Positions 1 to 64,000 of a stretch of DNA of 64,000 nt are shown one piece after another. The notes under the pieces were generated by a model. That model did no database searches. It worked only from the letters and a program-made list of their open reading frames with translations, and was not told where the DNA came from. The DNA is from an uncultured Rikenellaceae bacterium. Its GTDB lineage: Bacteria; Bacteroidota; Bacteroidia; Bacteroidales; VadinHA17. How positions within the stretch are numbered: position 1 is the first letter of the stretch; the number at the start of each line of letters is the position of its first letter. The stretch is taken from the NCBI GenBank assembly GCA_964446825.1, contig CAYUQR010000006.1, forward strand, positions 18,964-82,963, given 5' to 3'. A program made the position numbers and the translations under genes.

Positions 1-305
1 TTGGAGACGCAATATATTTCAGCCGGGCAGCAATCCCTTTTTTAAGAGATGTGGAAATGGCTGAATGGACCATAAAACATGTCTATTATAAGCATATTGG
101 CCTTTACGCATACCGGACTGAAACACTTAAGAAAATTACAAAGCTGGCTCGAAGTCCGCTGGAAATTTCCGAATCTCTGGAACAAAACAGGTGGATTGAA
201 AACGGATTCCATATAAGAACAGCTCTGACTTCATGGGAAAGTATTGGTATCGATATTCCTGAAGATCTTGAAAAAGCAAAACTACTTTTAGAACATTTTA
301 AATAA
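1..305 (+). CDS. kdsB: 3-deoxy-manno-octulosonate cytidylyltransferase (CMP-KDO synthetase), C-terminal fragment; gene starts upstream of the window
   Basis: Frame 3 is open from nt 3. The translation (YFSRAAIPFLRD..HIGLYAYR..LEQNRWIENG..) resembles the conserved C-terminal half of KdsB. The ORF-track entry 51..305 is only the part after an internal GTG. Confidence 0.75.
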   Translation, partial: GDAIYFSRAAIPFLRDVEMAEWTIKHVYYKHIGLYAYRTETLKKITKLARSPLEISESLEQNRWIENGFHIRTALTSWESIGIDIPEDLEKAKLLLEHFK

Positions 306-358
306 TAAATGCTTAACTTTAGCACAGTTTTTGATAGAGATAAATAAATAAGGTATTT

Positions 359-730
359 ATGAGGAGATTTCTACTCGTCATTATCTTGTCGGTATTCACC
401 TTAATTCTTCAGGCACAGAAGGATACAACTAATGTTATTGGTTCGCTGCCTCAGAATGATATTTCCAGAAACTCATCATACGTTAATATTACCATTTATC
501 CGGTTCCTGTTAGGCATAACATTTTCACAATTAAAGCCGACAAAAATATCTCTTTTGTCAGGATTACCAATATCATTGGTCAGGACATTTACAGGATCAA
601 ATATAATGACCCGCTGCAACTGATAAAGATCATGCTTGATAACCCCAAAAGGGGAATGTACCTCGTAACTATTATGTTCGACGACGGAACCCGAACCGTA
701 AAAAAGATAATGGTTGAGGAATCTGAATAA
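359..730 (+). CDS. small secreted protein made of a signal peptide plus a T9SS type-A C-terminal sorting domain
   Basis: N-terminal signal peptide (MRRFLLVIILSVFTLILQAQ). The last ~80 aa (ITIYPVPV..FTIK..ITNIIGQDIY..GMYLVTIMFDDGTRTVKKIMV) have the typical Por/T9SS CTD pattern. Confidence 0.6.
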   Translation: MRRFLLVIILSVFTLILQAQKDTTNVIGSLPQNDISRNSSYVNITIYPVPVRHNIFTIKADKNISFVRITNIIGQDIYRIKYNDPLQLIKIMLDNPKRGMYLVTIMFDDGTRTVKKIMVEESE

Positions 731-900
731 GGGATATATTTTATTTTATCTCATTAACTGAAGTTTTCGGAGGAAATTTCCGCCTCTTAAAAGCCACAAT
801 AACCATATTAATTAAACGATGTTAAACATTCATGAATTACGATTGTTAAGTTAAATAAGGGATATGATCAGTTGTACAATTATAATAGTAGAATAAAGCT

Positions 901-1800
901 ATGGAAGATGGTCTGAACGTATTTTCGATAAAAGACCTTGAAAATTTTTCGGGTATTAAAGCACATACCATAAGGATATGGGAGAAAAGATACAAGATTC
1001 TTGAACCGGACAGAACTGATTCAAATATCCGGACCTACAGTGAAACAGAGCTTAAGAAGATTCTTAATGTAGCTTACCTTAACCGTAACGGGCTGAAAAT
1101 ATCTAAAATTGCCAGGCTTAACGAGGATGAACTTACACAGAAGGTAATGACATTAAGCAGCAAACACGATGATATTAATCAGGATTTCCAGCCCGGGAAA
1201 ATCCTGATGTCAGCAATCAGATTTAATGAACTTTCATTCAAGGAAGCATTAATGCCATTCATTAGCACACATGGCATTGAAGAAGCTTATTCAATGAATT
1301 TTTATCCTCTTCTCGAAAAAGCCAGGATTCTTTGGCAAACAGGCAGCCTTTCAAGAGCACAGGAACAATTTGTCAGAAATACCATCAAGCAGATAATTAT
1401 TATCGAAGATAATCTTATCAAACCTTCAACGGTCAAACCGAAGCCCGCAATTGCTATGATAAATACATCTGATAATCTTACGGACAATAACTTCCTGTTT
1501 TATAAATATGTACTTAAAAAAAGGGGTTACGATGTAATTTTTACAGGGGGAATACTTCCTGCATCAGAAGTAATTGAGATACATAAAATAAAAGCATTTG
1601 AATATCTGGTTGTAAATTCAAGCGCTTTTGATTTTGCCGAAAGAAAGATAGGGTATTTCACCAGCATCGGGAAGTCGCTGATGCTAAAAAAGATCATTCT
1701 TACAGATTCTCCTGAAGAATTTACAAAGAAAGTGTATGATAAGCTTATAATAACAAAAGATCCTCCAGGGTTTATCAAAGTGATTAATTCATTAAAATAA
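901..1800 (+). CDS. MerR-family transcriptional regulator with CarH/LitR-like C-terminal architecture (cobalamin-ligand residues not conserved)
   Basis: N-terminal MerR HTH (FSIKDLENFSGIKAHTIRIWEKRY..RTDSNIRTY). It is followed by a helical segment with W-x9-EQ where CarH has W-x9-EH, then a Rossmann-like segment (YVLKKRGYDVIFTGG). Confidence 0.65.
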   Translation: MEDGLNVFSIKDLENFSGIKAHTIRIWEKRYKILEPDRTDSNIRTYSETELKKILNVAYLNRNGLKISKIARLNEDELTQKVMTLSSKHDDINQDFQPGKILMSAIRFNELSFKEALMPFISTHGIEEAYSMNFYPLLEKARILWQTGSLSRAQEQFVRNTIKQIIIIEDNLIKPSTVKPKPAIAMINTSDNLTDNNFLFYKYVLKKRGYDVIFTGGILPASEVIEIHKIKAFEYLVVNSSAFDFAERKIGYFTSIGKSLMLKKIILTDSPEEFTKKVYDKLIITKDPPGFIKVINSLK

Positions 1801-1855
1801 GCTGTTATTCTTCTGTTTATGAAACGGGGAACTTAAGAATTTCTCATTATTAGAA

Positions 1856-2839
1856 TTATTTTACCAGTCTTAGAAAATATCTTTTTTCAGATGAAAAGTC
1901 AATTTCCGGATTTTTTGCATTCATATCAGAAATCTGTTTAATCATCCTCTCAGCAAATTCCTTTATTTTGGAACCTGAGTCATTATTGAACCGGTGATCA
2001 ACAGCTTTTGTTATTTTTACAACTTCGCGCCATGTATTAAGTGTATTATTATCCATATAACATCCTGAAAATACTTCCCATAAATAACTAACTGCGAGCG
2101 ATGAAGGATGCAGCATATCTTCGTCATAATACCTGTAATCGCGTAAATCATCCATAATCAGTTCGTACGCAGGAAAATATTGTGGCATAATATTATGCTT
2201 CAGGAGTTCCTCAACTGCTAGAAACAATACTGATTTGCTTACCTGATTGCCATGTGCACCATCTTTCCAGTGCCTTACAGGGCTGATAGTAAAAATGATT
2301 TTCAATTCGGGAAAAAGTAATTGCAATTTATCTAATTGCAATGACCACAATTTAACAATTTCATCAATTGAGAGCAATTCATTATCAAATTCCCCGGAAG
2401 GAATCTTATGACAGTTTGAAACCACATCTCCTGATTTTTTAAACCTGTAAACCCTGGCTGTTCCAAATGTTATGAACAGGAACCTGGCTTTTTTCAGAAA
2501 TGAGAATGCCTCTTTTGACTTACTGTTGATCTTTTGAATTGTCTTCGAGGAGTCGTCAGATGAAAAATCGGTATAATGATTGAAACTAAGCCAGGTCCCG
2601 TTATACATGAAAAGATCATCCTTATTATATTCCCGGCCGGAAATAATTGTTTCGAGGGTATTGCATACAGAAACAGGATTATAAACAGTTCCCGAAGGAT
2701 TCATCATTACCGGCATGTGCCCTGTTTCCATCTGAGATCCGATTAATGATGAAAAACACGATCCTATGAACATAACAGGATCCTTATATGTTATTTTATA
2801 AGGAGAAGGTTTAATTTTGAAAGTTGTTCTGAGTTCCAT
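1856..2839 (-). CDS. GSCFA domain-containing protein
   Basis: N-terminal FIGSCFS motif, plus a length and overall pattern typical of the GSCFA family. Confidence 0.65.
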   Translation of the reverse strand: MELRTTFKIKPSPYKITYKDPVMFIGSCFSSLIGSQMETGHMPVMMNPSGTVYNPVSVCNTLETIISGREYNKDDLFMYNGTWLSFNHYTDFSSDDSSKTIQKINSKSKEAFSFLKKARFLFITFGTARVYRFKKSGDVVSNCHKIPSGEFDNELLSIDEIVKLWSLQLDKLQLLFPELKIIFTISPVRHWKDGAHGNQVSKSVLFLAVEELLKHNIMPQYFPAYELIMDDLRDYRYYDEDMLHPSSLAVSYLWEVFSGCYMDNNTLNTWREVVKITKAVDHRFNNDSGSKIKEFAERMIKQISDMNAKNPEIDFSSEKRYFLRLVK

Positions 2840-2868
2840 TTATAAAGTAAAAAAGTGCATCGCCAGTT

Positions 2869-3681
2869 TTATCTGTCTATCCAGTTTAAAATATACCTGA
2901 AAACCTCTTCTTTGAATGGTTCATTATGCAACTCGTGATAACCGCCATCCCATATCTTTAATTCAACCATATCAGTTTTTCCTGCAAATTCCTTACTAGC
3001 TTCCGGAGAACATATCAGATCATCACTGCCATGAATCAGCAAAGTCGGGATTTTCAATTCCGAAGCATGTGCAAGAGAGTATTTAGCGGCATTCATTGCG
3101 CTATAAAACAGACCCACAGATATTTTATCATGAACAAGAGGATCAGATTTATATTTCTCAACAACATTCCCATCATGCGAAATTTGATTTACAATCAGGC
3201 CTGCCGGTTGAACCAACCCCGGAAGTATGAGTCTTGTCACAGATGCCATAATAACTTTGGCCTTCGGCGGTTCAAAAGCCAAACGCAACCAGGGAGAAGT
3301 AACAATAGCTCCCTTAACCTTCGGAGATTTCCTGAGAATATAATTAAGGACCACACCACCCCCGAGGCTATGACCATAAATATATACAGGGATCCCCGGA
3401 AATGTCTGGTAACATGTCTTTAAAAGGATATCAATCATTTCGTCAAGCCAGTCAAAATTTTTTATATGGCCTCTCCTGCCATCTGAACGACCATGCCCCG
3501 GAAGATCAAGACCGGCAAAGCCTATTCCCTCATTACTGAACAATCCGGCCCAGTTTGCATACCTTTGAATATGCTCCCCAATGCCGTGGACCATTATAAT
3601 CACGGCCCGTGTGTTTTCACCGGGACTCTGAATGATCCCTTTTAAAACCAGCCCGTTATTTAACCTGATATTGAAATCCAT
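2869..3681 (-). CDS. alpha/beta hydrolase (lysophospholipase / monoacylglycerol lipase-like)
   Basis: HGIGEH oxyanion region, GHSLGG nucleophile elbow, and late D and H (GSDDLI, GGYHELHNE). Confidence 0.8.
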   Translation of the reverse strand: MDFNIRLNNGLVLKGIIQSPGENTRAVIIMVHGIGEHIQRYANWAGLFSNEGIGFAGLDLPGHGRSDGRRGHIKNFDWLDEMIDILLKTCYQTFPGIPVYIYGHSLGGGVVLNYILRKSPKVKGAIVTSPWLRLAFEPPKAKVIMASVTRLILPGLVQPAGLIVNQISHDGNVVEKYKSDPLVHDKISVGLFYSAMNAAKYSLAHASELKIPTLLIHGSDDLICSPEASKEFAGKTDMVELKIWDGGYHELHNEPFKEEVFRYILNWIDR

Positions 3682-4010
3682 ATTTAATTTTTCCTAAAAA
3701 TACGAAACTTAAATGTTCAATAAAAGACCGCGAAGGATATTAACCTGTATTTAATGAAACCTTAACTGATTCTTAACCTAATCATCACATTTGAGGCTTA
3801 TTTTTGTAATTATATAATAATAAAACCTTATCAGAGTAAAAAAATCAATTATTAAAATCGAAACAGGAAAAGAGAGAATCATGAAATATTTATTTATACA
3901 ATATTTATAATTAGTTAAACAAAATGAAGGTAACTAGCTATATAAAAAGTCGTTACTGTTTTCTATTATTTATAAAACAGGCAGAATATAACGATTTTAA
4001 GATATTAAGA

Positions 4011-4042
4011 TTTGCATATCTTTATTTATGAGTTTAAATTTG
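4011..4042 (+). promoter_or_regulatory. candidate Bacteroidota sigma-A promoter (-33 TTTG / -7 TAnnTTTG)
   Basis: TTTG at 4011-4014 and TAAATTTG at 4035-4042, with a 20-nt spacer. The -7 box lies 26 nt upstream of the ATG at 4068. Confidence 0.35.
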
Positions 4043-4067
4043 TTTCAACAATATAAATCGAAGAGTT

Positions 4068-4574
4068 ATGACACAGTTTGAATTCAACACCAGCCTCATC
4101 GAAATGAAAGGAAATCTCCAAAGATTCGCGATGAGCCTTACTTCGGACCGAGATTCTGCTTTGGATCTTGTTCAGGATACATTACTGAAAGCAATTACTT
4201 ACAAGGATAAATTCGTGGATTATACTAATCTCAAAGCATGGGTTTTTACCATAATGAAGAACACCTTCATAAATAATTACCGCAGAAATGTTAAAGAGAA
4301 CACAATAATAGACGGTACCCGGGATCTTTATTATATTAATCAGCCGCATGACAAGGGTTTTATTTCACCTGAGTCAAATTACTCCGAAGGTGAAATAGAA
4401 AAAGCAATAGATTCACTGAATGATGAGTTCAGGATCCCGTTCCGGATGCATATTGAGGGTTATAAATATAAAGAGATTGCCGATGAACTCGGATTAAAAA
4501 TCGGGACGGTAAAAAGCAGAATATTCTTTACCAGGCAGAAACTTATGCTGATGTTAAAAGATTATGTAAGATGA
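4068..4574 (+). CDS. RNA polymerase ECF-type sigma-70 factor
   Basis: Region 2 (LDLVQDTLLKAI..WVFTIMKNTFINNYRR) and region 4 HTH (YKEIADELGLKIGTVKSRIFFTRQKL). Confidence 0.85.
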   Translation: MTQFEFNTSLIEMKGNLQRFAMSLTSDRDSALDLVQDTLLKAITYKDKFVDYTNLKAWVFTIMKNTFINNYRRNVKENTIIDGTRDLYYINQPHDKGFISPESNYSEGEIEKAIDSLNDEFRIPFRMHIEGYKYKEIADELGLKIGTVKSRIFFTRQKLMLMLKDYVR

Positions 4575-4619
4575 TAAAAAGTGTAATTTAATAGTTGGTA
4601 GTTTTTAGTTTATCGGGGT

Positions 4620-4648
4620 AAAAAGGCTGATCTGATCAGCCTTTTTTT
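4620..4648. terminator. bidirectional intrinsic terminator between convergent genes
   Basis: Perfect 13-nt inverted repeat AAAAAGGCTGATC / GATCAGCCTTTTT centred on nt 4633, with an A-run on one side and a T-run on the other. The TGA stop of the minus-strand gene (4636-4638) lies inside the stem. Confidence 0.6.
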
Positions 4649-5688
4649 GTTACCTTAATTATAACACCTGTCAGAACAAAAACCAGGAATATTCCTGAAA
4701 CTATCCATGCCCATTTGTTTGGAATCTTGGATTCTGCCCACATTTCATATGGCTCTGTCATGAAGAAATCTGATTTTACAGGCCAGAGCAGGATTTGACT
4801 GCTGTCAATAAAACCATTGGTTCCGGTCAGATCTCCCGGCATAGATATTCTTACGGAATATTCTTTAAAATTAATCCAGAAGTTATTGGAGGCTATATCC
4901 AAAGCCGAATCGGCTTCATTTTTATATTTCAGCGCATTTGTTTCTCCTATGAACTGCCTCAGTAAAATGCCATGCGCCCACAAGCTGTCCAGTTTGTCCT
5001 CATTGGATTCACATATCTTCACAAAATCATCTTCACGCGATTTAAGAGATGCCAGGGAAAGTTCTCCACCAACTTTCCCTTTTGTCAGCTTCGAAAATTC
5101 TCCTATCCATTCTGAGACCAGGTTTTTCATTGTCCATTTATCAGTCTTTATTTTGATTGAATCATTTAATGCCTTATATTTCAGACTATCAGGACCCGTA
5201 GCTTTCTCAGCCTTAAAATTATCAGGAGAAAAGAAATAATGTAATTCCTCGGTGTTGAGATAATCGCGCAAAGGATAACCATATTCCAGTTTTTTGTCAA
5301 TTCTCTCCGTAAACCTGTACTCAGTATTAAACCATTTGAATTTCTTTAAAAAAATGGCTTTTCTTGTAATCATTTTGTTAGCCCCGGAATCATTTTTATA
5401 TGTCAGGTTGAGTTCATCCACATTTTTGAAAGTTTTTTCCGCTCTCTTAATCCAGGTAGTGTCCCCTTTTTCATCCACTTCAGATGAATCTTTTACGGTC
5501 CAGGAACTATCAAACGGGACCTGAAGATCAGAATGTTTGAACTTATTCTCATTATTTCGCATTTCAATCTTTCTGGTAATCGATCCGTCAGGATGTATAA
5601 AATTTGTCACCACTGTTTCCGGTTCATCACATGACACGACCATCAACAGAAGAAAGGATACCAATACTTTTAATTTTTTTCTTTTCAT
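4636..5688 (-). CDS. hypothetical lipoprotein with a C-terminal transmembrane anchor
   Basis: The ORF track starts at 5724. The internal Met at 5688 gives a lipoprotein signal (MKRKKLKVLVSFLLLMVVSC) and removes the overlap with the upstream gene. C-terminal hydrophobic helix WAWIVSGIFLVFVLTGVII. Confidence 0.5.
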   Translation of the reverse strand: MKRKKLKVLVSFLLLMVVSCDEPETVVTNFIHPDGSITRKIEMRNNENKFKHSDLQVPFDSSWTVKDSSEVDEKGDTTWIKRAEKTFKNVDELNLTYKNDSGANKMITRKAIFLKKFKWFNTEYRFTERIDKKLEYGYPLRDYLNTEELHYFFSPDNFKAEKATGPDSLKYKALNDSIKIKTDKWTMKNLVSEWIGEFSKLTKGKVGGELSLASLKSREDDFVKICESNEDKLDSLWAHGILLRQFIGETNALKYKNEADSALDIASNNFWINFKEYSVRISMPGDLTGTNGFIDSSQILLWPVKSDFFMTEPYEMWAESKIPNKWAWIVSGIFLVFVLTGVIIKVTKKG

Positions 5689-5692
5689 GGCG

Positions 5693-6241
5693 TTAAAGAT
5701 TAATTTTTGTGCGATTTTTTTCATTTAGCTTTTTTTCAATATACTTTTTCAGTTCAGGATCTGAATCGATCAGGTTAATCAGATCCCGGTACTTATCCTG
5801 TAATTCATTAACCGATTCAAGCAGCTGGTCCAATTGCTTTTGCGAAATATTTATATTATCGGAAGGCAACTTCATCCCGGTAAATTTAAATATCAGTAAT
5901 TCCTTTTTAAAAGCCCCTGAAGAAAATGATGATCTTGGTCCTTCAGTAACAATAGTCCTCCGGCTCAGATAATTTATCTGCCTGAGTATGACCCCCTGTT
6001 GATAGACAAAGATCAGAATCAGTATAACAGAAGCAGCAATAAGACTTCGCCTGACCCATCCGATATATGCCCATCCAAAAAAGAAATTGACCACATTATC
6101 GATATTAAAGGCCGAATGACGGGTCTCTGAAATCCTTTTTATCACCCCAGCTTCAATTTCCTCTTTCGAATCTAATTTAACTCCGGATTCCCTGAGTAAG
6201 TTAATGAGCCTGTTATAATTTTCATCTTTCATTTTCATCAT
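5693..6241 (-). CDS. putative anti-sigma factor (single-pass membrane protein)
   Basis: Its start overlaps the stop of the upstream ECF sigma gene (ATGA at 6238-6241). It has one central TM helix (LIAASVILILIFVY). No recognisable catalytic motifs. Confidence 0.45.
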   Translation of the reverse strand: MMKMKDENYNRLINLLRESGVKLDSKEEIEAGVIKRISETRHSAFNIDNVVNFFFGWAYIGWVRRSLIAASVILILIFVYQQGVILRQINYLSRRTIVTEGPRSSFSSGAFKKELLIFKFTGMKLPSDNINISQKQLDQLLESVNELQDKYRDLINLIDSDPELKKYIEKKLNEKNRTKINL

Positions 6242-6819
6242 GACAAATATTTTTCCATCATCTCAGATATTCTTTGCCTTGCATAATGCAGGTTTGCTTT
6301 TATACCTGTTTTACTCATTCCTGTAATTTCTGATATTTCATCGTTCGACATCTGCTCAAGCTCTGATAAAACGAATATGGCTTTTTGCTTAGGGCTTAAT
6401 TTCTGTGTCAAAATGTTAATTATACCTGCAGTTTCACTATTCTCCAGTTCAGAAGAAGGCTCCTCGGAAATTCTGTTCGAAATGATTTCCCAGGTTTTTT
6501 CATCAGGTGAAAATTCCGGATTTCGCTTCCTCTTTCTCAACTGATCATAACATTTATTTACCACAATTCTGTAAATCCATGTTTTATACCCCCCTGCCGA
6601 TCTGATCTTTTTAAGTTTTTGCCAGATAGTGACCATGGTTTCCTGCACCACATCTTTTGCCTGGTCATCGTCGCCGAGCATCCTGAATGCTACCGAGTAT
6701 GCAAAAGGGGTTGTCTGTTCAATAAGTTTTCTGAAACTGGTCAGGTTCCCTCCCATACACTCTTCTATTAGTTTTAAATCTGTCAAAATACTTGCGGTAT
6801 TGTATAAATAAGACGACAA
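6238..6819 (-). CDS. RNA polymerase ECF-type sigma-70 factor
   Basis: Region 2 (DQAKDVVQETMVTIWQKL..WIYRIVVNKCYDQLRK) and region 4 (SNDEISEITGMSKTGIKANLHYARQRI). Confidence 0.85.
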   Translation of the reverse strand: MSSYLYNTASILTDLKLIEECMGGNLTSFRKLIEQTTPFAYSVAFRMLGDDDQAKDVVQETMVTIWQKLKKIRSAGGYKTWIYRIVVNKCYDQLRKRKRNPEFSPDEKTWEIISNRISEEPSSELENSETAGIINILTQKLSPKQKAIFVLSELEQMSNDEISEITGMSKTGIKANLHYARQRISEMMEKYLS

Positions 6820-6871
6820 TTATTTACCAAGGTAAAAAACATATGGTAATTTTATATTGAAAACTTAATAA

Positions 6872-7285
6872 ATGGCTATGCAAAAAATTATCACATTCAG
6901 GACTGACCAGCAGAATGGTTTATACGATATTACATCGGATGTGGTGTCGCTGATTAAAGCAAGTAAAGTCAGGTCAGGCATTGCTTCAGTTTATGCAAGA
7001 GGATCAACAGCAGCTATAATGATACAGGAGAACTGGGATCAGTCTGTTCAAAATGATGTTGTTACGCTTCTGCGCAGAATTATTCCCCCAGGCATATGGG
7101 AACACGACAGACAGGATAACAACGGGGATGCTCACCTTAAAGCAGGTTTAGTAGGAGCTTCTGAAACCATACCGATTATAGATTATAATCCGGGGCTGTC
7201 AACATGGCAGAATATATTCTTCTGCGAGTTTGACGGACCGAGAGAACGAAGAGAAGTTGTTGTTACAATAATTGCAGAAAAATGA
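6872..7285 (+). CDS. yjbQ: YjbQ/UPF0047 family protein (secondary thiamine-phosphate synthase)
   Basis: Conserved C-terminal pattern GDAHLKAGLVGASETIPI..GLSTWQNIFFCEFDGPRERREVVV. Confidence 0.8.
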   Translation: MAMQKIITFRTDQQNGLYDITSDVVSLIKASKVRSGIASVYARGSTAAIMIQENWDQSVQNDVVTLLRRIIPPGIWEHDRQDNNGDAHLKAGLVGASETIPIIDYNPGLSTWQNIFFCEFDGPRERREVVVTIIAEK

Positions 7286-7293
7286 TATTGAGA

Positions 7294-8238
7294 TCAGACA
7301 TCAGATTTTGTAACAATTGTTACATTTCTCATAAATGGTTCATATTTTCTTCGAGCTATGGCTGAAGTGCCAAAAAGGTTGTTAAACTGTTCTTCTGAAA
7401 GACTGATCCATTCTTGAGGGCTCATATTTCTGATTTTTTCCGGAAGCTCAAATTCCTGAACGCCTTTTTGGTTTACTTTTTTATTCCATGGACATACTTC
7501 CTGGCAAAGGTCACACCCGTATACTCTTCGTCCAAGATTTGGAATAATGTCTTCCGGCACAGGTCCTCTGTTCTCTATCGTCAGGTTTGCAATGCACTTA
7601 CGGGCATCTATAGTCCGGTTAAGGTTTATTGCTCCTGTCGGACACAAGTCAATACATAATGTACAACTGCCACAATTATCTGCTTTATGTGGTTCGTCAT
7701 AATCAAGTTCAATATTGAGAATCAAGGTCCCTATAAAAAAGAAGGACCCGATTTTTTTATTTATCACAACTGAATGCCGGCCCTGCCATCCAAGTCCCGC
7801 CTCGCTTGCCCAGGCTTTTTCAAGAAGAGGTGCAGAATCCACAAAAGAACGTCCCATGGCTTCCGGTCTGATTGTCCGAATAAAAGCAAACAGCTTTTCC
7901 AGTTTCTTTTCAATTACTGTATGATAATCAATGCCAAAAGCGTATCTTGAAATAACCGGAACTCCTGGTTCTGATTGAATTTTATCGGTATAATAACCAA
8001 GACCCGTGACAATAAGAGATTTTGCTGCCGGAACCAGTGACTGTGGATCGATCCTTCTTTCCGGGTTCCTGGCAAGGTAGTTCATTTCACCGTTCATCCC
8101 TGCAGCACACCAGTTTTTTAAAATACTTTCGCGCTCCTTAAGAGGTCTGGCCCCTGCTATGCCACACAGGTCAAATCCCAGGTCAAGGGCTTTTTCCTTT
8201 ATCAGAATTGAAACGGATCTGTCAGCCGATGCTGCCAT
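7294..8238 (-). CDS. queG: tRNA epoxyqueuosine(34) reductase
   Basis: Two ferredoxin-type Cys clusters (CGSCTLCIDLCPTGA, CDLCQEVCPWN) and the overall QueG pattern. Confidence 0.85.
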   Translation of the reverse strand: MAASADRSVSILIKEKALDLGFDLCGIAGARPLKERESILKNWCAAGMNGEMNYLARNPERRIDPQSLVPAAKSLIVTGLGYYTDKIQSEPGVPVISRYAFGIDYHTVIEKKLEKLFAFIRTIRPEAMGRSFVDSAPLLEKAWASEAGLGWQGRHSVVINKKIGSFFFIGTLILNIELDYDEPHKADNCGSCTLCIDLCPTGAINLNRTIDARKCIANLTIENRGPVPEDIIPNLGRRVYGCDLCQEVCPWNKKVNQKGVQEFELPEKIRNMSPQEWISLSEEQFNNLFGTSAIARRKYEPFMRNVTIVTKSDV

Positions 8239-8250
8239 TTTCAGGATATT

Positions 8251-8571
8251 TTAAAGAAATCCAAGCTCAAGTTTTGCCTCATCGCTGAGCATGCTCTTAT
8301 CCCATGGCGGGTTAAAAGTAAGTTTAAGGTCACATTCCTTAACACCCCTGGTTCCTCCTACCTTATATTTAACCTCCTCAATAAGTTCCTCTGCCATCGG
8401 GCAGTTAGGAGCAGTAAGTGTCATTGTAATATGCGCTATATGCTCATCGTCAATATTTATCTCATAAATAAGTCCCAGGTCATAAATATTCACCGGGATC
8501 TCCGGATCATAAATACTTTTCAGTACTTCTCCTATCCTTGTTTCAATTTCAAGTTGTTCTGTCGGATCCAT
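8251..8571 (-). CDS. sufT: SUF system Fe-S assembly protein (DUF59 / SufT-like)
   Basis: DPEIPVNIYDLGLIY..MTLTAPNCPMAE pattern, and it is the last gene of the suf operon. Confidence 0.75.
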   Translation of the reverse strand: MDPTEQLEIETRIGEVLKSIYDPEIPVNIYDLGLIYEINIDDEHIAHITMTLTAPNCPMAEELIEEVKYKVGGTRGVKECDLKLTFNPPWDKSMLSDEAKLELGFL

Positions 8572-8580
8572 ATTCTAATA

Positions 8581-9003
8581 CTATTTTTTTATTGCATTGA
8601 ATGCCATCGCATAAAGTTTTATCTGACGAACCATTGAAAGCAGTCCGTTTGAACGCGTCGGGGAAAGATTTTGCCGGAGCCCTATTTTTTCTATAAAATA
8701 GAGATCTGATGAAATTATCTCTTCCGGTGTCCTGTTCGATAACACTTTAATAAGAAGAGCCACAATACCCCTTGTAATAATTGCATCGCTGTCGGCTGTG
8801 AAAGTAATTAACTTACCATCAAAATCAGGATGCAGCCAGACTTTTGACTGACAGCCCTCAATAAGAAAATCTTTTACTTTAAACTTTGGATCTATTACAG
8901 GCAGATCTTTACCAATGTCGATAAGGAGGTTATACTTGTCCATCCAGTCATCAAACATTGAAAACTCATCGATAATCTTATCCTGTATATCGTCGATTGT
9001 CAT
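8581..9003 (-). CDS. sufE: sulfur acceptor protein SufE
   Basis: SufE-family pattern with the conserved Cys context (IEGCQSKVWL), adjacent to sufS. Confidence 0.8.
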   Translation of the reverse strand: MTIDDIQDKIIDEFSMFDDWMDKYNLLIDIGKDLPVIDPKFKVKDFLIEGCQSKVWLHPDFDGKLITFTADSDAIITRGIVALLIKVLSNRTPEEIISSDLYFIEKIGLRQNLSPTRSNGLLSMVRQIKLYAMAFNAIKK

Positions 9004-9012
9004 ACTATATAT

Positions 9013-10230
9013 CTATTCAAACATGCCTATAACCTTATGCAGGCCTGAAACAAGAGAGTCAATCTCTTCTTTTGTATTATAGAAACATAATGAGGCCCTT
9101 ACAGTTCCATCAATTCCAAAACGGTTCATTACCGGTTGAGCACAATGAGTACCTGTTCTTACCGCCACTCCCATCTTGTCGAGGATCATACCTGTATCAT
9201 ACGGGTGAATGTCTTTAAGCAAAAATGATATTATTGGTATCTTATTGTTTGAATTACCAAAAATTCTTAATCCCTTAATTGCCGTAAGATTTTCGGTTGC
9301 ATAAAGAAGAAGTTCTTTCTCTCTTAGGGCAATATTTTCACGACCTATACTTAACACATAATCAAGCGCCGCTGACAGACCAATGGCACCAGGAAAATTC
9401 ATTGTGCCGGCTTCAAATTTAAAAGGAAATTCGGCATAAGTAGTTTTTTCAAAGGTCACCTGGTCAACCATGTCGCCTCCACCCTGAAAAGGGGGCAATT
9501 CAGCAAGCCATTTTTCCTTGCCATATATTACACCGATACCTGCAGGACCATATATCTTATGCCCTGAAAAAACATAAAAGTCACAATCCATTTTTTTCAC
9601 ATCAACAACTCCGTGCTGTACTCCCTGGGCTCCGTCAATCAATACAGGTATCCCCATAGAGTGAGCAGCTCCGATTATTTCATATACAGGGATTACAGTA
9701 CCAAGGGCATTTGAAACCTGCGATACTGATACAAGTCGTGTTTTAGGCGATAGCATTTTCAGGTAATCCTCAATTTTAATGTGACCGGAATCATCAATAG
9801 GAATAACCTTTAAAACAGCCCCTTTGCGCTCACACATCATCTGCCATGGCACAATATTGGCATGATGTTCCAAATGACTGATTATTATTTCATCTCCGGG
9901 TTTAATATATCTTTCACCGAATGAGAAAGCGATACCATTTATTGACCCGGTTGTTCCCGAAGTAAATACTATTTCTTCTTTTTTACCTGCATTGATGAAA
10001 AATCTGACTTTTTCTCTTGCATTTTCATAGGCTTCAGAAGAAAGGTCGCCCAGGTAATGCACTCCCCTGTGAATATTTGCATAATAAGTTGTATATATTT
10101 CCTTCAGGGCATCAATAACGCATTGTGGCTTTTGCGTTGTTGCCCCGTTATCGAAATAAACAAGAGGTTTATCGTATATCTTCCTGCTCAGAATAGGAAA
10201 ATCCGCCCTTATATCGTTTATATCTTTCAC
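9013..10230 (-). CDS. sufS: cysteine desulfurase SufS
   Basis: Class V aminotransferase pattern (YFDNGATTQKP, SGHKIYGPAGIGVIYG, RTGTHCAQP). Confidence 0.9.
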   Translation of the reverse strand: MKDINDIRADFPILSRKIYDKPLVYFDNGATTQKPQCVIDALKEIYTTYYANIHRGVHYLGDLSSEAYENAREKVRFFINAGKKEEIVFTSGTTGSINGIAFSFGERYIKPGDEIIISHLEHHANIVPWQMMCERKGAVLKVIPIDDSGHIKIEDYLKMLSPKTRLVSVSQVSNALGTVIPVYEIIGAAHSMGIPVLIDGAQGVQHGVVDVKKMDCDFYVFSGHKIYGPAGIGVIYGKEKWLAELPPFQGGGDMVDQVTFEKTTYAEFPFKFEAGTMNFPGAIGLSAALDYVLSIGRENIALREKELLLYATENLTAIKGLRIFGNSNNKIPIISFLLKDIHPYDTGMILDKMGVAVRTGTHCAQPVMNRFGIDGTVRASLCFYNTKEEIDSLVSGLHKVIGMFE

Positions 10231-10242
10231 TTAATTTAAAGT

Positions 10243-11601
10243 TTACCCGCACTTAACCATGCAGCTGGCACATCTTGACAATTCCCCTTTTAGACGCTGC
10301 ATTACCAGGTTGTCCATCCTTTCGCGAAGTGGATATATTTTTATATTCTGAATCACCTCATGAGCAAACCCAAACATAAGCATAAGCCTTGCTTCATGCT
10401 TATTTATACCCCGTGACTGAAGATAGAAAAGGGCATCTTCATCAATCTGTCCTACGGTGGCTCCGTGACTGCACTTTACATCATCAGCAAAGATCTCGAG
10501 TTGCGGTTTACTATCCATTTTGGCATCGTCAGTGAGAATAATATTATTGTTTCGCTGGTAAGCAAGCGTTCCCTGGGCGTCCTTTCTAACAAGGATACGT
10601 CCGTTAAATACCCCGGTTGACATATCATCCAATACTCCCTTAAACAACTGGTTACTTGTGCAATTAGGAAAAGCGTGATCAACATTAACGTAGTTGTCTA
10701 CATGCTGCCACTTATCTGTAAGGAACAAACCATACGAAGAAGTCTCAGCGCCTTCACCTCCAAGATAGTGATAAGTGCTGTTCCTGATCAGCCCTCCGTG
10801 TAGACTCATATTATTTGAGGCAGTGACGCTGTTCCTTTCCTGGTGTATAAATGTATGGGTGACTTTGCCGGCATTATTGTGTTCATTCTGCACTCTGATT
10901 ATGTCAAAATGAGAGTTTTCCCCTACAAAAACTTCGGTGACGGCATTTGTAAGAAATTTTTTAGGGGAAAGAGTGTGGTCGCAAACAATAACTGTGGCCT
11001 CAGAATTTTTTTCTACAATAATCAGGTTCCGATGCTGGTTGAAGATATCTTCCTCAGAATAAACAAGGTTTACGATCTGAATTGGTTTTTCAAGAGCAGC
11101 GCCTTCAGGAACATATATAAACATTCCATCCGGTGCCATAGCCGTATTCAAATGAATAAGTCCGTCAGAATCGCTTTGGGCGTACTTCCCATAGTGTTTT
11201 TCTATCAGATCAGGAAACTTTGCAGCTGCCTCATTAAGACTTCCAACCCATACCCCGCCAGGCAACTTACGAAGTTTATCGTTTATGGTAGGATAAAAAC
11301 CATTGAGTAGCACAATACCGTGAGTATCAAGGTCAGCAACATCACACCTGAACTCCTCAGCTTTAACAAAATCAGAGGCTACAGGGATAAAATAGTTAGC
11401 ATAATCATGATCGAAGAAGATGTTTAGATTGGTGTACTTATAAGCTTCATTTTTCTTTGTAGGAATACCCAGTTCTCTGAATTTTTCAAAAGCCGGTTTC
11501 CTGAAAGAATTAATATAAGGAGAAGAATAGTCGGAAATTTTTTCAATGTTTTCCGCATAAATCACCGAATATCTTTCTGCTATTTCAGTTGTCACACTCA
11601 T
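10243..11601 (-). CDS. sufD: Fe-S cluster assembly protein SufD
   Basis: SufB/SufD beta-helix C-terminal pattern (PQLEIFADDVKCSHGATVGQIDEDALFYLQSRGI). Its start overlaps the sufC stop by 4 nt. Confidence 0.85.
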   Translation of the reverse strand: MSVTTEIAERYSVIYAENIEKISDYSSPYINSFRKPAFEKFRELGIPTKKNEAYKYTNLNIFFDHDYANYFIPVASDFVKAEEFRCDVADLDTHGIVLLNGFYPTINDKLRKLPGGVWVGSLNEAAAKFPDLIEKHYGKYAQSDSDGLIHLNTAMAPDGMFIYVPEGAALEKPIQIVNLVYSEEDIFNQHRNLIIVEKNSEATVIVCDHTLSPKKFLTNAVTEVFVGENSHFDIIRVQNEHNNAGKVTHTFIHQERNSVTASNNMSLHGGLIRNSTYHYLGGEGAETSSYGLFLTDKWQHVDNYVNVDHAFPNCTSNQLFKGVLDDMSTGVFNGRILVRKDAQGTLAYQRNNNIILTDDAKMDSKPQLEIFADDVKCSHGATVGQIDEDALFYLQSRGINKHEARLMLMFGFAHEVIQNIKIYPLRERMDNLVMQRLKGELSRCASCMVKCG

Positions 11602-12362
11602 GCTACAATGCTGTTTTCAACTTCTTTTTTTATCCAGTCATATCCCTTTTCTTCAAGCTCAAGGGCCAATTCCTTTCCTGCTGTTTTAACTATTTTCCCA
11701 TCGTACATAACATGCACAACATCCGGAACGATATAGTCCAGCAGTCTTTGATAGTGAGTAATGACAATAAAGGAATTATCCGGCCTCTTCAGCCTGTTTA
11801 CACCGTTGGCCACAATTCGAAGGGCATCAATATCAAGACCTGAATCAGTTTCATCAAGTATTGCCAGTAAGGGTTCGAGCATAGCCATTTGGAAAATCTC
11901 ATTCTTTTTCTTTTCTCCACCAGAGTATCCTTCGTTCACAGACCTGTTTGCGAGTTTGGAGTCGATTTCAACCAATTCCTTTTTTTCCCGCATCATTTTT
12001 AAAAAGTCAGATGCTGAAAGGGGCTCAATTCCATTATGTTTACGATGTTCATTAACAGCCGTTTTCATGAAATTGACCATACTCACTCCCGGAATTTCAA
12101 TAGGATATTGAAATCCGAGGAAAATTCCCTCCTTCGATCTGTCCTCTGGTGGCATATCAAGAAGGTTCTTTCCCAAATAAGTAACAGTTCCTTCAGTCAC
12201 TTCAACTAATTCCCGTCCAGCAAGTACTGCTGCAAGTGTGCTTTTCCCCGAACCGTTTGGACCCATTAATGCATGGATCTCTCCGGGTTTGACTTCAAGA
12301 CTTATTCCTTTTAAAATATTTTTACCGGCAATAGATGCCTTTAGATTATTAATAACAAGCAT
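11598..12362 (-). CDS. sufC: Fe-S cluster assembly ATPase SufC
   Basis: Walker A GPNGSGKST, signature YSGGEKKK, Walker B AILDETDSGLD. Confidence 0.92.
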   Translation of the reverse strand: MLVINNLKASIAGKNILKGISLEVKPGEIHALMGPNGSGKSTLAAVLAGRELVEVTEGTVTYLGKNLLDMPPEDRSKEGIFLGFQYPIEIPGVSMVNFMKTAVNEHRKHNGIEPLSASDFLKMMREKKELVEIDSKLANRSVNEGYSGGEKKKNEIFQMAMLEPLLAILDETDSGLDIDALRIVANGVNRLKRPDNSFIVITHYQRLLDYIVPDVVHVMYDGKIVKTAGKELALELEEKGYDWIKKEVENSIVA

Positions 12363-12390
12363 ATTAAAGTATTGATGTATAAATATATTT

Positions 12391-13839
12391 CTAACCTACA
12401 CTGCCTTCGAGGCTTATCTGAAGCAATTTCTGTGCTTCAACCGCAAACTCCATAGGCAGTTTATTAATTACTTCGCGTGCATATCCGTTAACAATAAGGC
12501 CAATTGCATCCTCGGTTGAGATACCACGCTGATTGCAATAGAAAATCTGGTCTTCACCTATCTTTGAGGTTGTTGCTTCATGTTCAACAATAGCTGTCTG
12601 ATTGTCGACTTCAAGATAAGGGAAAGTATGTGCCCCGCATTTATCTCCCATCAGAAGAGAATCGCACTGGGAATAATTCCTGGCATTGGTGGCATTTTTT
12701 AAAACCTTCACAAGTCCCCTGTAGCTGTTCTGGCCATACCCGGCAGAGATCCCTTTTGATACAATGGTGCTTTTTGTATTTTTCCCGATATGCATCATTT
12801 TCGTCCCGGTATCTGCCTGTTGACGGTTATTTGCTACAGCAACAGAATAAAATTCGCCAGTTGAATTATCGCCCCGCAGGATACACGATGGATATTTCCA
12901 GGTAATTGCCGAGCCGGTTTCTATCTGTGTCCAGGAGATCTTTGAGTTTTCACCCTTGCATAATCCTCTTTTTGTGACAAAATTGAATACCCCTCCCTTC
13001 CCATTCTTATCACCTGGATACCAATTCTGGACCGTTGAATATTTAACTTCCGCATTCTTTTCTGCAACAATCTCCACAATAGCGGCATGAAGCTGATTTT
13101 CATCACGCGAAGGAGCTGTACATCCTTCAAGGTAGCTAACATAACTCTCTTCGTCGGCGATAAGCAGCGTTCTTTCGAACTGCCCGGTATTTGCCGAATT
13201 GATCCTGAAGTAGGTCGACAGCTCCATTGGGCATCTTACACCCTTCGGGATATAACAGAATGAACCATCGCTGAAAACGGCAGAATTAAGAGTTGCAAAA
13301 AAATTATCGGTGTAGGGTACAACACTGCCCATATATCTTTTTACCAGTTCAGGATATTCCTTTACAGCTTCGCTGAAAGAGCAGAAAACTATTCCTAGTT
13401 CAGCGAGAGTTTCTTTAAAGGTTGTCTTCACCGATACACTGTCCATTACAGCATCAACTGCGACACCTGTCAGATGCTTTTGTTCATCGAGCGGGATACC
13501 CAGTTTGTCAAAAGTTTTTTTCAATTCAGGGTCTATATCATCGATGCTGTCGAGGGCTTTTCTTTGCCTGGGAGCAGCATAAAAAATAATATCCTGATAA
13601 TTGATGGGCGGTATTTTAAGATTTGCCCATGTTGGCATTTTCATTGTAAGCCAGTGCCTGTACGACTTTAAACGAAATTCAAGAAGCCATTCAGGTTCAT
13701 TTTTTTTTGTGGAAATAAGCCGGACAACCTCCTCACTGAGCCCTTTCGGTATCCGGTCCATTTCAATGTCGGAATAGAAACCGTACTTATATTCTCCTGA
13801 TGTTACGTCACTTAATATTTTATCCTGATCTTTTTCCAT
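12391..13839 (-). CDS. sufB: Fe-S cluster assembly scaffold SufB
   Basis: Highly conserved SufB pattern (YGFYSD.., [27 protein letters not shown]). Confidence 0.92.
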
Positions 13840-14128
13840 CTGTTTGTTTTACATCCTATTCTATACCAGTTTAAACAAACCTGGGCACTATTTGTTATTT
13901 TCTTAATTATATTTAATCTAAATAAGCATGCAAAAATAAGAAAAATATAGGATTTGAGAGAGATACATACCGGAAAATTGATCACAAAAGAATATTTAAA
14001 ATTCTTATTCGATGTCTGTTAAATCAGGATACCCGATGATTAAATCAGATTATCCAAAGAAAAATATATTTACATTTGATGCCTTATTTAATTTCCCATT
14101 TAAAATATAGCTGAATATATCTCAACCG

Positions 14129-15544
14129 ATGAAAAGTTATATACGGTCACTCATCCTGAGTCACGGCAAGAAACTGCTAATGCTGTCAGTTATGTTCTTT
14201 GCTCCTTTGAGCCTGTTTGCAGCATCAGGCAAGGTACCTTCTATAGGTCCGGTAAGATTTGAATTTATAATTTTCGGGCTGACACTTGTGAATGTTGCCA
14301 TTTTTCACAAACACACATTCCGGGTAGCACTGGCAGGACTTGCAGTTTTATTGATCTTTAAAATAATTTTCGACCCGGGCTTCAATATTTTTCAGCATCT
14401 TTTTGGACAGACTCCTTTTGTTGAACAACTTTTACATAAAAATTTAAGACAGGGAGAATGGGGAATTTTGCTCAATCTTCTGGGTTTGCTTCTCGGCTTC
14501 TCAATTTTATCAAAGATCTTCGAACTATCTGAGGTTCCAAGTGTCCTGCCAAAATATCTCCCCAATGACTGGAAGGGTCCTTTCACACTGCTAATATTCG
14601 TATTTATCCTGTCGTCTTTTCTCGATAACATCGCTGCAGCATTAATTGGAGGCACAATTGCACTGATTGTATTTAAAGACAGAGTGCACATAGGATATAT
14701 TGCTGCAATAGTTGCAGCAAGCAATGCAGGAGGAAGCGGAAGTGTGGTTGGGGATACAACAACAACAATGATGTGGATCGACGGAGTTGCTGCATTTAAC
14801 GTTCTTCATGGATTCATAGCCGCGATAGTTGCTCTGCTTTTTTTCGCCTGGTTTGCATCGCATCAGCAGGATAAATACCAGAGGATCCAGAAAGATGCAG
14901 ATCCTAATGCTAAAATTGACTGGGTAAGAATTTTCAATGTAGCCCTGATACTTGCCGGTGCCATTATCTCTAATATACTTTATGAAATGCCCGCATTGGG
15001 AGTATGGATTGCAATTGTTGCAGGATCGTTTCTCAGACCTGTTCCATGGAAAGAGGTTCCGGGAGCCATCAAAGGAACTATTTTCCTTCTCTGTCTGGTA
15101 TCATGTGCCGCGATGATGCCAGTGGAAGAGTTGCCCGATGCTTCAGTTGCTACTGCATTTTCCATGGGATTTTTATCTTCGGTATTTGATAACATTCCGC
15201 TTACAAGAATTTGTCTGGAGCAGGGCCATTTTGACTGGGGAATGCTTGCATACAGTGTAGGATTCGGAGGATCAATGATATGGTTTGGTTCATCAACAGG
15301 CGTGGCATTAACCAACAAGTTTCCTGAAAGCCGCGATGTTATACTCTGGGTAAGAAAGGGATGGCATGTGGCAGCAGCATACGTAATAGGATTCTTCGCC
15401 CTGTACCTGATTATGGGTTGGGAACCCGCGGACAATAAAGAGCATAAAGTTATAGATTGTCCTGTTCCGGGTTGCCATATGGGGACAAAAACAAAAGATA
15501 TAAAAGTGATTGGAGCCGTTAGACTTTACGATATAACAAAATAA
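14129..15544 (+). CDS. ArsB/NhaD-superfamily ion transporter (NhaD-like), paralog 1
   Basis: Polytopic membrane protein with NhaD-type motifs SSFLDNIAAAL and ASNAGGSGSVVGDTTTTMMWI. Confidence 0.6.
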   Translation: MKSYIRSLILSHGKKLLMLSVMFFAPLSLFAASGKVPSIGPVRFEFIIFGLTLVNVAIFHKHTFRVALAGLAVLLIFKIIFDPGFNIFQHLFGQTPFVEQLLHKNLRQGEWGILLNLLGLLLGFSILSKIFELSEVPSVLPKYLPNDWKGPFTLLIFVFILSSFLDNIAAALIGGTIALIVFKDRVHIGYIAAIVAASNAGGSGSVVGDTTTTMMWIDGVAAFNVLHGFIAAIVALLFFAWFASHQQDKYQRIQKDADPNAKIDWVRIFNVALILAGAIISNILYEMPALGVWIAIVAGSFLRPVPWKEVPGAIKGTIFLLCLVSCAAMMPVEELPDASVATAFSMGFLSSVFDNIPLTRICLEQGHFDWGMLAYSVGFGGSMIWFGSSTGVALTNKFPESRDVILWVRKGWHVAAAYVIGFFALYLIMGWEPADNKEHKVIDCPVPGCHMGTKTKDIKVIGAVRLYDITK

Positions 15545-15580
15545 CAAAATAACAAAATAACAGAATAACCAGATTGTATC

Positions 15581-16990
15581 ATGACAAAAAAGCTTAAATT
15601 TTTATCATTGCAAACCTCAAAAATAATTTTCATTTCAATCATCATACTGGTCTCCCCGCTTCTTATATTTCTTACTTCCGGTCAACCACCGTCAATTGGT
15701 CCTGTAAGGGTAGAGTTCATTATTTTCGGACTTATCCTTCTCGGAGTTGCCCTTTTTCATCATCAGACATTCCGGGTTGCTGTTACAGGATTAACAATTC
15801 TATTAATTTATAAATTCATATTCGATCCGGGGTTCCATTTCATGGAACACATGTTTGGGACCAATTCATTTGGAGAACAGTTGATGAATAAAGAATTACG
15901 GCAGGGAGAATGGGGAATCATACTTAATCTTCTTGGCCTTTTGCTCGGTTTTGCACTGCTTTCGAAGATATTTGAAGAATCGAGGATTCCTGATATACTT
16001 CCGCATTATCTTCCTAATGACTGGAAAGGACCTCTAATGCTCCTTGTTTTTGTTTTTGTAATGTCCGCATTCCTTGACAATATCGCTGCAGCTCTTATCG
16101 GCGGTACAATAGCCCTTGTGGTATTTAAACACAAGGTGCATTTAGGCTATATTGCCGCAATTGTTGCAGCAAGTAATGCAGGAGGAGCCGGGAGTGTAGT
16201 CGGGGATACAACCACCACAATGATGTGGATAGACGGAGTAAGTGCTTTTAATGTATTACATGCTTTTGTCGCATCATTATTTGCTTTTGTCATTTTTGCC
16301 TGGTTCGGTTCACATCAGCAGGACAAATACCACAGAATACAGAAAGATGCTAAACCTGGAATTAAAATTGACTGGAAGAGAATATTCGTTGTAGCGCTTA
16401 TTCTTGTAGGGGCAATTATTATGAACATTGTATATGATATGCCGGCACTTGGTGTCTGGTTAGCCCTGGTAATCGGAGCTTTAATAATAAAAGTGCCATG
16501 GAAGGAAATCCCTGGCGCTATAAAAGGAACAATATTTCTACTTTGCCTTGTAACAAGCGCATCATTAATGCCTGTTGAAGAACTCCCGTCTGCTTCATGG
16601 TTTACAGCTTTTTCCCTTGGATTTCTTTCATCAGTTTTTGATAACATCCCGCTTACAAAACTTTGTCTCGACCAGGGTCATTTCGACTGGGGTATGCTGG
16701 CATACAGTGTGGGATTTGGAGGTTCAATGGTCTGGTTTGGTTCATCTGCAGGAGTAGCAATTACTAATAAATTTCCAGATGGTCGCGATGTGTTTCAGTG
16801 GATCAGGAAAGGATGGCATGTGGCAGCAGCATATGTTATAGGATTTTTTGCCCTGTTCCTCATTATGGGATGGGAACCCGCAGATAATAAAGAGCATAAA
16901 ATAATTAATTGTCCTGTACCCGGTTGCCCTATGGGAACCAAAGCAGAAGCTGGCAAAGGAGCCTTAAGTTATCCTGATCTGATTAAATAA
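15581..16990 (+). CDS. ArsB/NhaD-superfamily ion transporter (NhaD-like), paralog 2
   Basis: Collinear with 14129..15544 over the whole length and sharing the same motifs (SAFLDNIAAAL, ASNAGGAGSVVGDTTTTMMWI). Confidence 0.6.
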   Translation: MTKKLKFLSLQTSKIIFISIIILVSPLLIFLTSGQPPSIGPVRVEFIIFGLILLGVALFHHQTFRVAVTGLTILLIYKFIFDPGFHFMEHMFGTNSFGEQLMNKELRQGEWGIILNLLGLLLGFALLSKIFEESRIPDILPHYLPNDWKGPLMLLVFVFVMSAFLDNIAAALIGGTIALVVFKHKVHLGYIAAIVAASNAGGAGSVVGDTTTTMMWIDGVSAFNVLHAFVASLFAFVIFAWFGSHQQDKYHRIQKDAKPGIKIDWKRIFVVALILVGAIIMNIVYDMPALGVWLALVIGALIIKVPWKEIPGAIKGTIFLLCLVTSASLMPVEELPSASWFTAFSLGFLSSVFDNIPLTKLCLDQGHFDWGMLAYSVGFGGSMVWFGSSAGVAITNKFPDGRDVFQWIRKGWHVAAAYVIGFFALFLIMGWEPADNKEHKIINCPVPGCPMGTKAEAGKGALSYPDLIK

Positions 16991-17000
16991 AAAAGTAACC

Positions 17001-18080
17001 CTATTTACTTTCTTTGTATTCTTTTATTAACGACTGAAAGATCTCTTTAACAGAAGTGATTTTTGTTGCCCTGAATGCATTTGATCCTGCAAATGCATAC
17101 CCGTTTTCAAAATTGCCCTTAAGTGCATTGATAAGAGCTACAATGATACAGTAAGGACTTTTTGAAATATCACAGGTCTTTATGCATTTGAAAGGACACA
17201 TCTTGGGTTGTTTTTTACCGTCTCTTACTTTCTTAATAAAATTGCTCAGTATTGCCCTTCCCGGCATACCAACCGGGCTTTTAATAATTTCGATATCTGA
17301 GCTGACAGCGTTTATGTAAGCCTGCTTGAATTCGGGTGAGGCATCACATTCATCGGTGGTCACAAAACGGGTACCCATCTGAACACCTGAGGCGCCCAGT
17401 TCAAGTATTTTATGAATATCTTCGCCGGTATATATTCCCCCTGCAGCAAACAGCGGAATTTTTGTATTATACTTGTCCTCAAATATTTTCAGTTCGCTGA
17501 CGATTTCGGGAACAAGCTTCTCGAGCGAATAGTCATTATTAAAAATCTGATCCTCTTTAAATCCCAGATGTCCACCTGCTTTTGGTCCTTCCACAATAAC
17601 AGCATCAGGAAGATAATCATAATTTGCTTTCCATTTTTCGCATATGATCCTTGTCGCTCTTGCTGAAGAGACTATAGGTATAAGTTTTGTTATGCTGTCC
17701 TTCTTCAGAAAAGATGGCAGATCAAGCGGGAGTCCTGCTCCTGCAGTAATCAGATCAACCTTTTCGGAGATTGCTGTTTTAATCATATCGGTGAAGTTTG
17801 TCATGGCAACCATGACATTGACGCCTATTACACCAAAAGTTTTTTCACGTGCTTTGCGTATTTCTTCTTTAAGTCCGTGGATACTCGCTGCAAGAAAATC
17901 AGATGAAAAATCCCTGTATAAAAGCCCAAGTCCTGCACTCGATATAACTCCTACCCCGCCTTCATTTGCGACTGCCGAAGCAAGTCCGGAAAGTGATATT
18001 CCTACCCCCATTCCCCCCTGAATAATTGGAACTGCTATAGCAAGATTTCCAATTCTTAATTCCTTCATTTTCATTTTCAT
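17001..18080 (-). CDS. nitronate monooxygenase family flavoprotein (FabK-like enoyl-ACP reductase II candidate)
   Basis: PIIQGGMGVGIS FMN-binding N-terminus, AGGHLG, and a GASGVQMGTRF TIM-barrel pattern. Confidence 0.7.
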   Translation of the reverse strand: MKMKMKELRIGNLAIAVPIIQGGMGVGISLSGLASAVANEGGVGVISSAGLGLLYRDFSSDFLAASIHGLKEEIRKAREKTFGVIGVNVMVAMTNFTDMIKTAISEKVDLITAGAGLPLDLPSFLKKDSITKLIPIVSSARATRIICEKWKANYDYLPDAVIVEGPKAGGHLGFKEDQIFNNDYSLEKLVPEIVSELKIFEDKYNTKIPLFAAGGIYTGEDIHKILELGASGVQMGTRFVTTDECDASPEFKQAYINAVSSDIEIIKSPVGMPGRAILSNFIKKVRDGKKQPKMCPFKCIKTCDISKSPYCIIVALINALKGNFENGYAFAGSNAFRATKITSVKEIFQSLIKEYKESK

Positions 18081-18154
18081 AAACTTAGCAAAGGTAATCC
18101 AATAATAATAGCTTATGCATTAAAATAGAAATTTAACATTTATTAATATTTAAA

Positions 18155-18254
18155 GGCATAACGGCTTTATGGCACAAGGGCACAATGGCATAATTACCTC
18201 TGAGACTCTTTGCCTTTGCGCCGTGGCGCCGTTGAACCATTGTGCCATATTGCA
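18155..18254. repeat. intergenic island of two 8-nt-periodic arrays in inverted orientation
   Basis: Array 1 at 18155-18194: ggcataac ggctttat ggcacaag ggcacaat ggcataat. Array 2 at 18207-18246: tctttgcc tttgcgcc gtggcgcc gttgaacc attgtgcc. The consensus GGCnnAAn is the reverse complement of nTTnnGCC. Confidence 0.6.
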
Positions 18255-18304
18255 GCTTTTGTTAAAAAATTATTAACTTTAGAGTGATAATAATAAAACC
18301 TGTT

Positions 18305-19918
18305 ATGAAAAGGATAATAAATATACTTATTGCACTTATTCTTGTTGCATCAAATATTTCAGCCCAGGCTGAAAAAGATATAAAAGCTGAAATAAAACAT
18401 GTCACCGTTTTCCCCGACAGGGCACAAGTTTCCCGCGAGACTGCCGTTTCCATTTCATCCGGAAAAACGATTCTCAAACTTACAGGTCTTTCTCCTTATA
18501 TTGATAATCAGAGCATTCAGGTAAAAGGCTTCGGGGAATTCACCATCCTGTCTGTAAATCAACAGAATAATTATCTTCAGAATCTTGAGGACACGCCTGA
18601 AGTGAAAAGCATAAGAAGTCAGATTGAGGATCTAAAGATGAAAGTCGAAGATGAAAATGCCGCTATAAATGTATTGAAGAGTAAAGCTGATTTTCTGAGG
18701 GCAAACCAGGCTATCCTGGTTAAAGAAACCACATTTTCACTGGAACAGCTTAAAAGTGTTATGGACCTGTATACCAATAATATGGATCAGGTTACCATGA
18801 CAACCCTGAAGAAAGAAAGGCTTATAAAAGGTTATGAGAAGCAGATAGCCGCACTTCAGCAGCAATTATCAGACAAGCTGGGTAGGCAGAAGCTTCCTTC
18901 AGGGGAAATATATGTTACTGTGCAATCTGATAAACAGGTGTCTGGGAAGGTCGCCTTCAGTTATGTAGTATCCAATGCAGGCTGGTATCCTTCATACGAT
19001 ATCAGAGTTGATGATATTAATAATCCCGTTACAATTTATTATAAAGCTAATGTATTTCAGAACACGGGAGTTGCATGGAAAGATGTCAGGCTCAGTTTCT
19101 CAAATGCCACTCCCTGGGTGGCGGGAGATATTCCTGTTTTATCTCCGTGGTTTATAGATTATTATACTCCCCCTCAAATCAGGATAAGAGGGACATCATC
19201 TCTTAAACGAAGTGAGGCACCAGCCATTATGGAAATGGCTGCAAGTGAAGATAAAGCAGGAGGGAAAGCATTGGAAGCAATTCCGATATCAGTAAATAAA
19301 CAAGTCGGAGAAACCACCATCACATTTGATATTGCAATCCCATATACAATACAGGCTGACGGAAAAGTGCAAACAGTAGAAATTCAGCGCCTGAGTGCGC
19401 CTGCTCAATACAGTTATCTTACTCTTCCAAAATTATCTCCCCTGGCTTATCTTACTGCAAATATAACCGACTGGGCAAAACTTAGTCTTCAGAGTGGTGA
19501 GGCAACTCTCTATTTTGAAAACACATTCGTCGGAAAATCAACTATCAATGTTAACCAGCTTACGGACACTCTTACAATTTCTCTCGGAAATGATAACAGC
19601 ATACTTGTAAAGAGAGAGAAACGTAAAGATTTCACCAGTAAAAAGATAATTGGATCAAATAAGACAGAGACCCATTCATTTTTGCTGACTGTCAGAAACA
19701 ATAAAACAAATCCGGTTGACATTACTTTAAAAGACCAGATCCCTGTTTCGTCTAACAGCGGAATCTCAGTTGACCCTGTTGAATTATCAGGAGGAAAACT
19801 TAATGCCCAGACTGGAGAAATAAAATGGGAACTTTTAATTAAACCTCAGGAAACCTTACAGATTATACTGACTTATTCAGTGAAATATCCAAAAGACAAA
19901 ACAGTTAATTTGGAATAA
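18305..19918 (+). CDS. DUF4139/DUF4140 (mucoidy-inhibitor MuiA-like) domain protein, secreted
   Basis: The ORF track starts at GTG 18284. The ATG at 18305 gives a clean signal peptide (MKRIINILIALILVASNISAQA). VTVFPDRAQVSRE is the typical DUF4140 N-terminus. Confidence 0.6.
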   Translation: MKRIINILIALILVASNISAQAEKDIKAEIKHVTVFPDRAQVSRETAVSISSGKTILKLTGLSPYIDNQSIQVKGFGEFTILSVNQQNNYLQNLEDTPEVKSIRSQIEDLKMKVEDENAAINVLKSKADFLRANQAILVKETTFSLEQLKSVMDLYTNNMDQVTMTTLKKERLIKGYEKQIAALQQQLSDKLGRQKLPSGEIYVTVQSDKQVSGKVAFSYVVSNAGWYPSYDIRVDDINNPVTIYYKANVFQNTGVAWKDVRLSFSNATPWVAGDIPVLSPWFIDYYTPPQIRIRGTSSLKRSEAPAIMEMAASEDKAGGKALEAIPISVNKQVGETTITFDIAIPYTIQADGKVQTVEIQRLSAPAQYSYLTLPKLSPLAYLTANITDWAKLSLQSGEATLYFENTFVGKSTINVNQLTDTLTISLGNDNSILVKREKRKDFTSKKIIGSNKTETHSFLLTVRNNKTNPVDITLKDQIPVSSNSGISVDPVELSGGKLNAQTGEIKWELLIKPQETLQIILTYSVKYPKDKTVNLE

Positions 19919-19936
19919 TCATCTAACAATATACCA

Positions 19937-20311
19937 ATGAATTTACTTGGAAACCTTATCTGGCTTATCTTTGGTGGTATAATAATTGCAATTGAGTATT
20001 TCATTGGAAGTATTATACTTATGATAACAATAGTAGGAATTCCATTTGGCATTCAGACACTCAAAATGGCTTCATTATCTCTTTGGCCATTTGGAAGGGA
20101 TACCAGGGTACATTCAAGAGCCTCCGGTTGTTTGTATATTCTGATGAATGTTTTATGGCTCCTTACGGGTGGATTATGGATAGCAGCTACCCATGCCATC
20201 TTTGGTATTATACTATGTATTACAATTATAGGCATTCCTTTCGGGTTACAGCATTTTAAACTTACGGCAATTGCATTGTCACCCTTTGGCAGGGATATAG
20301 TAAGAAAATGA
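19937..20311 (+). CDS. yccF: YccF domain-containing inner membrane protein
   Basis: Duplicated YccF motif (IWLIFGG..IVGIPFGIQ and LWLLTGG..IIGIPFGLQ). Confidence 0.8.
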   Translation: MNLLGNLIWLIFGGIIIAIEYFIGSIILMITIVGIPFGIQTLKMASLSLWPFGRDTRVHSRASGCLYILMNVLWLLTGGLWIAATHAIFGIILCITIIGIPFGLQHFKLTAIALSPFGRDIVRK

Positions 20312-20341
20312 GGGGGAGATGGGGAGAATTGGAGAAAGTGG
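20310..20341 (+). repeat. purine-rich 8-nt-periodic array (GAnnnGGA type)
   Basis: gaggggga gatgggga gaattgga gaaagtgg in exact register, starting inside the yccF stop codon. Confidence 0.45.
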
Positions 20342-20375
20342 TACAGAAATAGCGTTATCTGCCCAGGGGGGGATG

Positions 20376-20408
20376 CAAAACAAAAAATAAAGGGCCCTAT
20401 CTGGCCCT
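20376..20408 (-). terminator. intrinsic terminator of the lpx operon
   Basis: 6-bp GC stem AGGGCC/GGCCCT (20391-20396 and 20403-20408) with a 6-nt loop containing the lpxA stop. On the minus strand it is followed by TTATTTTTTGTTTT. Confidence 0.5.
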
Positions 20409-21170
20409 TATAACTCCTCTTTGCGAATTTCTTATAAATTCCAGAATATAATCTCTGTCAGGAGACGGGCTGAATGTCTTTTCAACATGCTCTAATGCCT
20501 TGGAAAAGTTCATCCCATTAAGATAAATAGCCCTGTAAATATTATGAATTTCATCAATCCTATCCTTTTCAAATCCCCTCCGTGTCAAACCGACAGAGTT
20601 CAATCCCATGTATGCCAGGGGGTCGCGATCAGCTTTTATAAACGGAGGTACATCAATACGCACTTTTGAACCACCTCCAATAATTACATGAGCTCCGATA
20701 TGCGTAAACTGGTGCACAAGGGTACCACCACTGAGAATAGCCCAGTCGTCGACTTTTGCTTCACCGGCCATACCGGTACTGTTACCGATAATACAATTAT
20801 TGCCTATATCACAATCGTGGCCCACGTGGGCATATGCCATTAAAAGACAATTATATCCAACTAATGTTCTTCCGACTGCAGCTGTCCCCCGATTTACAGT
20901 GACTCCTTCTCTGACAGTCGTATTATCACCAATTTCAGCAGTCGATTCCTCGCCCCTGAACTTAAGATCCTGTGGAATACCTGACACGACTGCAGAAGGG
21001 AAGATCCTGCAATTCTTACCAATCCTGGCCCCGTCGAGGATGGTGGAATTAGGACCGACCCATGTTCCGTCACCGATTTCAACATTACCGGCAACGTATG
21101 CAAACGGATCAATGTTGACATCTTTACCAATTTTGGCATCAGGATGAACAAAGGCTAAATTTGAGATCAT
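20397..21170 (-). CDS. lpxA: acyl-ACP--UDP-N-acetylglucosamine O-acyltransferase
   Basis: Left-handed beta-helix hexapeptide repeats, the LpxA C-terminal helical domain, and a position downstream of lpxC/fabZ. Confidence 0.9.
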   Translation of the reverse strand: MISNLAFVHPDAKIGKDVNIDPFAYVAGNVEIGDGTWVGPNSTILDGARIGKNCRIFPSAVVSGIPQDLKFRGEESTAEIGDNTTVREGVTVNRGTAAVGRTLVGYNCLLMAYAHVGHDCDIGNNCIIGNSTGMAGEAKVDDWAILSGGTLVHQFTHIGAHVIIGGGSKVRIDVPPFIKADRDPLAYMGLNSVGLTRRGFEKDRIDEIHNIYRAIYLNGMNFSKALEHVEKTFSPSPDRDYILEFIRNSQRGVIRAR

Positions 21171-21186
21171 TAATTATTATTATTAT

Positions 21187-22584
21187 CTATTTATTCTTTA
21201 TTACCTGGGCAGTCAGTTCTCCCTCGAGCACCAGTTTGTTACCAACAAAGGCCTGTCCAAACATTGTTACAATACCTCGTCTTATTACATCGGTCAGTTC
21301 CATCTTAAGTATGATAGTATCTCCGGGAACAACTTTGCTCTTGAATTTAACCTTATCAATTTTAAGGAAATAGGTGGAATATTTCTCAGGTTCTTTAACG
21401 GTGCTCAAAACAAGTAATCCACCGGTCTGGGCCAGTGCCTCAACCATCAGAACTCCTGGCATTACAGGTTCTCCAGGGAAATGACCCTGGAAGAAAGACT
21501 CATTGAATGTAACATTTTTAACACCCACTATTGAAGTCTCATCAAGCGCAATTATTTTGTCAACCAAAAGAAAAGGATATCTGTGCGGAAGCTTTTTTTT
21601 GATATCATCCACTGAAAAGACAGGTGGCTGAGACGGATCATATGCCGGAATATCTCTTTTCAACATAGCCTTTTTCATCTCCTGCCTCATCACCTTGGCT
21701 AAGCGTGTGTTTGCATAATGCCCCGGACGTGTTGCAACTACCTTCCCTTTTATCGGATGCCCGACAAGTGCCAGGTCGCCCATAATATCAAGAAGCTTAT
21801 GTCTGGCCGGCTCATTCGGATATCTTAACTCGGTATTATTCAGTACTCCGGCCGTGTGGGTGCTTATTCCGGGACGATTGAACATTTTGGCAATCCGGTC
21901 GATCTCTGATTGCTTCACTTCTTTCTCAAGTATAACTATTGCATTATCCAGATCACCCCCCTTTATAAGTCCCATTTTGAACAGGGGTTCAAGTTCATGG
22001 AAAAACACAAATGTCCGGCTCTTGCTGATCTCCTCTGCAAAGTCTTCAATTTTATCGAGGATAGCATATTGATTCCCCAGTATTCTGGAGTTATAATCTA
22101 TAAAAACATTTACGCTGAAATGGTCATCGGGATACACCATAAGATCAACTCCATGTTCTTCATCAGAGAAAGTGATCTTTTGTTTGACGATAAAATAATT
22201 CCTGTCTTCCTTCTGCTCAACAATTCCTGCCTTATTTATTGCCTCAACAAATTTCCAGGAAGAACCTCCCATAATAGGAGCTTCCGGTCCATCCAGTTCA
22301 ATAATAGCATTATCAACCTGTAACCCGTGAAGTGCGGCCAATACATGTTCTATTGTTGCCACTGAAGCATTGTTCTGAACAAGAGTTGTCCCTCTTGAGG
22401 TGTCTGCGACATGTTCAGCCAAAGCATCAATCAGGGGTTTTTCAGGAAGGTCAACCCTGCAAAATTTATATCCATGATTTTCCGGAGCCGGTTTATAGGT
22501 TAAAGTTGCATCTATCCCTGAATGAAGACCTTTCCCGGAAAGACTGATTTCTTTTGCAAGGGTCCTTTGTTTTTCACTCATCAA
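21187..22584 (-). CDS. lpxC/fabZ: bifunctional UDP-3-O-acyl-GlcNAc deacetylase / 3-hydroxyacyl-ACP dehydratase
   Basis: N-terminal LpxC pattern (GKGLHSG.., HKLLDIMGDL) fused to a FabZ hot-dog domain (LPHRYPFLLVDKI..FFQGHFPGEPVMPGVL). Confidence 0.9.
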   Translation of the reverse strand: MMSEKQRTLAKEISLSGKGLHSGIDATLTYKPAPENHGYKFCRVDLPEKPLIDALAEHVADTSRGTTLVQNNASVATIEHVLAALHGLQVDNAIIELDGPEAPIMGGSSWKFVEAINKAGIVEQKEDRNYFIVKQKITFSDEEHGVDLMVYPDDHFSVNVFIDYNSRILGNQYAILDKIEDFAEEISKSRTFVFFHELEPLFKMGLIKGGDLDNAIVILEKEVKQSEIDRIAKMFNRPGISTHTAGVLNNTELRYPNEPARHKLLDIMGDLALVGHPIKGKVVATRPGHYANTRLAKVMRQEMKKAMLKRDIPAYDPSQPPVFSVDDIKKKLPHRYPFLLVDKIIALDETSIVGVKNVTFNESFFQGHFPGEPVMPGVLMVEALAQTGGLLVLSTVKEPEKYSTYFLKIDKVKFKSKVVPGDTIILKMELTDVIRRGIVTMFGQAFVGNKLVLEGELTAQVIKNK

Positions 22585-22702
22585 TATCAGGTATTAAGTT
22601 AAATTCAGGGTACAAAAAAAATAAAAAAAATTCGAACAGCACATTATTTTGTTTTTTAACTCAATTTAAAACAAGACATTCTGTTCCGAATATAATGCAA
22701 AA

Positions 22703-23749
22703 CTACTTATTTTTCAATGACTCTATCTCTTTTTCAAGTGAATCTATTTTAATTTTCATTTCAGGCAGTTTTTTAAAAACAACTGAAGATCTTAAGAATT
22801 GTTTCAGATCGAATGCCGGAGTTCCGAGAAGAACTGTATTTTCTTCCCTGATATCTCCCGGAATTCCTGCCTGTGCTCCTATCTTAGTTCCATTTGACAC
22901 TTTAACATGTCCCGAAATACCAACCTGCCCGCCGAACATACAGTTTTTACCTATTTTTGATGAGCCAGCGATACCGGTCTGAGCTGCCATAACGGTATTT
23001 TCTCCCACCTCAACATTATGCCCTATCTGAATAAGGTTATCGAGCTTTACTCCTTTACGGATAATGGTCGATCCCATAGTGGCCCTGTCAATGGTTACAT
23101 TGGCTCCTATCTCAACATGGTCCTCGAGGATAACATTTCCCAACTGAGGTATTTTCATATATTCGCTTTCCGACTGGGGAGCAAAACCGAATCCGTCCCC
23201 TCCTATTACTGACCCGGCATGTATTATGCAACCTTCTCCGATAACACAATCGTGGTAAATCGTCACTCCGGGGTTAATGGTACAGTTGGTGCCAAGTTTT
23301 GTATTGTCCCCAATATAGACATTCGGATAAACTGAACATCCGTCGCCAATAATACAATTTTCTCCTATATAGGAATAAGGACCAATATAAACGTCAGAGC
23401 CAATCTTTGCAGTTGTTTCAATTACAGCTGTGGGATGAATTCCCTTTTTCCTTGGTCTTGACTGATCTACAAGACGAAGTAGAGTAGCAAATGCTTCATA
23501 TGCATTATCAACTCTGATGAGTGTTGCCTTAATCTCCGATGAAGGCACAAAACTCTTATTTACCAGTACTATTGATGACTTCGTCGAATAAATATAATGT
23601 TCATATTTCGGGTTGGCAAGGAATGAGAGCGCCCCGCTATGACCCTCTTCTATTTTGGCAACTGTACTGACTTTTATTTCAGGATTTCCTTCTATTTCAC
23701 CCTTTAAAAACCCGGCTAGTGCTTCTGCAGTAAATTCCATCGTATTCAA
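22703..23749 (-). CDS. lpxD: UDP-3-O-(3-hydroxymyristoyl)glucosamine N-acyltransferase
   Basis: LpxD N-terminal domain, long hexapeptide-repeat region and C-terminal coiled helix. Confidence 0.9.
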
Positions 23750-23755
23750 TTTTAA

Positions 23756-25009
23756 TTATTTGCATTCTTTTGGATAACAAAGAAAATATTTAGTAATTCT
23801 TTCTGAGAGGAATCTGTGATCAAACATATCAGATACCGTTGATATATTGGCAGTTTTTCCGCTCTTAAGCAAGATTTTCACCTCAGGAGCATCAGGGGCA
23901 TACGCCAGGTTTGAGATGCTGTCGGTAAAAACATAATACTCTTCATCGGCAGACTTTATTTTCATCAGATCACCTGCACAAGATCTTAATTTTCTCACCC
24001 TTTCCTCCGGAAAGGGATCATTCTGCAACTCAATGGCAAATAAATCCCGTTGTAATAACCTTCGGGATAAATCCGAGAGAATTATATCGGAATGATCTCC
24101 CCAGTATTTGGCTGAAACCAGTATATCCGTATCATCAAGTCTTGTAAAATTTGATGCTACAAGTCCGGGTGTAAAGTTACCCTCTTTTGTCAAATCGGAA
24201 TATCCTATATTATTATAAAGGAAAAATCTTAAAGATGGAGTGGCATACAGATCGATGCCTTCTCCTGCAAGTTCTTTTGCCCTCTTAAGCGTTTTAACAA
24301 GAAGACTTTCAGATGACAGCACAGTCTTGTGCATATAAACCTGCCAATACATCAGTCTTCGTGCTATTAAAAATTTTTCGAGCGAATAGATCCCCTTTTC
24401 ATCGATAACCAGACTGTCATCCACTACATTAAGCATTCTAATGATTCTGTCCGATCCAACTGATCCTTCAATCACTCCTGTAAAAAAGCTGTCGCGTCTC
24501 AAATAATCGAGTCGGTCCATATCCATTTGACCAGATATCAGTTCATGAAAAAACTTTCTCCTGTATGTCCCTGTGAAGATTTTAAGCGCAAGCTCAAGCC
24601 TGCCTTGAAATTCTTCATTCAGTTTTTTCATTATAAGAAGAGACATGTCTTCATGAGTTATGCCACTTATAATTGATTTTTCAAGAGCATGTGAAAACGG
24701 ACCGTGTCCGGCGTCATGCAGGAGAATAGCTATGTTAACAGCCTCTTCCTCCTCATGCGATATCTGAACTCCTTTGTTTCTCAGCGTATTAATTGCCAGT
24801 TCCATCAGGTGCAATGCTCCTATTCCATGCTGAAACCGGCTGTGATTAGCACCCGGATAGACAAAACTGGTCAGTCCAAGCTGCTTTATGTTTCGTAATC
24901 TTTGAAACCATGGATGTTCTATAAGATCAAATACAAAATCACCCGGTATACTAATAAATCCATAAACCGGATCATTAATTATTTTTTTCTTATTTGTAAT
25001 GTAAGCCAA
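23756..25009 (-). CDS. HD domain-containing phosphohydrolase (dGTPase-like superfamily)
   Basis: HSRFQHGIGALHL and LLHDAGHGPFSH metal-binding motifs, plus DRLDYLRRD. Confidence 0.75.
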   Translation of the reverse strand: MAYITNKKKIINDPVYGFISIPGDFVFDLIEHPWFQRLRNIKQLGLTSFVYPGANHSRFQHGIGALHLMELAINTLRNKGVQISHEEEEAVNIAILLHDAGHGPFSHALEKSIISGITHEDMSLLIMKKLNEEFQGRLELALKIFTGTYRRKFFHELISGQMDMDRLDYLRRDSFFTGVIEGSVGSDRIIRMLNVVDDSLVIDEKGIYSLEKFLIARRLMYWQVYMHKTVLSSESLLVKTLKRAKELAGEGIDLYATPSLRFFLYNNIGYSDLTKEGNFTPGLVASNFTRLDDTDILVSAKYWGDHSDIILSDLSRRLLQRDLFAIELQNDPFPEERVRKLRSCAGDLMKIKSADEEYYVFTDSISNLAYAPDAPEVKILLKSGKTANISTVSDMFDHRFLSERITKYFLCYPKECK

Positions 25010-25309
25010 TCAATTAATTTTAATCTACAAAAGTATGAATTAGTTTTGAGAACGGAAACTAACTACCCGATCTCCCTTCCTGATACCTTAAACGAGATAT
25101 AATGGACTGAATTATTGATATTTCACTGCTTATAAAAACTAGTGTATGAAAACCCCTAAAATGATCTCATGGAATGATTCAAAAGGATAAATTTGTTTTT
25201 GTGTTTTAAAACATTAATTATTACTGCCACTTTTTGAAATAAAAGACGTCTTTAAAGGGTCAAATGCTAGTACGTTTCTTTTCTTTTTAACTTAACAGCA
25301 TATTTGCTA

Positions 25310-26203
25310 ATGAAGATTGAGATACAGGGGCTTAATAAGATTTACCCAAATGGTAATCATGCATTAAAAGATATAAACCTTGAATTCGGTACGGGGATGT
25401 TCGGGCTTCTTGGGCCCAACGGGGCTGGAAAATCGACCCTGATGAGAATTATTGTTACCCTCATGAAACCTTCTTCAGGAGTGGTAACGGTAGATGGCAG
25501 GGATATTCAGAAGTACAGAAAGGAGTTGCGAAGCATGCTTGGATATCTTCCTCAGGATTTCAGGTTTTTCACGTCACTTAAAACCTGGGAATTTCTCGAC
25601 TATTCAGGATCGCTTGCAGGATTGAAAAACAAGAAAGAGAGGATAAGCCAGGTCGACAGGCTTCTTGACCAGGTTGGACTTCTTGAAGTTCGCGACAGAC
25701 AGGCTAACAGGTTATCAGGAGGTATGAAACGGCGCCTGGGAATTGCCCAGGCACTTATTGGAAATCCGAAGATAATTGTTGTTGATGAGCCTACAACCGG
25801 TCTCGATCCTGATGAAAGGATCAGGTTCAGGAATATTCTGTCTCAATTGAGTCAGCATGATGTTACTATTATTCTCTCCACTCATATTGTTGGTGACATT
25901 TCTTCAACATGCCAGGGAATGGCCCTGTTAAACAAAGGGGAACTTGTCTTTTCAGGCTCACCAGAAAGCCTGGTAAAAAATGCGGAAGGCCATGTATTTA
26001 AGCTGAATCTTACTCAATATGAATACGACAGGGTTAAAGAACGTTATAATGTTATCTCTACCATCCCTGTTGAATCGGGATGGGAAGTGCAAATCGTTTC
26101 GGATGATTCTCCTGAGTACAGTTCAACCAGCATTATTCCAAATATTGAACATGCCTATGTTTATTTTATGGAACACAAATTACATGCTGACATAATTGAC
26201 TAA
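25310..26203 (+). CDS. ABC transporter ATP-binding protein (ABC-2 type)
   Basis: Walker A GPNGAGKST, Q-loop LPQDF, signature LSGGMKRR, Walker B IIVVDEPTTGLD, H-loop STHIV. The ORF track starts at TTG 25304; the ATG at 25310 (MKIEIQGL) is more likely. Confidence 0.9.
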   Translation: MKIEIQGLNKIYPNGNHALKDINLEFGTGMFGLLGPNGAGKSTLMRIIVTLMKPSSGVVTVDGRDIQKYRKELRSMLGYLPQDFRFFTSLKTWEFLDYSGSLAGLKNKKERISQVDRLLDQVGLLEVRDRQANRLSGGMKRRLGIAQALIGNPKIIVVDEPTTGLDPDERIRFRNILSQLSQHDVTIILSTHIVGDISSTCQGMALLNKGELVFSGSPESLVKNAEGHVFKLNLTQYEYDRVKERYNVISTIPVESGWEVQIVSDDSPEYSSTSIIPNIEHAYVYFMEHKLHADIID

Positions 26204-26217
26204 TAAAAAATACAGCT

Positions 26218-29200
26218 ATGGCATTTCTTCATAATATAAGAACGGTTGCAAGATATGAAGCCAAAACATTGAGAAGAAGCTGGTTTTTCAGGCTTTTCTC
26301 TATAGGGGCCCTGGTTATTTTCACATTTTTAAACATTGGGATGTTCTCTCCTGTCGGGGGTGAGCAGTGGAACCTTGTATCGATCTCTTCCTCAGTTCCG
26401 CTTATTAACCTTTACCTTTTGAACATAGGGCAGGCAATTGTTGTCATTTTCCTTGCTGCAGACTTTCTTAAAAGAGATAAAAAGCTTGATACTAATGAAG
26501 TCCTCTATACAAGGTCCATGTCAAATTTTGAATATGTAATAGGAAAAACATTGGGAATTCTACGTCTTTTCCTTGGACTTGATATAATAATCCTCTCAAT
26601 TGGCATGCTTATAAATATCATATCAAAAAGCATGACGGTAGATTTCATGTCGTATATTTCATATCTCCTTATAATAAGCGTACCTACAATTATTTTTAGC
26701 CTGGGACTGGCTTATATGCTTATGTCAGTGATAAAAAACCAGGCAATAACATTCCTTATTCTTCTTGGAATAGCTGCTCTTGATATGTTTTACCTGTGGT
26801 TCAGGATGGGATCCATCTTCGACTATATGGCTTTTGGAATGCCATTGTTCAAATCGGGGATTATAGGGTTTGACAATCCGGGTTTTATCATGAACCAGAG
26901 ACTTCTGTATCTCTTCCTGGGGATTGCGTTGGTACTATGTACAGTATTATTATTCAATCGATTACCCCAATCAAAATTACATAAAAACCTGACAATTATT
27001 TTCCTTGTTCTTTTCATTTCGGGAGCAGCTTTCTGCGGATATAATACCTATTCTGTTTACAGCAATAGTATTAAGGAAAAAAGCCTCACAATCGAAACCA
27101 ACAGACAATTTGAAAATAATGATTTTGCCACTCTCACTGATGCTTCAATTGAATTCATTCACCTGGGTGATAAATTTGAAGCTTCAGCTGACCTTAAAAT
27201 AAAAAATGACAACAAGGCCTCGCTCAATCATTACATTTTTTCTCTTAATCCATCATTGATAGTTCAAAAGGTAACATCAGCCGGAAAAGACCTGAATTTC
27301 AAAAGGTTAAATCAGATTATCGATGTTGATCCAGGGAAGATACTTGATCCCGGACAAACCGACAGTCTGCTTATATCCTATAAAGGTACTATTAACGAAT
27401 CTTTCTGTTATCCTAATTACAGTGATAATCTGAAAGAGAATCCTTACAGGATAGCTATGGTCAACGTTAATAAAAGACAGGCATTCCTGACACCTGACTA
27501 TCTGCTGTTAACCCCCGAGACTTATTGGTACCCGGTTACGTCGCTGAATTATTATCCTTCCAATCCTGCACGTATAAAGATTGATTTTACAAATTACACA
27601 CTTAGGGTTAAGAATGAAAAAGGGTTGACTGCAGTTTCCCAGGGAAGATCAAAAAATATTGAAGGGTACCGGGTTTTTAAACCGGAAAAGCCGCTGACAG
27701 GCCTCACCCTGGCTATTGGAAACTATAAAACTGATACACTCAAAGTAGATTCAGTACAGTACCTGAGCTACTATTTCCCCGGTCACGATTACTATAAAAA
27801 AGATCTTTCAGAGTTAAGAGATACTTTGAAAAACATGATATCAGGCATAATGAGAGAGCTGGAAACAAATTACTCAGTTAAATATCCTTTCAAAACATTA
27901 AGTCTTATTGAAGTTCCCGTTCAGTTCCATTCTTATCCGAAGGAAAGTACACAAACCAGGGCAGAGGTTCAGCCCTCGCTGGTTTTGTTGCCCGAGAAAC
28001 TCTCAACGCTCGATAATGCAGGTTTTTACAGGCAGTTCGTAAGGCAGAAGAAAAGAAATACAAGAAACAACCAGGTAATAACTGATAAAGAGCTACAGGT
28101 ACGGCTGTTTAATAATTTTATACGAAATACATTTATCAGCGGAGAAAACTTCAGGTTTACTAATGGTAATTTTGTTAATGAGCCGACAAGGTATCTTTTG
28201 GGGCCTAGTTTTTATTTTTTCAGGAACAATTTCTATTCCTCGGAATATCCGGTAATAAATGCAGTTTTCGAATCGCACCTCCAACAAATTAATATTAATA
28301 CCCGTAGCGGTGGTTTCCGTTCAATGTTTGGCATACTGACAGATAATGACAGAGCAAATCTTATTCTGAATAAAATAAGTTTCAGGGATCTGCTGACTAA
28401 AGATCCCAAAGGTGATACAATAAGAACAGTATTGAGAGTAAAAGGTGACTGGTTGTTTAACCTTTTAAGATCCAAAGCGGGAATAGATGAGTTTAAAACC
28501 TGGTTTGCCACTTACCTTGATAATCATAGCTTTAAGAAGGTTGATATAGAACTGTTCAATAATGATATTAAAGAAAAATTCGGATTCGATTTCTATCCTT
28601 TTCTTGACGACTGGTTTAACGGGAAAGAACAGCCGGGCTTTCTTTTCACGGATCTCAAAGCAAGCGAGATTATTGTTGGAGACAGATCGAGATACCAGGT
28701 TACTTTCACTGCTTCAAATCCCGAGACAGTTGCAGGTTTGTTCAATGTCTCTTTCCGTACCGGAGGACAAGGAGGTCAGGGAAGAGGAGGAGGACAGACG
28801 GCTATGTTTTTTCAGGGTGGCGGCGGTGGCGGCGGTGGAAGGTTCTCAATCTCAATGCAGGGCAGGGGGATGGAAGCCGAAGACATATCAAAAATTGTCC
28901 TGATGGGACCTCATGAAGCAAAAAGGATCGGAATAATAATTGATGCGCAACCCAGAGCCATGATGATCAACACCCTTTTTGCAAAAAATATTCCCGGAGA
29001 AATTACTTTGCCCATAAACGATATAATCAAAACCAGGGGAGTCGCAAAAGAATTCACCGGAGAGGAGATACTTACAGCAATGCCGCCTTTCACGGATCCT
29101 TCCGAGATTATTGTTGACAATGAGGATCCCGGATTTATAACCAGCAAACAAAATACTTCGAACCCTCTTAAAAGACTCCTGGGTATCCATAATAACAATG

Positions 29201-29682
29201 GAAAGACCTACCAGGAGTTAAGCATGATGTTCATTCCTGAATTCTGGCAACCTGTTGTACAAAGCTCTTACTATGGAAAGTATGTCCGTTCAGCAGTTTA
29301 CACACGTGGAGGCACTGGTGACAGATCAGTAACATGGTATACAATAATTAAAGAACCCGGGTATTATAATATATATAGTTATATCGGAAAGACTGCCGAC
29401 AGAATGATGATAAGGAGGGGTGGTCAGGGAAGAACTGGCGGACCGGGAGTTCCGGGCCAGGAGGAAAAACCGCCTGAAAGTCCATACAAGGATCAGCATT
29501 ATAAGATATACCACGATGAAGGAGTAGACGAAATAACTCTTGATTATGAAAACGCCGAAGGAGGCTGGAATAATCTTGGTAAATATTACCTCTCTCCCGA
29601 CACAGCTAAAGTTGTCCTGACAAATAAATCTGCAGGAAGAATTGTTATCGGAGATGCTATTAAATGGGTGAAACAGAACTGA
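26218..29682 (+). CDS. ABC-2 permease (about 7 TM) fused to a very large periplasmic ectodomain
   Basis: aa 1-275 contain seven hydrophobic helices and the ABC-2 loop motif (DKKLDTNEVLYTRSMS). The ectodomain layout recalls the permease/M1-aminopeptidase fusions of Bacteroidota, but I found no HEXXH. Gly-rich tracts lie at aa 847-884 and 1066-1086. The last ~60 aa (YKIYHDEG..GGWNNLGKYYL..IGDAIKWVK) look golvesin-C-like. Confidence 0.6.
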   Translation: MAFLHNIRTVARYEAKTLRRSWFFRLFSIGALVIFTFLNIGMFSPVGGEQWNLVSISSSVPLINLYLLNIGQAIVVIFLAADFLKRDKKLDTNEVLYTRSMSNFEYVIGKTLGILRLFLGLDIIILSIGMLINIISKSMTVDFMSYISYLLIISVPTIIFSLGLAYMLMSVIKNQAITFLILLGIAALDMFYLWFRMGSIFDYMAFGMPLFKSGIIGFDNPGFIMNQRLLYLFLGIALVLCTVLLFNRLPQSKLHKNLTIIFLVLFISGAAFCGYNTYSVYSNSIKEKSLTIETNRQFENNDFATLTDASIEFIHLGDKFEASADLKIKNDNKASLNHYIFSLNPSLIVQKVTSAGKDLNFKRLNQIIDVDPGKILDPGQTDSLLISYKGTINESFCYPNYSDNLKENPYRIAMVNVNKRQAFLTPDYLLLTPETYWYPVTSLNYYPSNPARIKIDFTNYTLRVKNEKGLTAVSQGRSKNIEGYRVFKPEKPLTGLTLAIGNYKTDTLKVDSVQYLSYYFPGHDYYKKDLSELRDTLKNMISGIMRELETNYSVKYPFKTLSLIEVPVQFHSYPKESTQTRAEVQPSLVLLPEKLSTLDNAGFYRQFVRQKKRNTRNNQVITDKELQVRLFNNFIRNTFISGENFRFTNGNFVNEPTRYLLGPSFYFFRNNFYSSEYPVINAVFESHLQQININTRSGGFRSMFGILTDNDRANLILNKISFRDLLTKDPKGDTIRTVLRVKGDWLFNLLRSKAGIDEFKTWFATYLDNHSFKKVDIELFNNDIKEKFGFDFYPFLDDWFNGKEQPGFLFTDLKASEIIVGDRSRYQVTFTASNPETVAGLFNVSFRTGGQGGQGRGGGQTAMFFQGGGGGGGGRFSISMQGRGMEAEDISKIVLMGPHEAKRIGIIIDAQPRAMMINTLFAKNIPGEITLPINDIIKTRGVAKEFTGEEILTAMPPFTDPSEIIVDNEDPGFITSKQNTSNPLKRLLGIHNNNGKTYQELSMMFIPEFWQPVVQSSYYGKYVRSAVYTRGGTGDRSVTWYTIIKEPGYYNIYSYIGKTADRMMIRRGGQGRTGGPGVPGQEEKPPESPYKDQHYKIYHDEGVDEITLDYENAEGGWNNLGKYYLSPDTAKVVLTNKSAGRIVIGDAIKWVKQN

Positions 29683-29759
29683 AGAAAGAAAGGGTGAGGG
29701 GGAGAAATGGAGAGGGGGAGAAAGAGAGAAAGGGAGAAAAGGAGAATATGGGATGACCT
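29680..29759 (+). repeat. C-free polypurine tract built from 8-nt GAnnnGGA units
   Basis: 29688-29751 reads gaaagggt gaggggga gaaatgga gaggggga gaaagaga gaaaggga gaaaagga gaatatgg in one register. There is no C between 29681 and 29756. Confidence 0.6.
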
Positions 29760-29770
29760 TCCGTTAGGAT

Positions 29771-29800
29771 CCCCTCCCGGGAGGGGTTAGGGGTGGGTTT
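29771..29800 (+). other. GC hairpin (perfect 16-nt palindrome) followed by a G-run
   Basis: CCCCTCCCGGGAGGGG at 29771-29786, then TTAGGGGTGGGTTT. It sits between the large permease gene and the TolC-like gene. Confidence 0.5.
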
Positions 29801-29879
29801 AAACCTGGAGAAAGAGTGGAAGCCCTCGAAAAAGAACAAACGAATTTAGAATTAAGAATGAACATATAAGAATAACAGA

Positions 29880-31367
29880 ATGAAAATAAGAACAAATAAG
29901 AAAATCAGGACCAGCCTTTTGATACTGATATTGTTGCTCACCAATATGCTCTCTTCCAGTGCCCAGACAGGACTTACACTCGAACAGGCATTAAGTATTG
30001 CAGAGACTAATAGTCCTACGATTAAAAAAACCCGTCTGAATCTGATCAGGAGCCAGGAAAATCTGAATGCCCAGAATGCTGCACTAAAATCGAACTTCTC
30101 GCTCACTGTTAACCCTATAGGTTACAACCAGAGCAGAAATTTTAACGACCTTATTTCAAAATGGAACACAACAACAACCACAACCAGTTATGGAGTATTC
30201 ACTGTTTCCCAGCCAATTGTCCTGACTGATGCCAGAATTTCGCTGACGAACAGTTTTGGATATACTGATTCATACAGCGAATATGCGAACATCACTACAA
30301 AAGGATTCAGCAATAATCTTACGCTATCGATTGATCAGCCGCTTTTTACTTATAACAGGACAAAACTGCAGCTCAAAGAGCTTCAACTGGCACTTGAGAA
30401 TGCCCAGCTTAATTATGCAATTCAGCTCCTCTCATTGGAGAATAATGTGACCCAGGCATTTTACGCAGTTTATCAGGCCCAGCAGAGCCTTGATATTGCT
30501 GACCAGGCTTACCAGAACATGCAAAAAAGCTATGAGATCTCCAAAAATAAAGTTAATGCCGGCATTTCAGCACAGTCAGAAATTTTCCAGGCTGAAGTGA
30601 ACCTTGCTACAACAAGGTCTGATTATGAAAACAAGCAGGTTGCCTTTGAAAATGCAAAGGATAACTTTAAAATACTTGTGGGGATGGATCTTTATGATGA
30701 TATTATTGTCATACCAAACATTGCTGTCGATACCGTAAAGGTAGATATAGCATTTGCCATTGATCAGGGACTCGCAAACAGGATGGAATTAAGGCAAAGT
30801 CAGATATCAATTGAAACATCGGAATTTGATCTTATTCAGACCAAGGCACTTAATGAATTCAAGGGTGATCTGGGACTTTCAATCGGACTTTCCGGAGATA
30901 ATCCCAAATTAGGAAATATCTATGCAAAACCAACTGATAACCAGAATGTTGCCTTGTCACTGACTATTCCATTATGGGACTGGGGTGAACGAAAATCAAG
31001 GATAAAGGCAAGCGAGGCAACTATTGAATCAAATAAAATTGACTTCACTTCCGAACAGAATAATATTATTTTAAACATCCGACAGACTTACAGGAATCTT
31101 AATAACCTGAAAAATCAGATAGAGATAGCAGAACAATCAGTTAAAAATGCTCAGCTGACATACGATTTGAATCTAGAAAAATATAAAAACGGAGACCTCA
31201 CCGGGATGGATCTGAATATATATCAGAACCAGCTTTCTGAAAACAAGCTCAATTACACAAATTCATTAATCTCCTATAAGCTAGAACTTCTTAATCTTAA
31301 AATACAGACTCTTTACGATTTTGAAAAGAAACAACCTGTTATTCCGGTAAAGACATTAAAACAGTAA
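29880..31367 (+). CDS. TolC-family outer membrane efflux protein
   Basis: Signal peptide, then LTLEQALSIAETNSPTIKK and two repeated helical/beta halves typical of OMF proteins. Confidence 0.85.
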   Translation: MKIRTNKKIRTSLLILILLLTNMLSSSAQTGLTLEQALSIAETNSPTIKKTRLNLIRSQENLNAQNAALKSNFSLTVNPIGYNQSRNFNDLISKWNTTTTTTSYGVFTVSQPIVLTDARISLTNSFGYTDSYSEYANITTKGFSNNLTLSIDQPLFTYNRTKLQLKELQLALENAQLNYAIQLLSLENNVTQAFYAVYQAQQSLDIADQAYQNMQKSYEISKNKVNAGISAQSEIFQAEVNLATTRSDYENKQVAFENAKDNFKILVGMDLYDDIIVIPNIAVDTVKVDIAFAIDQGLANRMELRQSQISIETSEFDLIQTKALNEFKGDLGLSIGLSGDNPKLGNIYAKPTDNQNVALSLTIPLWDWGERKSRIKASEATIESNKIDFTSEQNNIILNIRQTYRNLNNLKNQIEIAEQSVKNAQLTYDLNLEKYKNGDLTGMDLNIYQNQLSENKLNYTNSLISYKLELLNLKIQTLYDFEKKQPVIPVKTLKQ

Positions 31368-31377
31368 AATAAGTACC

Positions 31378-32430
31378 ATGAAAAAAAATATATTTGTTTT
31401 TCTTGCCATCGTTTTTGCTGCTGTAAGTTGCAAAAACGATACTCAGAGTCTCAGCGCCGATGTTGAAATCCCTGTTTCTGTACAGGACGTCACGCTGAAG
31501 TCTATTGAAGAATTTGTTAATACGTCAGGAACTGTTTATCCTAAAGGCGATATTGAACTAAAATCTGAGATCACTGCCAATTATTTCCTTGAAAAGAATC
31601 CGAGAACCGGTAAATCCTGGCAATTAAATGATAAAGTTATTGCGGGTGATCTTATAGCCAGATTAGAGGACAGGGAATATATTAATTCCATTAAAATGGA
31701 GACAACCCGGCTTAATCTTGATCTTACAGAGAGTGAACTAAAAAAACAGGAATCACTATATGAAAAAGGAGGAGTTACTCTCAATGACCTGAAAACAGCG
31801 GAAATAAATAATGCGAATGCCAAAACCAACCTGGAAACAGCTAATCTGCAGATGGCAAAAACAAGAATTGTTGCGCCAATAGACGGAGTAATAGTTGACC
31901 TGCCGTATTATACCCAGGGTACCCAGGTGCAAACAGGATCATCTATAGTGAAGATTATGGATTACAAAACAATGTATATGGATGTTCAGTTGCCTGAAAA
32001 ATATATTTCAGTAATTAAGCCCGGGCAAAAGGTTAAACTTACAAATTATACGATTCCAGAAGATACAATAATGGGTAATGTAACTCAGCTGTCTCCTGCA
32101 ATTAATCCTGACACAAGAACCTTTAAAGGCTATATTTCAGTTAGCAATACCAATTTTCTGCTTCGTCCCGGGATGTTTGTAAAAGCTGATATTGTTACCA
32201 ACCATAAAGATTCTGTTATAGTTATTCCAAAGAGTATTATTCTCTCCCGCCAGAGAGGGAAAACAGTATTTATCGTTGATCGTGGTGTTGCCGCTGAAAG
32301 AATTATTGAGACCGGTCTTGAAAATCTGACTGAAGTTGAAGTTACAAAAGGACTGATGAAAAACGAACGCCTGGTGACAAGTGGCTTTGAAACTCTCAGT
32401 AACAGGTCAAAGGTAAAAATCATTAAATAA
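31378..32430 (+). CDS. efflux transporter periplasmic adaptor (membrane fusion protein), lipoprotein
   Basis: Lipoprotein signal (LAIVFAAVSC), a coiled-coil hairpin, and lipoyl/beta-barrel motifs (IVAPIDGVIVDL, PGMFVKADI). Confidence 0.85.
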   Translation: MKKNIFVFLAIVFAAVSCKNDTQSLSADVEIPVSVQDVTLKSIEEFVNTSGTVYPKGDIELKSEITANYFLEKNPRTGKSWQLNDKVIAGDLIARLEDREYINSIKMETTRLNLDLTESELKKQESLYEKGGVTLNDLKTAEINNANAKTNLETANLQMAKTRIVAPIDGVIVDLPYYTQGTQVQTGSSIVKIMDYKTMYMDVQLPEKYISVIKPGQKVKLTNYTIPEDTIMGNVTQLSPAINPDTRTFKGYISVSNTNFLLRPGMFVKADIVTNHKDSVIVIPKSIILSRQRGKTVFIVDRGVAAERIIETGLENLTEVEVTKGLMKNERLVTSGFETLSNRSKVKIIK

Positions 32431-32435
32431 GCGAC

Positions 32436-35400
32436 ATGAACAGGATTGCCCAATTTGCTGTAAAATATCCCGTTACTGTTTTAATGCTGGTTCTTGGGAT
32501 AGTTCTCCTGGGATTTATATCTTTTGGTAAACTTGGAACAGATCTCTTTCCCGATCTTAACAACCCAAAGATCTTTATTGAGCTTAAAGCGGGCGAGAAA
32601 CCACCTGAAGAGATCGAAAAAAATTATGTTGACCAGATTGAATCTCTTTCGTTGCGCCAGAGTGGCGTAGTGGAGGTATCATCAGTTTCTCAGGTTGGAA
32701 CTGCCACGATAACAGTTGAATATGACTGGAACAAGGATATGGATGAAGCCTTTCTTGATCTTCAGAAAGAGCTCAATTCTTTCCGTCAGAATTCCGACCT
32801 TGAAGACCTTACAATATCGCAATACGATCCGAATGCATCACCTGTAATGATATTAGGCCTCAGAAACAAGAGCATTACTAATCTCGATGATATAAGGAAA
32901 GTGGCCGAAAACTATATCAGGAATGAGTTGGTAAGAATCGAAGGCATTGCTGATGTGAAACTTACAGGAGTTGAGGAGAGCGAAGTTGTTATTGAAACAA
33001 ATAAATATGTTCTTGATTCGTACGGTCTCACCTCTGACGCTATTGCAGCACAGATCAGCAATTACAACAGGAATGTTTCCGGCGGGTCGATTGTGGATAT
33101 GGGCCTTAAATATGTTGTTAAAGGAGTAAGTGTGCTTAAAGATATAAATGACCTGCAGAATATTGTTGTCGGGTTTAAACAGCCGGCATCTTCTGCATCG
33201 GTTTCAGGACAGACAGCCGCTGCCTCATCTGTCTCCGACAGGGTGCCTGTCTATCTCAAAGATGTTGCAACTATAAAATATGAGAATAAGGATCCCCGGA
33301 ACATTGTTACAATTAATGGGGAACGCTGCATCGGCTTATCCATATACAAAGAACCGAAATTCAATACCGTAGATGCAGTAAAGAGTCTGCAGGCTGCAAT
33401 CAAGGATCTTGAAAAAGCCTTGCCCGGATATGAATTTATAAAGGTTTCGGACCAGGGAAGTTATATCCATAATGCAATTGGGGAAGTTAAAAACACTTTA
33501 CTTATCGGAATATTCCTGGCAATATTTGTAATTTATATTTTCCTCAGAAGGATAGGTACTACCCTGGTCATAAGTGTTGCGATTCCGGTTTCGATAATTG
33601 CCACCTTCAACCTGATGTATTTTGATCATCTCACCCTTAATATCATGACTCTTGGAGGGCTGGCGCTGGGTGCCGGAATGCTGGTCGATAATGCTATAGT
33701 GGTACTTGAAAATATTACCAGAAACCGTGAAGAAGGCATGCCTTTAAAGGAAGCGGTTATAAAAGGAACAGGAGAAGTGGGAGGAGCTATTACAGCCTCA
33801 ACCGTAACCACTATTGTTGTTTTTCTTCCGATTGTCTACCTCCATGGTGCTTCAGGTGAAATGTTCAAGGATCAGGCATGGACAGTAGCTTTTGCGCTTC
33901 TTTCTTCCCTTGTGGTGGCTATGCTTGTTATTCCCATGCTTGTTTCAACATTATTCTCCGAAAAAAATGGAAAGGCCGATACAAGCAAGTCAATCCATTT
34001 TAAATGGTATAAAAGCTCTCTTGAGAAAATTGTTGAAAAAAGGAATCTGGTAATTTTACTGGCTTTGGTTTTAATGGGAGCGACTGCATTACTTATACCA
34101 AAACTTGGAAGTGAGTTCATGCCAAAATCCGAATCAGCTGAATTCACCATTGATATTAAACTGCCGGAAGGAACCAGTCTTGCCCGAACCGAAAGTACAT
34201 CCATTGAAGCGGAAAACGTTATCAGGGAACTGTTAGACAATAAAATTAAAATGATATATTGCCAGGCAGGGACAGATAACACAACGACTACAGAGCAGTC
34301 TGCTGAAACTACCGGGGAAAATACTGCTTCCCTGAAAGTGATCCTTGCTGACAACTTTGCCTCCAAAACGGAAGAAGCCATCGCTATTGTCGGGAATTAT
34401 CTTAAAACAGTTCCGGATATGGAAGTAACATTCAAGAGAGAAGAAACTGCTCTGCAGTCATCTCTTGGAACAGATGAAGCTCCTTTTACACTTGAAATAT
34501 CCGGAAAAGATTACGCCGAACTCGAAAGAATAGTTAATGAATCCAAAGCTATTCTGATGAACAATTCCGGTCTTTACAACCTTACAACATCCCTGGATGA
34601 GGGCACACCTGAGGTGGATGTGGCAATTGACAGATTTAAAACAAGTTACTACAATGTAACAGTTGAAAGCATTATCAACCAGTTAAAAAGTTACCTGGCC
34701 GGAGCTTCCGCGGGGAGTTTTGAGAAAGATGGCGAGATGAAAGATATCACCATCAAGCTTGGAGATATATCACTTCAACAATTGCACGATCTTATGATAA
34801 CTGCAGGTACAGTAAAAGTGCCCCTGAGCGAACTGGCCTCCATCCGGACAGTTCTCACCCCCAGGGAGATCACAAGAAGGAATCAGGCCAGAACATGCTA
34901 TGTCTATGCTATGGTAAACAGCAAGATACCATTTGACAAAGTAATAAGGCAAGCCCGGGAATCTCTCAAATCCATTATAATGCCTGTTGATTATAAGATG
35001 GAATTTACGGGAGAAGAACTTAAAAGAAAAGAATCGATGTCTAATCTCACTTTTGCTCTTACCCTGTCGCTGATTCTTGTTTTTATGGTTCTGGCAGCAC
35101 AGTTTGAATCGTTGATACAACCATTCATAATAATGCTGACTATTCCATTAGCGGGTGTAGGTACGGTTCTTACCTTCTTTCTTTTAGACAAGTCGTTGAA
35201 TATGATGGCCTATATAGGGATTATTATGCTTGGCGGGATTGCCGTAAACAATGCGATAATTCTTATCGACCGGATCAACCAGCTAAGGGAAGCAGGAATG
35301 CAAAAGAAGGAAGCGATAGTCCTTGCCGGTACACAGAGGATAAGGCCTATCCTTATGACCAGTCTCACGACTATCCTGGCCCTTCTTCCCCTTACCATAG

Positions 35401-35561
35401 GAATAGGAGAAAGTGCGTCACTGAGATCTCCTATGGCGCTTGCTGTAATTGGAGGCATGATTTCATCCACTCTTCTCACGCTTGCGGTGATCCCATGTGT
35501 ATACTGGGTTTTTGACAGCTTCAGCAAGTGGTTAACAGGTGCAAATAAACAGATTCTATAG
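32436..35561 (+). CDS. RND efflux permease, paralog 1
   Basis: 12-TM AcrB-like pattern: TM4 GAGMLVDNAIVVLENI, TM10 GGIAVNNAIILIDRI, TM11 RIRPILMTSLTT. Confidence 0.9.
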   Translation: MNRIAQFAVKYPVTVLMLVLGIVLLGFISFGKLGTDLFPDLNNPKIFIELKAGEKPPEEIEKNYVDQIESLSLRQSGVVEVSSVSQVGTATITVEYDWNKDMDEAFLDLQKELNSFRQNSDLEDLTISQYDPNASPVMILGLRNKSITNLDDIRKVAENYIRNELVRIEGIADVKLTGVEESEVVIETNKYVLDSYGLTSDAIAAQISNYNRNVSGGSIVDMGLKYVVKGVSVLKDINDLQNIVVGFKQPASSASVSGQTAAASSVSDRVPVYLKDVATIKYENKDPRNIVTINGERCIGLSIYKEPKFNTVDAVKSLQAAIKDLEKALPGYEFIKVSDQGSYIHNAIGEVKNTLLIGIFLAIFVIYIFLRRIGTTLVISVAIPVSIIATFNLMYFDHLTLNIMTLGGLALGAGMLVDNAIVVLENITRNREEGMPLKEAVIKGTGEVGGAITASTVTTIVVFLPIVYLHGASGEMFKDQAWTVAFALLSSLVVAMLVIPMLVSTLFSEKNGKADTSKSIHFKWYKSSLEKIVEKRNLVILLALVLMGATALLIPKLGSEFMPKSESAEFTIDIKLPEGTSLARTESTSIEAENVIRELLDNKIKMIYCQAGTDNTTTTEQSAETTGENTASLKVILADNFASKTEEAIAIVGNYLKTVPDMEVTFKREETALQSSLGTDEAPFTLEISGKDYAELERIVNESKAILMNNSGLYNLTTSLDEGTPEVDVAIDRFKTSYYNVTVESIINQLKSYLAGASAGSFEKDGEMKDITIKLGDISLQQLHDLMITAGTVKVPLSELASIRTVLTPREITRRNQARTCYVYAMVNSKIPFDKVIRQARESLKSIIMPVDYKMEFTGEELKRKESMSNLTFALTLSLILVFMVLAAQFESLIQPFIIMLTIPLAGVGTVLTFFLLDKSLNMMAYIGIIMLGGIAVNNAIILIDRINQLREAGMQKKEAIVLAGTQRIRPILMTSLTTILALLPLTIGIGESASLRSPMALAVIGGMISSTLLTLAVIPCVYWVFDSFSKWLTGANKQIL

Positions 35562-35589
35562 CTCCGATAATCTTCTTACAAAAAAGAAA

Positions 35590-38500
35590 ATGAATTTTAT
35601 TTTAAAAAGAAGAATCCTTATAAGCATGCTCTTTCTGGGGCTTACTATGCTTGGTTACGTGTCTTATAAGAAATTATCAGTAGAGCTTTTCCCTAATGCA
35701 CAGCTTCCGGCTCTTATTGTCCAGGTGGTCACACCTCTCGAAGTGGACCCTTCCTATATTGAAAATCAAGCTATTATTCCTATTGAAGGTGCTGTTGGAA
35801 CTCTTGAAGGCATTGAAAAGATCGAATCAAATATTACCTCCCGTTCCGGTATAATAATGATCTATTACAACCAGAATGCAAACCTGAAGTATGCTAATCT
35901 TAAACTGCAGGAAAAAATTGATGTAGTAAAAAGTTCAATCCCTTCGGAATTTGTAATAAATGTTATTAAGATTGACCTGGAACAGCTTACCAATCAGTTC
36001 ATGGAACTGCAGGTAAGAGGCGAGGGAGGGATTGACAGGATAAGAAATTTTGCCGACAGGGAAATAAAACCGGCATTTGAAAATATCGATGGTATAGCCG
36101 GGGTCCAGGTCTATGGCGGACAGGAGAACTCTATTGAGATCAGGCTTAATGAAAAAGCCTGCAAGGCTAATGGCATATCGATAGGTCAGATAAGGACCCT
36201 GCTGAATAACAACGGGACCAGCAAAACATTTGTCGGGAAAGTTGTTGATGGAAGCAATAAATTCTTTGTGAACGTAACCTCAGATTATACTGATGTAAAA
36301 GAAATCGGAAACATTATTGTAAAGCCTTCCGGACCGATACTCTTAAGGGACATAGCCGATATCTTTTTCGGGGTAAAGGAACAAACATCCTATAGCAGGG
36401 TGAACGGACTTGATGCCGTAACCGTAAGCCTTGTAAACGACAACCAGGCAAACCTGATAGATCTATCACATAAAGCCATTAAAGAGGTCAACGATCTGAA
36501 TAAAACCCTTGCCTCGTCAGGTGTTGAGATTGTTGTTCAGAACAACAATGCGGAAATAATGGAAAGAAATATAAATCAGATCATACACCTTGCAATTACA
36601 GGAGGATTGCTGGCTGTTTTAATCCTCTGGTTCTTCCTAAGGAATATCCGTCTTGTAACAATAATTGCTGTTTCAATACCTGTTTCGGTGTATGCTGCAT
36701 TTAACTTTTTCTATGCTTTCGACGTATCAATTAACAGTCTTACTCTTGTGGGGATGGCTCTGGCCATAGGTATGCTCGTGGATAATTCTGTGGTGGTTCT
36801 TGAGAATATATACCGGCTTGCGGGCCAGGGAAAGAACCCCGACATAGCTGTCAAACAAGGGACCAGCGAAGTATGGAGATCAATATTTGCCGCAACATTA
36901 ACAACAATTATCGTATTTCTTCCTTTTATCTTCTCAGCCAATTTTATGGTGAGAATGATAGGTAAAAATATTGGAGTTTCCATCATTTCCACACTGGTCA
37001 TTTCTCTCTCGGTTGCCTTGCTTCTTATACCCATGGCAACATACTTTCTGCTCACCCGGTCAGCATACAGCAATTCTGAAATATTTAAAAAACTATCCAT
37101 CCACGACAAGCTCATTCAAGCTTATCATCTCGTTCTTAAAGCAAGCATGAGAAATCCGGCGGGGACTATCATCGGAACCCTTGTCGTCTTTTTTGCTGCA
37201 CTTCTTATAAGCCTCACATTAAGCATTAACACAACACAGGAGGTAGAGACGCCTAATTTCAGACTTACTGTTACCATGCCTGGAGGATCAACGCTAGAAA
37301 AAACCGATGCGGTTGTTGCAGAAATAGAATCGAGGCTGGCATCGCTGCCTGAAAAAGAAGACATCATCAGCAAAATTGAAGAAGATAAAGCCACGGTAAC
37401 AATTAACCTTTCAAAAGACTGGGATAAAAAAAGCAAAAGGACCCTGCCTGAAATCAAAAATGACATCTCTGAAAAGACAAAGAATATATCAACTGCGGAA
37501 GTCAACATGGATGAATTGTCGACAAGTGGCGGATTCTCAGGCGGTGGAGGTAGTGATGAAACTTATAACCCGGGTTCTGACTTTATGAACCTTCTGGGTA
37601 TCGGTTCCACAAAAGAGAGTATAATAATAAAAGGCCAGAACTTTGAACAAATGAAGAACCTGGCAGATGACATTAAATCATATCTCGACAATCTTTCAAC
37701 CATCAACAGCTCAAGTGTAAATGTTCAGGATAATAAACCTGAGGTCCATCTGAACTTTGACATGGATTACATAGGAAGAAATAATTTCACGCTCAACAAT
37801 TTATCATCTGCCCTTGCAACATTTGGACAGGAATACTCATCAGGAGCTACTTTCAAGCAGGGAACGGAAAATTATGATATTATGATAAAATATGCTGATG
37901 AGTCGGGAGCTCTAAAAGAAAACAAGGATAAAACGATAGATGATCTCAAGCACCTCGAAGTAAGCAGCAGCAGCGGGACACTTATGGAGATGCAGGAGCT
38001 TTCCAATATTGTATTCTCCACAGGTATGGGTAATATTCACAGGGAAAACCAGGAGAAAAGAGTAACTGTAACTTATAGCTTCAACGATGAAATAAAAAAC
38101 TCCAAAGATCTGCTGGAAGGAGCAAGACTGGGAATTGAATCAATTGTTGCAGGACTGAATATTCCTTCAGGGATTGCTGTAGAGGTAGTCCATGAGGAAG
38201 ATCAGCTTAAAGACTTCTATTACCTGATAGGAGTAGCTTTTCTTCTGATTTATATGATTCTTGCCGCTGTTTTTGAGTCACTCGCTACTCCTGTAGTATT
38301 AATGTTCAGCATCCCTCTGGCTGCACTCGGATCGCTTATAGCACTTATATTAACAGGCAATACCCTGTTAAGCGCCAACACCCTGACCGGTTTTCTGATC
38401 CTGCTGGGAGTAGTTGTAAATAACGGGATAATCCTGATCGATTATACAAATATTTTACGGAAACGTGGAAACCGTATGCACCGGGCTCTTATGACTGCAG

Positions 38501-40377
38501 GAGTTTCAAGATTGCGCCCAATCCTTATAACAGCATCAACCACTATTGTTGCAATGATCCCCCTGGCAATGGGACAGGCTGAATATGTGTCTGCAATAGG
38601 AGCCACATTTGCAATTACGGTTATTGGAGGATTGTCTTTAAGCACCCTCCTTACACTCGTTTTTATCCCAACTTTTTATACAGGACTTGAGAACGCCTTG
38701 ACATGGTTCTATTCATTGAACTGGAAAACCAAAATTATCCAGTTCATTTTACTGGCTATTCTGATATTCTTTATCTACACATACATAGATAAATTCCTCT
38801 GGAAGCTCATTACCACAATTCTTGCAGTTATTCTGGTTCCGGCAGCAACATGGTTCGTAATGAACAGCCTGAGAAAAGCCAGGGAAACGGTAATTGCACC
38901 GGATGAACCTATTAATATTTACATTCAGAGCCTGGTGAAGATCTATGAAAGAGAAAACCGCTGGATAAGAGAGTGGAAAGCCGGGGCAAGGATAAGAAAA
39001 AGGCTTGGCATCGAGAAACAATATAAATCGTGGAAAGATCTTGGCCAGCTTACATGGCAGGTCCCGTTGCTTGGCTTCATTTTTTATTTTACCTATTTCT
39101 ATCTCCACAAGGGATTCTGGATTTTCCTGTTCAGCATTGCAACATGGTTCTACTTATCAGGTGTATGGACAATCATCAAAGGACTTTTCAAAACACTTAC
39201 AAATGAGGAAAAACGGAAATGGCTCAAAAATATAACCAGGATCATCGATATATCAGTTTTCTGGATAATTCCAGTTCTGAACCTTATCTGGTTCCAGGTG
39301 AAATGGGATAATATTGTGGTTGTACTGATCCTTGGCTTTATCTGGTTCTCCGGCCTCTTTATCTACAAAACAGGACAAAAACTCACCAGGGAAAGCATTG
39401 ATATCTACAGGCTTGAAGGAAAGTTCAAAGGGGTCAGAAAAACTGTTTATAAGATCGTAGCAGCAGTTCCCCTCATTGGTAAAAAGAAAAAACCGTTCAA
39501 AGCATTAAGTTGTGTTTCCCTGAACATCGGTAATGGTATGTTTGGACTTCTGGGCCCTAACGGTGCAGGAAAAACCACTCTTATGAGAATAATCTGCGGA
39601 ATACTGGAACAGAGTTATGGAAAGGTTTGGATCAATGGACTCGATACCCAGAAAATGAGAGAAGAACTCCAGGGCCTTATAGGATATCTGCCGCAGGAAT
39701 TCGGGAGTTATGAGAATATGACGGCTAATGAATATCTTCATTACCAGGCTATGCTGAAAAATATTATTGATGCCAGAACCAGGGAAGAGAGAGTTACATA
39801 TGTCCTCCAGGCGGTACATATGGAAGAAAGAAGGCATGATAAAATAGGTTCTTACTCTGGTGGAATGAAACAGAGAATGGGCATTGCCCAGATTCTGCTT
39901 CATCTCCCCAGGATTCTTGTTGTTGATGAACCAACAGCAGGACTCGATCCGAGGGAACGAATCCGGTTCAGAAATCTGCTGGTTGAGTTAAGCCGTGAAA
40001 GAGTTGTTATTTTTTCGACACACATTATTGAAGATATTTCCAGCTCATGCAACCAGGTAGCAGTGCTGAATAAAGGAAGATTAAGATACCTCGGGACTCC
40101 AATCGACATGACATTAGAGGCTGAGGGACACGTATGGCAGTTTAATATCCCGGCAGATGAGTTTGGAACATTTGTTGAAAATCATCTTGTTGTGCATCAT
40201 ATGTCGGAAGGGAATAATGTCAGGGTCAGGGTAATCTCTGAGTTTTCTCCATGGGAGGGAGCAATAAATGCCCTGCCTAATCTGGAAGATGCTTACCTGT
40301 GGCTCTTAAGGAAAAAAGATATTAACGGATCTGCAATTAACAAAACATCTGAAAATGAAAACAAATCGCATATATAA
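35590..40377 (+). CDS. fusion protein: RND efflux permease (paralog 2) + six extra TM helices + ABC ATPase domain
   Basis: Uninterrupted 1612-aa ORF (track 35539..40377; Met18 at 35590, MNFILKRRIL, is the likely start). The RND module spans aa 18-~1055 (LVDNSVVVLEN, VVNNGIILIDY, RLRPILITASTT). Hydrophobic helices lie at aa ~1065-1108 and ~1175-1276. The NBD has Walker A GPNGAGKT (39553-39576), signature SGGMKQR (39856-39876), Walker B ILVVDEP (39913-39933) and H-loop STHII. Confidence 0.75.
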   Translation: MNFILKRRILISMLFLGLTMLGYVSYKKLSVELFPNAQLPALIVQVVTPLEVDPSYIENQAIIPIEGAVGTLEGIEKIESNITSRSGIIMIYYNQNANLKYANLKLQEKIDVVKSSIPSEFVINVIKIDLEQLTNQFMELQVRGEGGIDRIRNFADREIKPAFENIDGIAGVQVYGGQENSIEIRLNEKACKANGISIGQIRTLLNNNGTSKTFVGKVVDGSNKFFVNVTSDYTDVKEIGNIIVKPSGPILLRDIADIFFGVKEQTSYSRVNGLDAVTVSLVNDNQANLIDLSHKAIKEVNDLNKTLASSGVEIVVQNNNAEIMERNINQIIHLAITGGLLAVLILWFFLRNIRLVTIIAVSIPVSVYAAFNFFYAFDVSINSLTLVGMALAIGMLVDNSVVVLENIYRLAGQGKNPDIAVKQGTSEVWRSIFAATLTTIIVFLPFIFSANFMVRMIGKNIGVSIISTLVISLSVALLLIPMATYFLLTRSAYSNSEIFKKLSIHDKLIQAYHLVLKASMRNPAGTIIGTLVVFFAALLISLTLSINTTQEVETPNFRLTVTMPGGSTLEKTDAVVAEIESRLASLPEKEDIISKIEEDKATVTINLSKDWDKKSKRTLPEIKNDISEKTKNISTAEVNMDELSTSGGFSGGGGSDETYNPGSDFMNLLGIGSTKESIIIKGQNFEQMKNLADDIKSYLDNLSTINSSSVNVQDNKPEVHLNFDMDYIGRNNFTLNNLSSALATFGQEYSSGATFKQGTENYDIMIKYADESGALKENKDKTIDDLKHLEVSSSSGTLMEMQELSNIVFSTGMGNIHRENQEKRVTVTYSFNDEIKNSKDLLEGARLGIESIVAGLNIPSGIAVEVVHEEDQLKDFYYLIGVAFLLIYMILAAVFESLATPVVLMFSIPLAALGSLIALILTGNTLLSANTLTGFLILLGVVVNNGIILIDYTNILRKRGNRMHRALMTAGVSRLRPILITASTTIVAMIPLAMGQAEYVSAIGATFAITVIGGLSLSTLLTLVFIPTFYTGLENALTWFYSLNWKTKIIQFILLAILIFFIYTYIDKFLWKLITTILAVILVPAATWFVMNSLRKARETVIAPDEPINIYIQSLVKIYERENRWIREWKAGARIRKRLGIEKQYKSWKDLGQLTWQVPLLGFIFYFTYFYLHKGFWIFLFSIATWFYLSGVWTIIKGLFKTLTNEEKRKWLKNITRIIDISVFWIIPVLNLIWFQVKWDNIVVVLILGFIWFSGLFIYKTGQKLTRESIDIYRLEGKFKGVRKTVYKIVAAVPLIGKKKKPFKALSCVSLNIGNGMFGLLGPNGAGKTTLMRIICGILEQSYGKVWINGLDTQKMREELQGLIGYLPQEFGSYENMTANEYLHYQAMLKNIIDARTREERVTYVLQAVHMEERRHDKIGSYSGGMKQRMGIAQILLHLPRILVVDEPTAGLDPRERIRFRNLLVELSRERVVIFSTHIIEDISSSCNQVAVLNKGRLRYLGTPIDMTLEAEGHVWQFNIPADEFGTFVENHLVVHHMSEGNNVRVRVISEFSPWEGAINALPNLEDAYLWLLRKKDINGSAINKTSENENKSHI

Positions 40378-41071
40378 TATTTTTAATCTCATATATAAGA
40401 TGATCATCTATAACCTGCGGATCATCTTTGCGAACCGGTTCATCTGGTTTCTGGCCGGTTCAGTCCTGTTCTATCTCGGATTATCAGTTATTTATGTTTT
40501 TGATACAGATGTTGCAAATATGAGTGACATGTATGAAGTGTTACTCTTTCCTGGCATTCTTCTGGTTTTCTATCCTACTGTTTTCGGAATACAGAATGAT
40601 CAGGATGCAAGAACGATTGAGATTCTTTTCGGAATTCCCAACTACAGGTATAAGGTCTGGCTTGTAAGGATTGTGCTTATTTTTGCGATCGCCTTTTTGA
40701 TAATACTGGTATTCACCTTTCTTTCTTCTTTACTAATTGTTAAATTTCAAATTTTAAATATGACCGTGCAGGTAATGTACCCCGTTATATTTCTTGGCAC
40801 TATGGCATTCATGCTGTCCACTGTAGTAAGAAGCGGAAATGGCACAGCGGTTGTTATGATCATCTTTGGGTTATTCTTTTTGATACTGAGTGACGGGCTC
40901 CGTAAAAGCCAGTGGAATGTATTTTTAAATCCGTACGGGCTTCCATACGATGTCAATGAAACTACATGGGCAATAATAACTCTTAAAAACAGAATTATAC
41001 TAATGACGGGTATACTGGTGTTCCTGCTTGCCGCTCTTTACAATCTGCAGAAAAGGGAGAAATTCATGTAG
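40355..41071 (+). CDS. small ABC-2 type transporter permease (6 TM)
   Basis: Six hydrophobic helices and the ABC-2 loop motif (QDARTIEILFGIPNYRYKVW). The track start overlaps the upstream stop by 23 nt; the alternative start ATG 40400 removes the overlap. Confidence 0.5.
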   Translation: MKTNRIYNIFNLIYKMIIYNLRIIFANRFIWFLAGSVLFYLGLSVIYVFDTDVANMSDMYEVLLFPGILLVFYPTVFGIQNDQDARTIEILFGIPNYRYKVWLVRIVLIFAIAFLIILVFTFLSSLLIVKFQILNMTVQVMYPVIFLGTMAFMLSTVVRSGNGTAVVMIIFGLFFLILSDGLRKSQWNVFLNPYGLPYDVNETTWAIITLKNRIILMTGILVFLLAALYNLQKREKFM

Positions 41072-41078
41072 GATGTAT

Positions 41079-41198
41079 GTCTTGCGGTCTTGCAGTCTTG
41101 CGGTCTTGCGGTCTTGCGGTCTTGCTATCCTCCGGTCTTTGCTTCATTCCGATGAACCATTGCGCCTCTGCGCCTTTGTGCCTTTGCGCCTTTGCGCC
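41079..41198. repeat. 120-nt GC-rich island of 15 consecutive 8-nt units in a single register
   Basis: The units are gtcttgcg gtcttgca gtcttgcg gtcttgcg gtcttgcg gtcttgct atcctccg gtctttgc ttcattcc gatgaacc attgcgcc tctgcgcc tttgtgcc tttgcgcc tttgcgcc. The island fills the gap between two convergent genes. Confidence 0.7.
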
Positions 41199-41200
41199 TT

Positions 41201-42145
41201 TTATTCAAACGGATGCTCTTTGCTGAAATCGGGCCGATAATTCTGAAAACTATCCATATCCTGGACCCATCCGTTTCTGAATCCAAGTTCCTCCATTGCC
41301 TCAACCACCGACTCATATTCCGACCTGTAAAGTGATCTGTTCAGTACCGAATGATTTTTTACCAGAGGGGTTGGATGATATTGCGACATCAATGATAAGC
41401 TAACTCCCGTCGATAGTTCTTCCGCAATCTTTCTTAGCACCATTTTGCTCTCCTCAGCATGACCAGGCAAAACAAGATGGCGCATCAGCAACCCGTTTTC
41501 TGCCATACCTTTATCATCTGTTATGAGAGCCGATCCCTTCTGAAAATACATCTCCTTAATAGCTTTCAGGGCAACTTCCGGGTAGTCAGAGGCATCGGAA
41601 TATATTTCAGCAAGTGAGGATGTGACATATTTATAATCCGGCAGATAAACGTCAATCATACCGTCAAGGCTTCTGATAGTCTCAACTTTATCGTAACTAT
41701 TTGTATTATATACTGTTATTGGTTTATACCCCCGGGTATGTAATCCATGGATTATTGCTTTAACCTGAGGAACAACATGAGAAGGCGATACAAAACCGAC
41801 AGATTTAATACCCTGCTCCAATATATCAGATATTTTATCAAGTACAACCCCTAAATCCATTCCCGAATCAGAACTTACACTGGCAGCATGGCTGATTTCA
41901 TGATTCTGGCAATAAAGGCAACGAAGATTGCATCCCCTGAAAAAAATATTGCATATTCCACCGCTCCCGCTAATGGAAGGCTCTTCTCCCCTGTGTATAC
42001 AAATCGACGCAATTTCAAACCCTGCATCAATTCCGCAATAGCCGGTTGCGTTTTCAAACCGGTCAACCCTGCATTCTCTGGGACATAACGTACAATTTTC
42101 AAGGAGCAACCTGTCGATATTACTGTATATGTCAGTTTGTTTCAC
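41201..42145 (-). CDS. radical SAM protein, PflX-like (pyruvate formate-lyase activase homolog family)
   Basis: N-terminal CxxC (CTLCPREC), HRGEEPSISG, and the radical SAM cluster motif CNLRCLYCQN. GTG start. Confidence 0.8.
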   Translation of the reverse strand: MKQTDIYSNIDRLLLENCTLCPRECRVDRFENATGYCGIDAGFEIASICIHRGEEPSISGSGGICNIFFRGCNLRCLYCQNHEISHAASVSSDSGMDLGVVLDKISDILEQGIKSVGFVSPSHVVPQVKAIIHGLHTRGYKPITVYNTNSYDKVETIRSLDGMIDVYLPDYKYVTSSLAEIYSDASDYPEVALKAIKEMYFQKGSALITDDKGMAENGLLMRHLVLPGHAEESKMVLRKIAEELSTGVSLSLMSQYHPTPLVKNHSVLNRSLYRSEYESVVEAMEELGFRNGWVQDMDSFQNYRPDFSKEHPFE

Positions 42146-42271
42146 AATGACACCTGAATTATTTCTGGTCAGATAAGCTATTTTTTAAGTCCTTTGCAAA
42201 TATCGAAATGTTTGCTGATTTTTTAGCTACATATTTGAACCACAAGCCGAATACTTCATTATTAATGTGAA

Positions 42272-42306
42272 TAATTTTGGTGATTAAATAATAATATTTA
42301 CATTTG
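42272..42306 (+). promoter_or_regulatory. candidate promoter of the rimP-nusA-infB operon
   Basis: TACATTTG (TAnnTTTG) at 42299-42306, with a TTTG about 23 nt upstream. Confidence 0.3.
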
Positions 42307-42334
42307 CATCCGAATTGAGGGGGAATTTGTGACC

Positions 42335-42358
42335 TAGGGGACCAGAGTCCCCTATTTT
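42335..42358 (+). promoter_or_regulatory. terminator-like hairpin in the rimP leader (possible attenuator)
   Basis: 8-bp stem TAGGGGAC/GTCCCCTA (42335-42342 and 42347-42354), a 4-nt loop, then TTTT. It lies between the candidate promoter and the rimP ATG at 42377. Confidence 0.45.
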
Positions 42359-42376
42359 GTTATCGGTTTTTATAAA

Positions 42377-42829
42377 ATGATAGATAAACAGGACATACTG
42401 GGAATAGTCAAAGAGTTCATAAAGGGAACTGAACTATTTATTGTAGCTGTTAAAGTAAGCAGTTCAAACAGGATAACTGTGCTTGCCGATAAAAACGAAG
42501 GTATAACAATTGATGAATGTGCTGCAGTTCATCGCCACATAGAAATGAACATTGACCGCGATAAAGAGGATTATGAGTTGCAGGTATCATCTCCAGGACT
42601 TGACATGCCATTTGTAGTTCCTGAACAGTACTATAAAAATGAGGGGAAGAAAGTTGAAGTCATAGACCTTGAAGGAATAAAGCATTCAGGAAAGCTCAAA
42701 AATGTCACAGTAGGTGGGTTTGAGCTCGAAGCAGAACTCAAAGGCAGGGGAAAAGCAAAAGAAATAGCAGATATTTCTTTTAATTTTGACCAGATAAAAT
42801 CAACAAAAGTAATTTTAACAATTAAGTAA
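42377..42829 (+). CDS. rimP: ribosome maturation factor RimP
   Basis: Size, RimP pattern (LQVSSPGLDMP) and a position directly upstream of nusA. Confidence 0.85.
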   Translation: MIDKQDILGIVKEFIKGTELFIVAVKVSSSNRITVLADKNEGITIDECAAVHRHIEMNIDRDKEDYELQVSSPGLDMPFVVPEQYYKNEGKKVEVIDLEGIKHSGKLKNVTVGGFELEAELKGRGKAKEIADISFNFDQIKSTKVILTIK

Positions 42830-42849
42830 TAATAAGGGGTTTACACCAG

Positions 42850-44088
42850 ATGGAAAATGTTAATTTGATCGACACTTTTTCGGAATTTAAGGAACTGAAA
42901 AATATTGACCGGCCTACAATGATGAGTGTTCTTGAAGATGTATTCAGGAGTATGCTTGCAAAAAAATATGGTTCGGCTGATAATTTTGACATTATAGTAA
43001 ATATCGACAAAGGTGACTTCGAAATATGGAGAAACAGGGTTGTTGTTGACGATAATGATTTTAACGATCCTGTTATGCAGATTCCTCTTTCAAAAGCAAA
43101 AGAGATTGATGAAGATTATGAAGTCGGAGAAGAAGTTTCTGATGAGGTTAAATTTCTCGACTTCGGAAGAAGGGCAATATTGTCATTGAGGCAAAATCTT
43201 ACCGCAAGGATCCTCGACCTTGAAAAGAACAATATCTATATAAAATACAAAGACAGGATTGGCGAAATTGTAACAGGAGAGGTTTACCAGGTCTGGAAGA
43301 GAGAGATTCTTGTTCTTGATGATGACGGTAATGAACTTATTCTTCCAAAAAGCGAACAGATACCATCTGATCATTTCAGAAAAGGGGATTCGATCAGGGC
43401 AGTAGTTATAAAAGTTGAGATGAGGAACAATACACCTTTCATTATTCTCAGCCGTACCTCTCCCGTGTTTCTCGAGAGATTATTTGAACTGGAGGTGCCT
43501 GAAATTTTTGACGGACTTATTACCATTAAGAAGATTGTGAGAGTGCCCGGGGAACGGGCCAAAGTGGCTGTTGAATCATATGACGAAAGAATTGATCCGG
43601 TAGGTGCATGTGTTGGGATGAAAGGATCGAGAATTCATGGTATTGTAAGGGAGTTGCGTAATGAAAATATCGATGTGATTAATTATACTTCCAACAATCA
43701 GCTATTCATACAGAGAGCCCTCAGTCCCGCTAAAATAACCTCTATCAAACTTGATGACGAGACAATGAGGGCACAAATATTCCTGAAGCCGAATGAAGTG
43801 TCGCTCGCAATTGGCAAAGGCGGTCTTAATATTAAACTTGCCAGCCAGCTCACTGGTTATGAGATAGATGTTTACAGAGAACCTGGCGGAGAAGATGAAG
43901 AAGATGTTAATCTTGAAGAATTTGGCGATGAAATAGAAGGATGGATAATCGATGAACTCAAAGCTATCGGTTGCGATACGGCGAGAAGTGTACTCAACCT
44001 GTCAATCAGCGATCTGGTTAAAAGAACCGATCTGGAAGAGGAAACAGTAAAAGAAGTGGTTAACATACTCAGGGCCGAATTTGAATAG
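42850..44088 (+). CDS. nusA: transcription termination/antitermination factor NusA
   Basis: NusA N-terminal domain, S1 domain (GEIVTGEVYQV), and two KH domains (RAKVAV.., GACVGMKGSRIHGIVRELRNENIDVI, IGKGGLNIKLASQLTGYEIDV). Confidence 0.95.
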   Translation: MENVNLIDTFSEFKELKNIDRPTMMSVLEDVFRSMLAKKYGSADNFDIIVNIDKGDFEIWRNRVVVDDNDFNDPVMQIPLSKAKEIDEDYEVGEEVSDEVKFLDFGRRAILSLRQNLTARILDLEKNNIYIKYKDRIGEIVTGEVYQVWKREILVLDDDGNELILPKSEQIPSDHFRKGDSIRAVVIKVEMRNNTPFIILSRTSPVFLERLFELEVPEIFDGLITIKKIVRVPGERAKVAVESYDERIDPVGACVGMKGSRIHGIVRELRNENIDVINYTSNNQLFIQRALSPAKITSIKLDDETMRAQIFLKPNEVSLAIGKGGLNIKLASQLTGYEIDVYREPGGEDEEDVNLEEFGDEIEGWIIDELKAIGCDTARSVLNLSISDLVKRTDLEEETVKEVVNILRAEFE

Positions 44089-44150
44089 GGAAATGATATA
44101 AACACTATTGTAAAAGTGTTTGAAATTTTTAATAAAGGCAAGGCATATTT

Positions 44151-47100
44151 ATGACAGAAGAGATTAAGGTTACAAGATTAAGTAAGGCAGCCCGCGAATT
44201 TAATGTGGGAATATCCACCATTGTGGATTTTCTTCACAAGAAAGGGTTCGATCTTGATCCCAACCCAAATACTAAACTTCCGCATGAAGCATACATTCTG
44301 CTTGTAAAAGAATATAGTACTGATATCAGTGTAAAAAAAGAATCAGAGAAACTTATTCTTAAAGATCTTCACAGAAAAAAAGAGACTGTTTCTATTGACG
44401 ATTTTTCAGAGCATACTGATTCAGAGGACTCTGAAAAGGATGAAGATGTCATTGTTAAAGACTCTTCAGGAATCACGAACACTGATGTTATAAAAACAGA
44501 GATAAAGAAACCTGATATCAGGCTGGTTGGTAAAATTGACCTTGAAAAAACGCTGAAACCTAAAGCAGATAAACCGGTCCCTCCCAAAGAAGAAGCTGAA
44601 AAGATAAAAACTGCAGCCACGCAGGAACCTGAAAAACCAGCAAAGGAAAAGACTGAACCTGAAAAAGAAACACCGGCCGCCCCATTAACTGATAAAGAGG
44701 CAAAAACAAAGACAAATATAGATCTGCATATTGTTGGTAAAATCGATCTCGACACTGTCGCTAAAGAGGCTAAACCAGGTAAAAAAGGAAAATCCGAAGA
44801 AAAGCCTACAGAAAAAGCTAAATCTGCTTCAAAGGAAAAAATAAGCGGGGAAAAGGAACAAAAACAGGAAGAGAAAATTACAGCTGGTAAGAAAGAACCG
44901 GGAAAAGGCGAAAAAAGTGAAAAAGAAGAACCTGAAGTGGAAGATGAAGATACTATTATTGATGATATTATTGATAATGGCTTAATAGAGGAAGTGGAAG
45001 ACGATGTCGTTGCATTATATAAGACTGACTTTAAGAAACTGACCGGTCCCAGGGTTGTCGGCAGGATAGACTTACCTGCAGAGGAAAAGAAAAAGACATC
45101 ATTTCAGCCTGTAAAGGTTAGCGGAGATCAGGATTTCAGGAGAAAGAAAAGAAGAAAAAGAATATCTAAAGAAAAGGAAGGATCTCCTTTAGCAAAGCCA
45201 GTCCCTACCGATAAGAAAGATAAGACCGGAGGTAAGAAGGTCGTAAAAAAGAGACCTTTAAGAGCCGAAGTTAACGAAGAAGAAGTACAGAAGCAGATAA
45301 AAGAGACTCTTGCCAGGCTGACAACGAAGGGTAAATCGAAAGGCTCAAGGTACAGAAGGGAAAAAAGAGAGGCTATCAGCCAGAAACATCAGGAGGTAGC
45401 CGATAAACTGGAACTCGACAAGAATATTCTTAAAGTAACAGAGTTTGTATCAGTTAATGAACTTGCATCGATGATGAACATCCCTGTGACTGAAATTATC
45501 TCAACCTGTATGAACCTGGGACTTTTTGTATCAATCAACCAGCGTCTCGATGCTGAAACGATGGCTCTTCTTGCCGATGAATTTGGCTTCAAGGTAGAAT
45601 TTGTTAGTGCTGAACTGCAGGAAGCTGTCAGGGAAGAGGAAGATGAAGAGGAAGATCTTAAGTCAAGGCCGCCTATCGTTACTGTAATGGGGCATGTTGA
45701 TCATGGAAAAACAAAACTGCTTGACTATATCCGGAATACAAATGTTATTGCAGGCGAGGCAGGCGGTATTACTCAGCATATAGGTGCTTACGGGGTTATC
45801 CTTGCAGATGGACGCCAGATAACTTTTCTTGATACTCCCGGTCATGAGGCATTTACTGCCATGAGAGCCAGGGGAGCACAGATTACTGATATAGCTATTA
45901 TTGTGGTTGCTGCTGATGATGGAGTGATGCCCCAGACAAAAGAAGCCATCAATCATGCTTCGGCAGCAGGGGTACCAATCATTTTCGCTATTAATAAGAT
46001 TGATAAGCCTTCTGCAAACCCGGATAAGATAAAAGAAGCCCTTGCAGCAATGAACTACCTGGTGGAGGATTGGGGAGGAAAATACCAGTCGCAGGAGATC
46101 TCTGCAAAAAGTGGACTTAATATTGATATTCTCCTTGATAAAATTCTCCTTGAGGCTGAAATGCTTGAGTTGAAAGCAAATCCCGAGAAACCAGCTCTCG
46201 GTACAGTCATTGAATCTTCTCTCGATAAGGGAAGAGGATTTACGGCAACAGTGCTGGTTAAAGCCGGAACCCTAAGGGTTGGAGACATAATGCTTGCCGG
46301 AAGTTGCTTCGGGCATATCAAAGCAATGTATAATGAAAGAGGGAATAAGGTTGATGAAGTAGGGCCTGCCACTCCTGCTCTTATCCTGGGCCTTAACGGG
46401 GCACCCCAGGCAGGTGATAAGTTTAACATTATGGACAGCGACCGCGAAGCCAAAGATATTGCTACAAAAAGAGCCCAACTTCAGAGAGAGCAGGGCCTGC
46501 GTACTCAGAAACATATTACCCTCGACGAAATAGGAAGAAGGATTGCCATTGGCAACTTCCAGGAACTTAATATTATTGTTAAAGGTGATGTTGATGGTTC
46601 TGTTGAAGCACTGAGCGATTCACTTATAAAGCTTTCAACACCTGAGATCCAGCTTAATATTATCCATAAAGCTGTCGGACAAATATCTGAATCAGACATT
46701 CTTCTTGCTGCAGCATCCAATGCTATTATCGTGGGATTCCAGGTACGTCCCTCATTGAGCGCCCGGCGACTGGCAGAAAAGGAGGAGATAGATGTGCGTC
46801 TGTACTCAATAATATACAACGCCATAGAAGAAATCAGATCTGCAATGGAAGGTATGCTGATGCCGGAAGTTAAAGAAGAGATTGTTGCTACACTTGAAAT
46901 TCGTGAGATATTTAAAGTAACTAAAGTCGGAACAGTTGCAGGCTGCTATGTAAAAGAGGGAAAAATAACAAGGAATACCCGGGTGAGAATTATCCGCGAT
47001 GGTATAGTTATTTATACCGGGGAACTGGGATCGCTTAAAAGATTCAAGGATGATGTCAAAGAAGTTGTCGGCGGCTATGAATGCGGTCTCAACATCCACA

Positions 47101-47171
47101 ACTTTAATGATATAAAAGTTGGTGACGTAATTGAAGGTTACCAGGAATTCGAAGTTAAAAAGACTCTTTAA
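44151..47171 (+). CDS. infB: translation initiation factor IF-2
   Basis: K/E-rich N-terminal region, then a GTPase domain ([24 protein letters not shown]) and the conserved C-terminal domains. Confidence 0.95.
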
Positions 47172-47542
47172 AGCAGGGCCTTATATTTTTCAGGAGACAG
47201 CAGGTCATTAACCTCCGAAGGATTTGTGACCTTAATTTTAACCATCCAGCCTTTGCCGTAAGGATCCTTGTTAACAACATCGGGTGTATCTTCAAGTGCC
47301 GGGTTTACCTCAAGTATCTCACCGCTTACCGGCATAAACATGTCAGACACTGTTTTCACAGCTTCGATGGTACCAAATACCTCCTCTTTCTCAAGATTTT
47401 CCCCAAGCGTTTCAATTTCTATAAAAACAATATCGCCAAGCTCACCCTGTGCAAAATCAGTAACGCCTACATAAGCCATGTCGCCTTCGACGCGAAGCCA
47501 CTCATGATCTTTTGTGTATAATAAACTTTCGGGAACATTCAT
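47168..47542 (-). CDS. gcvH: glycine cleavage system protein H
   Basis: Lipoyl-lysine motif ([18 protein letters not shown]) and typical length. Confidence 0.9.
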
Positions 47543-47693
47543 AACTGGGACGGTTTTAGATTTTATATTAAATTCATCATTTCCTTTTTTTCAAGCCAGC
47601 CAAAAATAAATATTTTTTTAATTATCAAAGATGACAAAAGACATAATTTATTAACCATGGCTCGTCTCTTAAATGGAAGAACTAAAAATATAG

Positions 47694-49700
47694 CTACCCT
47701 CCTGTTATACGCATAACCCTGGCAGAAAGAGGTTCAAGAGTTATCTCAAGATAGTTGTTTTTGCATTTAACAAAAACAGAACTGACTGAAAGGATGTCTT
47801 CATAATTCCCATTGGTTTTAACAGGCAGTTTTACTGTTTGCGGATTTTCAGAACGGTTAAAAATGGCTATTATCTCATTATTATCAAGCTTGCGGCTGTA
47901 AGCCAGCAGCATTTTCTTATCATCAGACAATAAAAAAGATAGATCGCCATAGATAAGAACCGGATTATCTTTCCTCATTTTGCAGAGCCGCTTGTAAAAA
48001 CTCAGAAGTACCTTATCTGGTCTTACCATATCTACAGGCCTGCTTCCTGACGGATCATAATTGGCCCTTTCATCCTCATAGGTCAGGTCATCCCATACAA
48101 GAGGCTTCCTGCAATCTGGATCATCGGCTCCCCACATACCCACCTCTTCCCCATTCCATATCTGTGGTGCCCCAATGAATGTGAACTGATGGATAAGAAG
48201 CATTTGCTGTTCCTTCCTGGTCGGGTCATCGGGTTTATAGATTTTATAATCAGGATTATCACTTGGTTTAGCCTGATATTTATACAATGTTTTATTAAAA
48301 AGTGATGTTGACAAACGCGGAGTATCGTGTGTTGATGCTACATTCATCATTGTCTCCAGGTTATCTGTGGTTATTCCTTTGTCAATATGATTAATCTCCG
48401 TAACAAATTCAGAAGGCTTCAGGGCAGGTTCGGCCTGACCGAACAGACTTCTGGCTATCCTGTACCATCTGTAATTCATTACCGCATCGAACTGGTCGCC
48501 CTTAAGGTATACTACCGGATCCATAAGCTTATCCGGCCATTCCTGAAACCAGATCTCTCCTACAAGGTATGCTTCCGGATTAACAGATCTGACCACCTTC
48601 CTGTATTCACGCCAGAATCCCATAGGAATTTCACCCGCCACATCCAGACGGAATCCGTCAACTCCGTCTGAGGGATTCCCGTCGCCGTCAGGATCAAGCC
48701 ATCGTCTTGTAACATCAAAAATATGACGCTTTAATGATTCAGAATGAAAATTTCCCTCAAAGGGCATAGTCTTATTACCGCGAGGAATAATATCTTTTTT
48801 GAATACCGGCATCCATGGATTATTGCCTCCCCAGCCCTCATACCTGAATTCATCCTGTGGCGTGGACGGATCGTCAAACTGAATAATGTTATACCAGTCG
48901 ACGAATTTTGATTTCTTCCCATTCTTCCTGATGTCGTCCAATGCCCAGAAAATCTTCCCTGTATGGTTCCATGAATAATCCATGATCACCCTGATACCTC
49001 TTTTGTGGAATTCATTAACAACCTTCAGAAACAGCTTATCGGCAGAGGTCCATTTCCATGTTGATGGATCATCGTGTATTTCGGAATCAATAATTGCAGC
49101 GTCTTCCCTGGGATCAGGGCCAAAATTTCTGTCTATATGTGCATAGTTTCTTGCATCATATTTATGCAATGAAGGAGAATCATTCAGCGGGTTAAAGTAT
49201 ATTGCTGTAACACCAAGTGACTGGAGATAATCGATTTTATCAAGCACACCCTGCAGGTCACCTCCATAACGACGTGCCTGTATCTTTGAATAAAACCCGC
49301 TTACTCTTACACTGTCGAGCCAGGGATCGTGTGAATACCAGTCGTGACCCCATGGGGTAATCTTCCAGTTTGAAGGCAGGTATTCGGGATAAGAACCATA
49401 CATATCTGCTGGAGTTGGATCGTTAGAGGGATCTCCATTCCGGAACCGTTCAACAAAGATCTGATACCAGATCGCCTCTTTAGCCCAACCAGGGACCGAA
49501 GCAAGAGAGCTGTCAGCAGGGATAGTGCTTTTGACTTGTTGCTGGCCACAACCGGGAATTAAAAAACTGATGAATAATAGCGAAAGGAAAGTTGTTGTTA
49601 TATAAAAGATACTCCTCAATCTGTATGTAATACCCCCCAACCCCCCCAAGGGGGGGCTAATTGAGGATATTAACAACCTTTTGATTTTTGCAATTTGCAT
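47694..49700 (-). CDS. GH13 alpha-amylase-family glycosidase, lipoprotein (neopullulanase/cyclomaltodextrinase-like)
   Basis: GH13 regions I-IV (DYSWNHTG, GFRLDVAGE, VGEIWF, ASTHDTPR). The true start is probably the TTG at 49619, giving MRSIFYITTTFLSLLFISFLIPGC. The track start at 49700 reads through a GC hairpin. Confidence 0.85.
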   Translation of the reverse strand: MQIAKIKRLLISSISPPLGGLGGITYRLRSIFYITTTFLSLLFISFLIPGCGQQQVKSTIPADSSLASVPGWAKEAIWYQIFVERFRNGDPSNDPTPADMYGSYPEYLPSNWKITPWGHDWYSHDPWLDSVRVSGFYSKIQARRYGGDLQGVLDKIDYLQSLGVTAIYFNPLNDSPSLHKYDARNYAHIDRNFGPDPREDAAIIDSEIHDDPSTWKWTSADKLFLKVVNEFHKRGIRVIMDYSWNHTGKIFWALDDIRKNGKKSKFVDWYNIIQFDDPSTPQDEFRYEGWGGNNPWMPVFKKDIIPRGNKTMPFEGNFHSESLKRHIFDVTRRWLDPDGDGNPSDGVDGFRLDVAGEIPMGFWREYRKVVRSVNPEAYLVGEIWFQEWPDKLMDPVVYLKGDQFDAVMNYRWYRIARSLFGQAEPALKPSEFVTEINHIDKGITTDNLETMMNVASTHDTPRLSTSLFNKTLYKYQAKPSDNPDYKIYKPDDPTRKEQQMLLIHQFTFIGAPQIWNGEEVGMWGADDPDCRKPLVWDDLTYEDERANYDPSGSRPVDMVRPDKVLLSFYKRLCKMRKDNPVLIYGDLSFLLSDDKKMLLAYSRKLDNNEIIAIFNRSENPQTVKLPVKTNGNYEDILSVSSVFVKCKNNYLEITLEPLSARVMRITGG
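49633..49656 (-). other. C-run/G-run hairpin element
   Basis: Plus strand reads CCCCCCAACCCCCCCAAGGGGGGG. The gene (minus) strand reads CCCCCCCTTGGGGGGGTTGGGGGG. It lies between two GH13 genes. Confidence 0.5.
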
Positions 49701-49702
49701 TT

Positions 49703-51082
49703 TTACCTTATAAATACCTTATACCCCCATGGTTCAAGTCTTAAAGAATCATTCAGAGGAAGTGTGATTTTCATTCCTGTAAAATATTCCGTGTAATCTC
49801 CACCAATGTTTTTCATATCGGGCTTTACTGCTACATTCTTCTTGCTGATATTCAGGAATACAACGACCCTGTTATCAGCTTTCTCCCTGTAAAAAGCAAA
49901 AACTTTATTTGTCTTATTGGTTGGTATCTTAACCATGGCACCTCCAAAATCACCGTTCCACAAAGCTTTATTTTTCTCTTTCAGTGATACCAGATTCCTG
50001 TAAAACCCTGTCAGGCTGCATGTATCCCAATTAATTGTATCTTTTACAAAAAATTTAAGTTTCTTGTTAAGGCATACTTCCTGTCCGCTGTAAATCAGGG
50101 GAACTCCCTGTGAGGTGAAGATAAGAGTAGCAAAGGGTTTCTGTGTCGGCCCCATTAATGAGTCGATTGTTCCACCCCAGGAATTTTCATCATGATTGGT
50201 AAGAAACAGGAGCCTGTATACGTTATTAGGATATGTAGCCCATTCTTTCTCATAATACTTTGCAAGTGCCTTAACACTGTCTTTTCGCTGTGCTATATTT
50301 ACCATAAGGTGATACATCTCCCAGGCATAGTTCATATCAAAGCCTTTCTCAAGAAAATATGTAGGTTCCTCAATTTCTCCAATAAGCAGCACAGGTTGTA
50401 ATTTATTAAGTTCTGTTCTGGCTCTTTCCCAGAATTCCTTAGGGGTATTATGTGGGTGGTCAATACGGAAACCATCAACTCCCATATCAACCCAGTATTT
50501 CATCGCATCTATCATATAATCCTGCAAACCTTTCTTTGTCCAGTCAAGCTGAATTACATCGGTCCAGTCAGTACCTATGGGAGGTGTAAAATTTCCTTTG
50601 GCATCTTTAACATACCAGTCAGGATGCTCAACGGTGAGTTTATTATCCCACGAAGTGTGATTAGGTACCCAGTCCATGATAACATGCATACCCATACCAT
50701 GAGCCTTTGCTATGACTGACTTAAAATCATCAAGAGTTCCAAACTCAGGATTAACATCCATAAAGTCCTTTACAGAATAATAACTGCCTAATTCTCCCTT
50801 GTGGTTAGTGATTCCAATCGGGAAAGTTGGCATAAACCATAAAACATTAATGCCAAGCGATTTCAGTCGGGAAAGATGTTCAGCAAACGCGTTGAAAGTT
50901 CCTTCCGGTGTATATTGCCGGACATTGACTTCATACAAAACAGAGTTCTTTGACCAGTCAGGATGTACTACTTCAGATACGAAAGGTTTAATTTCTTTTT
51001 TACCCCCGAAAAGAGTGCATCCTGCAATAGTAATTAGAGCCGCCAGTAATAGGACCAGCAGGCCGGCATGTAGTTTATCCAT
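49703..51082 (-). CDS. GH13 alpha-amylase, lipoprotein
   Basis: Lipoprotein signal (LLAALITIAGC) and GH13 regions (DWVPNHTS, GFRIDHPH, LIGEI, LTNHDEN). Confidence 0.85.
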   Translation of the reverse strand: MDKLHAGLLVLLLAALITIAGCTLFGGKKEIKPFVSEVVHPDWSKNSVLYEVNVRQYTPEGTFNAFAEHLSRLKSLGINVLWFMPTFPIGITNHKGELGSYYSVKDFMDVNPEFGTLDDFKSVIAKAHGMGMHVIMDWVPNHTSWDNKLTVEHPDWYVKDAKGNFTPPIGTDWTDVIQLDWTKKGLQDYMIDAMKYWVDMGVDGFRIDHPHNTPKEFWERARTELNKLQPVLLIGEIEEPTYFLEKGFDMNYAWEMYHLMVNIAQRKDSVKALAKYYEKEWATYPNNVYRLLFLTNHDENSWGGTIDSLMGPTQKPFATLIFTSQGVPLIYSGQEVCLNKKLKFFVKDTINWDTCSLTGFYRNLVSLKEKNKALWNGDFGGAMVKIPTNKTNKVFAFYREKADNRVVVFLNISKKNVAVKPDMKNIGGDYTEYFTGMKITLPLNDSLRLEPWGYKVFIR

Positions 51083-51145
51083 AATATTAAGAATTAAGTA
51101 ATCTATTTCAGATTTGATTTTCTGATCGTTGACAATTCATCAAAT

Positions 51146-53464
51146 TTACTTTGTTTTCCGGTCAACTTCAAGTTTTTCGTTACCTTCCACCAGGTAATTA
51201 CTGTCATAAAGGACAATCTTCAATTGTTTTTTTGACAGATTACTTACAAAAACACTTTTTTTTGTCACCCTTACTTCAAGCAGGATCCCCCGAAATCGTG
51301 CATGAAAAGAATATGAAACCCAGTTGACCGGGATTAAGGGGTTAAGCCTGATCTTATCATTATCAATACGCATGCCTCCGAATCCTTCAACAACGGCCAG
51401 CCATGTTCCGGCCATGCTTGTAATATGAAGGCCATCTGAGACTTCATTATTATAGTCATCAAGATCAAGTCGCGCAGTACGCAGATACAGTTCATACGCC
51501 TTTTCAATGTTCCCTATCCTTGATGCTATTATTGAATGGATACAGGCTGATAATGAAGATTCGTGAACACACATCGGTTCATAAAAATCGAAGCTTCTTT
51601 TAATTGCAGCTGTATCAAACTGATCTTCCAGCACATACAACCCCTGAAGAACATCAGCCTGTTTAATGAAGCATGATCTGAGGATCCTGTCCCACGACCA
51701 GTGCTGATTTATTGGCCTTTCATCAGGAGGAATGGTATCGGCTTTTCTTATTTCCTTATCCAGAAATCCGTCCTGCTGGAGAAACACATTCTGTTCTTTA
51801 TCAAAGGGGAAATGCATATTATTAATAAGCTCATTCCATCTCTTTGTCTCTTCAGCGAATATGAAGTTAGTTTTCCTGAAAACTTCTCTGAGTTTTTCAG
51901 GTTTCTCCTTCTCAAGTTTCCCGATACTCCTTACTGTATAAGATAATGTCCATACTGCCATTGAGTTGGTGTACCAGTTATTATTTACATTATTTTCATA
52001 TTCATTTGGTCCTGTTACACCTAAAATCACATATTTCCCAATATTATCCGAGTAAGTTGCACGCTGGCTCCAGAATCTTGAAATCCCAATTAATACCTCC
52101 AGCCCCCAGTCTGCGAGATAATTTTCATCGCCGGTATGTCTGATATAATTATAAATTGCAAAAGCTATTGCCCCATTACGGTGTATCTCTTCAAAAGTTA
52201 TTTCCCATTCATTATGGCACTCTTCCCCGTTCATGGTAACCATAGGGTAGAGCGCGGCCCCATTCTTAAAGCCCAGTTTTTCTGCATTTTCTATGCTTTT
52301 TTTAAGATGCTTGTACCTGTACAGTACCAGATTTTTCCCGACCTGCTGATCAGATGTTTTTAAAAAGAACGGCAGGCAAAATGCTTCTGTATCCCAATAT
52401 GTGCTTCCACCATACTTTTCACCGGTGAATCCTTTGGGGCCAATATTAAGTCGTTCATCCTTCCCGGTATAAGTCTGATTCAGGTGAAAAATATTAAATC
52501 GTATTGCCTGCTGGGCGGCAATATCTCCTTCTATCACAACATCTGAGGCAGCCCAGATCCTTGCCCATTCATTTTTATGATCAAGGAAAATTTTATCATA
52601 GCCTTTTTTTCTGGCGTCCTCAAGGCGCCTTTTTAAATCAGTAATCAAACTGTTTTCAGGGTTATTCAGTGAAGAGAGAACAGACACAAATTTATACAGT
52701 GTCACCTCTTCCCCGGGATTAATAGTGACAGAAAACTCATTTGCCACGTACTCCTCTTTATCGATTGTCTTTGAGCTTACAACTGGTTGTTTGCCATCTT
52801 TTAATACACTGCAATACATACCTGTCGACACATGAAAGTCAGTAAGCAATGTCCTGGAGGTAATTATCCCATGGTCGACTGATACTTCTCTTGATAGCTC
52901 TTTCCAGAATTTTTCGCCGTAATTTGTATCTTCATTCTTCACATCAGCATTAATGTATGAAGTCAGCCTGAGATTACCGCTGAAATTAACTGATTTTACA
53001 CTATACCTGATTATCCCCAGATCAGGTTCTGCCATGCTCACAAATCTCCTGGAATTTATTTCAATTGTCTTATCTGATGAAACTTTAGTAAGGAAAGATC
53101 TCTCAAGATAACCCTCTTTCATGTTCAGTATCCTTGTAAAAGAGCTGAGTTCCGATTTTGCAAGATCAATAGCCATTCCTCCCACCGATACATCTATTCC
53201 GATCCAGCCCGGAGCATTAATTACTTTCGCAAAATATTCAGGATATCCATTCTTCCACCATCCTACACGGGTTTTATCAGGGTAATAAACACCGGCCACA
53301 TAGCTACCCTGGTGACTATCCCCTGAGTATTGCTCCTCAAAATTGGCTCTCTGCCCCATATAACCATTGCCTATCGAAAATATACTTTCCGACTCCCTGT
53401 TCATCTCAGGGTGAAACCCCTCTTCAATGATCAGCCACTCATCCTTTTTGTACAAGTCATTCAT
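51146..53464 (-). CDS. GH65 family glycoside phosphorylase (maltose phosphorylase-like)
   Basis: Length, GH65 three-domain pattern (FSIGNGYMGQRANFEE, catalytic region YWDTEAFCLPFF), and a position adjacent to pgmB. Confidence 0.88.
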   Translation of the reverse strand: MNDLYKKDEWLIIEEGFHPEMNRESESIFSIGNGYMGQRANFEEQYSGDSHQGSYVAGVYYPDKTRVGWWKNGYPEYFAKVINAPGWIGIDVSVGGMAIDLAKSELSSFTRILNMKEGYLERSFLTKVSSDKTIEINSRRFVSMAEPDLGIIRYSVKSVNFSGNLRLTSYINADVKNEDTNYGEKFWKELSREVSVDHGIITSRTLLTDFHVSTGMYCSVLKDGKQPVVSSKTIDKEEYVANEFSVTINPGEEVTLYKFVSVLSSLNNPENSLITDLKRRLEDARKKGYDKIFLDHKNEWARIWAASDVVIEGDIAAQQAIRFNIFHLNQTYTGKDERLNIGPKGFTGEKYGGSTYWDTEAFCLPFFLKTSDQQVGKNLVLYRYKHLKKSIENAEKLGFKNGAALYPMVTMNGEECHNEWEITFEEIHRNGAIAFAIYNYIRHTGDENYLADWGLEVLIGISRFWSQRATYSDNIGKYVILGVTGPNEYENNVNNNWYTNSMAVWTLSYTVRSIGKLEKEKPEKLREVFRKTNFIFAEETKRWNELINNMHFPFDKEQNVFLQQDGFLDKEIRKADTIPPDERPINQHWSWDRILRSCFIKQADVLQGLYVLEDQFDTAAIKRSFDFYEPMCVHESSLSACIHSIIASRIGNIEKAYELYLRTARLDLDDYNNEVSDGLHITSMAGTWLAVVEGFGGMRIDNDKIRLNPLIPVNWVSYSFHARFRGILLEVRVTKKSVFVSNLSKKQLKIVLYDSNYLVEGNEKLEVDRKTK

Positions 53465-54129
53465 AACAGGATATTCTTTTCAATCATTTTCAATTTTTCA
53501 AGACTCATTTCATATAACCCTTTGACAACAATATGGGCATTTTTCAAAACCGCAGGTGAACCTATTCCGATACACATCATCCCTGCATTAAGTGCAGCCT
53601 GAACCCCGGCAATAGCGTCTTCAAAAACAATACATTTACCTGGTTCAATACCTAACATATTTGCTGCTTTAAGAAATACCTCCGGATCGGGTTTAGCCTT
53701 TTCTACATTGTTTCCATCAGCTACAGCATCGAAAAGCTTACTTATTCCTACTCTGTCGAGTATCAGCGGAGTATTTTTGCTTGCTGAACCTACTGCAACC
53801 CTGATATCAGCCTTTTTAAGCTTGTTAATAAAGTCAAGTGACCCCGGAAGAATCTCTTCCGGGGTCATCTTTCTGATATAATCATTATACCAAAGGTTCT
53901 TAAGTGTAGCTAACTCAATTTTTTTGTTTTGACCAATACTCTTCTTTCCCAGTTCAAGTATTATCTCAAGAGATTCCATACGGCTGACTCCCTTAAGCCG
54001 TTCATTATCCTTTTCGGTAAAATTTATCCCGAGTTGTTCAGCCAGCTTTTTCCATGCCATGAAATGGTATTTGGCAGTATCAACTATTACTCCGTCAAGA
54101 TCAAAAATACAAGCTTCTATCCTCATCAT
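53461..54129 (-). CDS. pgmB: beta-phosphoglucomutase
   Basis: HAD motif I (CIFDLDGVIVDT), GSASKN, and a KPDPEVFL..FEDAIAGVQAA pattern. Confidence 0.9.
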   Translation of the reverse strand: MMRIEACIFDLDGVIVDTAKYHFMAWKKLAEQLGINFTEKDNERLKGVSRMESLEIILELGKKSIGQNKKIELATLKNLWYNDYIRKMTPEEILPGSLDFINKLKKADIRVAVGSASKNTPLILDRVGISKLFDAVADGNNVEKAKPDPEVFLKAANMLGIEPGKCIVFEDAIAGVQAALNAGMMCIGIGSPAVLKNAHIVVKGLYEMSLEKLKMIEKNILL

Positions 54130-55667
54130 ACCTTAGCTGATTTTACCTCATCCACGTCAGTAACAAACAGAATAAGAATTGCGGCTATGAACATTGAAAT
54201 ACCTCCCGTAACCAGCGCATAAATACTCTCTCCTTTAAACAGATCCCTGACAAGGAATCCCAGAATACTTGCTGCAAGTATCTGAGGAATAACAATGAAG
54301 AAATTAAAAATACCCATATATGTACCCATTTTATTAGCAGGTAATGAACCGGTAAGTATTGCATAAGGCATTGCCAGTATGCTGGCCCATGCAAGACCAA
54401 TGCCAATCATTGAAATAACGAGCATTCCGGGAGTATGAAACAGGATTATTGAAATCAGTCCGAGCCCCCCCGCCACCAGGCTGACTGAATGAGTTATTCT
54501 TCTGTTAGTCCATCTTGCCAGTACAGGGAGTAGAAATGCAACAATTGCAGCAAAACCATTATATATCCCGAAGAGAAAACTGACCCAGTTGGCTCCCTTA
54601 TTATAAAGCTCGCTCGTCGGATCGCTTGTCCCATATATGTGGCTTGTTACTGCCGATGTTGTATATATCCACATTGAAAAAAGTGCAAACCAGGAAAAAA
54701 ACTGAACTATAGCAAGTTGACCCATTGTTTTTGGCATTGTGAAGAGATCTCTTAAAACAATCACCATCCCGCTCCCTGTATTCCCCTTCGAGATAAGCAC
54801 TCCTGTAATAACCTGTATCAATCCGAAAGCTCCGGAACCGACTGCAAGGATATAGAGTTCCTTTTCCAGTGATGTAAAAAAAATAATCAAGCTGGCCACC
54901 ACTCCTGCCACTATCCAGTAAAATCCCCTTCGATAAAACGACCCGCTGCCCAGAGAAACAACTTCCTCCGGCTCCGTATTGATTACCTTATCTTCCTCTT
55001 CAGAAAAATTTTTCATTTCTTCCGGAGAATATTCTTTCGTAAGAATAACTGTTATTAATACGGCTGCGAAAAATACTGCTCCGCCAATATAAAAAGAGAG
55101 CTTAACAGATAAAGGAATCTGACCTGCCGGAGCAGTATTCTGGACGTTAAACCAGTTTGTAAGAACCCATGGAAGAAATGATGCTATAATTGCTCCGGTA
55201 CCAATGAAGAAACTCTGAGCAGCAAAGCCTTTTGTTCGCTGTTCAGAAGGAAGCATATCACCTACAAATGCTCTGAATGGTTCCATTGATATATTAATGG
55301 AAGCATCCATAATCCATAACATCCCTGCGGCAATCCATAGTACCGGGGAATTTGGCATTAAGATCAATGCCAGTGATGCCAGAATTGCACCTGTCAGAAA
55401 GTAAGGCCGCCGACGTCCCAGTCTGTTCCAGGTATTATCACTCATATGCCCTATTATTGGTTGGATAATAAGTCCGGTAACAGGAGCGGCAATCCACAAT
55501 ATTGGAATACTGTCAACCTTGGCTCCGAGTGTTTCAAAGATCCTGCTGACGTTGCCATTCTGCAATGCAAATCCAAACTGTATACCGAAGAATCCGAAAC
55601 TCATATTCCAGATCTGCCAAAAAGAGAGTTTTGGTTTTGATTTTTTCATGAAGTAAATTTTTATCAA
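54126..55667 (-). CDS. MFS sugar transporter (SLC45/GPH-like, probable maltose/maltodextrin:H+ symporter)
   Basis: 12 predicted TM helices, a conserved RLGRRRPY loop motif, and first position in the maltodextrin operon. Confidence 0.8.
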   Translation of the reverse strand: MIKIYFMKKSKPKLSFWQIWNMSFGFFGIQFGFALQNGNVSRIFETLGAKVDSIPILWIAAPVTGLIIQPIIGHMSDNTWNRLGRRRPYFLTGAILASLALILMPNSPVLWIAAGMLWIMDASINISMEPFRAFVGDMLPSEQRTKGFAAQSFFIGTGAIIASFLPWVLTNWFNVQNTAPAGQIPLSVKLSFYIGGAVFFAAVLITVILTKEYSPEEMKNFSEEEDKVINTEPEEVVSLGSGSFYRRGFYWIVAGVVASLIIFFTSLEKELYILAVGSGAFGLIQVITGVLISKGNTGSGMVIVLRDLFTMPKTMGQLAIVQFFSWFALFSMWIYTTSAVTSHIYGTSDPTSELYNKGANWVSFLFGIYNGFAAIVAFLLPVLARWTNRRITHSVSLVAGGLGLISIILFHTPGMLVISMIGIGLAWASILAMPYAILTGSLPANKMGTYMGIFNFFIVIPQILAASILGFLVRDLFKGESIYALVTGGISMFIAAILILFVTDVDEVKSAKV

Positions 55668-55783
55668 GATTTATAATGAAATAATCTCCCGGGTTTTATT
55701 CAAAAATATAGAAAATGGATGGAATAATACAACAGCGATTCAATATATTTCGTCAGAATTACACTTGATCTGAAGGCACCAAA

Positions 55784-58700
55784 TTATTGTATTAACGTAA
55801 ATTTCAAGCTGAAACCGAAATTAGTATTTGATGTGGGAAATGTGGTTGCAACAAAAGGATTATTCATTGTACGGTCTGCAAAAACCTGGAGATTGAACCT
55901 GTCGCTTAAAACATAGTCGGCGGTGATGCCCGCAGTGAATACTTTTTGACCCACGACAGGCTGATTTACATCTTCCACCAGTTTTCGGGCTATAGTTTTG
56001 TCATCCCTTATTGAAAGATCAAAACGCAGGTTCAGATCACTTTTCAGGGCTCTTTGTCCACTTCGCGATTTGAGAATTATCTGAACATTATCAAACCTGT
56101 AACCTGCACCAAAGATCAGTTCATTTATTCTTGCATCAGCTATCTGGTTACTCGTTAGGTTAAGAGCAACCGTTCTCGATTTTCTCCATTCAAACCTGGT
56201 GGTAAGGCTGTTCTTCCAGTTCATATCAATATTTATAAGAGGGCTGAACTGTTCGCTGATTGTCACAACATCAATTGTATACTGAGGAATATAGTTGTTT
56301 TGAAGATCCCTTATCCTGCTGATGCCCGTTTCATCGGGAGCATAATTCAGGTTTGTATTGTATGAACCAACCTGATAGGTGCTTCTGTACTGATGAGATA
56401 GGTTTATCGACGTAAATATTTGTTTAACGAAATCAAATTTTGATAACCCATCAAAGGTGATTCGCCAGTTTGGCATCATTCTTAAAGCCGACGGGAACGG
56501 GTCGAGTCCGACTTTCCATGGGTTTGATTTTGTATAGGCCGCAATGAATGCAGGAATCAGCACTTCCCTTGATGTCTCCCCATATCCGCTTTTATATTGT
56601 CCTGTAATCAGGTTGCCGGTTAATGGGTCAACATCAGGGTTATAGGCAGGATCCACTTTTTGTCGCTCATCAGCTCGTCGTTCGGATATAATAACTGTAT
56701 TATTCTTAAAGGCCTCAAATGTGGGCGAAACATAGTCGTTCGATTTGGAAATCTTTTCGAAAGCCGTTCCCCAGGAAATAACAGAAATCGAGAAGTTGCC
56801 CGATACAATTCTGTTTCTCGTGCTGTCAGGGAAATTACCGTTATAATCAGCAATATAGTATGAACTTACCTGTTTAAGGTACCGTCGGTCGGCATTCAAA
56901 TCAATACGCAGACCGGGAAACGGTTCAATAAGACTTCGAAGTGAGATACTGACATTATTATTATATGATGCAGGTATATTAAGTAAAGTATCTTTGGTTA
57001 TCCAACCATTGGTAACAGCCGTATTAAAGAATCGTTCACTGCCATACCCAAGAATAAAGGGCCAGCCCGGAGCAAGAGTACTGTTAAAGTCCGACATACC
57101 CAGGTATTTTGTTTCAGGCAGGTAACCCGGCAGGTATTCTCCCTGGTCAACTGTATAAGTTAAGCTTACAGACCTTACACCCATCAGGGCTCGGACCAGG
57201 TACTCTCCTGTTACAATGAATGGATTGCGGTTTTTCTTTACCTTACCTTCAACAGCAACAGAAGCTCCGTCTGCTTTTTCATCAGAAGTAAAATTTATTC
57301 TGTTATCGCTTATTATATCTACCTTCCCTTTTACTTCAGCGCCACCCTTATCAACTATCTTTACTTTTACATCTTTCGTTTTAAGATTATGATAAATTGC
57401 CCTTGCAACATTTGGCCTGAAATTTACATTGTTTCTCGTATATGTAACAGTTCTATATTCTGGTTTCATCCGTTGCCTGGCATCTGGTCTTGTATCATTC
57501 TCAATTCGCTTCATGAATTTTGATTTGCTGTACAGTGTTGAAAGATTGGCCATTGTGGTTAATGTCATCTCGTTGTGATTCTTGATGGAATTGCCGAGGT
57601 TTATTTTCATGGTGTCGGGAAAAACAGGGCCGGCCAGCCAGGTGTAATCGGCTGAATACCGGGCATTTGCATTTACCCATGAAAGAAGAGGAAGTTTATT
57701 GACAGGAATAGTATAGGTTATATTAAAAAAGTGGTTATAATCGGTTGTCCTGCCAAAATTTCTAAGGTTTGTCAGTACCGAGTCGCGCCATATATTATAT
57801 GTACTTGCATATCTTTTCCTGTCCACACCGCCGTCCGGTTCATCAATTCTGGCAAGGTTAGTTGCAGTAAAGTCAAACTTAAGCTGCCGTGTAATATCAT
57901 ATTTGAAATCATAAATCCTGGTCCATTCAAAATCCTTCCTGAAAGATGGTTCGATCAGCAAATAGGGATTATCGATATTTCTTGTTTTAATTTCGTTATA
58001 ATCTCTGCTCAGGTCAGTCCTGAATGAAAGGCTTTTCGGAAAGACATAGAAATTAAAGTCCTTTATAATCCTGAACAATGGTGAATTTAAGAACCGTACA
58101 TTTTTAAAAGGCATTAAATTGGCGGGTTGAGCCTGAAAATCGTAATTAATGCCGCCCCGATAATTTTTTTCAAGGTTAATCTCTGTATTTGTATTACTCC
58201 TAAAAGTTTCATTATAAGTGTAGTTAATGCTAAAATTTGCCAGATCCCATACATGATGTTTCTCCCCCCTCTTTGTTATCCCTGCATTGCTTACTGTTAC
58301 AGTTTTCCTCCTGGCATAATCATCTGAAATAGATTTTATGGAATCACGCTCCGCTTTATTCCTGGCAGCATCCAAAGCAGTTTTCAGAGGTATATCCGGA
58401 TCGAGCGGATTAAATTGAGGTTTGATAACACTTTCGGAATATCCTACATATACCGGGAGTCTTACACCAATTTTTTCCGGAAAGAATTTCCCAAATTCAA
58501 TATTTGAAGAAATATCATATTTCATAGTTTCCTCTTTACTCCTGTCATTCACACTCTTATCGATGCTTCCCCAACCCGGAGTGCTTGTCTGTCCTACCAT
58601 ATCAATAGTCCCAAGGTCAGCCAGGCGGGCCTGAAGATGGGCATTGGCAGCCCATCCTCCGTTTTCAATAAAATCGTTAAGACGAAGTTCATTTACCCAT

Positions 58701-61700
58701 ACTTCTCCAAACTTGGGAGCTCCATCGTCAGTGGCCTGGTTCCTGCTTTTTATCGGATTCCTTACCCCTATCATTATTACCCTGACGTTACTCATATTTG
58801 GGTTACCTGAAACTGAGACCCTTGCAGTTCCATTTGTATATACAAAAACATCCGAGATGCTTAGCGATGAACCGGGCAGGGACATCTGGCGATTGCGTTC
58901 CTGTTTAGCTTCCTGCAGGACTGAAAGATCAATATCGAAGCTGTTTTCAGTCGGCCAGACTCTTTCCCTGTCTGCATCTGAATTATTATCATAATGACCT
59001 GGCGGAGTCAGTTTCAGTGGAATCTCGTACTCATAAAAATTACCCTGGTAATCTGATCCCAGCCTGATAAAGGCTGTCAGTTCATCATCCCTTAAAGGAT
59101 GTCCGATCATTGCCTCGGCATGAACCTCCATCCTCAGTTTTCTATATTGTCTTATATCAAGATCTACATTCCTGAAGGCTGCCCGGGCATCTCCATCAGC
59201 AAGATCGATAACCTTAAGCACCATCGACTGTTCATTCAGCTGCCTCAACTGTGGATTCTGGGGATCGGTAACCCTGTCAAATCCGGGAGGAAGAACATAG
59301 TTGACAGGTTCTTTTCCTGAATTCTCCTCAATGCTTACTGAGCTGATTTCAAATGTCCCGTCTGTAGCCTCCGGAATCGTTATCCTTTCACCAGCCTCCA
59401 TAAATGATAAATTGTATTTTCTCCATTCGGCGCGTACAAGATTAAGTTCAGCAAACCTCATAATAACAGGTTCACTGAAATCTTTCAGGAACATCCTCAT
59501 AAACCTGATCGATTTAAAGTCCTTTATCGGACCAATAACCTTCTGATAATCTGTTATTGGAATTTTAAACTGATACCATTTAACTTTCGATTTCTGTCCG
59601 TTTGCGAAGGTTGCTTCATATTCAACCTCATCTACAACATAATTTGATCCGACTTTTATGTCGCCCGGACGCATGCTCACCTTATACTGATAATAGCTTT
59701 CGGTTTCGCTTAAGGTATTATCGCGATTGATATCTTCCATATCAGGTAACGTTGATCCGGAAGTGGGATAAGATTCTTTAGACATTTCCGAAGTCGGTGA
59801 GTTTCCCTCCTCCCCGTTATAATCCTTGTATCTGTCGAGTATCCCAAGTTGTTCAGCATCATAATCAGATCCGCGGAAATAATGAAAATCATCGCCCGAC
59901 GGGTCTTCTTGTATCTTTTCATAGGACTGGGCAGAAGTTATCAGCAATGACTTCTGCAGGTAATCTGAGAAGAAGGTATCTTCGTCAGGATCGCGCAGAC
60001 CGTCAAGACCCACATCCTGGTATAATCTCGATTCAGGGGCATTATCAAAGGCATTGACTACGGCCTGAACAGTTGGGACCCTGCCCCATGCAGTAGTATC
60101 GATATTCCGCAAATCGGGGGAATCTGGCAGACCATTTTCAAAGCTTTTTCTTGAATCGCGCAAAATATCTTCAGAAATATTTCCCAGATCAATGTAGAGA
60201 TCTCCACCCTCAGAGTTTGGATTATCAACATAAGGATCCATAACCCAGAATTCCACATATTGAATATTTGCACTCTCGAAGTCGCTTGTAAGAACCTCCC
60301 TCATTATACCACCCCATCTTGATTTCGGATCATTTAGCTTCCCTTCCTGGTTCATACCCGACGAGTTGGTTCCCGGATTGGTATCGTAATTATAAGGACC
60401 CTTTTCATCGGGGTAGAATGCAAGGTTTAAAACTGCTATAGCAGTTGGTATCCCGCTGGGGCTCTCTTTATAAGGGAATAGTTCGTTTTCGTAAACCTCT
60501 CTTACAAAGTGACTTGATTGATAATCGGGATTATTTCTTATATACGACGGAGTAGACGAGCCGTTGCGCAGGAAGAGAGGGTCGATAACGTACCATGCCA
60601 GTTTGGCCCTGTTAAATCCACTAACAACATCATTGTTAAATCTTGCTTCAGGAAACAGCTGGTCCTGTCCCTGCGGAACACTTGATATAGACCAGGCATT
60701 GAATGATTTGAGGTCAAGTGGTATCTCGCTGGCTTCAAAATCGTCGATATAGGAATTCCCTGTCTTTGATATAGCTTTTGAATGACCAGGAATAAGGTTG
60801 GCAAATTCGCCAAAGAAAGAAATTGTTGAAGGAGTTTTAGTATTAAGAAGGGGCAGTTTATCAATTATCTTAGTAAGCAGCTGAGATTGAGATTTATATG
60901 AAGTATTCAAACCCCAGATGGTATTAGAGATAGGCTCTTCCCCATAGTTAACCTTCTGGGTATAGGGTCTTTCTGTCAGGTGCAATATTGTACCTCCGAT
61001 ATCAAAATTATCTGAAAACTTATAATCAAGATGTGTTCCAACGAGCGTTTTGGTCTGAAATCCGAAAAACTGGTTATTTTCAAGAGAAACCTGTATTGGC
61101 GTTTGTGATTCGATCAATGCGCTGTTTATTATCCTTACGGTTCCCATATTGTAGTCAACAGTATAATCCATATTTTCAGTCAGTGGGACTCCTCCCGCAG
61201 TGACTTTAACAGAACCCTGGGGAATATTGGTGGCATTAAGTCTTATCTCAGATCCGGATTGCGAGGAATATTGCCCTGTAAGTTTGAACTTGTTTTTCTC
61301 CGCCATTTGTCTGGCAACAGTCTGGGTAGAATCGTATAACTCCTGAAACACATATTTGCTGGCTATTATCGGATCGCCAATTTTTTCCCTCAGGTGACTG
61401 CCGAATGGTTCATTTTCGGGAAATACGATCTTCCCTCTGTCAACCATTACAGTAACTCCATCGATAAAATCAAAAAATCCGTCAGGTTGTCTGTCTAATT
61501 GTGAATTCAGGTTATCCAGCCCCAGTATCTGAAGAAGTATCTGGTTTGACAGCTTACCTTCGGGAAGGTAATTTATTGAGTTACCGGATTTATCATCCAT
61601 ATAAAGCACATTCATCACAAAATCTTTCCGGTCAAGTTTACCCGAGCCAAGAGAATAAATATTCTTCATCATCAGTTTCCAGGTAGGCAGCTTTGGACTT

Positions 61701-63223
61701 AAAGTAGTTCCTTTCAATAGTTTAAGGATAAGTGCCTGTGGAGCGGTTATTCCATCAGTGGAGAATTCTCCCACTTTATAAAGTTGCCCGTTATAAGTAT
61801 ATTCGTAAGCCACTGCCAGAATTTCATCGGTATTAAGAGCCGTATTCAGCGAAATATACCCAAGCTGTCTGTTGAAATCATATTCTCTATCATCAAGTTT
61901 CCTTGCATTCTCAACCTTCTCAAAGTCGCGGCCAATCTGAAACTGGGGATACAATGGAGCAAAAGCGTTGGTAATCTGGTTAACATCCCTTATCATTCCG
62001 TACGATGTAGTCAGCTCCTGATAAAGTTTATTTGCATTGTTATCGGGATATATCAATGCTCCGGGAGGTGCCTGAAATGCCGGGACATTATTGAAAATAC
62101 GGTTTTTATTCTCGCCAAGGTCCATAAAAGCAACAATATTCCTGTTGCTGCCTTCCTCAAAACGGTTTGTTTTGTTCGTCACCCAAACCTCTATACGTTC
62201 AATATTAATACCAGAGCTAACCACAGGCAGATTCTTCAGAGAAGCATCATAGATATCTCTGAAAAACTGTGAAAGAAAAAAGTGTCTGTTTGCCTCGTAA
62301 TCGTCAGCATAGATCTCATAGTCGGTAAGCTGCGCCCCACCTTTTACATCAATTACTGAAGATTGTCCTTTCTGTTGCGACAATACGGTGGTGACCGTAA
62401 GCTTCCCGAATTGCATCTCAGTCTTCAGTCCGAACAGGCTGTAGCTTCCCGTTATAAGAGTTCCTGTAAGAGGCAGTGTTACATCGCCGGCTTCCACCTT
62501 TTTCAGAATCTCATCTTCTTTCCCAGCATATTGAAGTTTTGTCCTGTTCTCAAAATCAAACATTGCATCGGTATTGTAATTGACACCCAGTTGCATCTTG
62601 TCGCCAATTGTACCAGTAACATTCATTTGAATTTTTTCCTTGAAATCGAAGGTCGGGATTGTCCTCAGTTTTTCTGAAAGAGTAGGGTTCTCGGTATGTG
62701 AAATATTAATTCCGAATATCAATTCTGCCGATCCCTGGGGAATAATATTGATTGTGTTACTGCCGAATATCTTGTCGAAGGCGGCACCACCGACCTCGAT
62801 CTGGGGAATCAGAGTTGACCGGAATCCTGATTCCTTCCCTGATATACGTGATTCCCAGTATTCGCGCATAGACTTTTCGTATTCATATTTACGGAATTCT
62901 TCAGGATTCATGTGTACGGGAGTACGGTAATCTAATGACCCAACCTTTTCATAAAGGACATATTCATTCTTTTCAGGATCATATACAACTGTGGATTTTA
63001 GATTAGATGGATTGTCAAGAAACAGTGGTGAGTTTTGTGTTTGTTCCCAGGGAATCCCTGTATCATCCTTAAATTTCAGAATCGACTTGGTGGTTGTATC
63101 CAAAACTCCGGCATTTTGTAACGCAGCCTGGCTACTTGCTTCAGGGGAAAACAGGAGAAATGAAGCGAAAAGCACAAGATACGAAAATACCAGAAGATTT
63201 TTATATGATATCTCTGATCCCAA
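55784..63223 (-). CDS. sprA: T9SS outer-membrane translocon SprA/Sov
   Basis: 2479-aa secreted beta-rich protein. Its size and position next to ruvA are typical of SprA in Bacteroidota, and its C-terminal strands are rich in aromatic residues. Confidence 0.88.
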   Translation of the reverse strand: MGSEISYKNLLVFSYLVLFASFLLFSPEASSQAALQNAGVLDTTTKSILKFKDDTGIPWEQTQNSPLFLDNPSNLKSTVVYDPEKNEYVLYEKVGSLDYRTPVHMNPEEFRKYEYEKSMREYWESRISGKESGFRSTLIPQIEVGGAAFDKIFGSNTINIIPQGSAELIFGINISHTENPTLSEKLRTIPTFDFKEKIQMNVTGTIGDKMQLGVNYNTDAMFDFENRTKLQYAGKEDEILKKVEAGDVTLPLTGTLITGSYSLFGLKTEMQFGKLTVTTVLSQQKGQSSVIDVKGGAQLTDYEIYADDYEANRHFFLSQFFRDIYDASLKNLPVVSSGINIERIEVWVTNKTNRFEEGSNRNIVAFMDLGENKNRIFNNVPAFQAPPGALIYPDNNANKLYQELTTSYGMIRDVNQITNAFAPLYPQFQIGRDFEKVENARKLDDREYDFNRQLGYISLNTALNTDEILAVAYEYTYNGQLYKVGEFSTDGITAPQALILKLLKGTTLSPKLPTWKLMMKNIYSLGSGKLDRKDFVMNVLYMDDKSGNSINYLPEGKLSNQILLQILGLDNLNSQLDRQPDGFFDFIDGVTVMVDRGKIVFPENEPFGSHLREKIGDPIIASKYVFQELYDSTQTVARQMAEKNKFKLTGQYSSQSGSEIRLNATNIPQGSVKVTAGGVPLTENMDYTVDYNMGTVRIINSALIESQTPIQVSLENNQFFGFQTKTLVGTHLDYKFSDNFDIGGTILHLTERPYTQKVNYGEEPISNTIWGLNTSYKSQSQLLTKIIDKLPLLNTKTPSTISFFGEFANLIPGHSKAISKTGNSYIDDFEASEIPLDLKSFNAWSISSVPQGQDQLFPEARFNNDVVSGFNRAKLAWYVIDPLFLRNGSSTPSYIRNNPDYQSSHFVREVYENELFPYKESPSGIPTAIAVLNLAFYPDEKGPYNYDTNPGTNSSGMNQEGKLNDPKSRWGGIMREVLTSDFESANIQYVEFWVMDPYVDNPNSEGGDLYIDLGNISEDILRDSRKSFENGLPDSPDLRNIDTTAWGRVPTVQAVVNAFDNAPESRLYQDVGLDGLRDPDEDTFFSDYLQKSLLITSAQSYEKIQEDPSGDDFHYFRGSDYDAEQLGILDRYKDYNGEEGNSPTSEMSKESYPTSGSTLPDMEDINRDNTLSETESYYQYKVSMRPGDIKVGSNYVVDEVEYEATFANGQKSKVKWYQFKIPITDYQKVIGPIKDFKSIRFMRMFLKDFSEPVIMRFAELNLVRAEWRKYNLSFMEAGERITIPEATDGTFEISSVSIEENSGKEPVNYVLPPGFDRVTDPQNPQLRQLNEQSMVLKVIDLADGDARAAFRNVDLDIRQYRKLRMEVHAEAMIGHPLRDDELTAFIRLGSDYQGNFYEYEIPLKLTPPGHYDNNSDADRERVWPTENSFDIDLSVLQEAKQERNRQMSLPGSSLSISDVFVYTNGTARVSVSGNPNMSNVRVIMIGVRNPIKSRNQATDDGAPKFGEVWVNELRLNDFIENGGWAANAHLQARLADLGTIDMVGQTSTPGWGSIDKSVNDRSKEETMKYDISSNIEFGKFFPEKIGVRLPVYVGYSESVIKPQFNPLDPDIPLKTALDAARNKAERDSIKSISDDYARRKTVTVSNAGITKRGEKHHVWDLANFSINYTYNETFRSNTNTEINLEKNYRGGINYDFQAQPANLMPFKNVRFLNSPLFRIIKDFNFYVFPKSLSFRTDLSRDYNEIKTRNIDNPYLLIEPSFRKDFEWTRIYDFKYDITRQLKFDFTATNLARIDEPDGGVDRKRYASTYNIWRDSVLTNLRNFGRTTDYNHFFNITYTIPVNKLPLLSWVNANARYSADYTWLAGPVFPDTMKINLGNSIKNHNEMTLTTMANLSTLYSKSKFMKRIENDTRPDARQRMKPEYRTVTYTRNNVNFRPNVARAIYHNLKTKDVKVKIVDKGGAEVKGKVDIISDNRINFTSDEKADGASVAVEGKVKKNRNPFIVTGEYLVRALMGVRSVSLTYTVDQGEYLPGYLPETKYLGMSDFNSTLAPGWPFILGYGSERFFNTAVTNGWITKDTLLNIPASYNNNVSISLRSLIEPFPGLRIDLNADRRYLKQVSSYYIADYNGNFPDSTRNRIVSGNFSISVISWGTAFEKISKSNDYVSPTFEAFKNNTVIISERRADERQKVDPAYNPDVDPLTGNLITGQYKSGYGETSREVLIPAFIAAYTKSNPWKVGLDPFPSALRMMPNWRITFDGLSKFDFVKQIFTSINLSHQYRSTYQVGSYNTNLNYAPDETGISRIRDLQNNYIPQYTIDVVTISEQFSPLINIDMNWKNSLTTRFEWRKSRTVALNLTSNQIADARINELIFGAGYRFDNVQIILKSRSGQRALKSDLNLRFDLSIRDDKTIARKLVEDVNQPVVGQKVFTAGITADYVLSDRFNLQVFADRTMNNPFVATTFPTSNTNFGFSLKFTLIQ

Positions 63224-63241
63224 TACGGCTTATATTCAGAA

Positions 63242-63823
63242 TTACAAGTTTTTAAGCGCCTTCTTTATTAAATCCTCAACAGTCAGGTTTTTTTCCTCTC
63301 TGATAATTTTATCAAGGACTTTCGCGACGGCACTTTTGGCAAATCCAAGCATTACTAATGCAGATAACGCTTCTTCTCGTTTTGTATTGTCTGCAATGGC
63401 AAATATTTCATCGCTTCCTGCATGTTTGCCTAGTTTGTCTTTCAGGTCAACTATAATTCTTTGGGCAGTCTTTAATCCTATACCTTTTATACTCTTCAGA
63501 ACATTTACATCAGATAATGCAATTGCTTTCTCTATTTCCATATGAGTAAGAGAAGAAAGCATCATTCTTGCAGTGTTGGCTCCTACACCGGTGACAGAGA
63601 TCAGTAATCTGAAAATTTCTCTTTCTTCATTGTCGGCGAAACCAAAAAGCTGGTGGCTATCCTCCCTGATCACTTCATGAACAAGTATTTTATATTCCCG
63701 TTCACCTTCAAGCTTTGAAAAGGTAGTCAGCGAAATATGTATTAAATATCCTATACCTCCGGTTTCAATTGTAAGGAATGTCGGGGTGATCCGGGTTATG
63801 GGTCCTTTAATATAATCTATCAT
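63242..63823 (-). CDS. ruvA: Holliday junction branch migration protein RuvA
   Basis: MIDYIKG..GGIGY N-terminal OB domain, HhH motifs (LISVTGVGANTA, LKSIKGIGLKTAQRI) and C-terminal domain III. Confidence 0.92.
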   Translation of the reverse strand: MIDYIKGPITRITPTFLTIETGGIGYLIHISLTTFSKLEGEREYKILVHEVIREDSHQLFGFADNEEREIFRLLISVTGVGANTARMMLSSLTHMEIEKAIALSDVNVLKSIKGIGLKTAQRIIVDLKDKLGKHAGSDEIFAIADNTKREEALSALVMLGFAKSAVAKVLDKIIREEKNLTVEDLIKKALKNL

Positions 63824-63825
63824 AA

Positions 63826-64000
63826 CTATTGCTCGGCATTAAAAATATCGGGAGGGAGTTCGTCGACACGGTCACTATGTATCTCGATATCCTGATGTTT
63901 GAGAGGATTGCTGGTTATTTCTGAATATATCTGGCGGTTTTTGAAAATATCGCAGGCAAGGTAAACAGCATGACGGAAGGAATTTTCCGAGGCTTCACCT
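63826..64000 (-). CDS. C-terminal fragment of an unidentified protein (gene continues beyond the window)
   Basis: The minus-strand frame is open from the window edge to a TAG at 63826-63828 (..AVYLACDIFKNRQIYSEITSNPLKHQDIEIHSDRVDELPPDIFNAEQ). It ends 2 nt before the ruvA start. Confidence 0.4.
   Translation of the reverse strand, partial: GEASENSFRHAVYLACDIFKNRQIYSEITSNPLKHQDIEIHSDRVDELPPDIFNAEQ

Follow-up and report, generated by a model that had tools for sequence, protein, structure and literature searches.

A seven-gene locus with an RND-ABC fusion protein, possibly part of a composite envelope exporter

In Escherichia coli, the YbhGFSR and RbbA-YhhJ-YhiI systems pair ABC-2 exporters with a periplasmic adaptor (MFP). 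DrrC, a component of DrrABC, is an ABC-2 permease. In the export of PDIM by Mycobacterium tuberculosis, DrrC and the RND protein MmpL7 are both required (PMC1238737). There, an RND-superfamily protein and an ABC-2 transporter serve one envelope lipid, and for the Bacteroidales locus described below PDIM export is the clearest precedent for RND/ABC-2 cooperation. The likeness is functional only (homology past the superfamily level was not part of the comparison), and the differences are large: the mycobacterial components are not joined in one polypeptide, the RND protein belongs to the MmpL class, no MFP or OMF is present, and the envelope is of another type. That inner-membrane pumps can cooperate with tripartite pumps is established (PMC4338810). 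Among the pumps that resemble the locus in gene content, MdtABC-TolC and MuxABC-OpmB have a tandem RND pair beside an RND-type adaptor and an OMF, and MdtBC is heterotrimeric (PMC8277102). No fusion of an RND permease and an ABC ATPase was described in the literature searched, including a Chem Rev review from 2021 on tripartite pumps; to that extent, the remark in a first-pass annotation of this DNA that such a mixture was not known to be described still stands. No member of the family to which the locus belongs is characterised.

The window is the whole stretch of DNA analysed, 64,000 nucleotides from an uncultured Rikenellaceae bacterium. At its positions 25310-41071, an ORF check confirmed seven genes (p1 to p7), all on the + strand, with the following features.

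25310..26203, +: p1, unfused ABC ATPase, 297 aa from ATG (ORF start at TTG 25304); Pfam ABC_tran, 4e-32
26218..29682, +: p2, 1154 aa, with an amphipathic N-terminal helix, seven TM helices and an ectodomain of about 850 aa
29488-29670, +: Golvesin_C domain of p2, residues 1091-1151; Pfam, 2e-10
29683..29879, +: p2-p3 spacer, not a conserved element
29880..31367, +: p3, TolC-like OMF with a signal peptide; Pfam OEP, 8e-53, in 3 stretches
31378..32430, +: p4, adaptor (MFP) of the RND type, periplasmic; TIGR01730 RND_mfp, score 181 bits (cut-off 94.9)
32436..35561, +: p5, free RND permease, 1041 aa; Pfam ACR_tran, 4e-220, full-length
35539-40377, +: p6, RND-ABC fusion ORF, 1612 aa from GTG or 1595 aa from ATG 35590
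35590..38688, +: RND domain of p6, residues 18-1050; Pfam ACR_tran, 5.5e-157
38722..38874, +: two extra TM helices of p6, residues ~1062-1112, directly after RND TM12 (hydropathy)
38908..39003, +: displaced NBD beta-1 strand of p6, INIYIQSLVKIY, and an amphipathic helix, on the cytoplasmic side
39031..39393, +: four-helix TM insertion in the NBD beta1-beta2 hairpin of p6, residues ~1165-1285
39427..40377, +: rest of the ABC ATPase of p6, with Walker A at residues 1339-1346 and the C-terminal domain common to p1
40355..41071, +: p7, small ABC-2-type permease, 238 aa, with six hydrophobic segments (6-TM)

The genes are closely spaced, with gaps of 14 nt (p1-p2), 197 nt (p2-p3), 10 nt (p3-p4) and 5 nt (p4-p5). 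From the GTG codon at 35539, p6 would overlap p5 by 23 nt; from the ATG it would follow p5 after 28 nt. The ATG is the likely start judging from the homologues, which align from about residue 19. The p6 and p7 ORFs overlap by 23 nt, through which p7 is presumably translationally coupled to p6.

The first-pass annotation had proposed that RND and ABC engines are mixed in one locus and even in one polypeptide, and this was borne out by the domain content and by intact fused frames in relatives. In p6, the ACR_tran match is full-length (residues 18-1048, profile positions 2-1018 of 1021), and an ABC_tran domain follows at residues 1328-1467 (Pfam, 2.7e-27). Between the two lie about six additional TM helices, supported by hydropathy and by an AF2 model of 573 aa. 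The pair directly after the RND domain corresponds to helices 23-43 and 47-73 of the model (pLDDT ~70-88). Next comes the displaced beta-1 strand (residues 1125-1136), which aligns with the N-terminus of p1 (IEIQGLNKIY) and with every fusion class; in the alignments, L93, V94, K95 and Y97 do not vary, and the modelled strand at 88-90 is of low confidence. The four inserted helices (126-149, 153-185, 188-217 and 220-246, pLDDT 78-85; also seen by hydropathy) are conserved, with invariant Trp and Pro positions in the alignments, and are missing from the short-linker fusion class. The linker between RND and NBD comes in two forms, one TM-rich and about 240 aa long, the other without TM helices and 50-114 aa long. 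The motifs of the p6 NBD are canonical throughout, and Foldseek places ABCA4/ABCA1, NosF of NosDFY and TM_1403 closest to it; LptB comes further down.

The free ATPase p1 also has a DrrA/GldA-like NBD of the ABC-2 class (NCBIfam drrA and GldA are its best matches, both below cut-offs), and its Walker A, Q-loop, SGGM signature, Walker B DEP and H-loop are all canonical. The two NBDs are 44% identical and share a C-terminal domain of about 70 aa. They are comparable to those of the ABC-2/type V exporters (NosDFY, DrrAB(C), YbhGFSR and RbbA-YhhJ-YhiI), being DrrA/GldA/RbbA-like by NCBIfam and ABCA/NosF-like by fold, and a small separate 6-TM permease is a further likeness. Unlike in those exporters, p6 joins its NBD to an RND permease, a four-helix insertion splits this NBD, and p2 carries its ectodomain of about 850 aa at the C-terminus, after the seventh TM helix. 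The comparison with MacB-type systems made in the first-pass annotation was not apt: the ABC parts resemble the ABC-2/type V kind rather than FtsX/MacB. MacAB-TolC does resemble the locus in the genetic association of an ATPase with an adaptor and a TolC-like duct, but the locus lacks both an FtsX/MacB-type permease and a periplasmic domain between TM1 and TM2, its adaptor is RND-type, and RND permeases are present.

The annotation had also called both p2 and p7 ABC-2 permeases. For p7, no direct Pfam, NCBIfam or PDB sequence match was found; its family profile matches a gene that lies 3' of a distant fusion and is Pfam-positive for ABC2_membrane_2 (hhalign probability 94%), and its orthologue in the locus L092 matches ABC2_membrane_3 (8e-5). 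For p7, support for the label is thus only indirect. For p2, whose seven predicted TM helices span residues ~21-298, the TM domain itself matches no ABC-2 profile, and the label rests only on sub-threshold matches of distant homologues (ABC2_membrane_4, E 4.6e-4; ABC2_membrane_2, E 0.05). Public names seen for p2 were all "hypothetical protein" or obvious mis-annotations; one p2 homologue was named a NosY-type permease by JGI.

Golvesin_C is the sole Pfam match of p2. The ectodomain contains Gly-rich disordered stretches, and the AF2 model of p2 is of low confidence (pLDDT 55). Top Foldseek matches of the ectodomain were nearly all M1 aminopeptidases (E ~1e-10), and the p2 family profile weakly matches the M1 aminopeptidase 3cia (E 0.25). 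The modelled fold is like that of M1 zinc aminopeptidases (ERAP1, IRAP, aminopeptidase N and ColAP), but here it is fused behind a 7-TM domain, and HExxH-x18-E and GxMEN are absent from p2 and from its homologues in L088 (L088-902) and L092. Any HExxH string occurs in only 3 of 63 p2 family members. As far as such a model can be trusted, the ectodomain looks like an M1-aminopeptidase-like fold without the catalytic motifs, and the earlier suggestion that it processes a peptide is not supported.

The remaining genes match the parts of a tripartite pump. The p3 matches to TIGR01844 and TIGR01845 are below cut-off. In addition to RND_mfp, p4 matches Pfam HlyD_D23 and HlyD_3, and it is a probable lipoprotein, judging from an N-terminus reading ...AAVSC. 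The closest solved structure to p5 is MdtB (9lyq_B, 4e-94), and NCBIfam matches include the equivalogs for MdtB and MdtC, all equivalog scores being far below cut-offs. The RND domains of p5 and p6 are paralogues with 27% identity. At the proton-relay positions of AcrB, p5 has D407, N408, N940, R971 and T978, and p6 has the same variant, with Asn in place of D408 and K940. I compared 19 family RND sequences, fused and free, down to about 24% identity; ordinary unfused RND pumps were outside this comparison. In all 19, D408 is replaced by Asn (once Ser) and K940 by Asn, and D407 and T978 are kept; R971 is kept in 18. The locus thus departs from MdtABC and MuxABC in the Asn residues of both paralogues, in the six TM helices and ABC ATPase added to p6, and in the ABC-2 genes, which belong to the conserved set.

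Is the fusion common? Family matches were found in at least 570 species genomes, and among the best 150 representatives at 50% identity, 59 carry the end of the RND part together with the NBD on a single polypeptide. A p6-type frame longer than 1500 aa is uninterrupted in 58 of 84 related loci; the others mostly show contig ends, N-gaps or reading-frame breaks, and what looks like a split in L002 is an N-gap from scaffolding. RND identity of the fusions falls to 24%, with 39 full-length representatives at 50% identity. No naturally unfused arrangement was found, the short matches inspected being fragments cut by contig ends or gaps. For comparison of gene order, 80 species-representative loci were fetched. 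The order p2-p3-p4-p5-p6-p7 is held wherever a fetched Bacteroidales-type locus extends far enough to reveal it, and a p7-type gene lies 3' of p6 in all 80 of them, as it does in L089, L090 and L092. Separation of the ABC and RND parts to unlinked loci in relatives had been named in advance as a refutation; the opposite was seen.

The part set recurs at low sequence identity in distant lineages. In a 74%-GC lineage (L092), the order is p1-p2-MFP-RND-RND/NBD-p7 with 4-nt overlaps and no OMF, and in a 53%-GC lineage (L093), a p2-like gene is followed by MFP, RND and RND/NBD. A locus with Planctomycetes-like neighbouring genes (L088) has all seven part types in shuffled order; the free NBD adjoins the small permease, and the p2-like gene adjoins the fusion. 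A KSB1 contig has MFP-RND-RND/NBD-p7, with p1 and p2 missing beside the fusion. The fusion stands with p7 alone in L089 (no MFP, OMF, p1 or p2 nearby), and L091 is an orphan fusion without p7, the one exception among six distant fusion loci checked for a p7-type permease 3' of the fusion. Thus, neither the RND-adaptor-OMF set nor p1/p2 is obligatory near the fusion. The fusion is real and conserved, and the part set is co-inherited over deep divergence.

I favor the reading, at a probability of about 0.5, that the locus encodes one composite envelope exporter, a member of a widespread family that has gone unrecognised, and that its ABC-2 unit delivers substrate to a two-paralogue RND/adaptor/OMF pump. 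Its core would be the RND permease p6, continued at the C-terminus by the two extra TM helices and the ABC-2/type V-class ATPase, whose cognate partner may be p7, encoded immediately downstream. The tripartite pump would be completed by p5 (forming an MdtB/MdtC-like pair with p6), the lipoprotein adaptor p4 and the duct p3, and p1 and p2 would be a second ABC-2 half, the p2 ectodomain being catalytically dead and serving as a periplasmic binding or scaffold domain. Driven by ATP, the ABC-2 unit, either a heteromer (the p1 and p6 NBDs with p2 and p7) or two homodimers, might take a substrate, amphipathic or lipid-like, out of the cytoplasm or the inner leaflet and bring it to the periplasmic face, where the tethered RND trimer would pick it up and expel it via p4 and p3 on the proton gradient. 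Co-assembly beyond the tether, direction of transport, relay, stoichiometry and substrate are all inferred; RND pumps form trimers and ABC transporters form dimers, which leaves the stoichiometry unresolved, and no biosynthetic genes hinting at a substrate were found in the neighbourhood. Against one machine also count the lineages in which the fusion stands alone or with p7 only, the 197-nt spacer before p3, and the weak basis of the ABC-2 label and of the model for p2.

Alternatively, an independent, ordinary two-paralogue RND tripartite pump and one or two ordinary ABC-2 exporters may serve the same pathway or stress, joined by a "Rosetta stone" fusion without hand-over or energetic coupling. 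I regard this as possible but doubtful. The modules each look complete (canonical NBDs, full-length RND, own ABC-2 permease), the fusion can occur with p7 alone or by itself, and the variable linker suggests a tether, not precise coupling; yet the fusion is retained at about 24% RND identity and across all those species with no unfused arrangement among the short matches inspected, the full part set is co-inherited even in shuffled order, and the NBD insertion is conserved. It is unlikely that the pump is instead ATP-gated or ATP-assisted; the fused NBD would then drive or license the RND cycle, acting through p7 and the inserted helices as a transmission element, and would partly replace or regulate proton coupling. 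Such a role would suit the relay substitutions in all 19 sequences and an NBD wired into the membrane beside RND TM12 by six helices, but the kept D407, T978 and R971 make a single Asp-Arg relay possible, p5, the free paralogue, shares this variant yet lacks an NBD, and the NBD has a dedicated ABC-2 permease, the normal partner of such an ATPase. Other RND classes function with relay sets that differ from that of AcrB.

Slightly less probable still is that the ABC parts are a mechanotransmission or sensor module, as in NosDFY, FtsEX and BceAB, in which ATP does work on or through the p2 ectodomain, such as loading, remodelling or sensing the substrate exported by the RND pump. The very large pseudo-enzyme ectodomain with Golvesin_C, the rank of NosF near the top of the NBD's structural matches and the NosY-type name of one p2 homologue point that way, but p1 and p2 are missing beside the fusion in the KSB1 contig and L089, the ectodomain model is of low confidence, and no regulator or two-component genes were found in the flanks. 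Finally, the 1612-aa ORF might have been a frameshift or chimera joining separate RND and ABC ATPase genes, since one homologue search gave only fragments under 1000 aa and several loci have broken frames. That reading is refuted by the intact frames in 58 independent assemblies and the 59 fused representatives; the 39 full-length representatives and the usual position of broken frames also speak against it, and an identical p2 was found on an independent Logan contig.

The 197-nt spacer before p3 contains a 16-nt purine-rich tandem repeat (3.7 copies, 29687-29745, TRF) and a perfect palindrome, CCCTCCCGGGAGGG (29771-29786, chance expectation 0), and it matched no Rfam family. With this spacer, separate transcription of p3-p7 cannot be excluded in the window. 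The p2/p3 overlaps of some relatives argue for an ancestral single operon, although this is drawn from gene arrangement without transcript data. The first-pass annotation had overlooked the variability of the spacer, as well as the six extra helices of p6, the M1-like fold of p2 and the Asn relay variant. Across 56 related loci, p2 and p3 overlap by as much as 23 nt or lie up to 703 nt apart, with a median spacing of 62 nt. The spacer is hypervariable repeat DNA, and in L005 the repeat has grown to about 700 nt.

The first-pass annotation had proposed a seven-gene cluster that combines RND and ABC parts. The seven ORFs, all running in the same direction, were confirmed, as were the domains of p1 and p3-p6 by Pfam and NCBIfam searches.

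25304-41071, plus strand: seven ORFs, p1 to p7
32436-35561, plus strand: p5, free RND permease
35590-38688, plus strand: RND domain of p6, the RND permease fused to an ABC ATPase (NBD)

By these searches p1 is an ABC ATPase and p3 is a TolC-like OMF, the latter matching OEP at 8e-53 in Pfam, and p4 is an RND-type adaptor (MFP) whose TIGR01730 score exceeds the curated NCBIfam cut-off. The ACR_tran match of p5 covers profile positions 1-1020 of 1021 (4e-220), that is, a full-length 12-TM RND permease with two large periplasmic loops. The 1612-aa ORF of p6 matches ACR_tran at residues 18-1048 (profile positions 2-1018 of 1021, 5.5e-157) and ABC_tran at residues 1328-1467. The sole Pfam or NCBIfam match of p2 (1154 aa) is Golvesin_C at its extreme C-terminus, and p7 (238 aa) has no direct match in either database; both proteins show strong hydrophobicity where it is expected. 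The gene spacing first reported holds at all junctions except that of p5 and p6, where the two genes overlap by 23 nt if p6 starts at a GTG, or lie 28 nt apart if it starts at the ATG at 35590, the position at which the homologues begin. As expected of an RND tripartite pump, the adaptor p4 and the OMF p3 are encoded alongside the permeases, and this adjacency is conserved among related loci. Scans of 24800-41400 for sigma-70 promoters (49 versus 43 in shuffled sequence) and for intrinsic terminators (17 versus 13) showed no difference and carry no information; Bacteroidota promoters follow a consensus other than that of sigma-70.

Is the p6 fusion real? A query made of the junction and the ATPase retrieved many proteins having PF00873 and PF00005 together, every one shorter than 1000 aa. 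These fragments suggested a shorter native protein, a possibility that was rejected after inspection of the contigs revealed N-gaps and reading-frame breaks. In the related locus L001 the reading frame is fragmented, and the apparent split in L002, another relative, is an N-gap with duplicated flanks. A single uninterrupted frame of more than 1500 aa is present in 58 of the 84 loci fetched, most of the others having contig edges or broken frames, and an exhaustive search of 1.84 billion representatives placed the full-length fusions of ~1550-1600 aa in separate 50%-identity clusters. An artefact is excluded by these intact frames and clusters. By local BLAST, the RND C-terminal end and the NBD lie in one chain in 59 of the 150 best representatives. 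RND identity to p6 goes down to ~24% among the fusion representatives, and both domains were confirmed by Pfam in every one tested. A member from candidate division KSB1 is deposited as 'hypothetical protein'. In public databases, many gene models of the family stop short or are split where N-gaps or reading-frame breaks occur, and they bear the name 'efflux RND transporter permease subunit, partial' or 'ATP-binding cassette domain-containing protein, partial'. Thus, the fusion is hidden from annotation-based surveys.

The RND TM12 of p6 is followed by two further TM helices and by a cytoplasmic segment, INIYIQSLVKIY, which lines up with beta-strand 1 of p1 (IEIQGLNKIY) and with the same strand in all other family members. 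This beta-1 leads into an amphipathic helix and then four long helices, before the NBD resumes ~40 residues ahead of Walker A. Among 39 full-length fusions, the linker is 226-269 aa with TM-like segments in 30 and 50-114 aa without TM segments in 9; in the short-linker fusions, only ~45 residues, free of TM segments, separate beta-1 from the remaining NBD. Since beta-1 is displaced by four helices in the long form and by ~45 TM-free residues in the short form, the long-linker NBD of p6 is best described as carrying a putative four-helix membrane insertion within its beta1-beta2 hairpin. Alignments of the insertion contain invariant Trp, Pro, and Gly positions. The topology is based mainly on sequence alignment because the AF2 model is of moderate confidence (pLDDT 72), with low confidence for beta-1.

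The p6 NBD belongs to the type V/ABC-2-related class; its nearest Foldseek matches are ABCA4/ABCA1, NosF (of NosDFY), and TM_1403, and LptB ranks further down. Neither p1 nor the p6 NBD departs from the canonical Walker A, Q-loop, signature, Walker B with the catalytic Glu, or H-loop. Both match ABC_tran, share 44% identity, and have a ~70-residue C-terminal domain in common. Their best NCBIfam matches are drrA and GldA, both under the cut-off. A GldA/GldF/GldG identity was considered in view of the Bacteroidota host and the top GldA match, and was rejected on score, the GldA equivalog TIGR03522 giving 191 bits for p1 and 173 bits for the p6 NBD against a cut-off of 402.6.

The nearest genomes are MAGs of uncultured Bacteroidales, and the closest locus, L005, is ~82-95% identical at the protein level. 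It had been proposed to look for the same gene order in related genomes. Among the 80 species-representative loci fetched, every sufficiently long one keeps the order p2-p3-p4-p5-p6-p7, down to ~55% identity. Unlinked ABC and RND parts in relatives, which would have counted against the cluster, were not found in this set, where the parts are linked. The p1 gene falls just outside the 10-kb flank of the 80 loci and is not covered there; it adjoins p2 on an independent contig bearing an identical p2.

Several distant loci with the fusion retain much of the set. In L092, a contig of 74% GC, an ATPase gene, a p2-like gene (1179 aa, with Golvesin_C), MFP, RND, and RND/NBD fusion genes, and a 245-aa gene are joined by 4-nt overlaps without an OMF gene, and the proteins are 21-50% identical to p1-p7. 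In L093 (53% GC), a p2-like gene is followed by MFP, RND, and RND/NBD genes, and the KSB1 contig has MFP, RND, RND/NBD, and p7-like genes. All seven part types are present in L088, whose neighbouring genes are Planctomycetes-like, in an order that differs from p1-p7.

2057-14326 of L088: MFP, free NBD, small ABC-2 permease (Pfam-positive), RND, p2-like 902-aa protein, RND/NBD fusion, OMF

The adjacency in L088 is swapped relative to that of p1-p7, with the free NBD beside the small permease and the p2-like gene beside the fusion, which hints at a four-component heteromeric ABC unit rather than two unrelated pairs, without proving it. Two further loci are much reduced: in L089 the fusion is accompanied only by a Pfam-positive ABC2_membrane_2 gene, and in L091 it stands by itself. 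Thus, the minimal conserved pair is the RND/NBD fusion and the small ABC-2 permease. In summary, the comparison establishes a conserved covalent RND-ABC fusion with its dedicated ABC-2 permease. A second RND, an adaptor, and usually an OMF have been inherited together with it, and in at least four lineages so have a second ATPase and a p2-type permease. At least 570 genomes match the family, which is abundant among environmental Bacteroidales and extends to other lineages, among them those of the KSB1 contig and of high-GC contigs whose phylum is unknown. A contig labelled 'Chloroflexota bacterium' (L032, JBLNAO010000361.1) has p3-p7 72-85% identical to the Bacteroidales version and is probably a mis-binned Bacteroidales contig rather than a case of transfer.

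The 197-nt spacer between p2 and p3 is made up of a 16-nt purine-rich repeat, present in 3.7 copies, and a perfect palindrome.

29687-29786 (516-1220 in L005): repeat AGAAAGGGAGAGGGGG, then palindrome CCCTCCCGGGAGGG, then tail GGGGTGGGTT

In L005, the same 16-nt repeat has grown to ~700 nt, and across 56 relatives p2 and p3 may overlap by 23 nt or lie as much as 703 nt apart (median 62 nt). This hypervariability rules out a conserved regulatory element, and searching the locus against Rfam (E<=1) turned up a single match at chance level and none in the spacer. The spacer is hypervariable repeat DNA, not a conserved boundary. Since the p2 and p3 genes overlap in relatives, these comparisons argue that the seven-gene set may ancestrally have been one operon. 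The palindrome and its tail recur in the p2-p3 spacers of several other genomes, like a small REP-type element (spacers concerned: L009, L018, L019, L025, L026, and L069).

The RND domains of p5 and p6 share 27% identity. Among solved structures MdtB comes closest to p5, and thus p5 and p6 resemble the paralogous RND pair of MdtBC/MuxBC. The proton-relay positions (AcrB numbering) were assessed by aligning 19 RND domains of the family, fused and free and including those of L088-L093, with E. coli AcrB, MdtB, and MdtC. In both p5 and p6, D408 and K940 are replaced by Asn, and D407, R971, and T978 are kept. Down to ~24% identity, K940 is Asn in all 19 domains and D408 is Asn except for one Ser; D407 and T978 are kept in 19/19, and R971 in all but one, which has Gly. 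Thus, the family lacks the complete AcrB-type relay of D407/D408/K940/R971/T978. A relay loss specific to the fused copy was rejected, p5 and p6 having the same variant. Judged from this alignment (n=19, family members only), the Asn/Asn relay is a trait of the family's RND domains, fused or free, and does not set the fused copy apart.

Of the two ABC-2 permeases claimed originally, p7 is the better supported. Its family profile matches the ABC2_membrane_2 (PF12679) gene of L089 with 94% probability in hhalign, and its L092 orthologue matches ABC2_membrane_3 at 8e-5; against PDB sequences, the profile gave chance matches only (opsins and MscS). The ABC-2 label is thus reasonable for p7. For p2 it is plausible but unproven: its TM domain has no direct Pfam match, and those of its distant homologues match ABC2_membrane_4 (4.6e-4) and ABC2_membrane_2 (0.05), both below threshold. 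No signal was obtained between the p2 TM domain and p7 by hhalign, so paralogy of the two permeases cannot be claimed. The AF2 model of p2 has an N-terminal amphipathic helix and seven TM helices, that is, six and one extra, and the predicted seventh helix would put the C-terminal domain in the periplasm. In Pfam, the seven proteins give no match to FtsX or MacB_PCD, and a MacB-type pump was rejected on that ground. Moreover, a MacB-type (type VII) pump has an FtsX-type 4-TM permease with an N-terminally fused NBD and a periplasmic domain between TM1 and TM2, whereas the p2 ectodomain comes after TM7.

What is the p2 ectodomain? The AF2 model is poor overall (mean pLDDT 55), with one well-predicted beta-sandwich at residues 305-390. 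The top Foldseek matches of the ectodomain are nearly all M1 aminopeptidases (ERAP1, IRAP, PSA, Deinococcus M1, and tricorn F3) at E ~1e-10, with TM-scores of ~0.15-0.35 for this low-confidence model; these matches are consistent with an overall M1 fold (beta-saddle, thermolysin-like domain, helical domain), and the p2 family profile weakly matches the M1 enzyme 3cia (E 0.25). A regular-expression search found neither HExxH-x18-E nor GxMEN in p2, the 902-aa protein of L088, or the L092 homologue, and only 3 of 63 p2 family members have any HExxH string. An active M1 peptidase is ruled out by the missing catalytic motifs, and the peptide processing that had been listed among the possible roles is not supported. 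If the M1 fold assignment holds, the ectodomain is a pseudo-peptidase. It is broken by Gly/Gln/Arg-rich low-complexity stretches at residues ~849-887 and ~1059-1089 (e.g. GGQGGQGRGGGQ...GGGGGGGG), which are predicted to be disordered and vary in length between homologues.

It is inferred that the products of p1-p7 form one machine, in which an ATP-driven ABC-2 unit would bring the substrate to the periplasmic face for expulsion by the tethered RND/adaptor/OMF pump. This scheme is modelled on the established cooperation of inner-membrane pumps with tripartite pumps (PMC4338810) and on a precedent, MmpL7 and DrrC in PDIM export (PMC1238737). The fullest version is a single dual-energised trans-envelope machine, with a heteromeric ABC-2 exporter (p1 and p6 NBDs, p2 and p7 membrane domains) within a p5/p6 RND heterotrimer and with ATP hydrolysis and the proton gradient mechanically coupled. 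It remains tentative, at a probability of about 0.3. The coupling could serve to take an envelope lipid or amphiphile out of the cell in two obligatory steps, first from cytoplasm to periplasm and then to the exterior, or it could place an ATP gate on an RND pump that has only one Asp-Arg pair left of its proton relay.

Three other readings compete with the inferred hand-over machine. The fusion may merely tether independent pumps. Alternatively, the RND cycle may be gated by ATP; with the Asn/Asn relay, proton coupling is neither shown nor excluded. Finally, p1 and p2 may work by NosDFY-like mechanotransmission; NosF is among the structures nearest to the p6 NBD. For the inferred machine, it is unresolved how an RND trimer would fit with an ABC dimer. 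Two p6 per trimer would be workable, as would one p6 NBD with a free p1, a pairing at which the L088 gene arrangement hints.

The classes of tripartite efflux pump each rest on one kind of inner-membrane engine, which may be RND, ABC, or MFS. A conserved covalent union of an RND permease and an ABC-2 ATPase breaks this one-engine classification. In a long-standing model, inner-membrane pumps deliver substrates and RND pumps capture them from the periplasm or outer leaflet; the fusion family is a natural test of this periplasm-capture model. The mix of RND and ABC parts had been regarded as undescribed, and no description of an RND-ABC fusion was found in the open-access literature, including the most comprehensive review of tripartite systems, as far as these sources were accessible. 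The domain combination is presumably already present in domain-architecture databases. Members bear generic public names ('efflux RND transporter permease subunit', 'ABC-type multidrug transport system ATPase', and 'hypothetical protein'), which makes the family invisible to annotation-based surveys. Each module taken alone is of a known kind; the novelty, at the level of variants, lies in their covalent combination, in the splitting of the NBD, and in how p2 is built. Two structural oddities deserve study: the NBD apparently split by a four-helix membrane insertion, and a 7-TM ABC-2-like permease with what may be a dead M1-peptidase-like ectodomain, the fold coming from a low-confidence model.

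The flanking genes mark the region as ordinary chromosome, with HD, lpxD, and lpxC-fabZ genes upstream on the minus strand and radical SAM, rimP, nusA, and infB genes downstream.

21187-22584, 22703-23749, and 23756-25009, minus strand: lipid A biosynthesis cluster (lpxC-fabZ fusion gene, lpxD) and HD-domain gene, divergent from p1
47694-55667, minus strand: maltose/starch utilisation block
55784-63223, minus strand: SprA, 2479 aa, type IX secretion translocon (SprA_N, 1.8e-207)

No clue to the substrate was found among these neighbours (lpxD/lpxC-fabZ/HD, radical SAM, rimP-nusA-infB, the maltose genes, and sprA). By synteny with the related locus L085, lpxA lies further upstream of the lipid A cluster. 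The sprA gene and the maltose/starch block are ordinary Bacteroidota genes that appear to have no relation to the exporter; the block comprises two GH13 genes and genes for GH65, a HAD phosphatase, and an MFS transporter.

What the first reader, a model, noticed from the sequence alone, without database searches (positions are those of the whole stretch)
35590..40377. Single ORF covalently joining an RND permease to an ABC ATPase through extra membrane helices
The supplied translation is open for 1612 aa. Residues 18-~1055 are a complete 12-TM RND permease. Six further hydrophobic helices follow (about aa 1065-1083, 1090-1108, 1175-1190, 1193-1213, 1236-1252 and 1258-1276). After them comes a complete ABC nucleotide-binding domain with Walker A, Q-loop, signature, Walker B and H-loop. 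The helix count of 12+6 is even, so the NBD lands in the cytoplasm like the RND termini. The fusion is therefore topologically coherent rather than an obvious artefact. I know of no characterised transporter in which an RND pump carries its own ABC ATPase. It would imply dual energisation, ATP-gated regulation of an RND, or an RND used as a scaffold for an ABC-2 exporter.
Basis: partly seen in the sequence, partly recalled or inferred. Interest (0 to 1): 0.9.

Follow-up and report, generated by a model that had tools for sequence, protein, structure and literature searches.

The report
RND efflux pump fused to ABC ATPase
A single, genuinely conserved gene in uncultured Bacteroidota and related phyla joins a proton-driven RND efflux pump subunit to an ATP-driven ABC transporter engine, a combination that I could not find described in the literature and whose energy coupling is unknown.

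Summary
Window 35590-40377 (+) is one 1595-aa gene. It encodes a full RND permease, a 2-TM hairpin, and an ABC-2/DrrA-type ATPase with all catalytic motifs.

It is not an assembly artefact. More than 120 protein clusters at 81-100% identity carry the same fusion, as do about 15 full-length lineages down to 34% identity (Bacteroidota, KSB1 and Latescibacterota by source names). In 72 of 73 informative metagenome loci the junction lies in one ORF.

- Four of the "six linker helices" are an insertion inside the ATPase, between its first strand (with the presumed A-loop Tyr) and the rest of the domain.
- The overlapping 238-aa downstream ORF is a NosY-like ABC-2 permease. It is present in 67 of 68 loci.
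- An unfused RND paralog, an MFP and an OMF lie directly upstream, an MdtABC-like layout.
- A free ATPase 44% identical to the fused one, plus a giant ABC-2 permease, lie further upstream.

Best reading: a type-V ABC exporter physically docked onto a heteromeric tripartite RND pump for two-stage export. ATP gating or powering of the RND is not excluded. Function, substrate and stoichiometry are untested. No paper describing such a fusion was found.

The parts
35590..40377 (+). RND2::ABC fusion gene (1595 aa plus stop)
   Evidence: Single ORF. Pfam ACR_tran plus ABC_tran. Full-length homologues of 1550-1606 aa. The junction is in one ORF in 72 of 73 informative loci.
35590..38694 (+). RND permease domain (aa 1-1035, 12 TM, two periplasmic loops)
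   Evidence: ACR_tran aa 2-1031, E 5e-157. Closest solved structure is MdtB 9lyq_B, E 7e-64. TM4 reads LVD398-N399 and TM10 reads V-N944-N945. R974, R976 and T981 are kept.
38716..38874 (+). 2-TM hairpin linker (aa 1043-1095) after RND TM12
   Evidence: Hydropathy. AF2 helices at 1045-1065 and 1069-1095. It stays with the RND half in the naturally split version L081.
38911..38946 (+). Displaced ATPase beta1 strand with presumed A-loop Tyr (aa 1108-1119, INIYIQSLVKIY)
   Evidence: I1110 and K1117 are invariant and Y1119 is at least 90% conserved. It aligns with the uninterrupted N-terminus 'KIEIQGLNKIYP' of the paralogous free ATPase. AF2 predicts a strand at 1110-1119 with pLDDT about 91.
39031..39393 (+). 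4-TM insertion inside the ATPase domain (aa 1148-1268)
   Evidence: AF2 gives four long helices. Hydropathy agrees. No Pfam match. Homologues occur only in this fusion family: 94 representatives in 1.84 billion proteins.
39457..40119 (+). ABC ATPase core (aa 1290-1510)
   Evidence: ABC_tran E 2.7e-27. Best NCBIfam matches are GldA and DrrA types. Best PDB sequence matches are ABCA1/3/4/7, TM0544, TM1403, NosF and LptB. Mean pairwise identity is 64%, the most conserved part of the protein.
40120..40314 (+). C-terminal accessory domain of the ATPase (aa 1511-1575)
   Evidence: AF2 predicts beta strands at 1515-1549. The whole model aligns over 274 columns with TM_1403 (4yer), which is 285 residues long. 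The paralogous free ATPase shares this domain.
40355..41071 (+). 238-aa ABC-2 (type V) permease, overlapping the fusion's 3' end by 23 nt
   Evidence: Six hydrophobic segments. The AF2 model (pLDDT 65) matches NosY 7o0y_D (E 6e-4, TM 0.61), and all top-50 hits are type-V ABC membrane domains. Distant orthologues hit ABC2_membrane_2 at 5.8e-8 and ABC2_membrane_3 at 1e-5. Found downstream in 67 of 68 loci.
32436..35561 (+). RND1, unfused paralogous RND permease (1041 aa)
   Evidence: ACR_tran E 4e-220. It is 27% identical to RND2. It lies directly upstream of the fusion in every locus with enough flank.
31378..32430 (+). Periplasmic adaptor (MFP)
   Evidence: HlyD_D23 and HlyD_3. TIGR01730 RND_mfp at 181 bits, above its cutoff of 94.9.
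29880..31367 (+). Outer-membrane factor (TolC-like)
   Evidence: Pfam OEP, E 8e-53. Best NCBIfam match is the TolC family.
26218..29682 (+). 1154-aa ABC-2-type permease with about 870 aa of extracytoplasmic domain (Golvesin_C at the C-terminus); linked accessory gene
   Evidence: N-terminal TM cluster. Golvesin_C. An orthologue carries ABC2_membrane_2. Syntenic in 37 of the 80 metagenome loci and in L088.
25304..26203 (+). Free-standing ABC ATPase (299 aa), paralog of the fused ATPase; linked accessory gene
   Evidence: ABC_tran E 4e-32. It is 44% identical to the fused ATPase over 273 aa, E 8e-78. An orthologue is present in L088.

Best explanation
SHOWN: Window 35590-40377 is a real, conserved gene for one about 180-kDa inner-membrane polypeptide. 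Its order is: RND permease (12 TM), a 2-TM hairpin, the ABC ATPase beta1 strand with the presumed A-loop Tyr, a 4-TM insertion, then the rest of a catalytically intact ABC-2/DrrA-class ATPase with a C-terminal accessory domain.

SHOWN: It is the fourth gene of a conserved operon OMF-MFP-RND1-RND2::ATPase-permease. The last gene, which overlaps the fusion by 23 nt, encodes a NosY-like 6-TM ABC-2 permease. That permease is the natural membrane partner of the fused ATPase.

INFERRED MECHANISM: A type-V ABC exporter (fused ATPase plus the 238-aa permease) is physically docked onto an MdtBC-like heteromeric RND tripartite pump. ATP hydrolysis would extract or flip an amphipathic or lipidic substrate from the cytoplasm or inner leaflet. 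The tethered RND would capture it from the outer leaflet or periplasm and expel it through the MFP and OMF. This hard-wires the two-step efflux that separate pumps are known to perform cooperatively.

INFERRED STOICHIOMETRY: The constant unfused paralog RND1 offers a way round the 3-fold versus 2-fold symmetry mismatch. A trimer with two fused subunits and one RND1 would present exactly two ATPase domains. Alternatively, one fused ATPase could pair with the paralogous free ATPase.

Confidence is about 0.97 for the architecture. It is about 0.45 for the relay mechanism. The overall figure below refers to the mechanism.
For: The fusion is real.
- It is one ORF.
- More than 120 clusters at 81-100% identity are all 1566-1606 aa and carry the same Pfam families.
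- Fifteen further full-length lineages reach down to 34% identity. Linker length is 275-301 aa in all of them.
- Source names place them in Bacteroidales, Rikenellaceae, Cyclobacteriaceae, KSB1 and Latescibacterota. Melioribacteraceae fragments also occur.
- The junction is in one ORF in 72 of 73 informative metagenome loci, and 47 of those ORFs have at least 1500 codons.

The ATPase is under the strongest constraint.
- Its core shows 64% mean pairwise identity, against 29-56% for the RND parts. All catalytic motifs are invariant.

The ATPase is split.
- The conserved 'I.I.NLVKIY' segment aligns with the contiguous N-terminus of the 44%-identical free ATPase.
- AF2 (mean pLDDT 82.6) predicts it as a strand, followed by four TM helices and then the ATPase core.

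An ABC-2 partner exists.
- The 238-aa ORF model matches NosY, PmtD, CcmB, ABCG and ABCA membrane domains.
- Its distant orthologues hit ABC2_membrane Pfam families.
- It lies downstream in 67 of 68 loci, usually overlapping or within a few nt of the fusion's end.

The RND context is that of a tripartite pump.
- OMF, MFP and an RND1 paralog lie directly upstream.
- MdtB is the closest solved structure.
- The MdtB2C precedent for heterotrimers with divided roles is described in PMC4338810.

The modules are separable at the predicted boundary.
- In L081-83 the gene is split just before beta1, into an RND plus 2-TM gene and a separate beta1-4TM-ATPase gene.
Against: - There is no experimental or expression evidence. 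All carriers seen are MAGs or metagenome contigs.
- Nothing shows that substrate passes from the ABC part to the RND part. No substrate is indicated by the neighbouring genes.
- Both RND paralogs lack the canonical HAE-1 relay residues: D408 is Asn and K940 is Asn. Proton drive of the RND is therefore assumed, not shown.
- The role of the 4-TM insertion is unexplained by a simple relay model.
- The 238-aa model has only moderate confidence (pLDDT 65).
- Stoichiometry is pure inference.
- The split variant (L081) shows that covalent linkage is not strictly required.
- One variant (L005) lacks both the insertion and the 238-aa gene.
Confidence: 0.45

Rival explanations
1. ATP-gated or ATP-powered RND. 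The ATPase domains, through the 4-TM insertion next to the presumed A-loop Tyr and the 2-TM hairpin, transmit nucleotide-dependent movements to the RND transmembrane domain. They would either drive its cycle or switch it on and off. The 238-aa protein would serve as stator or membrane anchor for the ATPase dimer rather than as a translocation path. This resembles mechanotransmission in MacB, LolCDE, FtsEX and NosDFY.
For: - Both RND paralogs, in every locus examined, lack the AcrB D408 and K940 equivalents: TM4 reads D-N and TM10 reads N-N.
- The insertion sits immediately after the tyrosine that I take to be the adenine-stacking A-loop residue. That is an unusual place for an insertion and is suited to coupling (the role of the Tyr rests on general ABC knowledge).
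- The ATPase is the most conserved part of the protein.
- The closest structural relatives of the permease include NosY, part of a non-canonical ABC system.
Against: - TM4 Asp398 and TM11 Arg974 are invariant and Arg976 is nearly so. A membrane-embedded acid/base pair for ion coupling therefore persists.
- The D-N/N-N pattern is shared by the unfused RND1, so it is a clade trait and not specific to the fusion.
- No precedent exists for ATP-driven RND cycling.
- The L005 variant works without the 4-TM insertion.
Confidence: 0.2
2. Heterodimeric ABC-2 exporter anchored to the RND. The fused ATPase pairs with the paralogous free ATPase (25304-26203). The 238-aa permease pairs with the 1154-aa permease that carries the large periplasmic domain. 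One asymmetric ABC machine would then sit beside a trimer made of one fused RND2 and two RND1 subunits.
For: - The free ATPase is 44% identical to the fused one, including the C-terminal domain.
- The ATPase and big-permease pair is syntenic with the operon in 37 of the 80 metagenome loci and in the Latescibacterota-like locus L088.
- In the L005 variant a big-permease homologue lies between RND1 and the fusion, and no 238-aa gene is present.
Against: - The KSB1 locus L089 has the core MFP-RND1-fusion-235aa with no adjacent ATPase or big permease.
- Both ATPases have fully canonical motifs, so there is no sign of the degenerate site typical of obligate heterodimers.
- No sequence relation was detectable between the two permeases.
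Confidence: 0.2
3. Passive tether. This would be a Rosetta-stone fusion that only ensures co-expression, co-localisation or stability of two transporters serving the same pathway. There would be no mechanical or substrate coupling between them.
For: - A natural gene fission occurs at the domain boundary in three samples.
- The linker sequence is poorly conserved, at 22-34% identity.
Against: - The fusion, with constant linker length, has persisted across lineages that source names assign to several phyla.
- The 2-TM plus 4-TM membrane elements are costly for a mere tether.
- The ATPase insertion is specific to this family.
Confidence: 0.14
4. Artefact: a frameshift, a chimeric assembly join, or a decaying pseudogene.
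For: None found. One short contig (L110) and L081-83 show splits.
Against: - Independent assemblies from four sources carry the same open junction.
- The junction is in one ORF in 72 of 73 informative loci.
- Composition is even across the junction.
- All catalytic motifs are invariant.
Confidence: 0.01

Closest known systems
MdtABC-TolC / MuxABC-OpmB (heteromeric RND tripartite pumps)
   Same: Two adjacent paralogous RND genes share one MFP and an OMF. MdtB is the closest solved structure to the RND part (E 7e-64). There is a precedent for a 2:1 heterotrimer with a division of labour between the subunits (PMC4338810).
   Different: The paralogs are only 27% identical, against about 50% for MdtB and MdtC. 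Neither reaches the MdtB or MdtC NCBIfam cutoff. TM4 reads D-N and TM10 reads N-N instead of DD and K. One paralog carries six extra TM helices and an ABC ATPase.
Type V (ABC-2) exporters: NosFY(D), PmtCD, DrrAB, ABCG and ABCA
   Same: The ATPase class matches: best hits are GldA, DrrA, NosF, ABCA and TM0544. The separate 6-TM permease has a predicted NosY-like fold and carries the 'ER-x-x-T-x-E' motif in distant orthologues.
   Different: The ATPase is covalently attached to an RND permease. Its beta1 strand is separated from the core by a 4-TM insertion. No Pfam or NCBIfam ABC-2 model detects the window's own permease.
MacAB-TolC / DevBCA-HgdD (ABC-driven tripartite pumps)
   Same: An ABC ATPase is encoded in the same operon as an MFP and a TolC-like OMF.
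   Different: There is no MacB/FtsX-type permease and no MacB periplasmic domain. The component that should contact the MFP and OMF here is an RND, not the ABC permease.
GldAFG gliding-motility ABC transporter of Bacteroidota
   Same: The best NCBIfam model for both ATPases is GldA. It is an ABC-2 system in the same phylum. The upstream big permease recalls a GldF/GldG-like arrangement, which I say from memory only.
   Different: Scores are far below the GldA cutoff (173 and 191 against 402.6). No GldF or GldG models match. There is an RND association.

Membership tests
RND superfamily (Pfam ACR_tran; HAE-1-like) | Full-length 12-TM permease with two large periplasmic loops | tested here: met
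   ACR_tran covers aa 2-1031 against model positions 3-1018 of 1021, E 5e-157. Full-length alignment to MdtB.
RND superfamily (Pfam ACR_tran; HAE-1-like) | Canonical proton relay: TM4 Asp-Asp (AcrB D407/D408) plus TM10 Lys (K940) | tested here: not met
   TM4 reads 'LVD398-N399' and TM10 reads 'V-N944-N945' in the fusion. The same holds in RND1. These residues are invariant in 16 homologues.
RND superfamily (Pfam ACR_tran; HAE-1-like) | TM11 Arg/Thr (AcrB R971, R973, T978) | tested here: met
   'RLRPILIT': R974 and T981 are invariant and R976 is at least 90% conserved.
RND superfamily (Pfam ACR_tran; HAE-1-like) | Score above the curated NCBIfam subfamily cutoff (RND_permease_1/2, TIGR00915) | tested here: not met
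   The best match is NF033617 at 456 bits, against a cutoff of 1250.
RND superfamily (Pfam ACR_tran; HAE-1-like) | Operon partners MFP and OMF | tested here: met
   OEP and HlyD/RND_mfp genes lie directly upstream. This is conserved in all loci with enough flank.
MdtBC-type heteromeric RND | Two adjacent paralogous RND genes with one MFP | tested here: met
   RND1 at 32436-35561 and RND2 at 35590 onward, 27% identical. Conserved in L001, L088, L089 and in the metagenome loci with enough upstream flank.
MdtBC-type heteromeric RND | Membership of the MdtB/MdtC equivalog | tested here: not met
   NF007798 scores 252 bits against a cutoff of 1584. NF007905 scores 249 bits against 1774.
MdtBC-type heteromeric RND | 2:1 heterotrimer assembly | not testable with these tools
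   This needs co-purification, cryo-EM or multimer modelling.
ABC ATPase (Pfam ABC_tran) | Walker A, Q-loop, signature, Walker B, D-loop region and H-loop | tested here: met
   GPNGAGKT 1322-1329, Q1369, SGGMKQ 1423-1428, D1446-E1447, 'AGLD' 1450-1453 and H1478. All are invariant in 16 sequences.
ABC ATPase (Pfam ABC_tran) | Contiguous N-terminal beta1/A-loop leading directly into beta2 and Walker A | tested here: not met
   Beta1 (aa 1108-1119) is separated from 'KPFKALSCVSL' (aa about 1300) by about 180 aa that include 4 TM helices.
ABC-2 / type V exporter | DrrA/ABCA/NosF-class ATPase | tested here: met
   The top NCBIfam models are GldA and DrrA, both below cutoff. The top PDB sequence matches are ABCA1/3/4/7, TM0544, TM1403 and NosF.
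ABC-2 / type V exporter | Six-TM ABC-2 permease partner | tested here: met
   The 238-aa ORF has six hydrophobic segments. Foldseek hits are NosY, PmtD, CcmB, ABCG and ABCA membrane domains. Orthologues hit ABC2_membrane_2 and ABC2_membrane_3. The window's own copy is below Pfam detection.
ABC-2 / type V exporter | ATPase dimer plus permease dimer assembly and ATP-driven export | not testable with these tools
   This needs biochemistry or a structure.
MacB-type tripartite ABC pump | FtsX/MacB permease with a periplasmic domain | tested here: not met
   No FtsX or MacB_PCD match in any gene of the cluster.

The most novel reading that the evidence does not exclude
The fused ATPase drives or gates the RND conformational cycle itself. 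This would be an RND pump energised by ATP, or dually by ATP and an ion gradient. Nucleotide state would be transmitted from the presumed A-loop Tyr through the family-specific 4-TM insertion and the 2-TM hairpin into an RND transmembrane domain that has lost the canonical D408/K940 relay residues.
Probability: 0.2. Interest if true: 0.95.

Novelty: new variant of a known kind. Interest (0 to 1): 0.78.

Why it matters
RND pumps and ABC exporters are treated as two separate energetic classes of efflux machinery, driven by ion gradient and by ATP respectively. Their cooperation in two-step efflux is known only between independent proteins.

A covalent RND-ABC chimera raises several testable questions. 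It is conserved for long enough to be shared by Bacteroidota, KSB1 and Latescibacterota, and it has its own ABC-2 permease and a transmembrane insertion inside the ATPase.
- How is a 3-fold RND reconciled with a 2-fold ABC?
- Can substrates be channelled from the cytoplasm or inner leaflet straight into a tripartite pump?
- Can ATP regulate or power an RND?

It also flags an RND clade with a non-canonical relay (D-N / N-N). In addition, it defines a family currently annotated only as 'efflux RND transporter permease subunit', 'ATP-binding cassette domain-containing protein' or 'hypothetical protein'.

Tried and rejected
- **Artefact or frameshift.** Rejected.
- **Genome-contig scan with the junction alignment.** It returned only one true relative (L001) and one variant (L005). 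A species-level taxonomic census could not be made. Taxonomy rests on source names.
- **P0144 (526 aa) as a stand-alone linker-plus-ATPase protein.** Rejected. Its cluster contains a 1567-aa member, so it is a fragment. Most of the roughly 590-aa hits are on short contigs of about 1.5-3.5 kb or are labelled 'partial' by their source. One checked in context (P0247) starts at a contig end, and another (P0226) lies just downstream of a broken RND2 gene.
- **Are the six extra helices a degenerate ABC-2 permease?** hhalign of the linker profile against the 238-aa family gave probability 0.2%. The 238-aa family against the big permease's N-terminus gave 0.9%. No relation was detectable.
- **Profile search of the 238-aa family against PDB sequences.** Nothing meaningful. 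Its identity came only from fold comparison and from distant orthologues.
- **M1-peptidase activity of the big permease.** No HExxH or GxMEN motif.
- **Promoter and terminator scan.** Counts did not exceed shuffles, and the consensus is inappropriate for Bacteroidota.
- **Close relatives of the L005-type junction in metagenomes.** None found. That variant rests on one contig.
- **Literature.** Five full-text searches and a term search of one large review found no description of an RND-ABC fusion.
- **Model coordinates.** It was not measured.
Full report
**1. The observation**

The ORF listing returns a single ORF, 35539..40377 (+), of 1612 aa from a GTG. Its translation has no internal stop. 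The first ATG, at 35590, gives a 1595-aa protein starting MNFILKRR. It lies 28 nt after the stop of the preceding gene.

Pfam finds ACR_tran over aa 2-1031 (E 5e-157, essentially the whole model) and ABC_tran over aa 1311-1450 (E 2.7e-27). Hydropathy and an AlphaFold2 model of aa 1036-1595 (42-sequence alignment, mean pLDDT 82.6) both give six extra helices.

Walker A, the Q-loop, the signature, Walker B and the H-loop are all present. The Lys/Arg-rich loops are the ones predicted to be cytoplasmic, read from the sequence. GC content is flat across the junction.

**2. It is not an artefact**

A search of 5.8 billion proteins returned more than 120 clusters at 81-100% identity. All are 1566-1606 aa with the same Pfam set. 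They come from ENA, JGI, NCBI and Logan assemblies. JGI already names them 'AcrB / ABC-type multidrug transport system ATPase subunit'.

A search of 1.84 billion 50%-identity representatives with the linker alone (aa 1036-1292) found only 94 proteins. About 15 are full-length fusions of 1550-1587 aa, and the rest are mostly fragments. The linker is therefore specific to this family.

Sixteen diverged full-length sequences (34-54% identity) align end to end, with a linker of 275-301 aa in all. Source names place them in Bacteroidales, Rikenellaceae, Cyclobacteriaceae, candidate division KSB1 and Latescibacterota. Fragments are named Odoribacter, Chryseosolibacter, Melioribacteraceae and one Spirochaetales bin. 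The named groups other than the Spirochaetales bin belong, to my knowledge, to the FCB group. All carriers seen are MAGs or metagenome contigs.

A metagenome scan gave 80 further loci. In my phmmer census the RND-linker(-ATPase) junction lies in one ORF in 72 of 73 informative loci. Of these, 47 ORFs have at least 1500 codons, and one short contig is split.

**3.

(a) *The six helices are not one linker.* The conserved segment 'I-x-I-x-N-L-V-K-I-Y' (aa 1108-1119) has I1110 and K1117 invariant and Y1119 at least 90% conserved. It is the first beta strand of the ATPase and carries what I take to be the A-loop Tyr. It aligns with 'KIEIQGLNKIYP', which in the paralogous free ATPase runs straight into '...ALKDINLEFGTGMFGLLGPNGAGKST'. 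In the fusion, about 180 residues intervene before 'KPFKALSCVSLNIGNGMFGLLGPNGAGKTT'. They comprise an amphipathic helix and four TM helices. AF2 predicts aa 1110-1119 as a beta strand with pLDDT about 91. The order is therefore RND, 2-TM hairpin, beta1, 4-TM insertion, ATPase core, C-terminal domain.

(b) *The module boundary is confirmed by nature.* In three samples (L081-83) a tandem duplication of roughly 50-60 nt carrying a stop codon splits the gene just before beta1. The products are an 1101-aa RND-plus-hairpin and a 483-aa beta1-4TM-ATPase.

(c) *The ATPase core is the most conserved part of the protein.* Mean pairwise identity is 64%, against 56% and 46% for the RND transmembrane blocks, 29-37% for the periplasmic loops and 22-34% for the linker. 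All catalytic residues are invariant.

(d) *The ATPase belongs to the ABC-2/type V class.* The best NCBIfam models are GldA and DrrA, both below cutoff. The best PDB sequence matches are ABCA1/3/4/7, TM0544, TM1403, NosF and LptB.

**4. The neighbourhood**

The 238-aa ORF at 40355-41071 overlaps the fusion by 23 nt. It has six hydrophobic segments and no Pfam or NCBIfam hit of its own.

Its AF2 model has moderate confidence (pLDDT 65, pTM 0.65). The model matches NosY best (7o0y_D, E 6e-4, TM 0.61). All 50 best hits are type-V ABC membrane domains: NosY, PmtD, CcmB, ABCG2/G25/G5-G8 and ABCA.

Its distant orthologues in L088 and L089 hit ABC2_membrane_2 (5.8e-8) and ABC2_membrane_3 (1e-5). They also carry an 'ER-x-x-T-x-E' motif, which I recognise from memory as typical of ABC-2 permeases. 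A homologue follows the fusion in 67 of 68 loci, usually overlapping or within a few nucleotides. This is the ABC-2 permease partner of the fused ATPase.

Upstream lie a TolC-like OMF, an MFP and a second, unfused RND (RND1, 1041 aa, 27% identical to RND2). MFP-RND1-fusion-permease is the conserved core (L001, L088, L089 and the metagenome loci).

Further upstream are a free ABC ATPase and a 1154-aa protein. The ATPase (299 aa) is 44% identical to the fused one over 273 aa, including the C-terminal domain (E 8e-78). The 1154-aa protein has an ABC-2-like N-terminal TM cluster and about 870 extracytoplasmic residues ending in Golvesin_C. The big permease is syntenic in 37 of the 80 metagenome loci. 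Both genes are present in the Latescibacterota-like locus L088. Neither is adjacent in the KSB1 locus L089.

A single contig (L005) shows a variant: a 1437-aa fusion without the 4-TM insertion. It has no 238-aa gene, and a big-permease homologue lies between RND1 and the fusion. No close relatives of that variant were found.

**5. The RND part**

The closest solved structure is MdtB. Both RND1 and RND2, in every locus examined, have TM4 'D-N' and TM10 'N-N' where AcrB has D407-D408 and K940. The TM11 Arg and Thr residues are kept.

One membrane-embedded Asp and an Arg persist, so ion coupling is plausible. However, the canonical HAE-1 relay is not met. Because the unfused paralog shares this pattern, it is a property of the clade, not of the fusion.

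**6. How it most likely works**

*Shown:* a complete ABC-2 system (ATPase plus permease) and a complete tripartite RND system (OMF, MFP, two RND paralogs) are encoded together. The ATPase is covalently attached to one RND paralog.

*Inferred:* the ABC-2 exporter is docked on the RND. A substrate extracted or flipped from the cytoplasm or inner leaflet at the expense of ATP would be delivered to the RND. The RND would take it from the outer leaflet or periplasm and expel it through the MFP and OMF.

*Inferred:* the invariable presence of an unfused paralog offers a solution to the trimer/dimer mismatch. MdtB2C is the precedent for a 2:1 RND heterotrimer with divided roles (PMC4338810). Two fused subunits per trimer would give two ATPase domains. 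Alternatively, one fused ATPase pairs with the free paralogous ATPase.

I put about 0.45 on this relay model. I put about 0.2 on ATP gating or powering of the RND. That model is favoured by the missing relay residues and by the position of the insertion next to the presumed A-loop Tyr. The remainder is about 0.2 on the heterodimeric-ABC variant, about 0.14 on a passive tether and about 0.01 on artefact.

**7. Comparison with what is known, and novelty**

It works like a combination of an MdtABC-type pump and a NosFY/DrrAB-type exporter. By curated cutoffs it is a member of neither the MdtB/C equivalogs nor the GldA/DrrA families. It fails two textbook features: the DD/K relay and a contiguous ATPase N-terminus.

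It is not a MacB-type ABC tripartite pump, because no FtsX or MacB domains are present.

Five full-text searches and a term search of one comprehensive review of tripartite pumps found no description of an RND-ABC fusion. The proteins sit in databases under generic or 'hypothetical' names.

I rate it a new variant of known kinds, meaning a new composite architecture, with high interest. Function, substrate, stoichiometry and expression as a single polypeptide all remain to be shown.

Noticed in passing
window 32436-35561 and 35590-38694; also L001, L005, L081: Both RND paralogs have TM4 'VDN' and TM10 'VNN' in place of AcrB D407-D408 and K940, and the L005 fusion has 'IDS' and 'PNS'. R971, R973 and T978 equivalents are kept. 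This may mark an RND clade with a non-canonical ion-coupling site.
   Followed up: partly
window 25304-29682: A second ABC-2 system lies upstream. It has a DrrA/GldA-like ATPase (299 aa) that is paralogous to the fused ATPase. It also has a 1154-aa permease with about 870 extracytoplasmic residues ending in Golvesin_C. An orthologue shows a faint Peptidase_M1 signal, but no HExxH motif is present. The big-permease gene precedes the OMF gene in 37 of the 80 metagenome loci; both genes are present in L088.
   Followed up: partly
L081 7920-8060 (also L082, L083): A natural fission of the fusion gene. A tandem duplication of roughly 50-60 nt covering the 'EYI..D..LRI...VVKIYD' region carries a stop codon. 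It yields a separate RND-plus-2TM gene (1101 aa) and a beta1-4TM-ATPase gene (483 aa). It is seen in three samples.
   Followed up: yes
L005 2127-9233: A variant architecture on one contig of an unclassified MAG. The RND-ABC fusion is 1437 aa, with a short linker and a soluble loop of about 50 aa in place of the 4-TM insertion. A 922-aa big-permease homologue lies between RND1 and the fusion. There is no 238-aa permease gene, and the OMF gene is downstream.
   Followed up: partly
window 29687-29746: A purine-rich tandem array (AGAAAGGG, about 7.5 copies) in the 198-nt gap between the big-permease gene and the OMF gene.
   Followed up: no
window 41079-41201: Two octamer tandem arrays lie immediately after the 238-aa ORF, between it and the convergent radical-SAM gene: GTCTTGCG (about 5.9 copies) and TTGCGCCT (about 5.2 copies).
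   Followed up: no
window 41201-47171: A convergent gene (41201-42145, minus strand) has sub-threshold radical SAM similarity (29.0 bits against a cutoff of 29.5). It is followed by rimP-nusA-infB on the plus strand, so the cluster is chromosomal.
   Followed up: no
L085/L086 7703-11800; L087 3957-11266: In some MAG assemblies the fusion gene is broken into pieces. L085 and L086 have 733 aa plus 599 aa. L087 has many small fragments. These are probably assembly or sequencing errors rather than biology. They explain why many database entries are labelled 'partial'.
   Followed up: no
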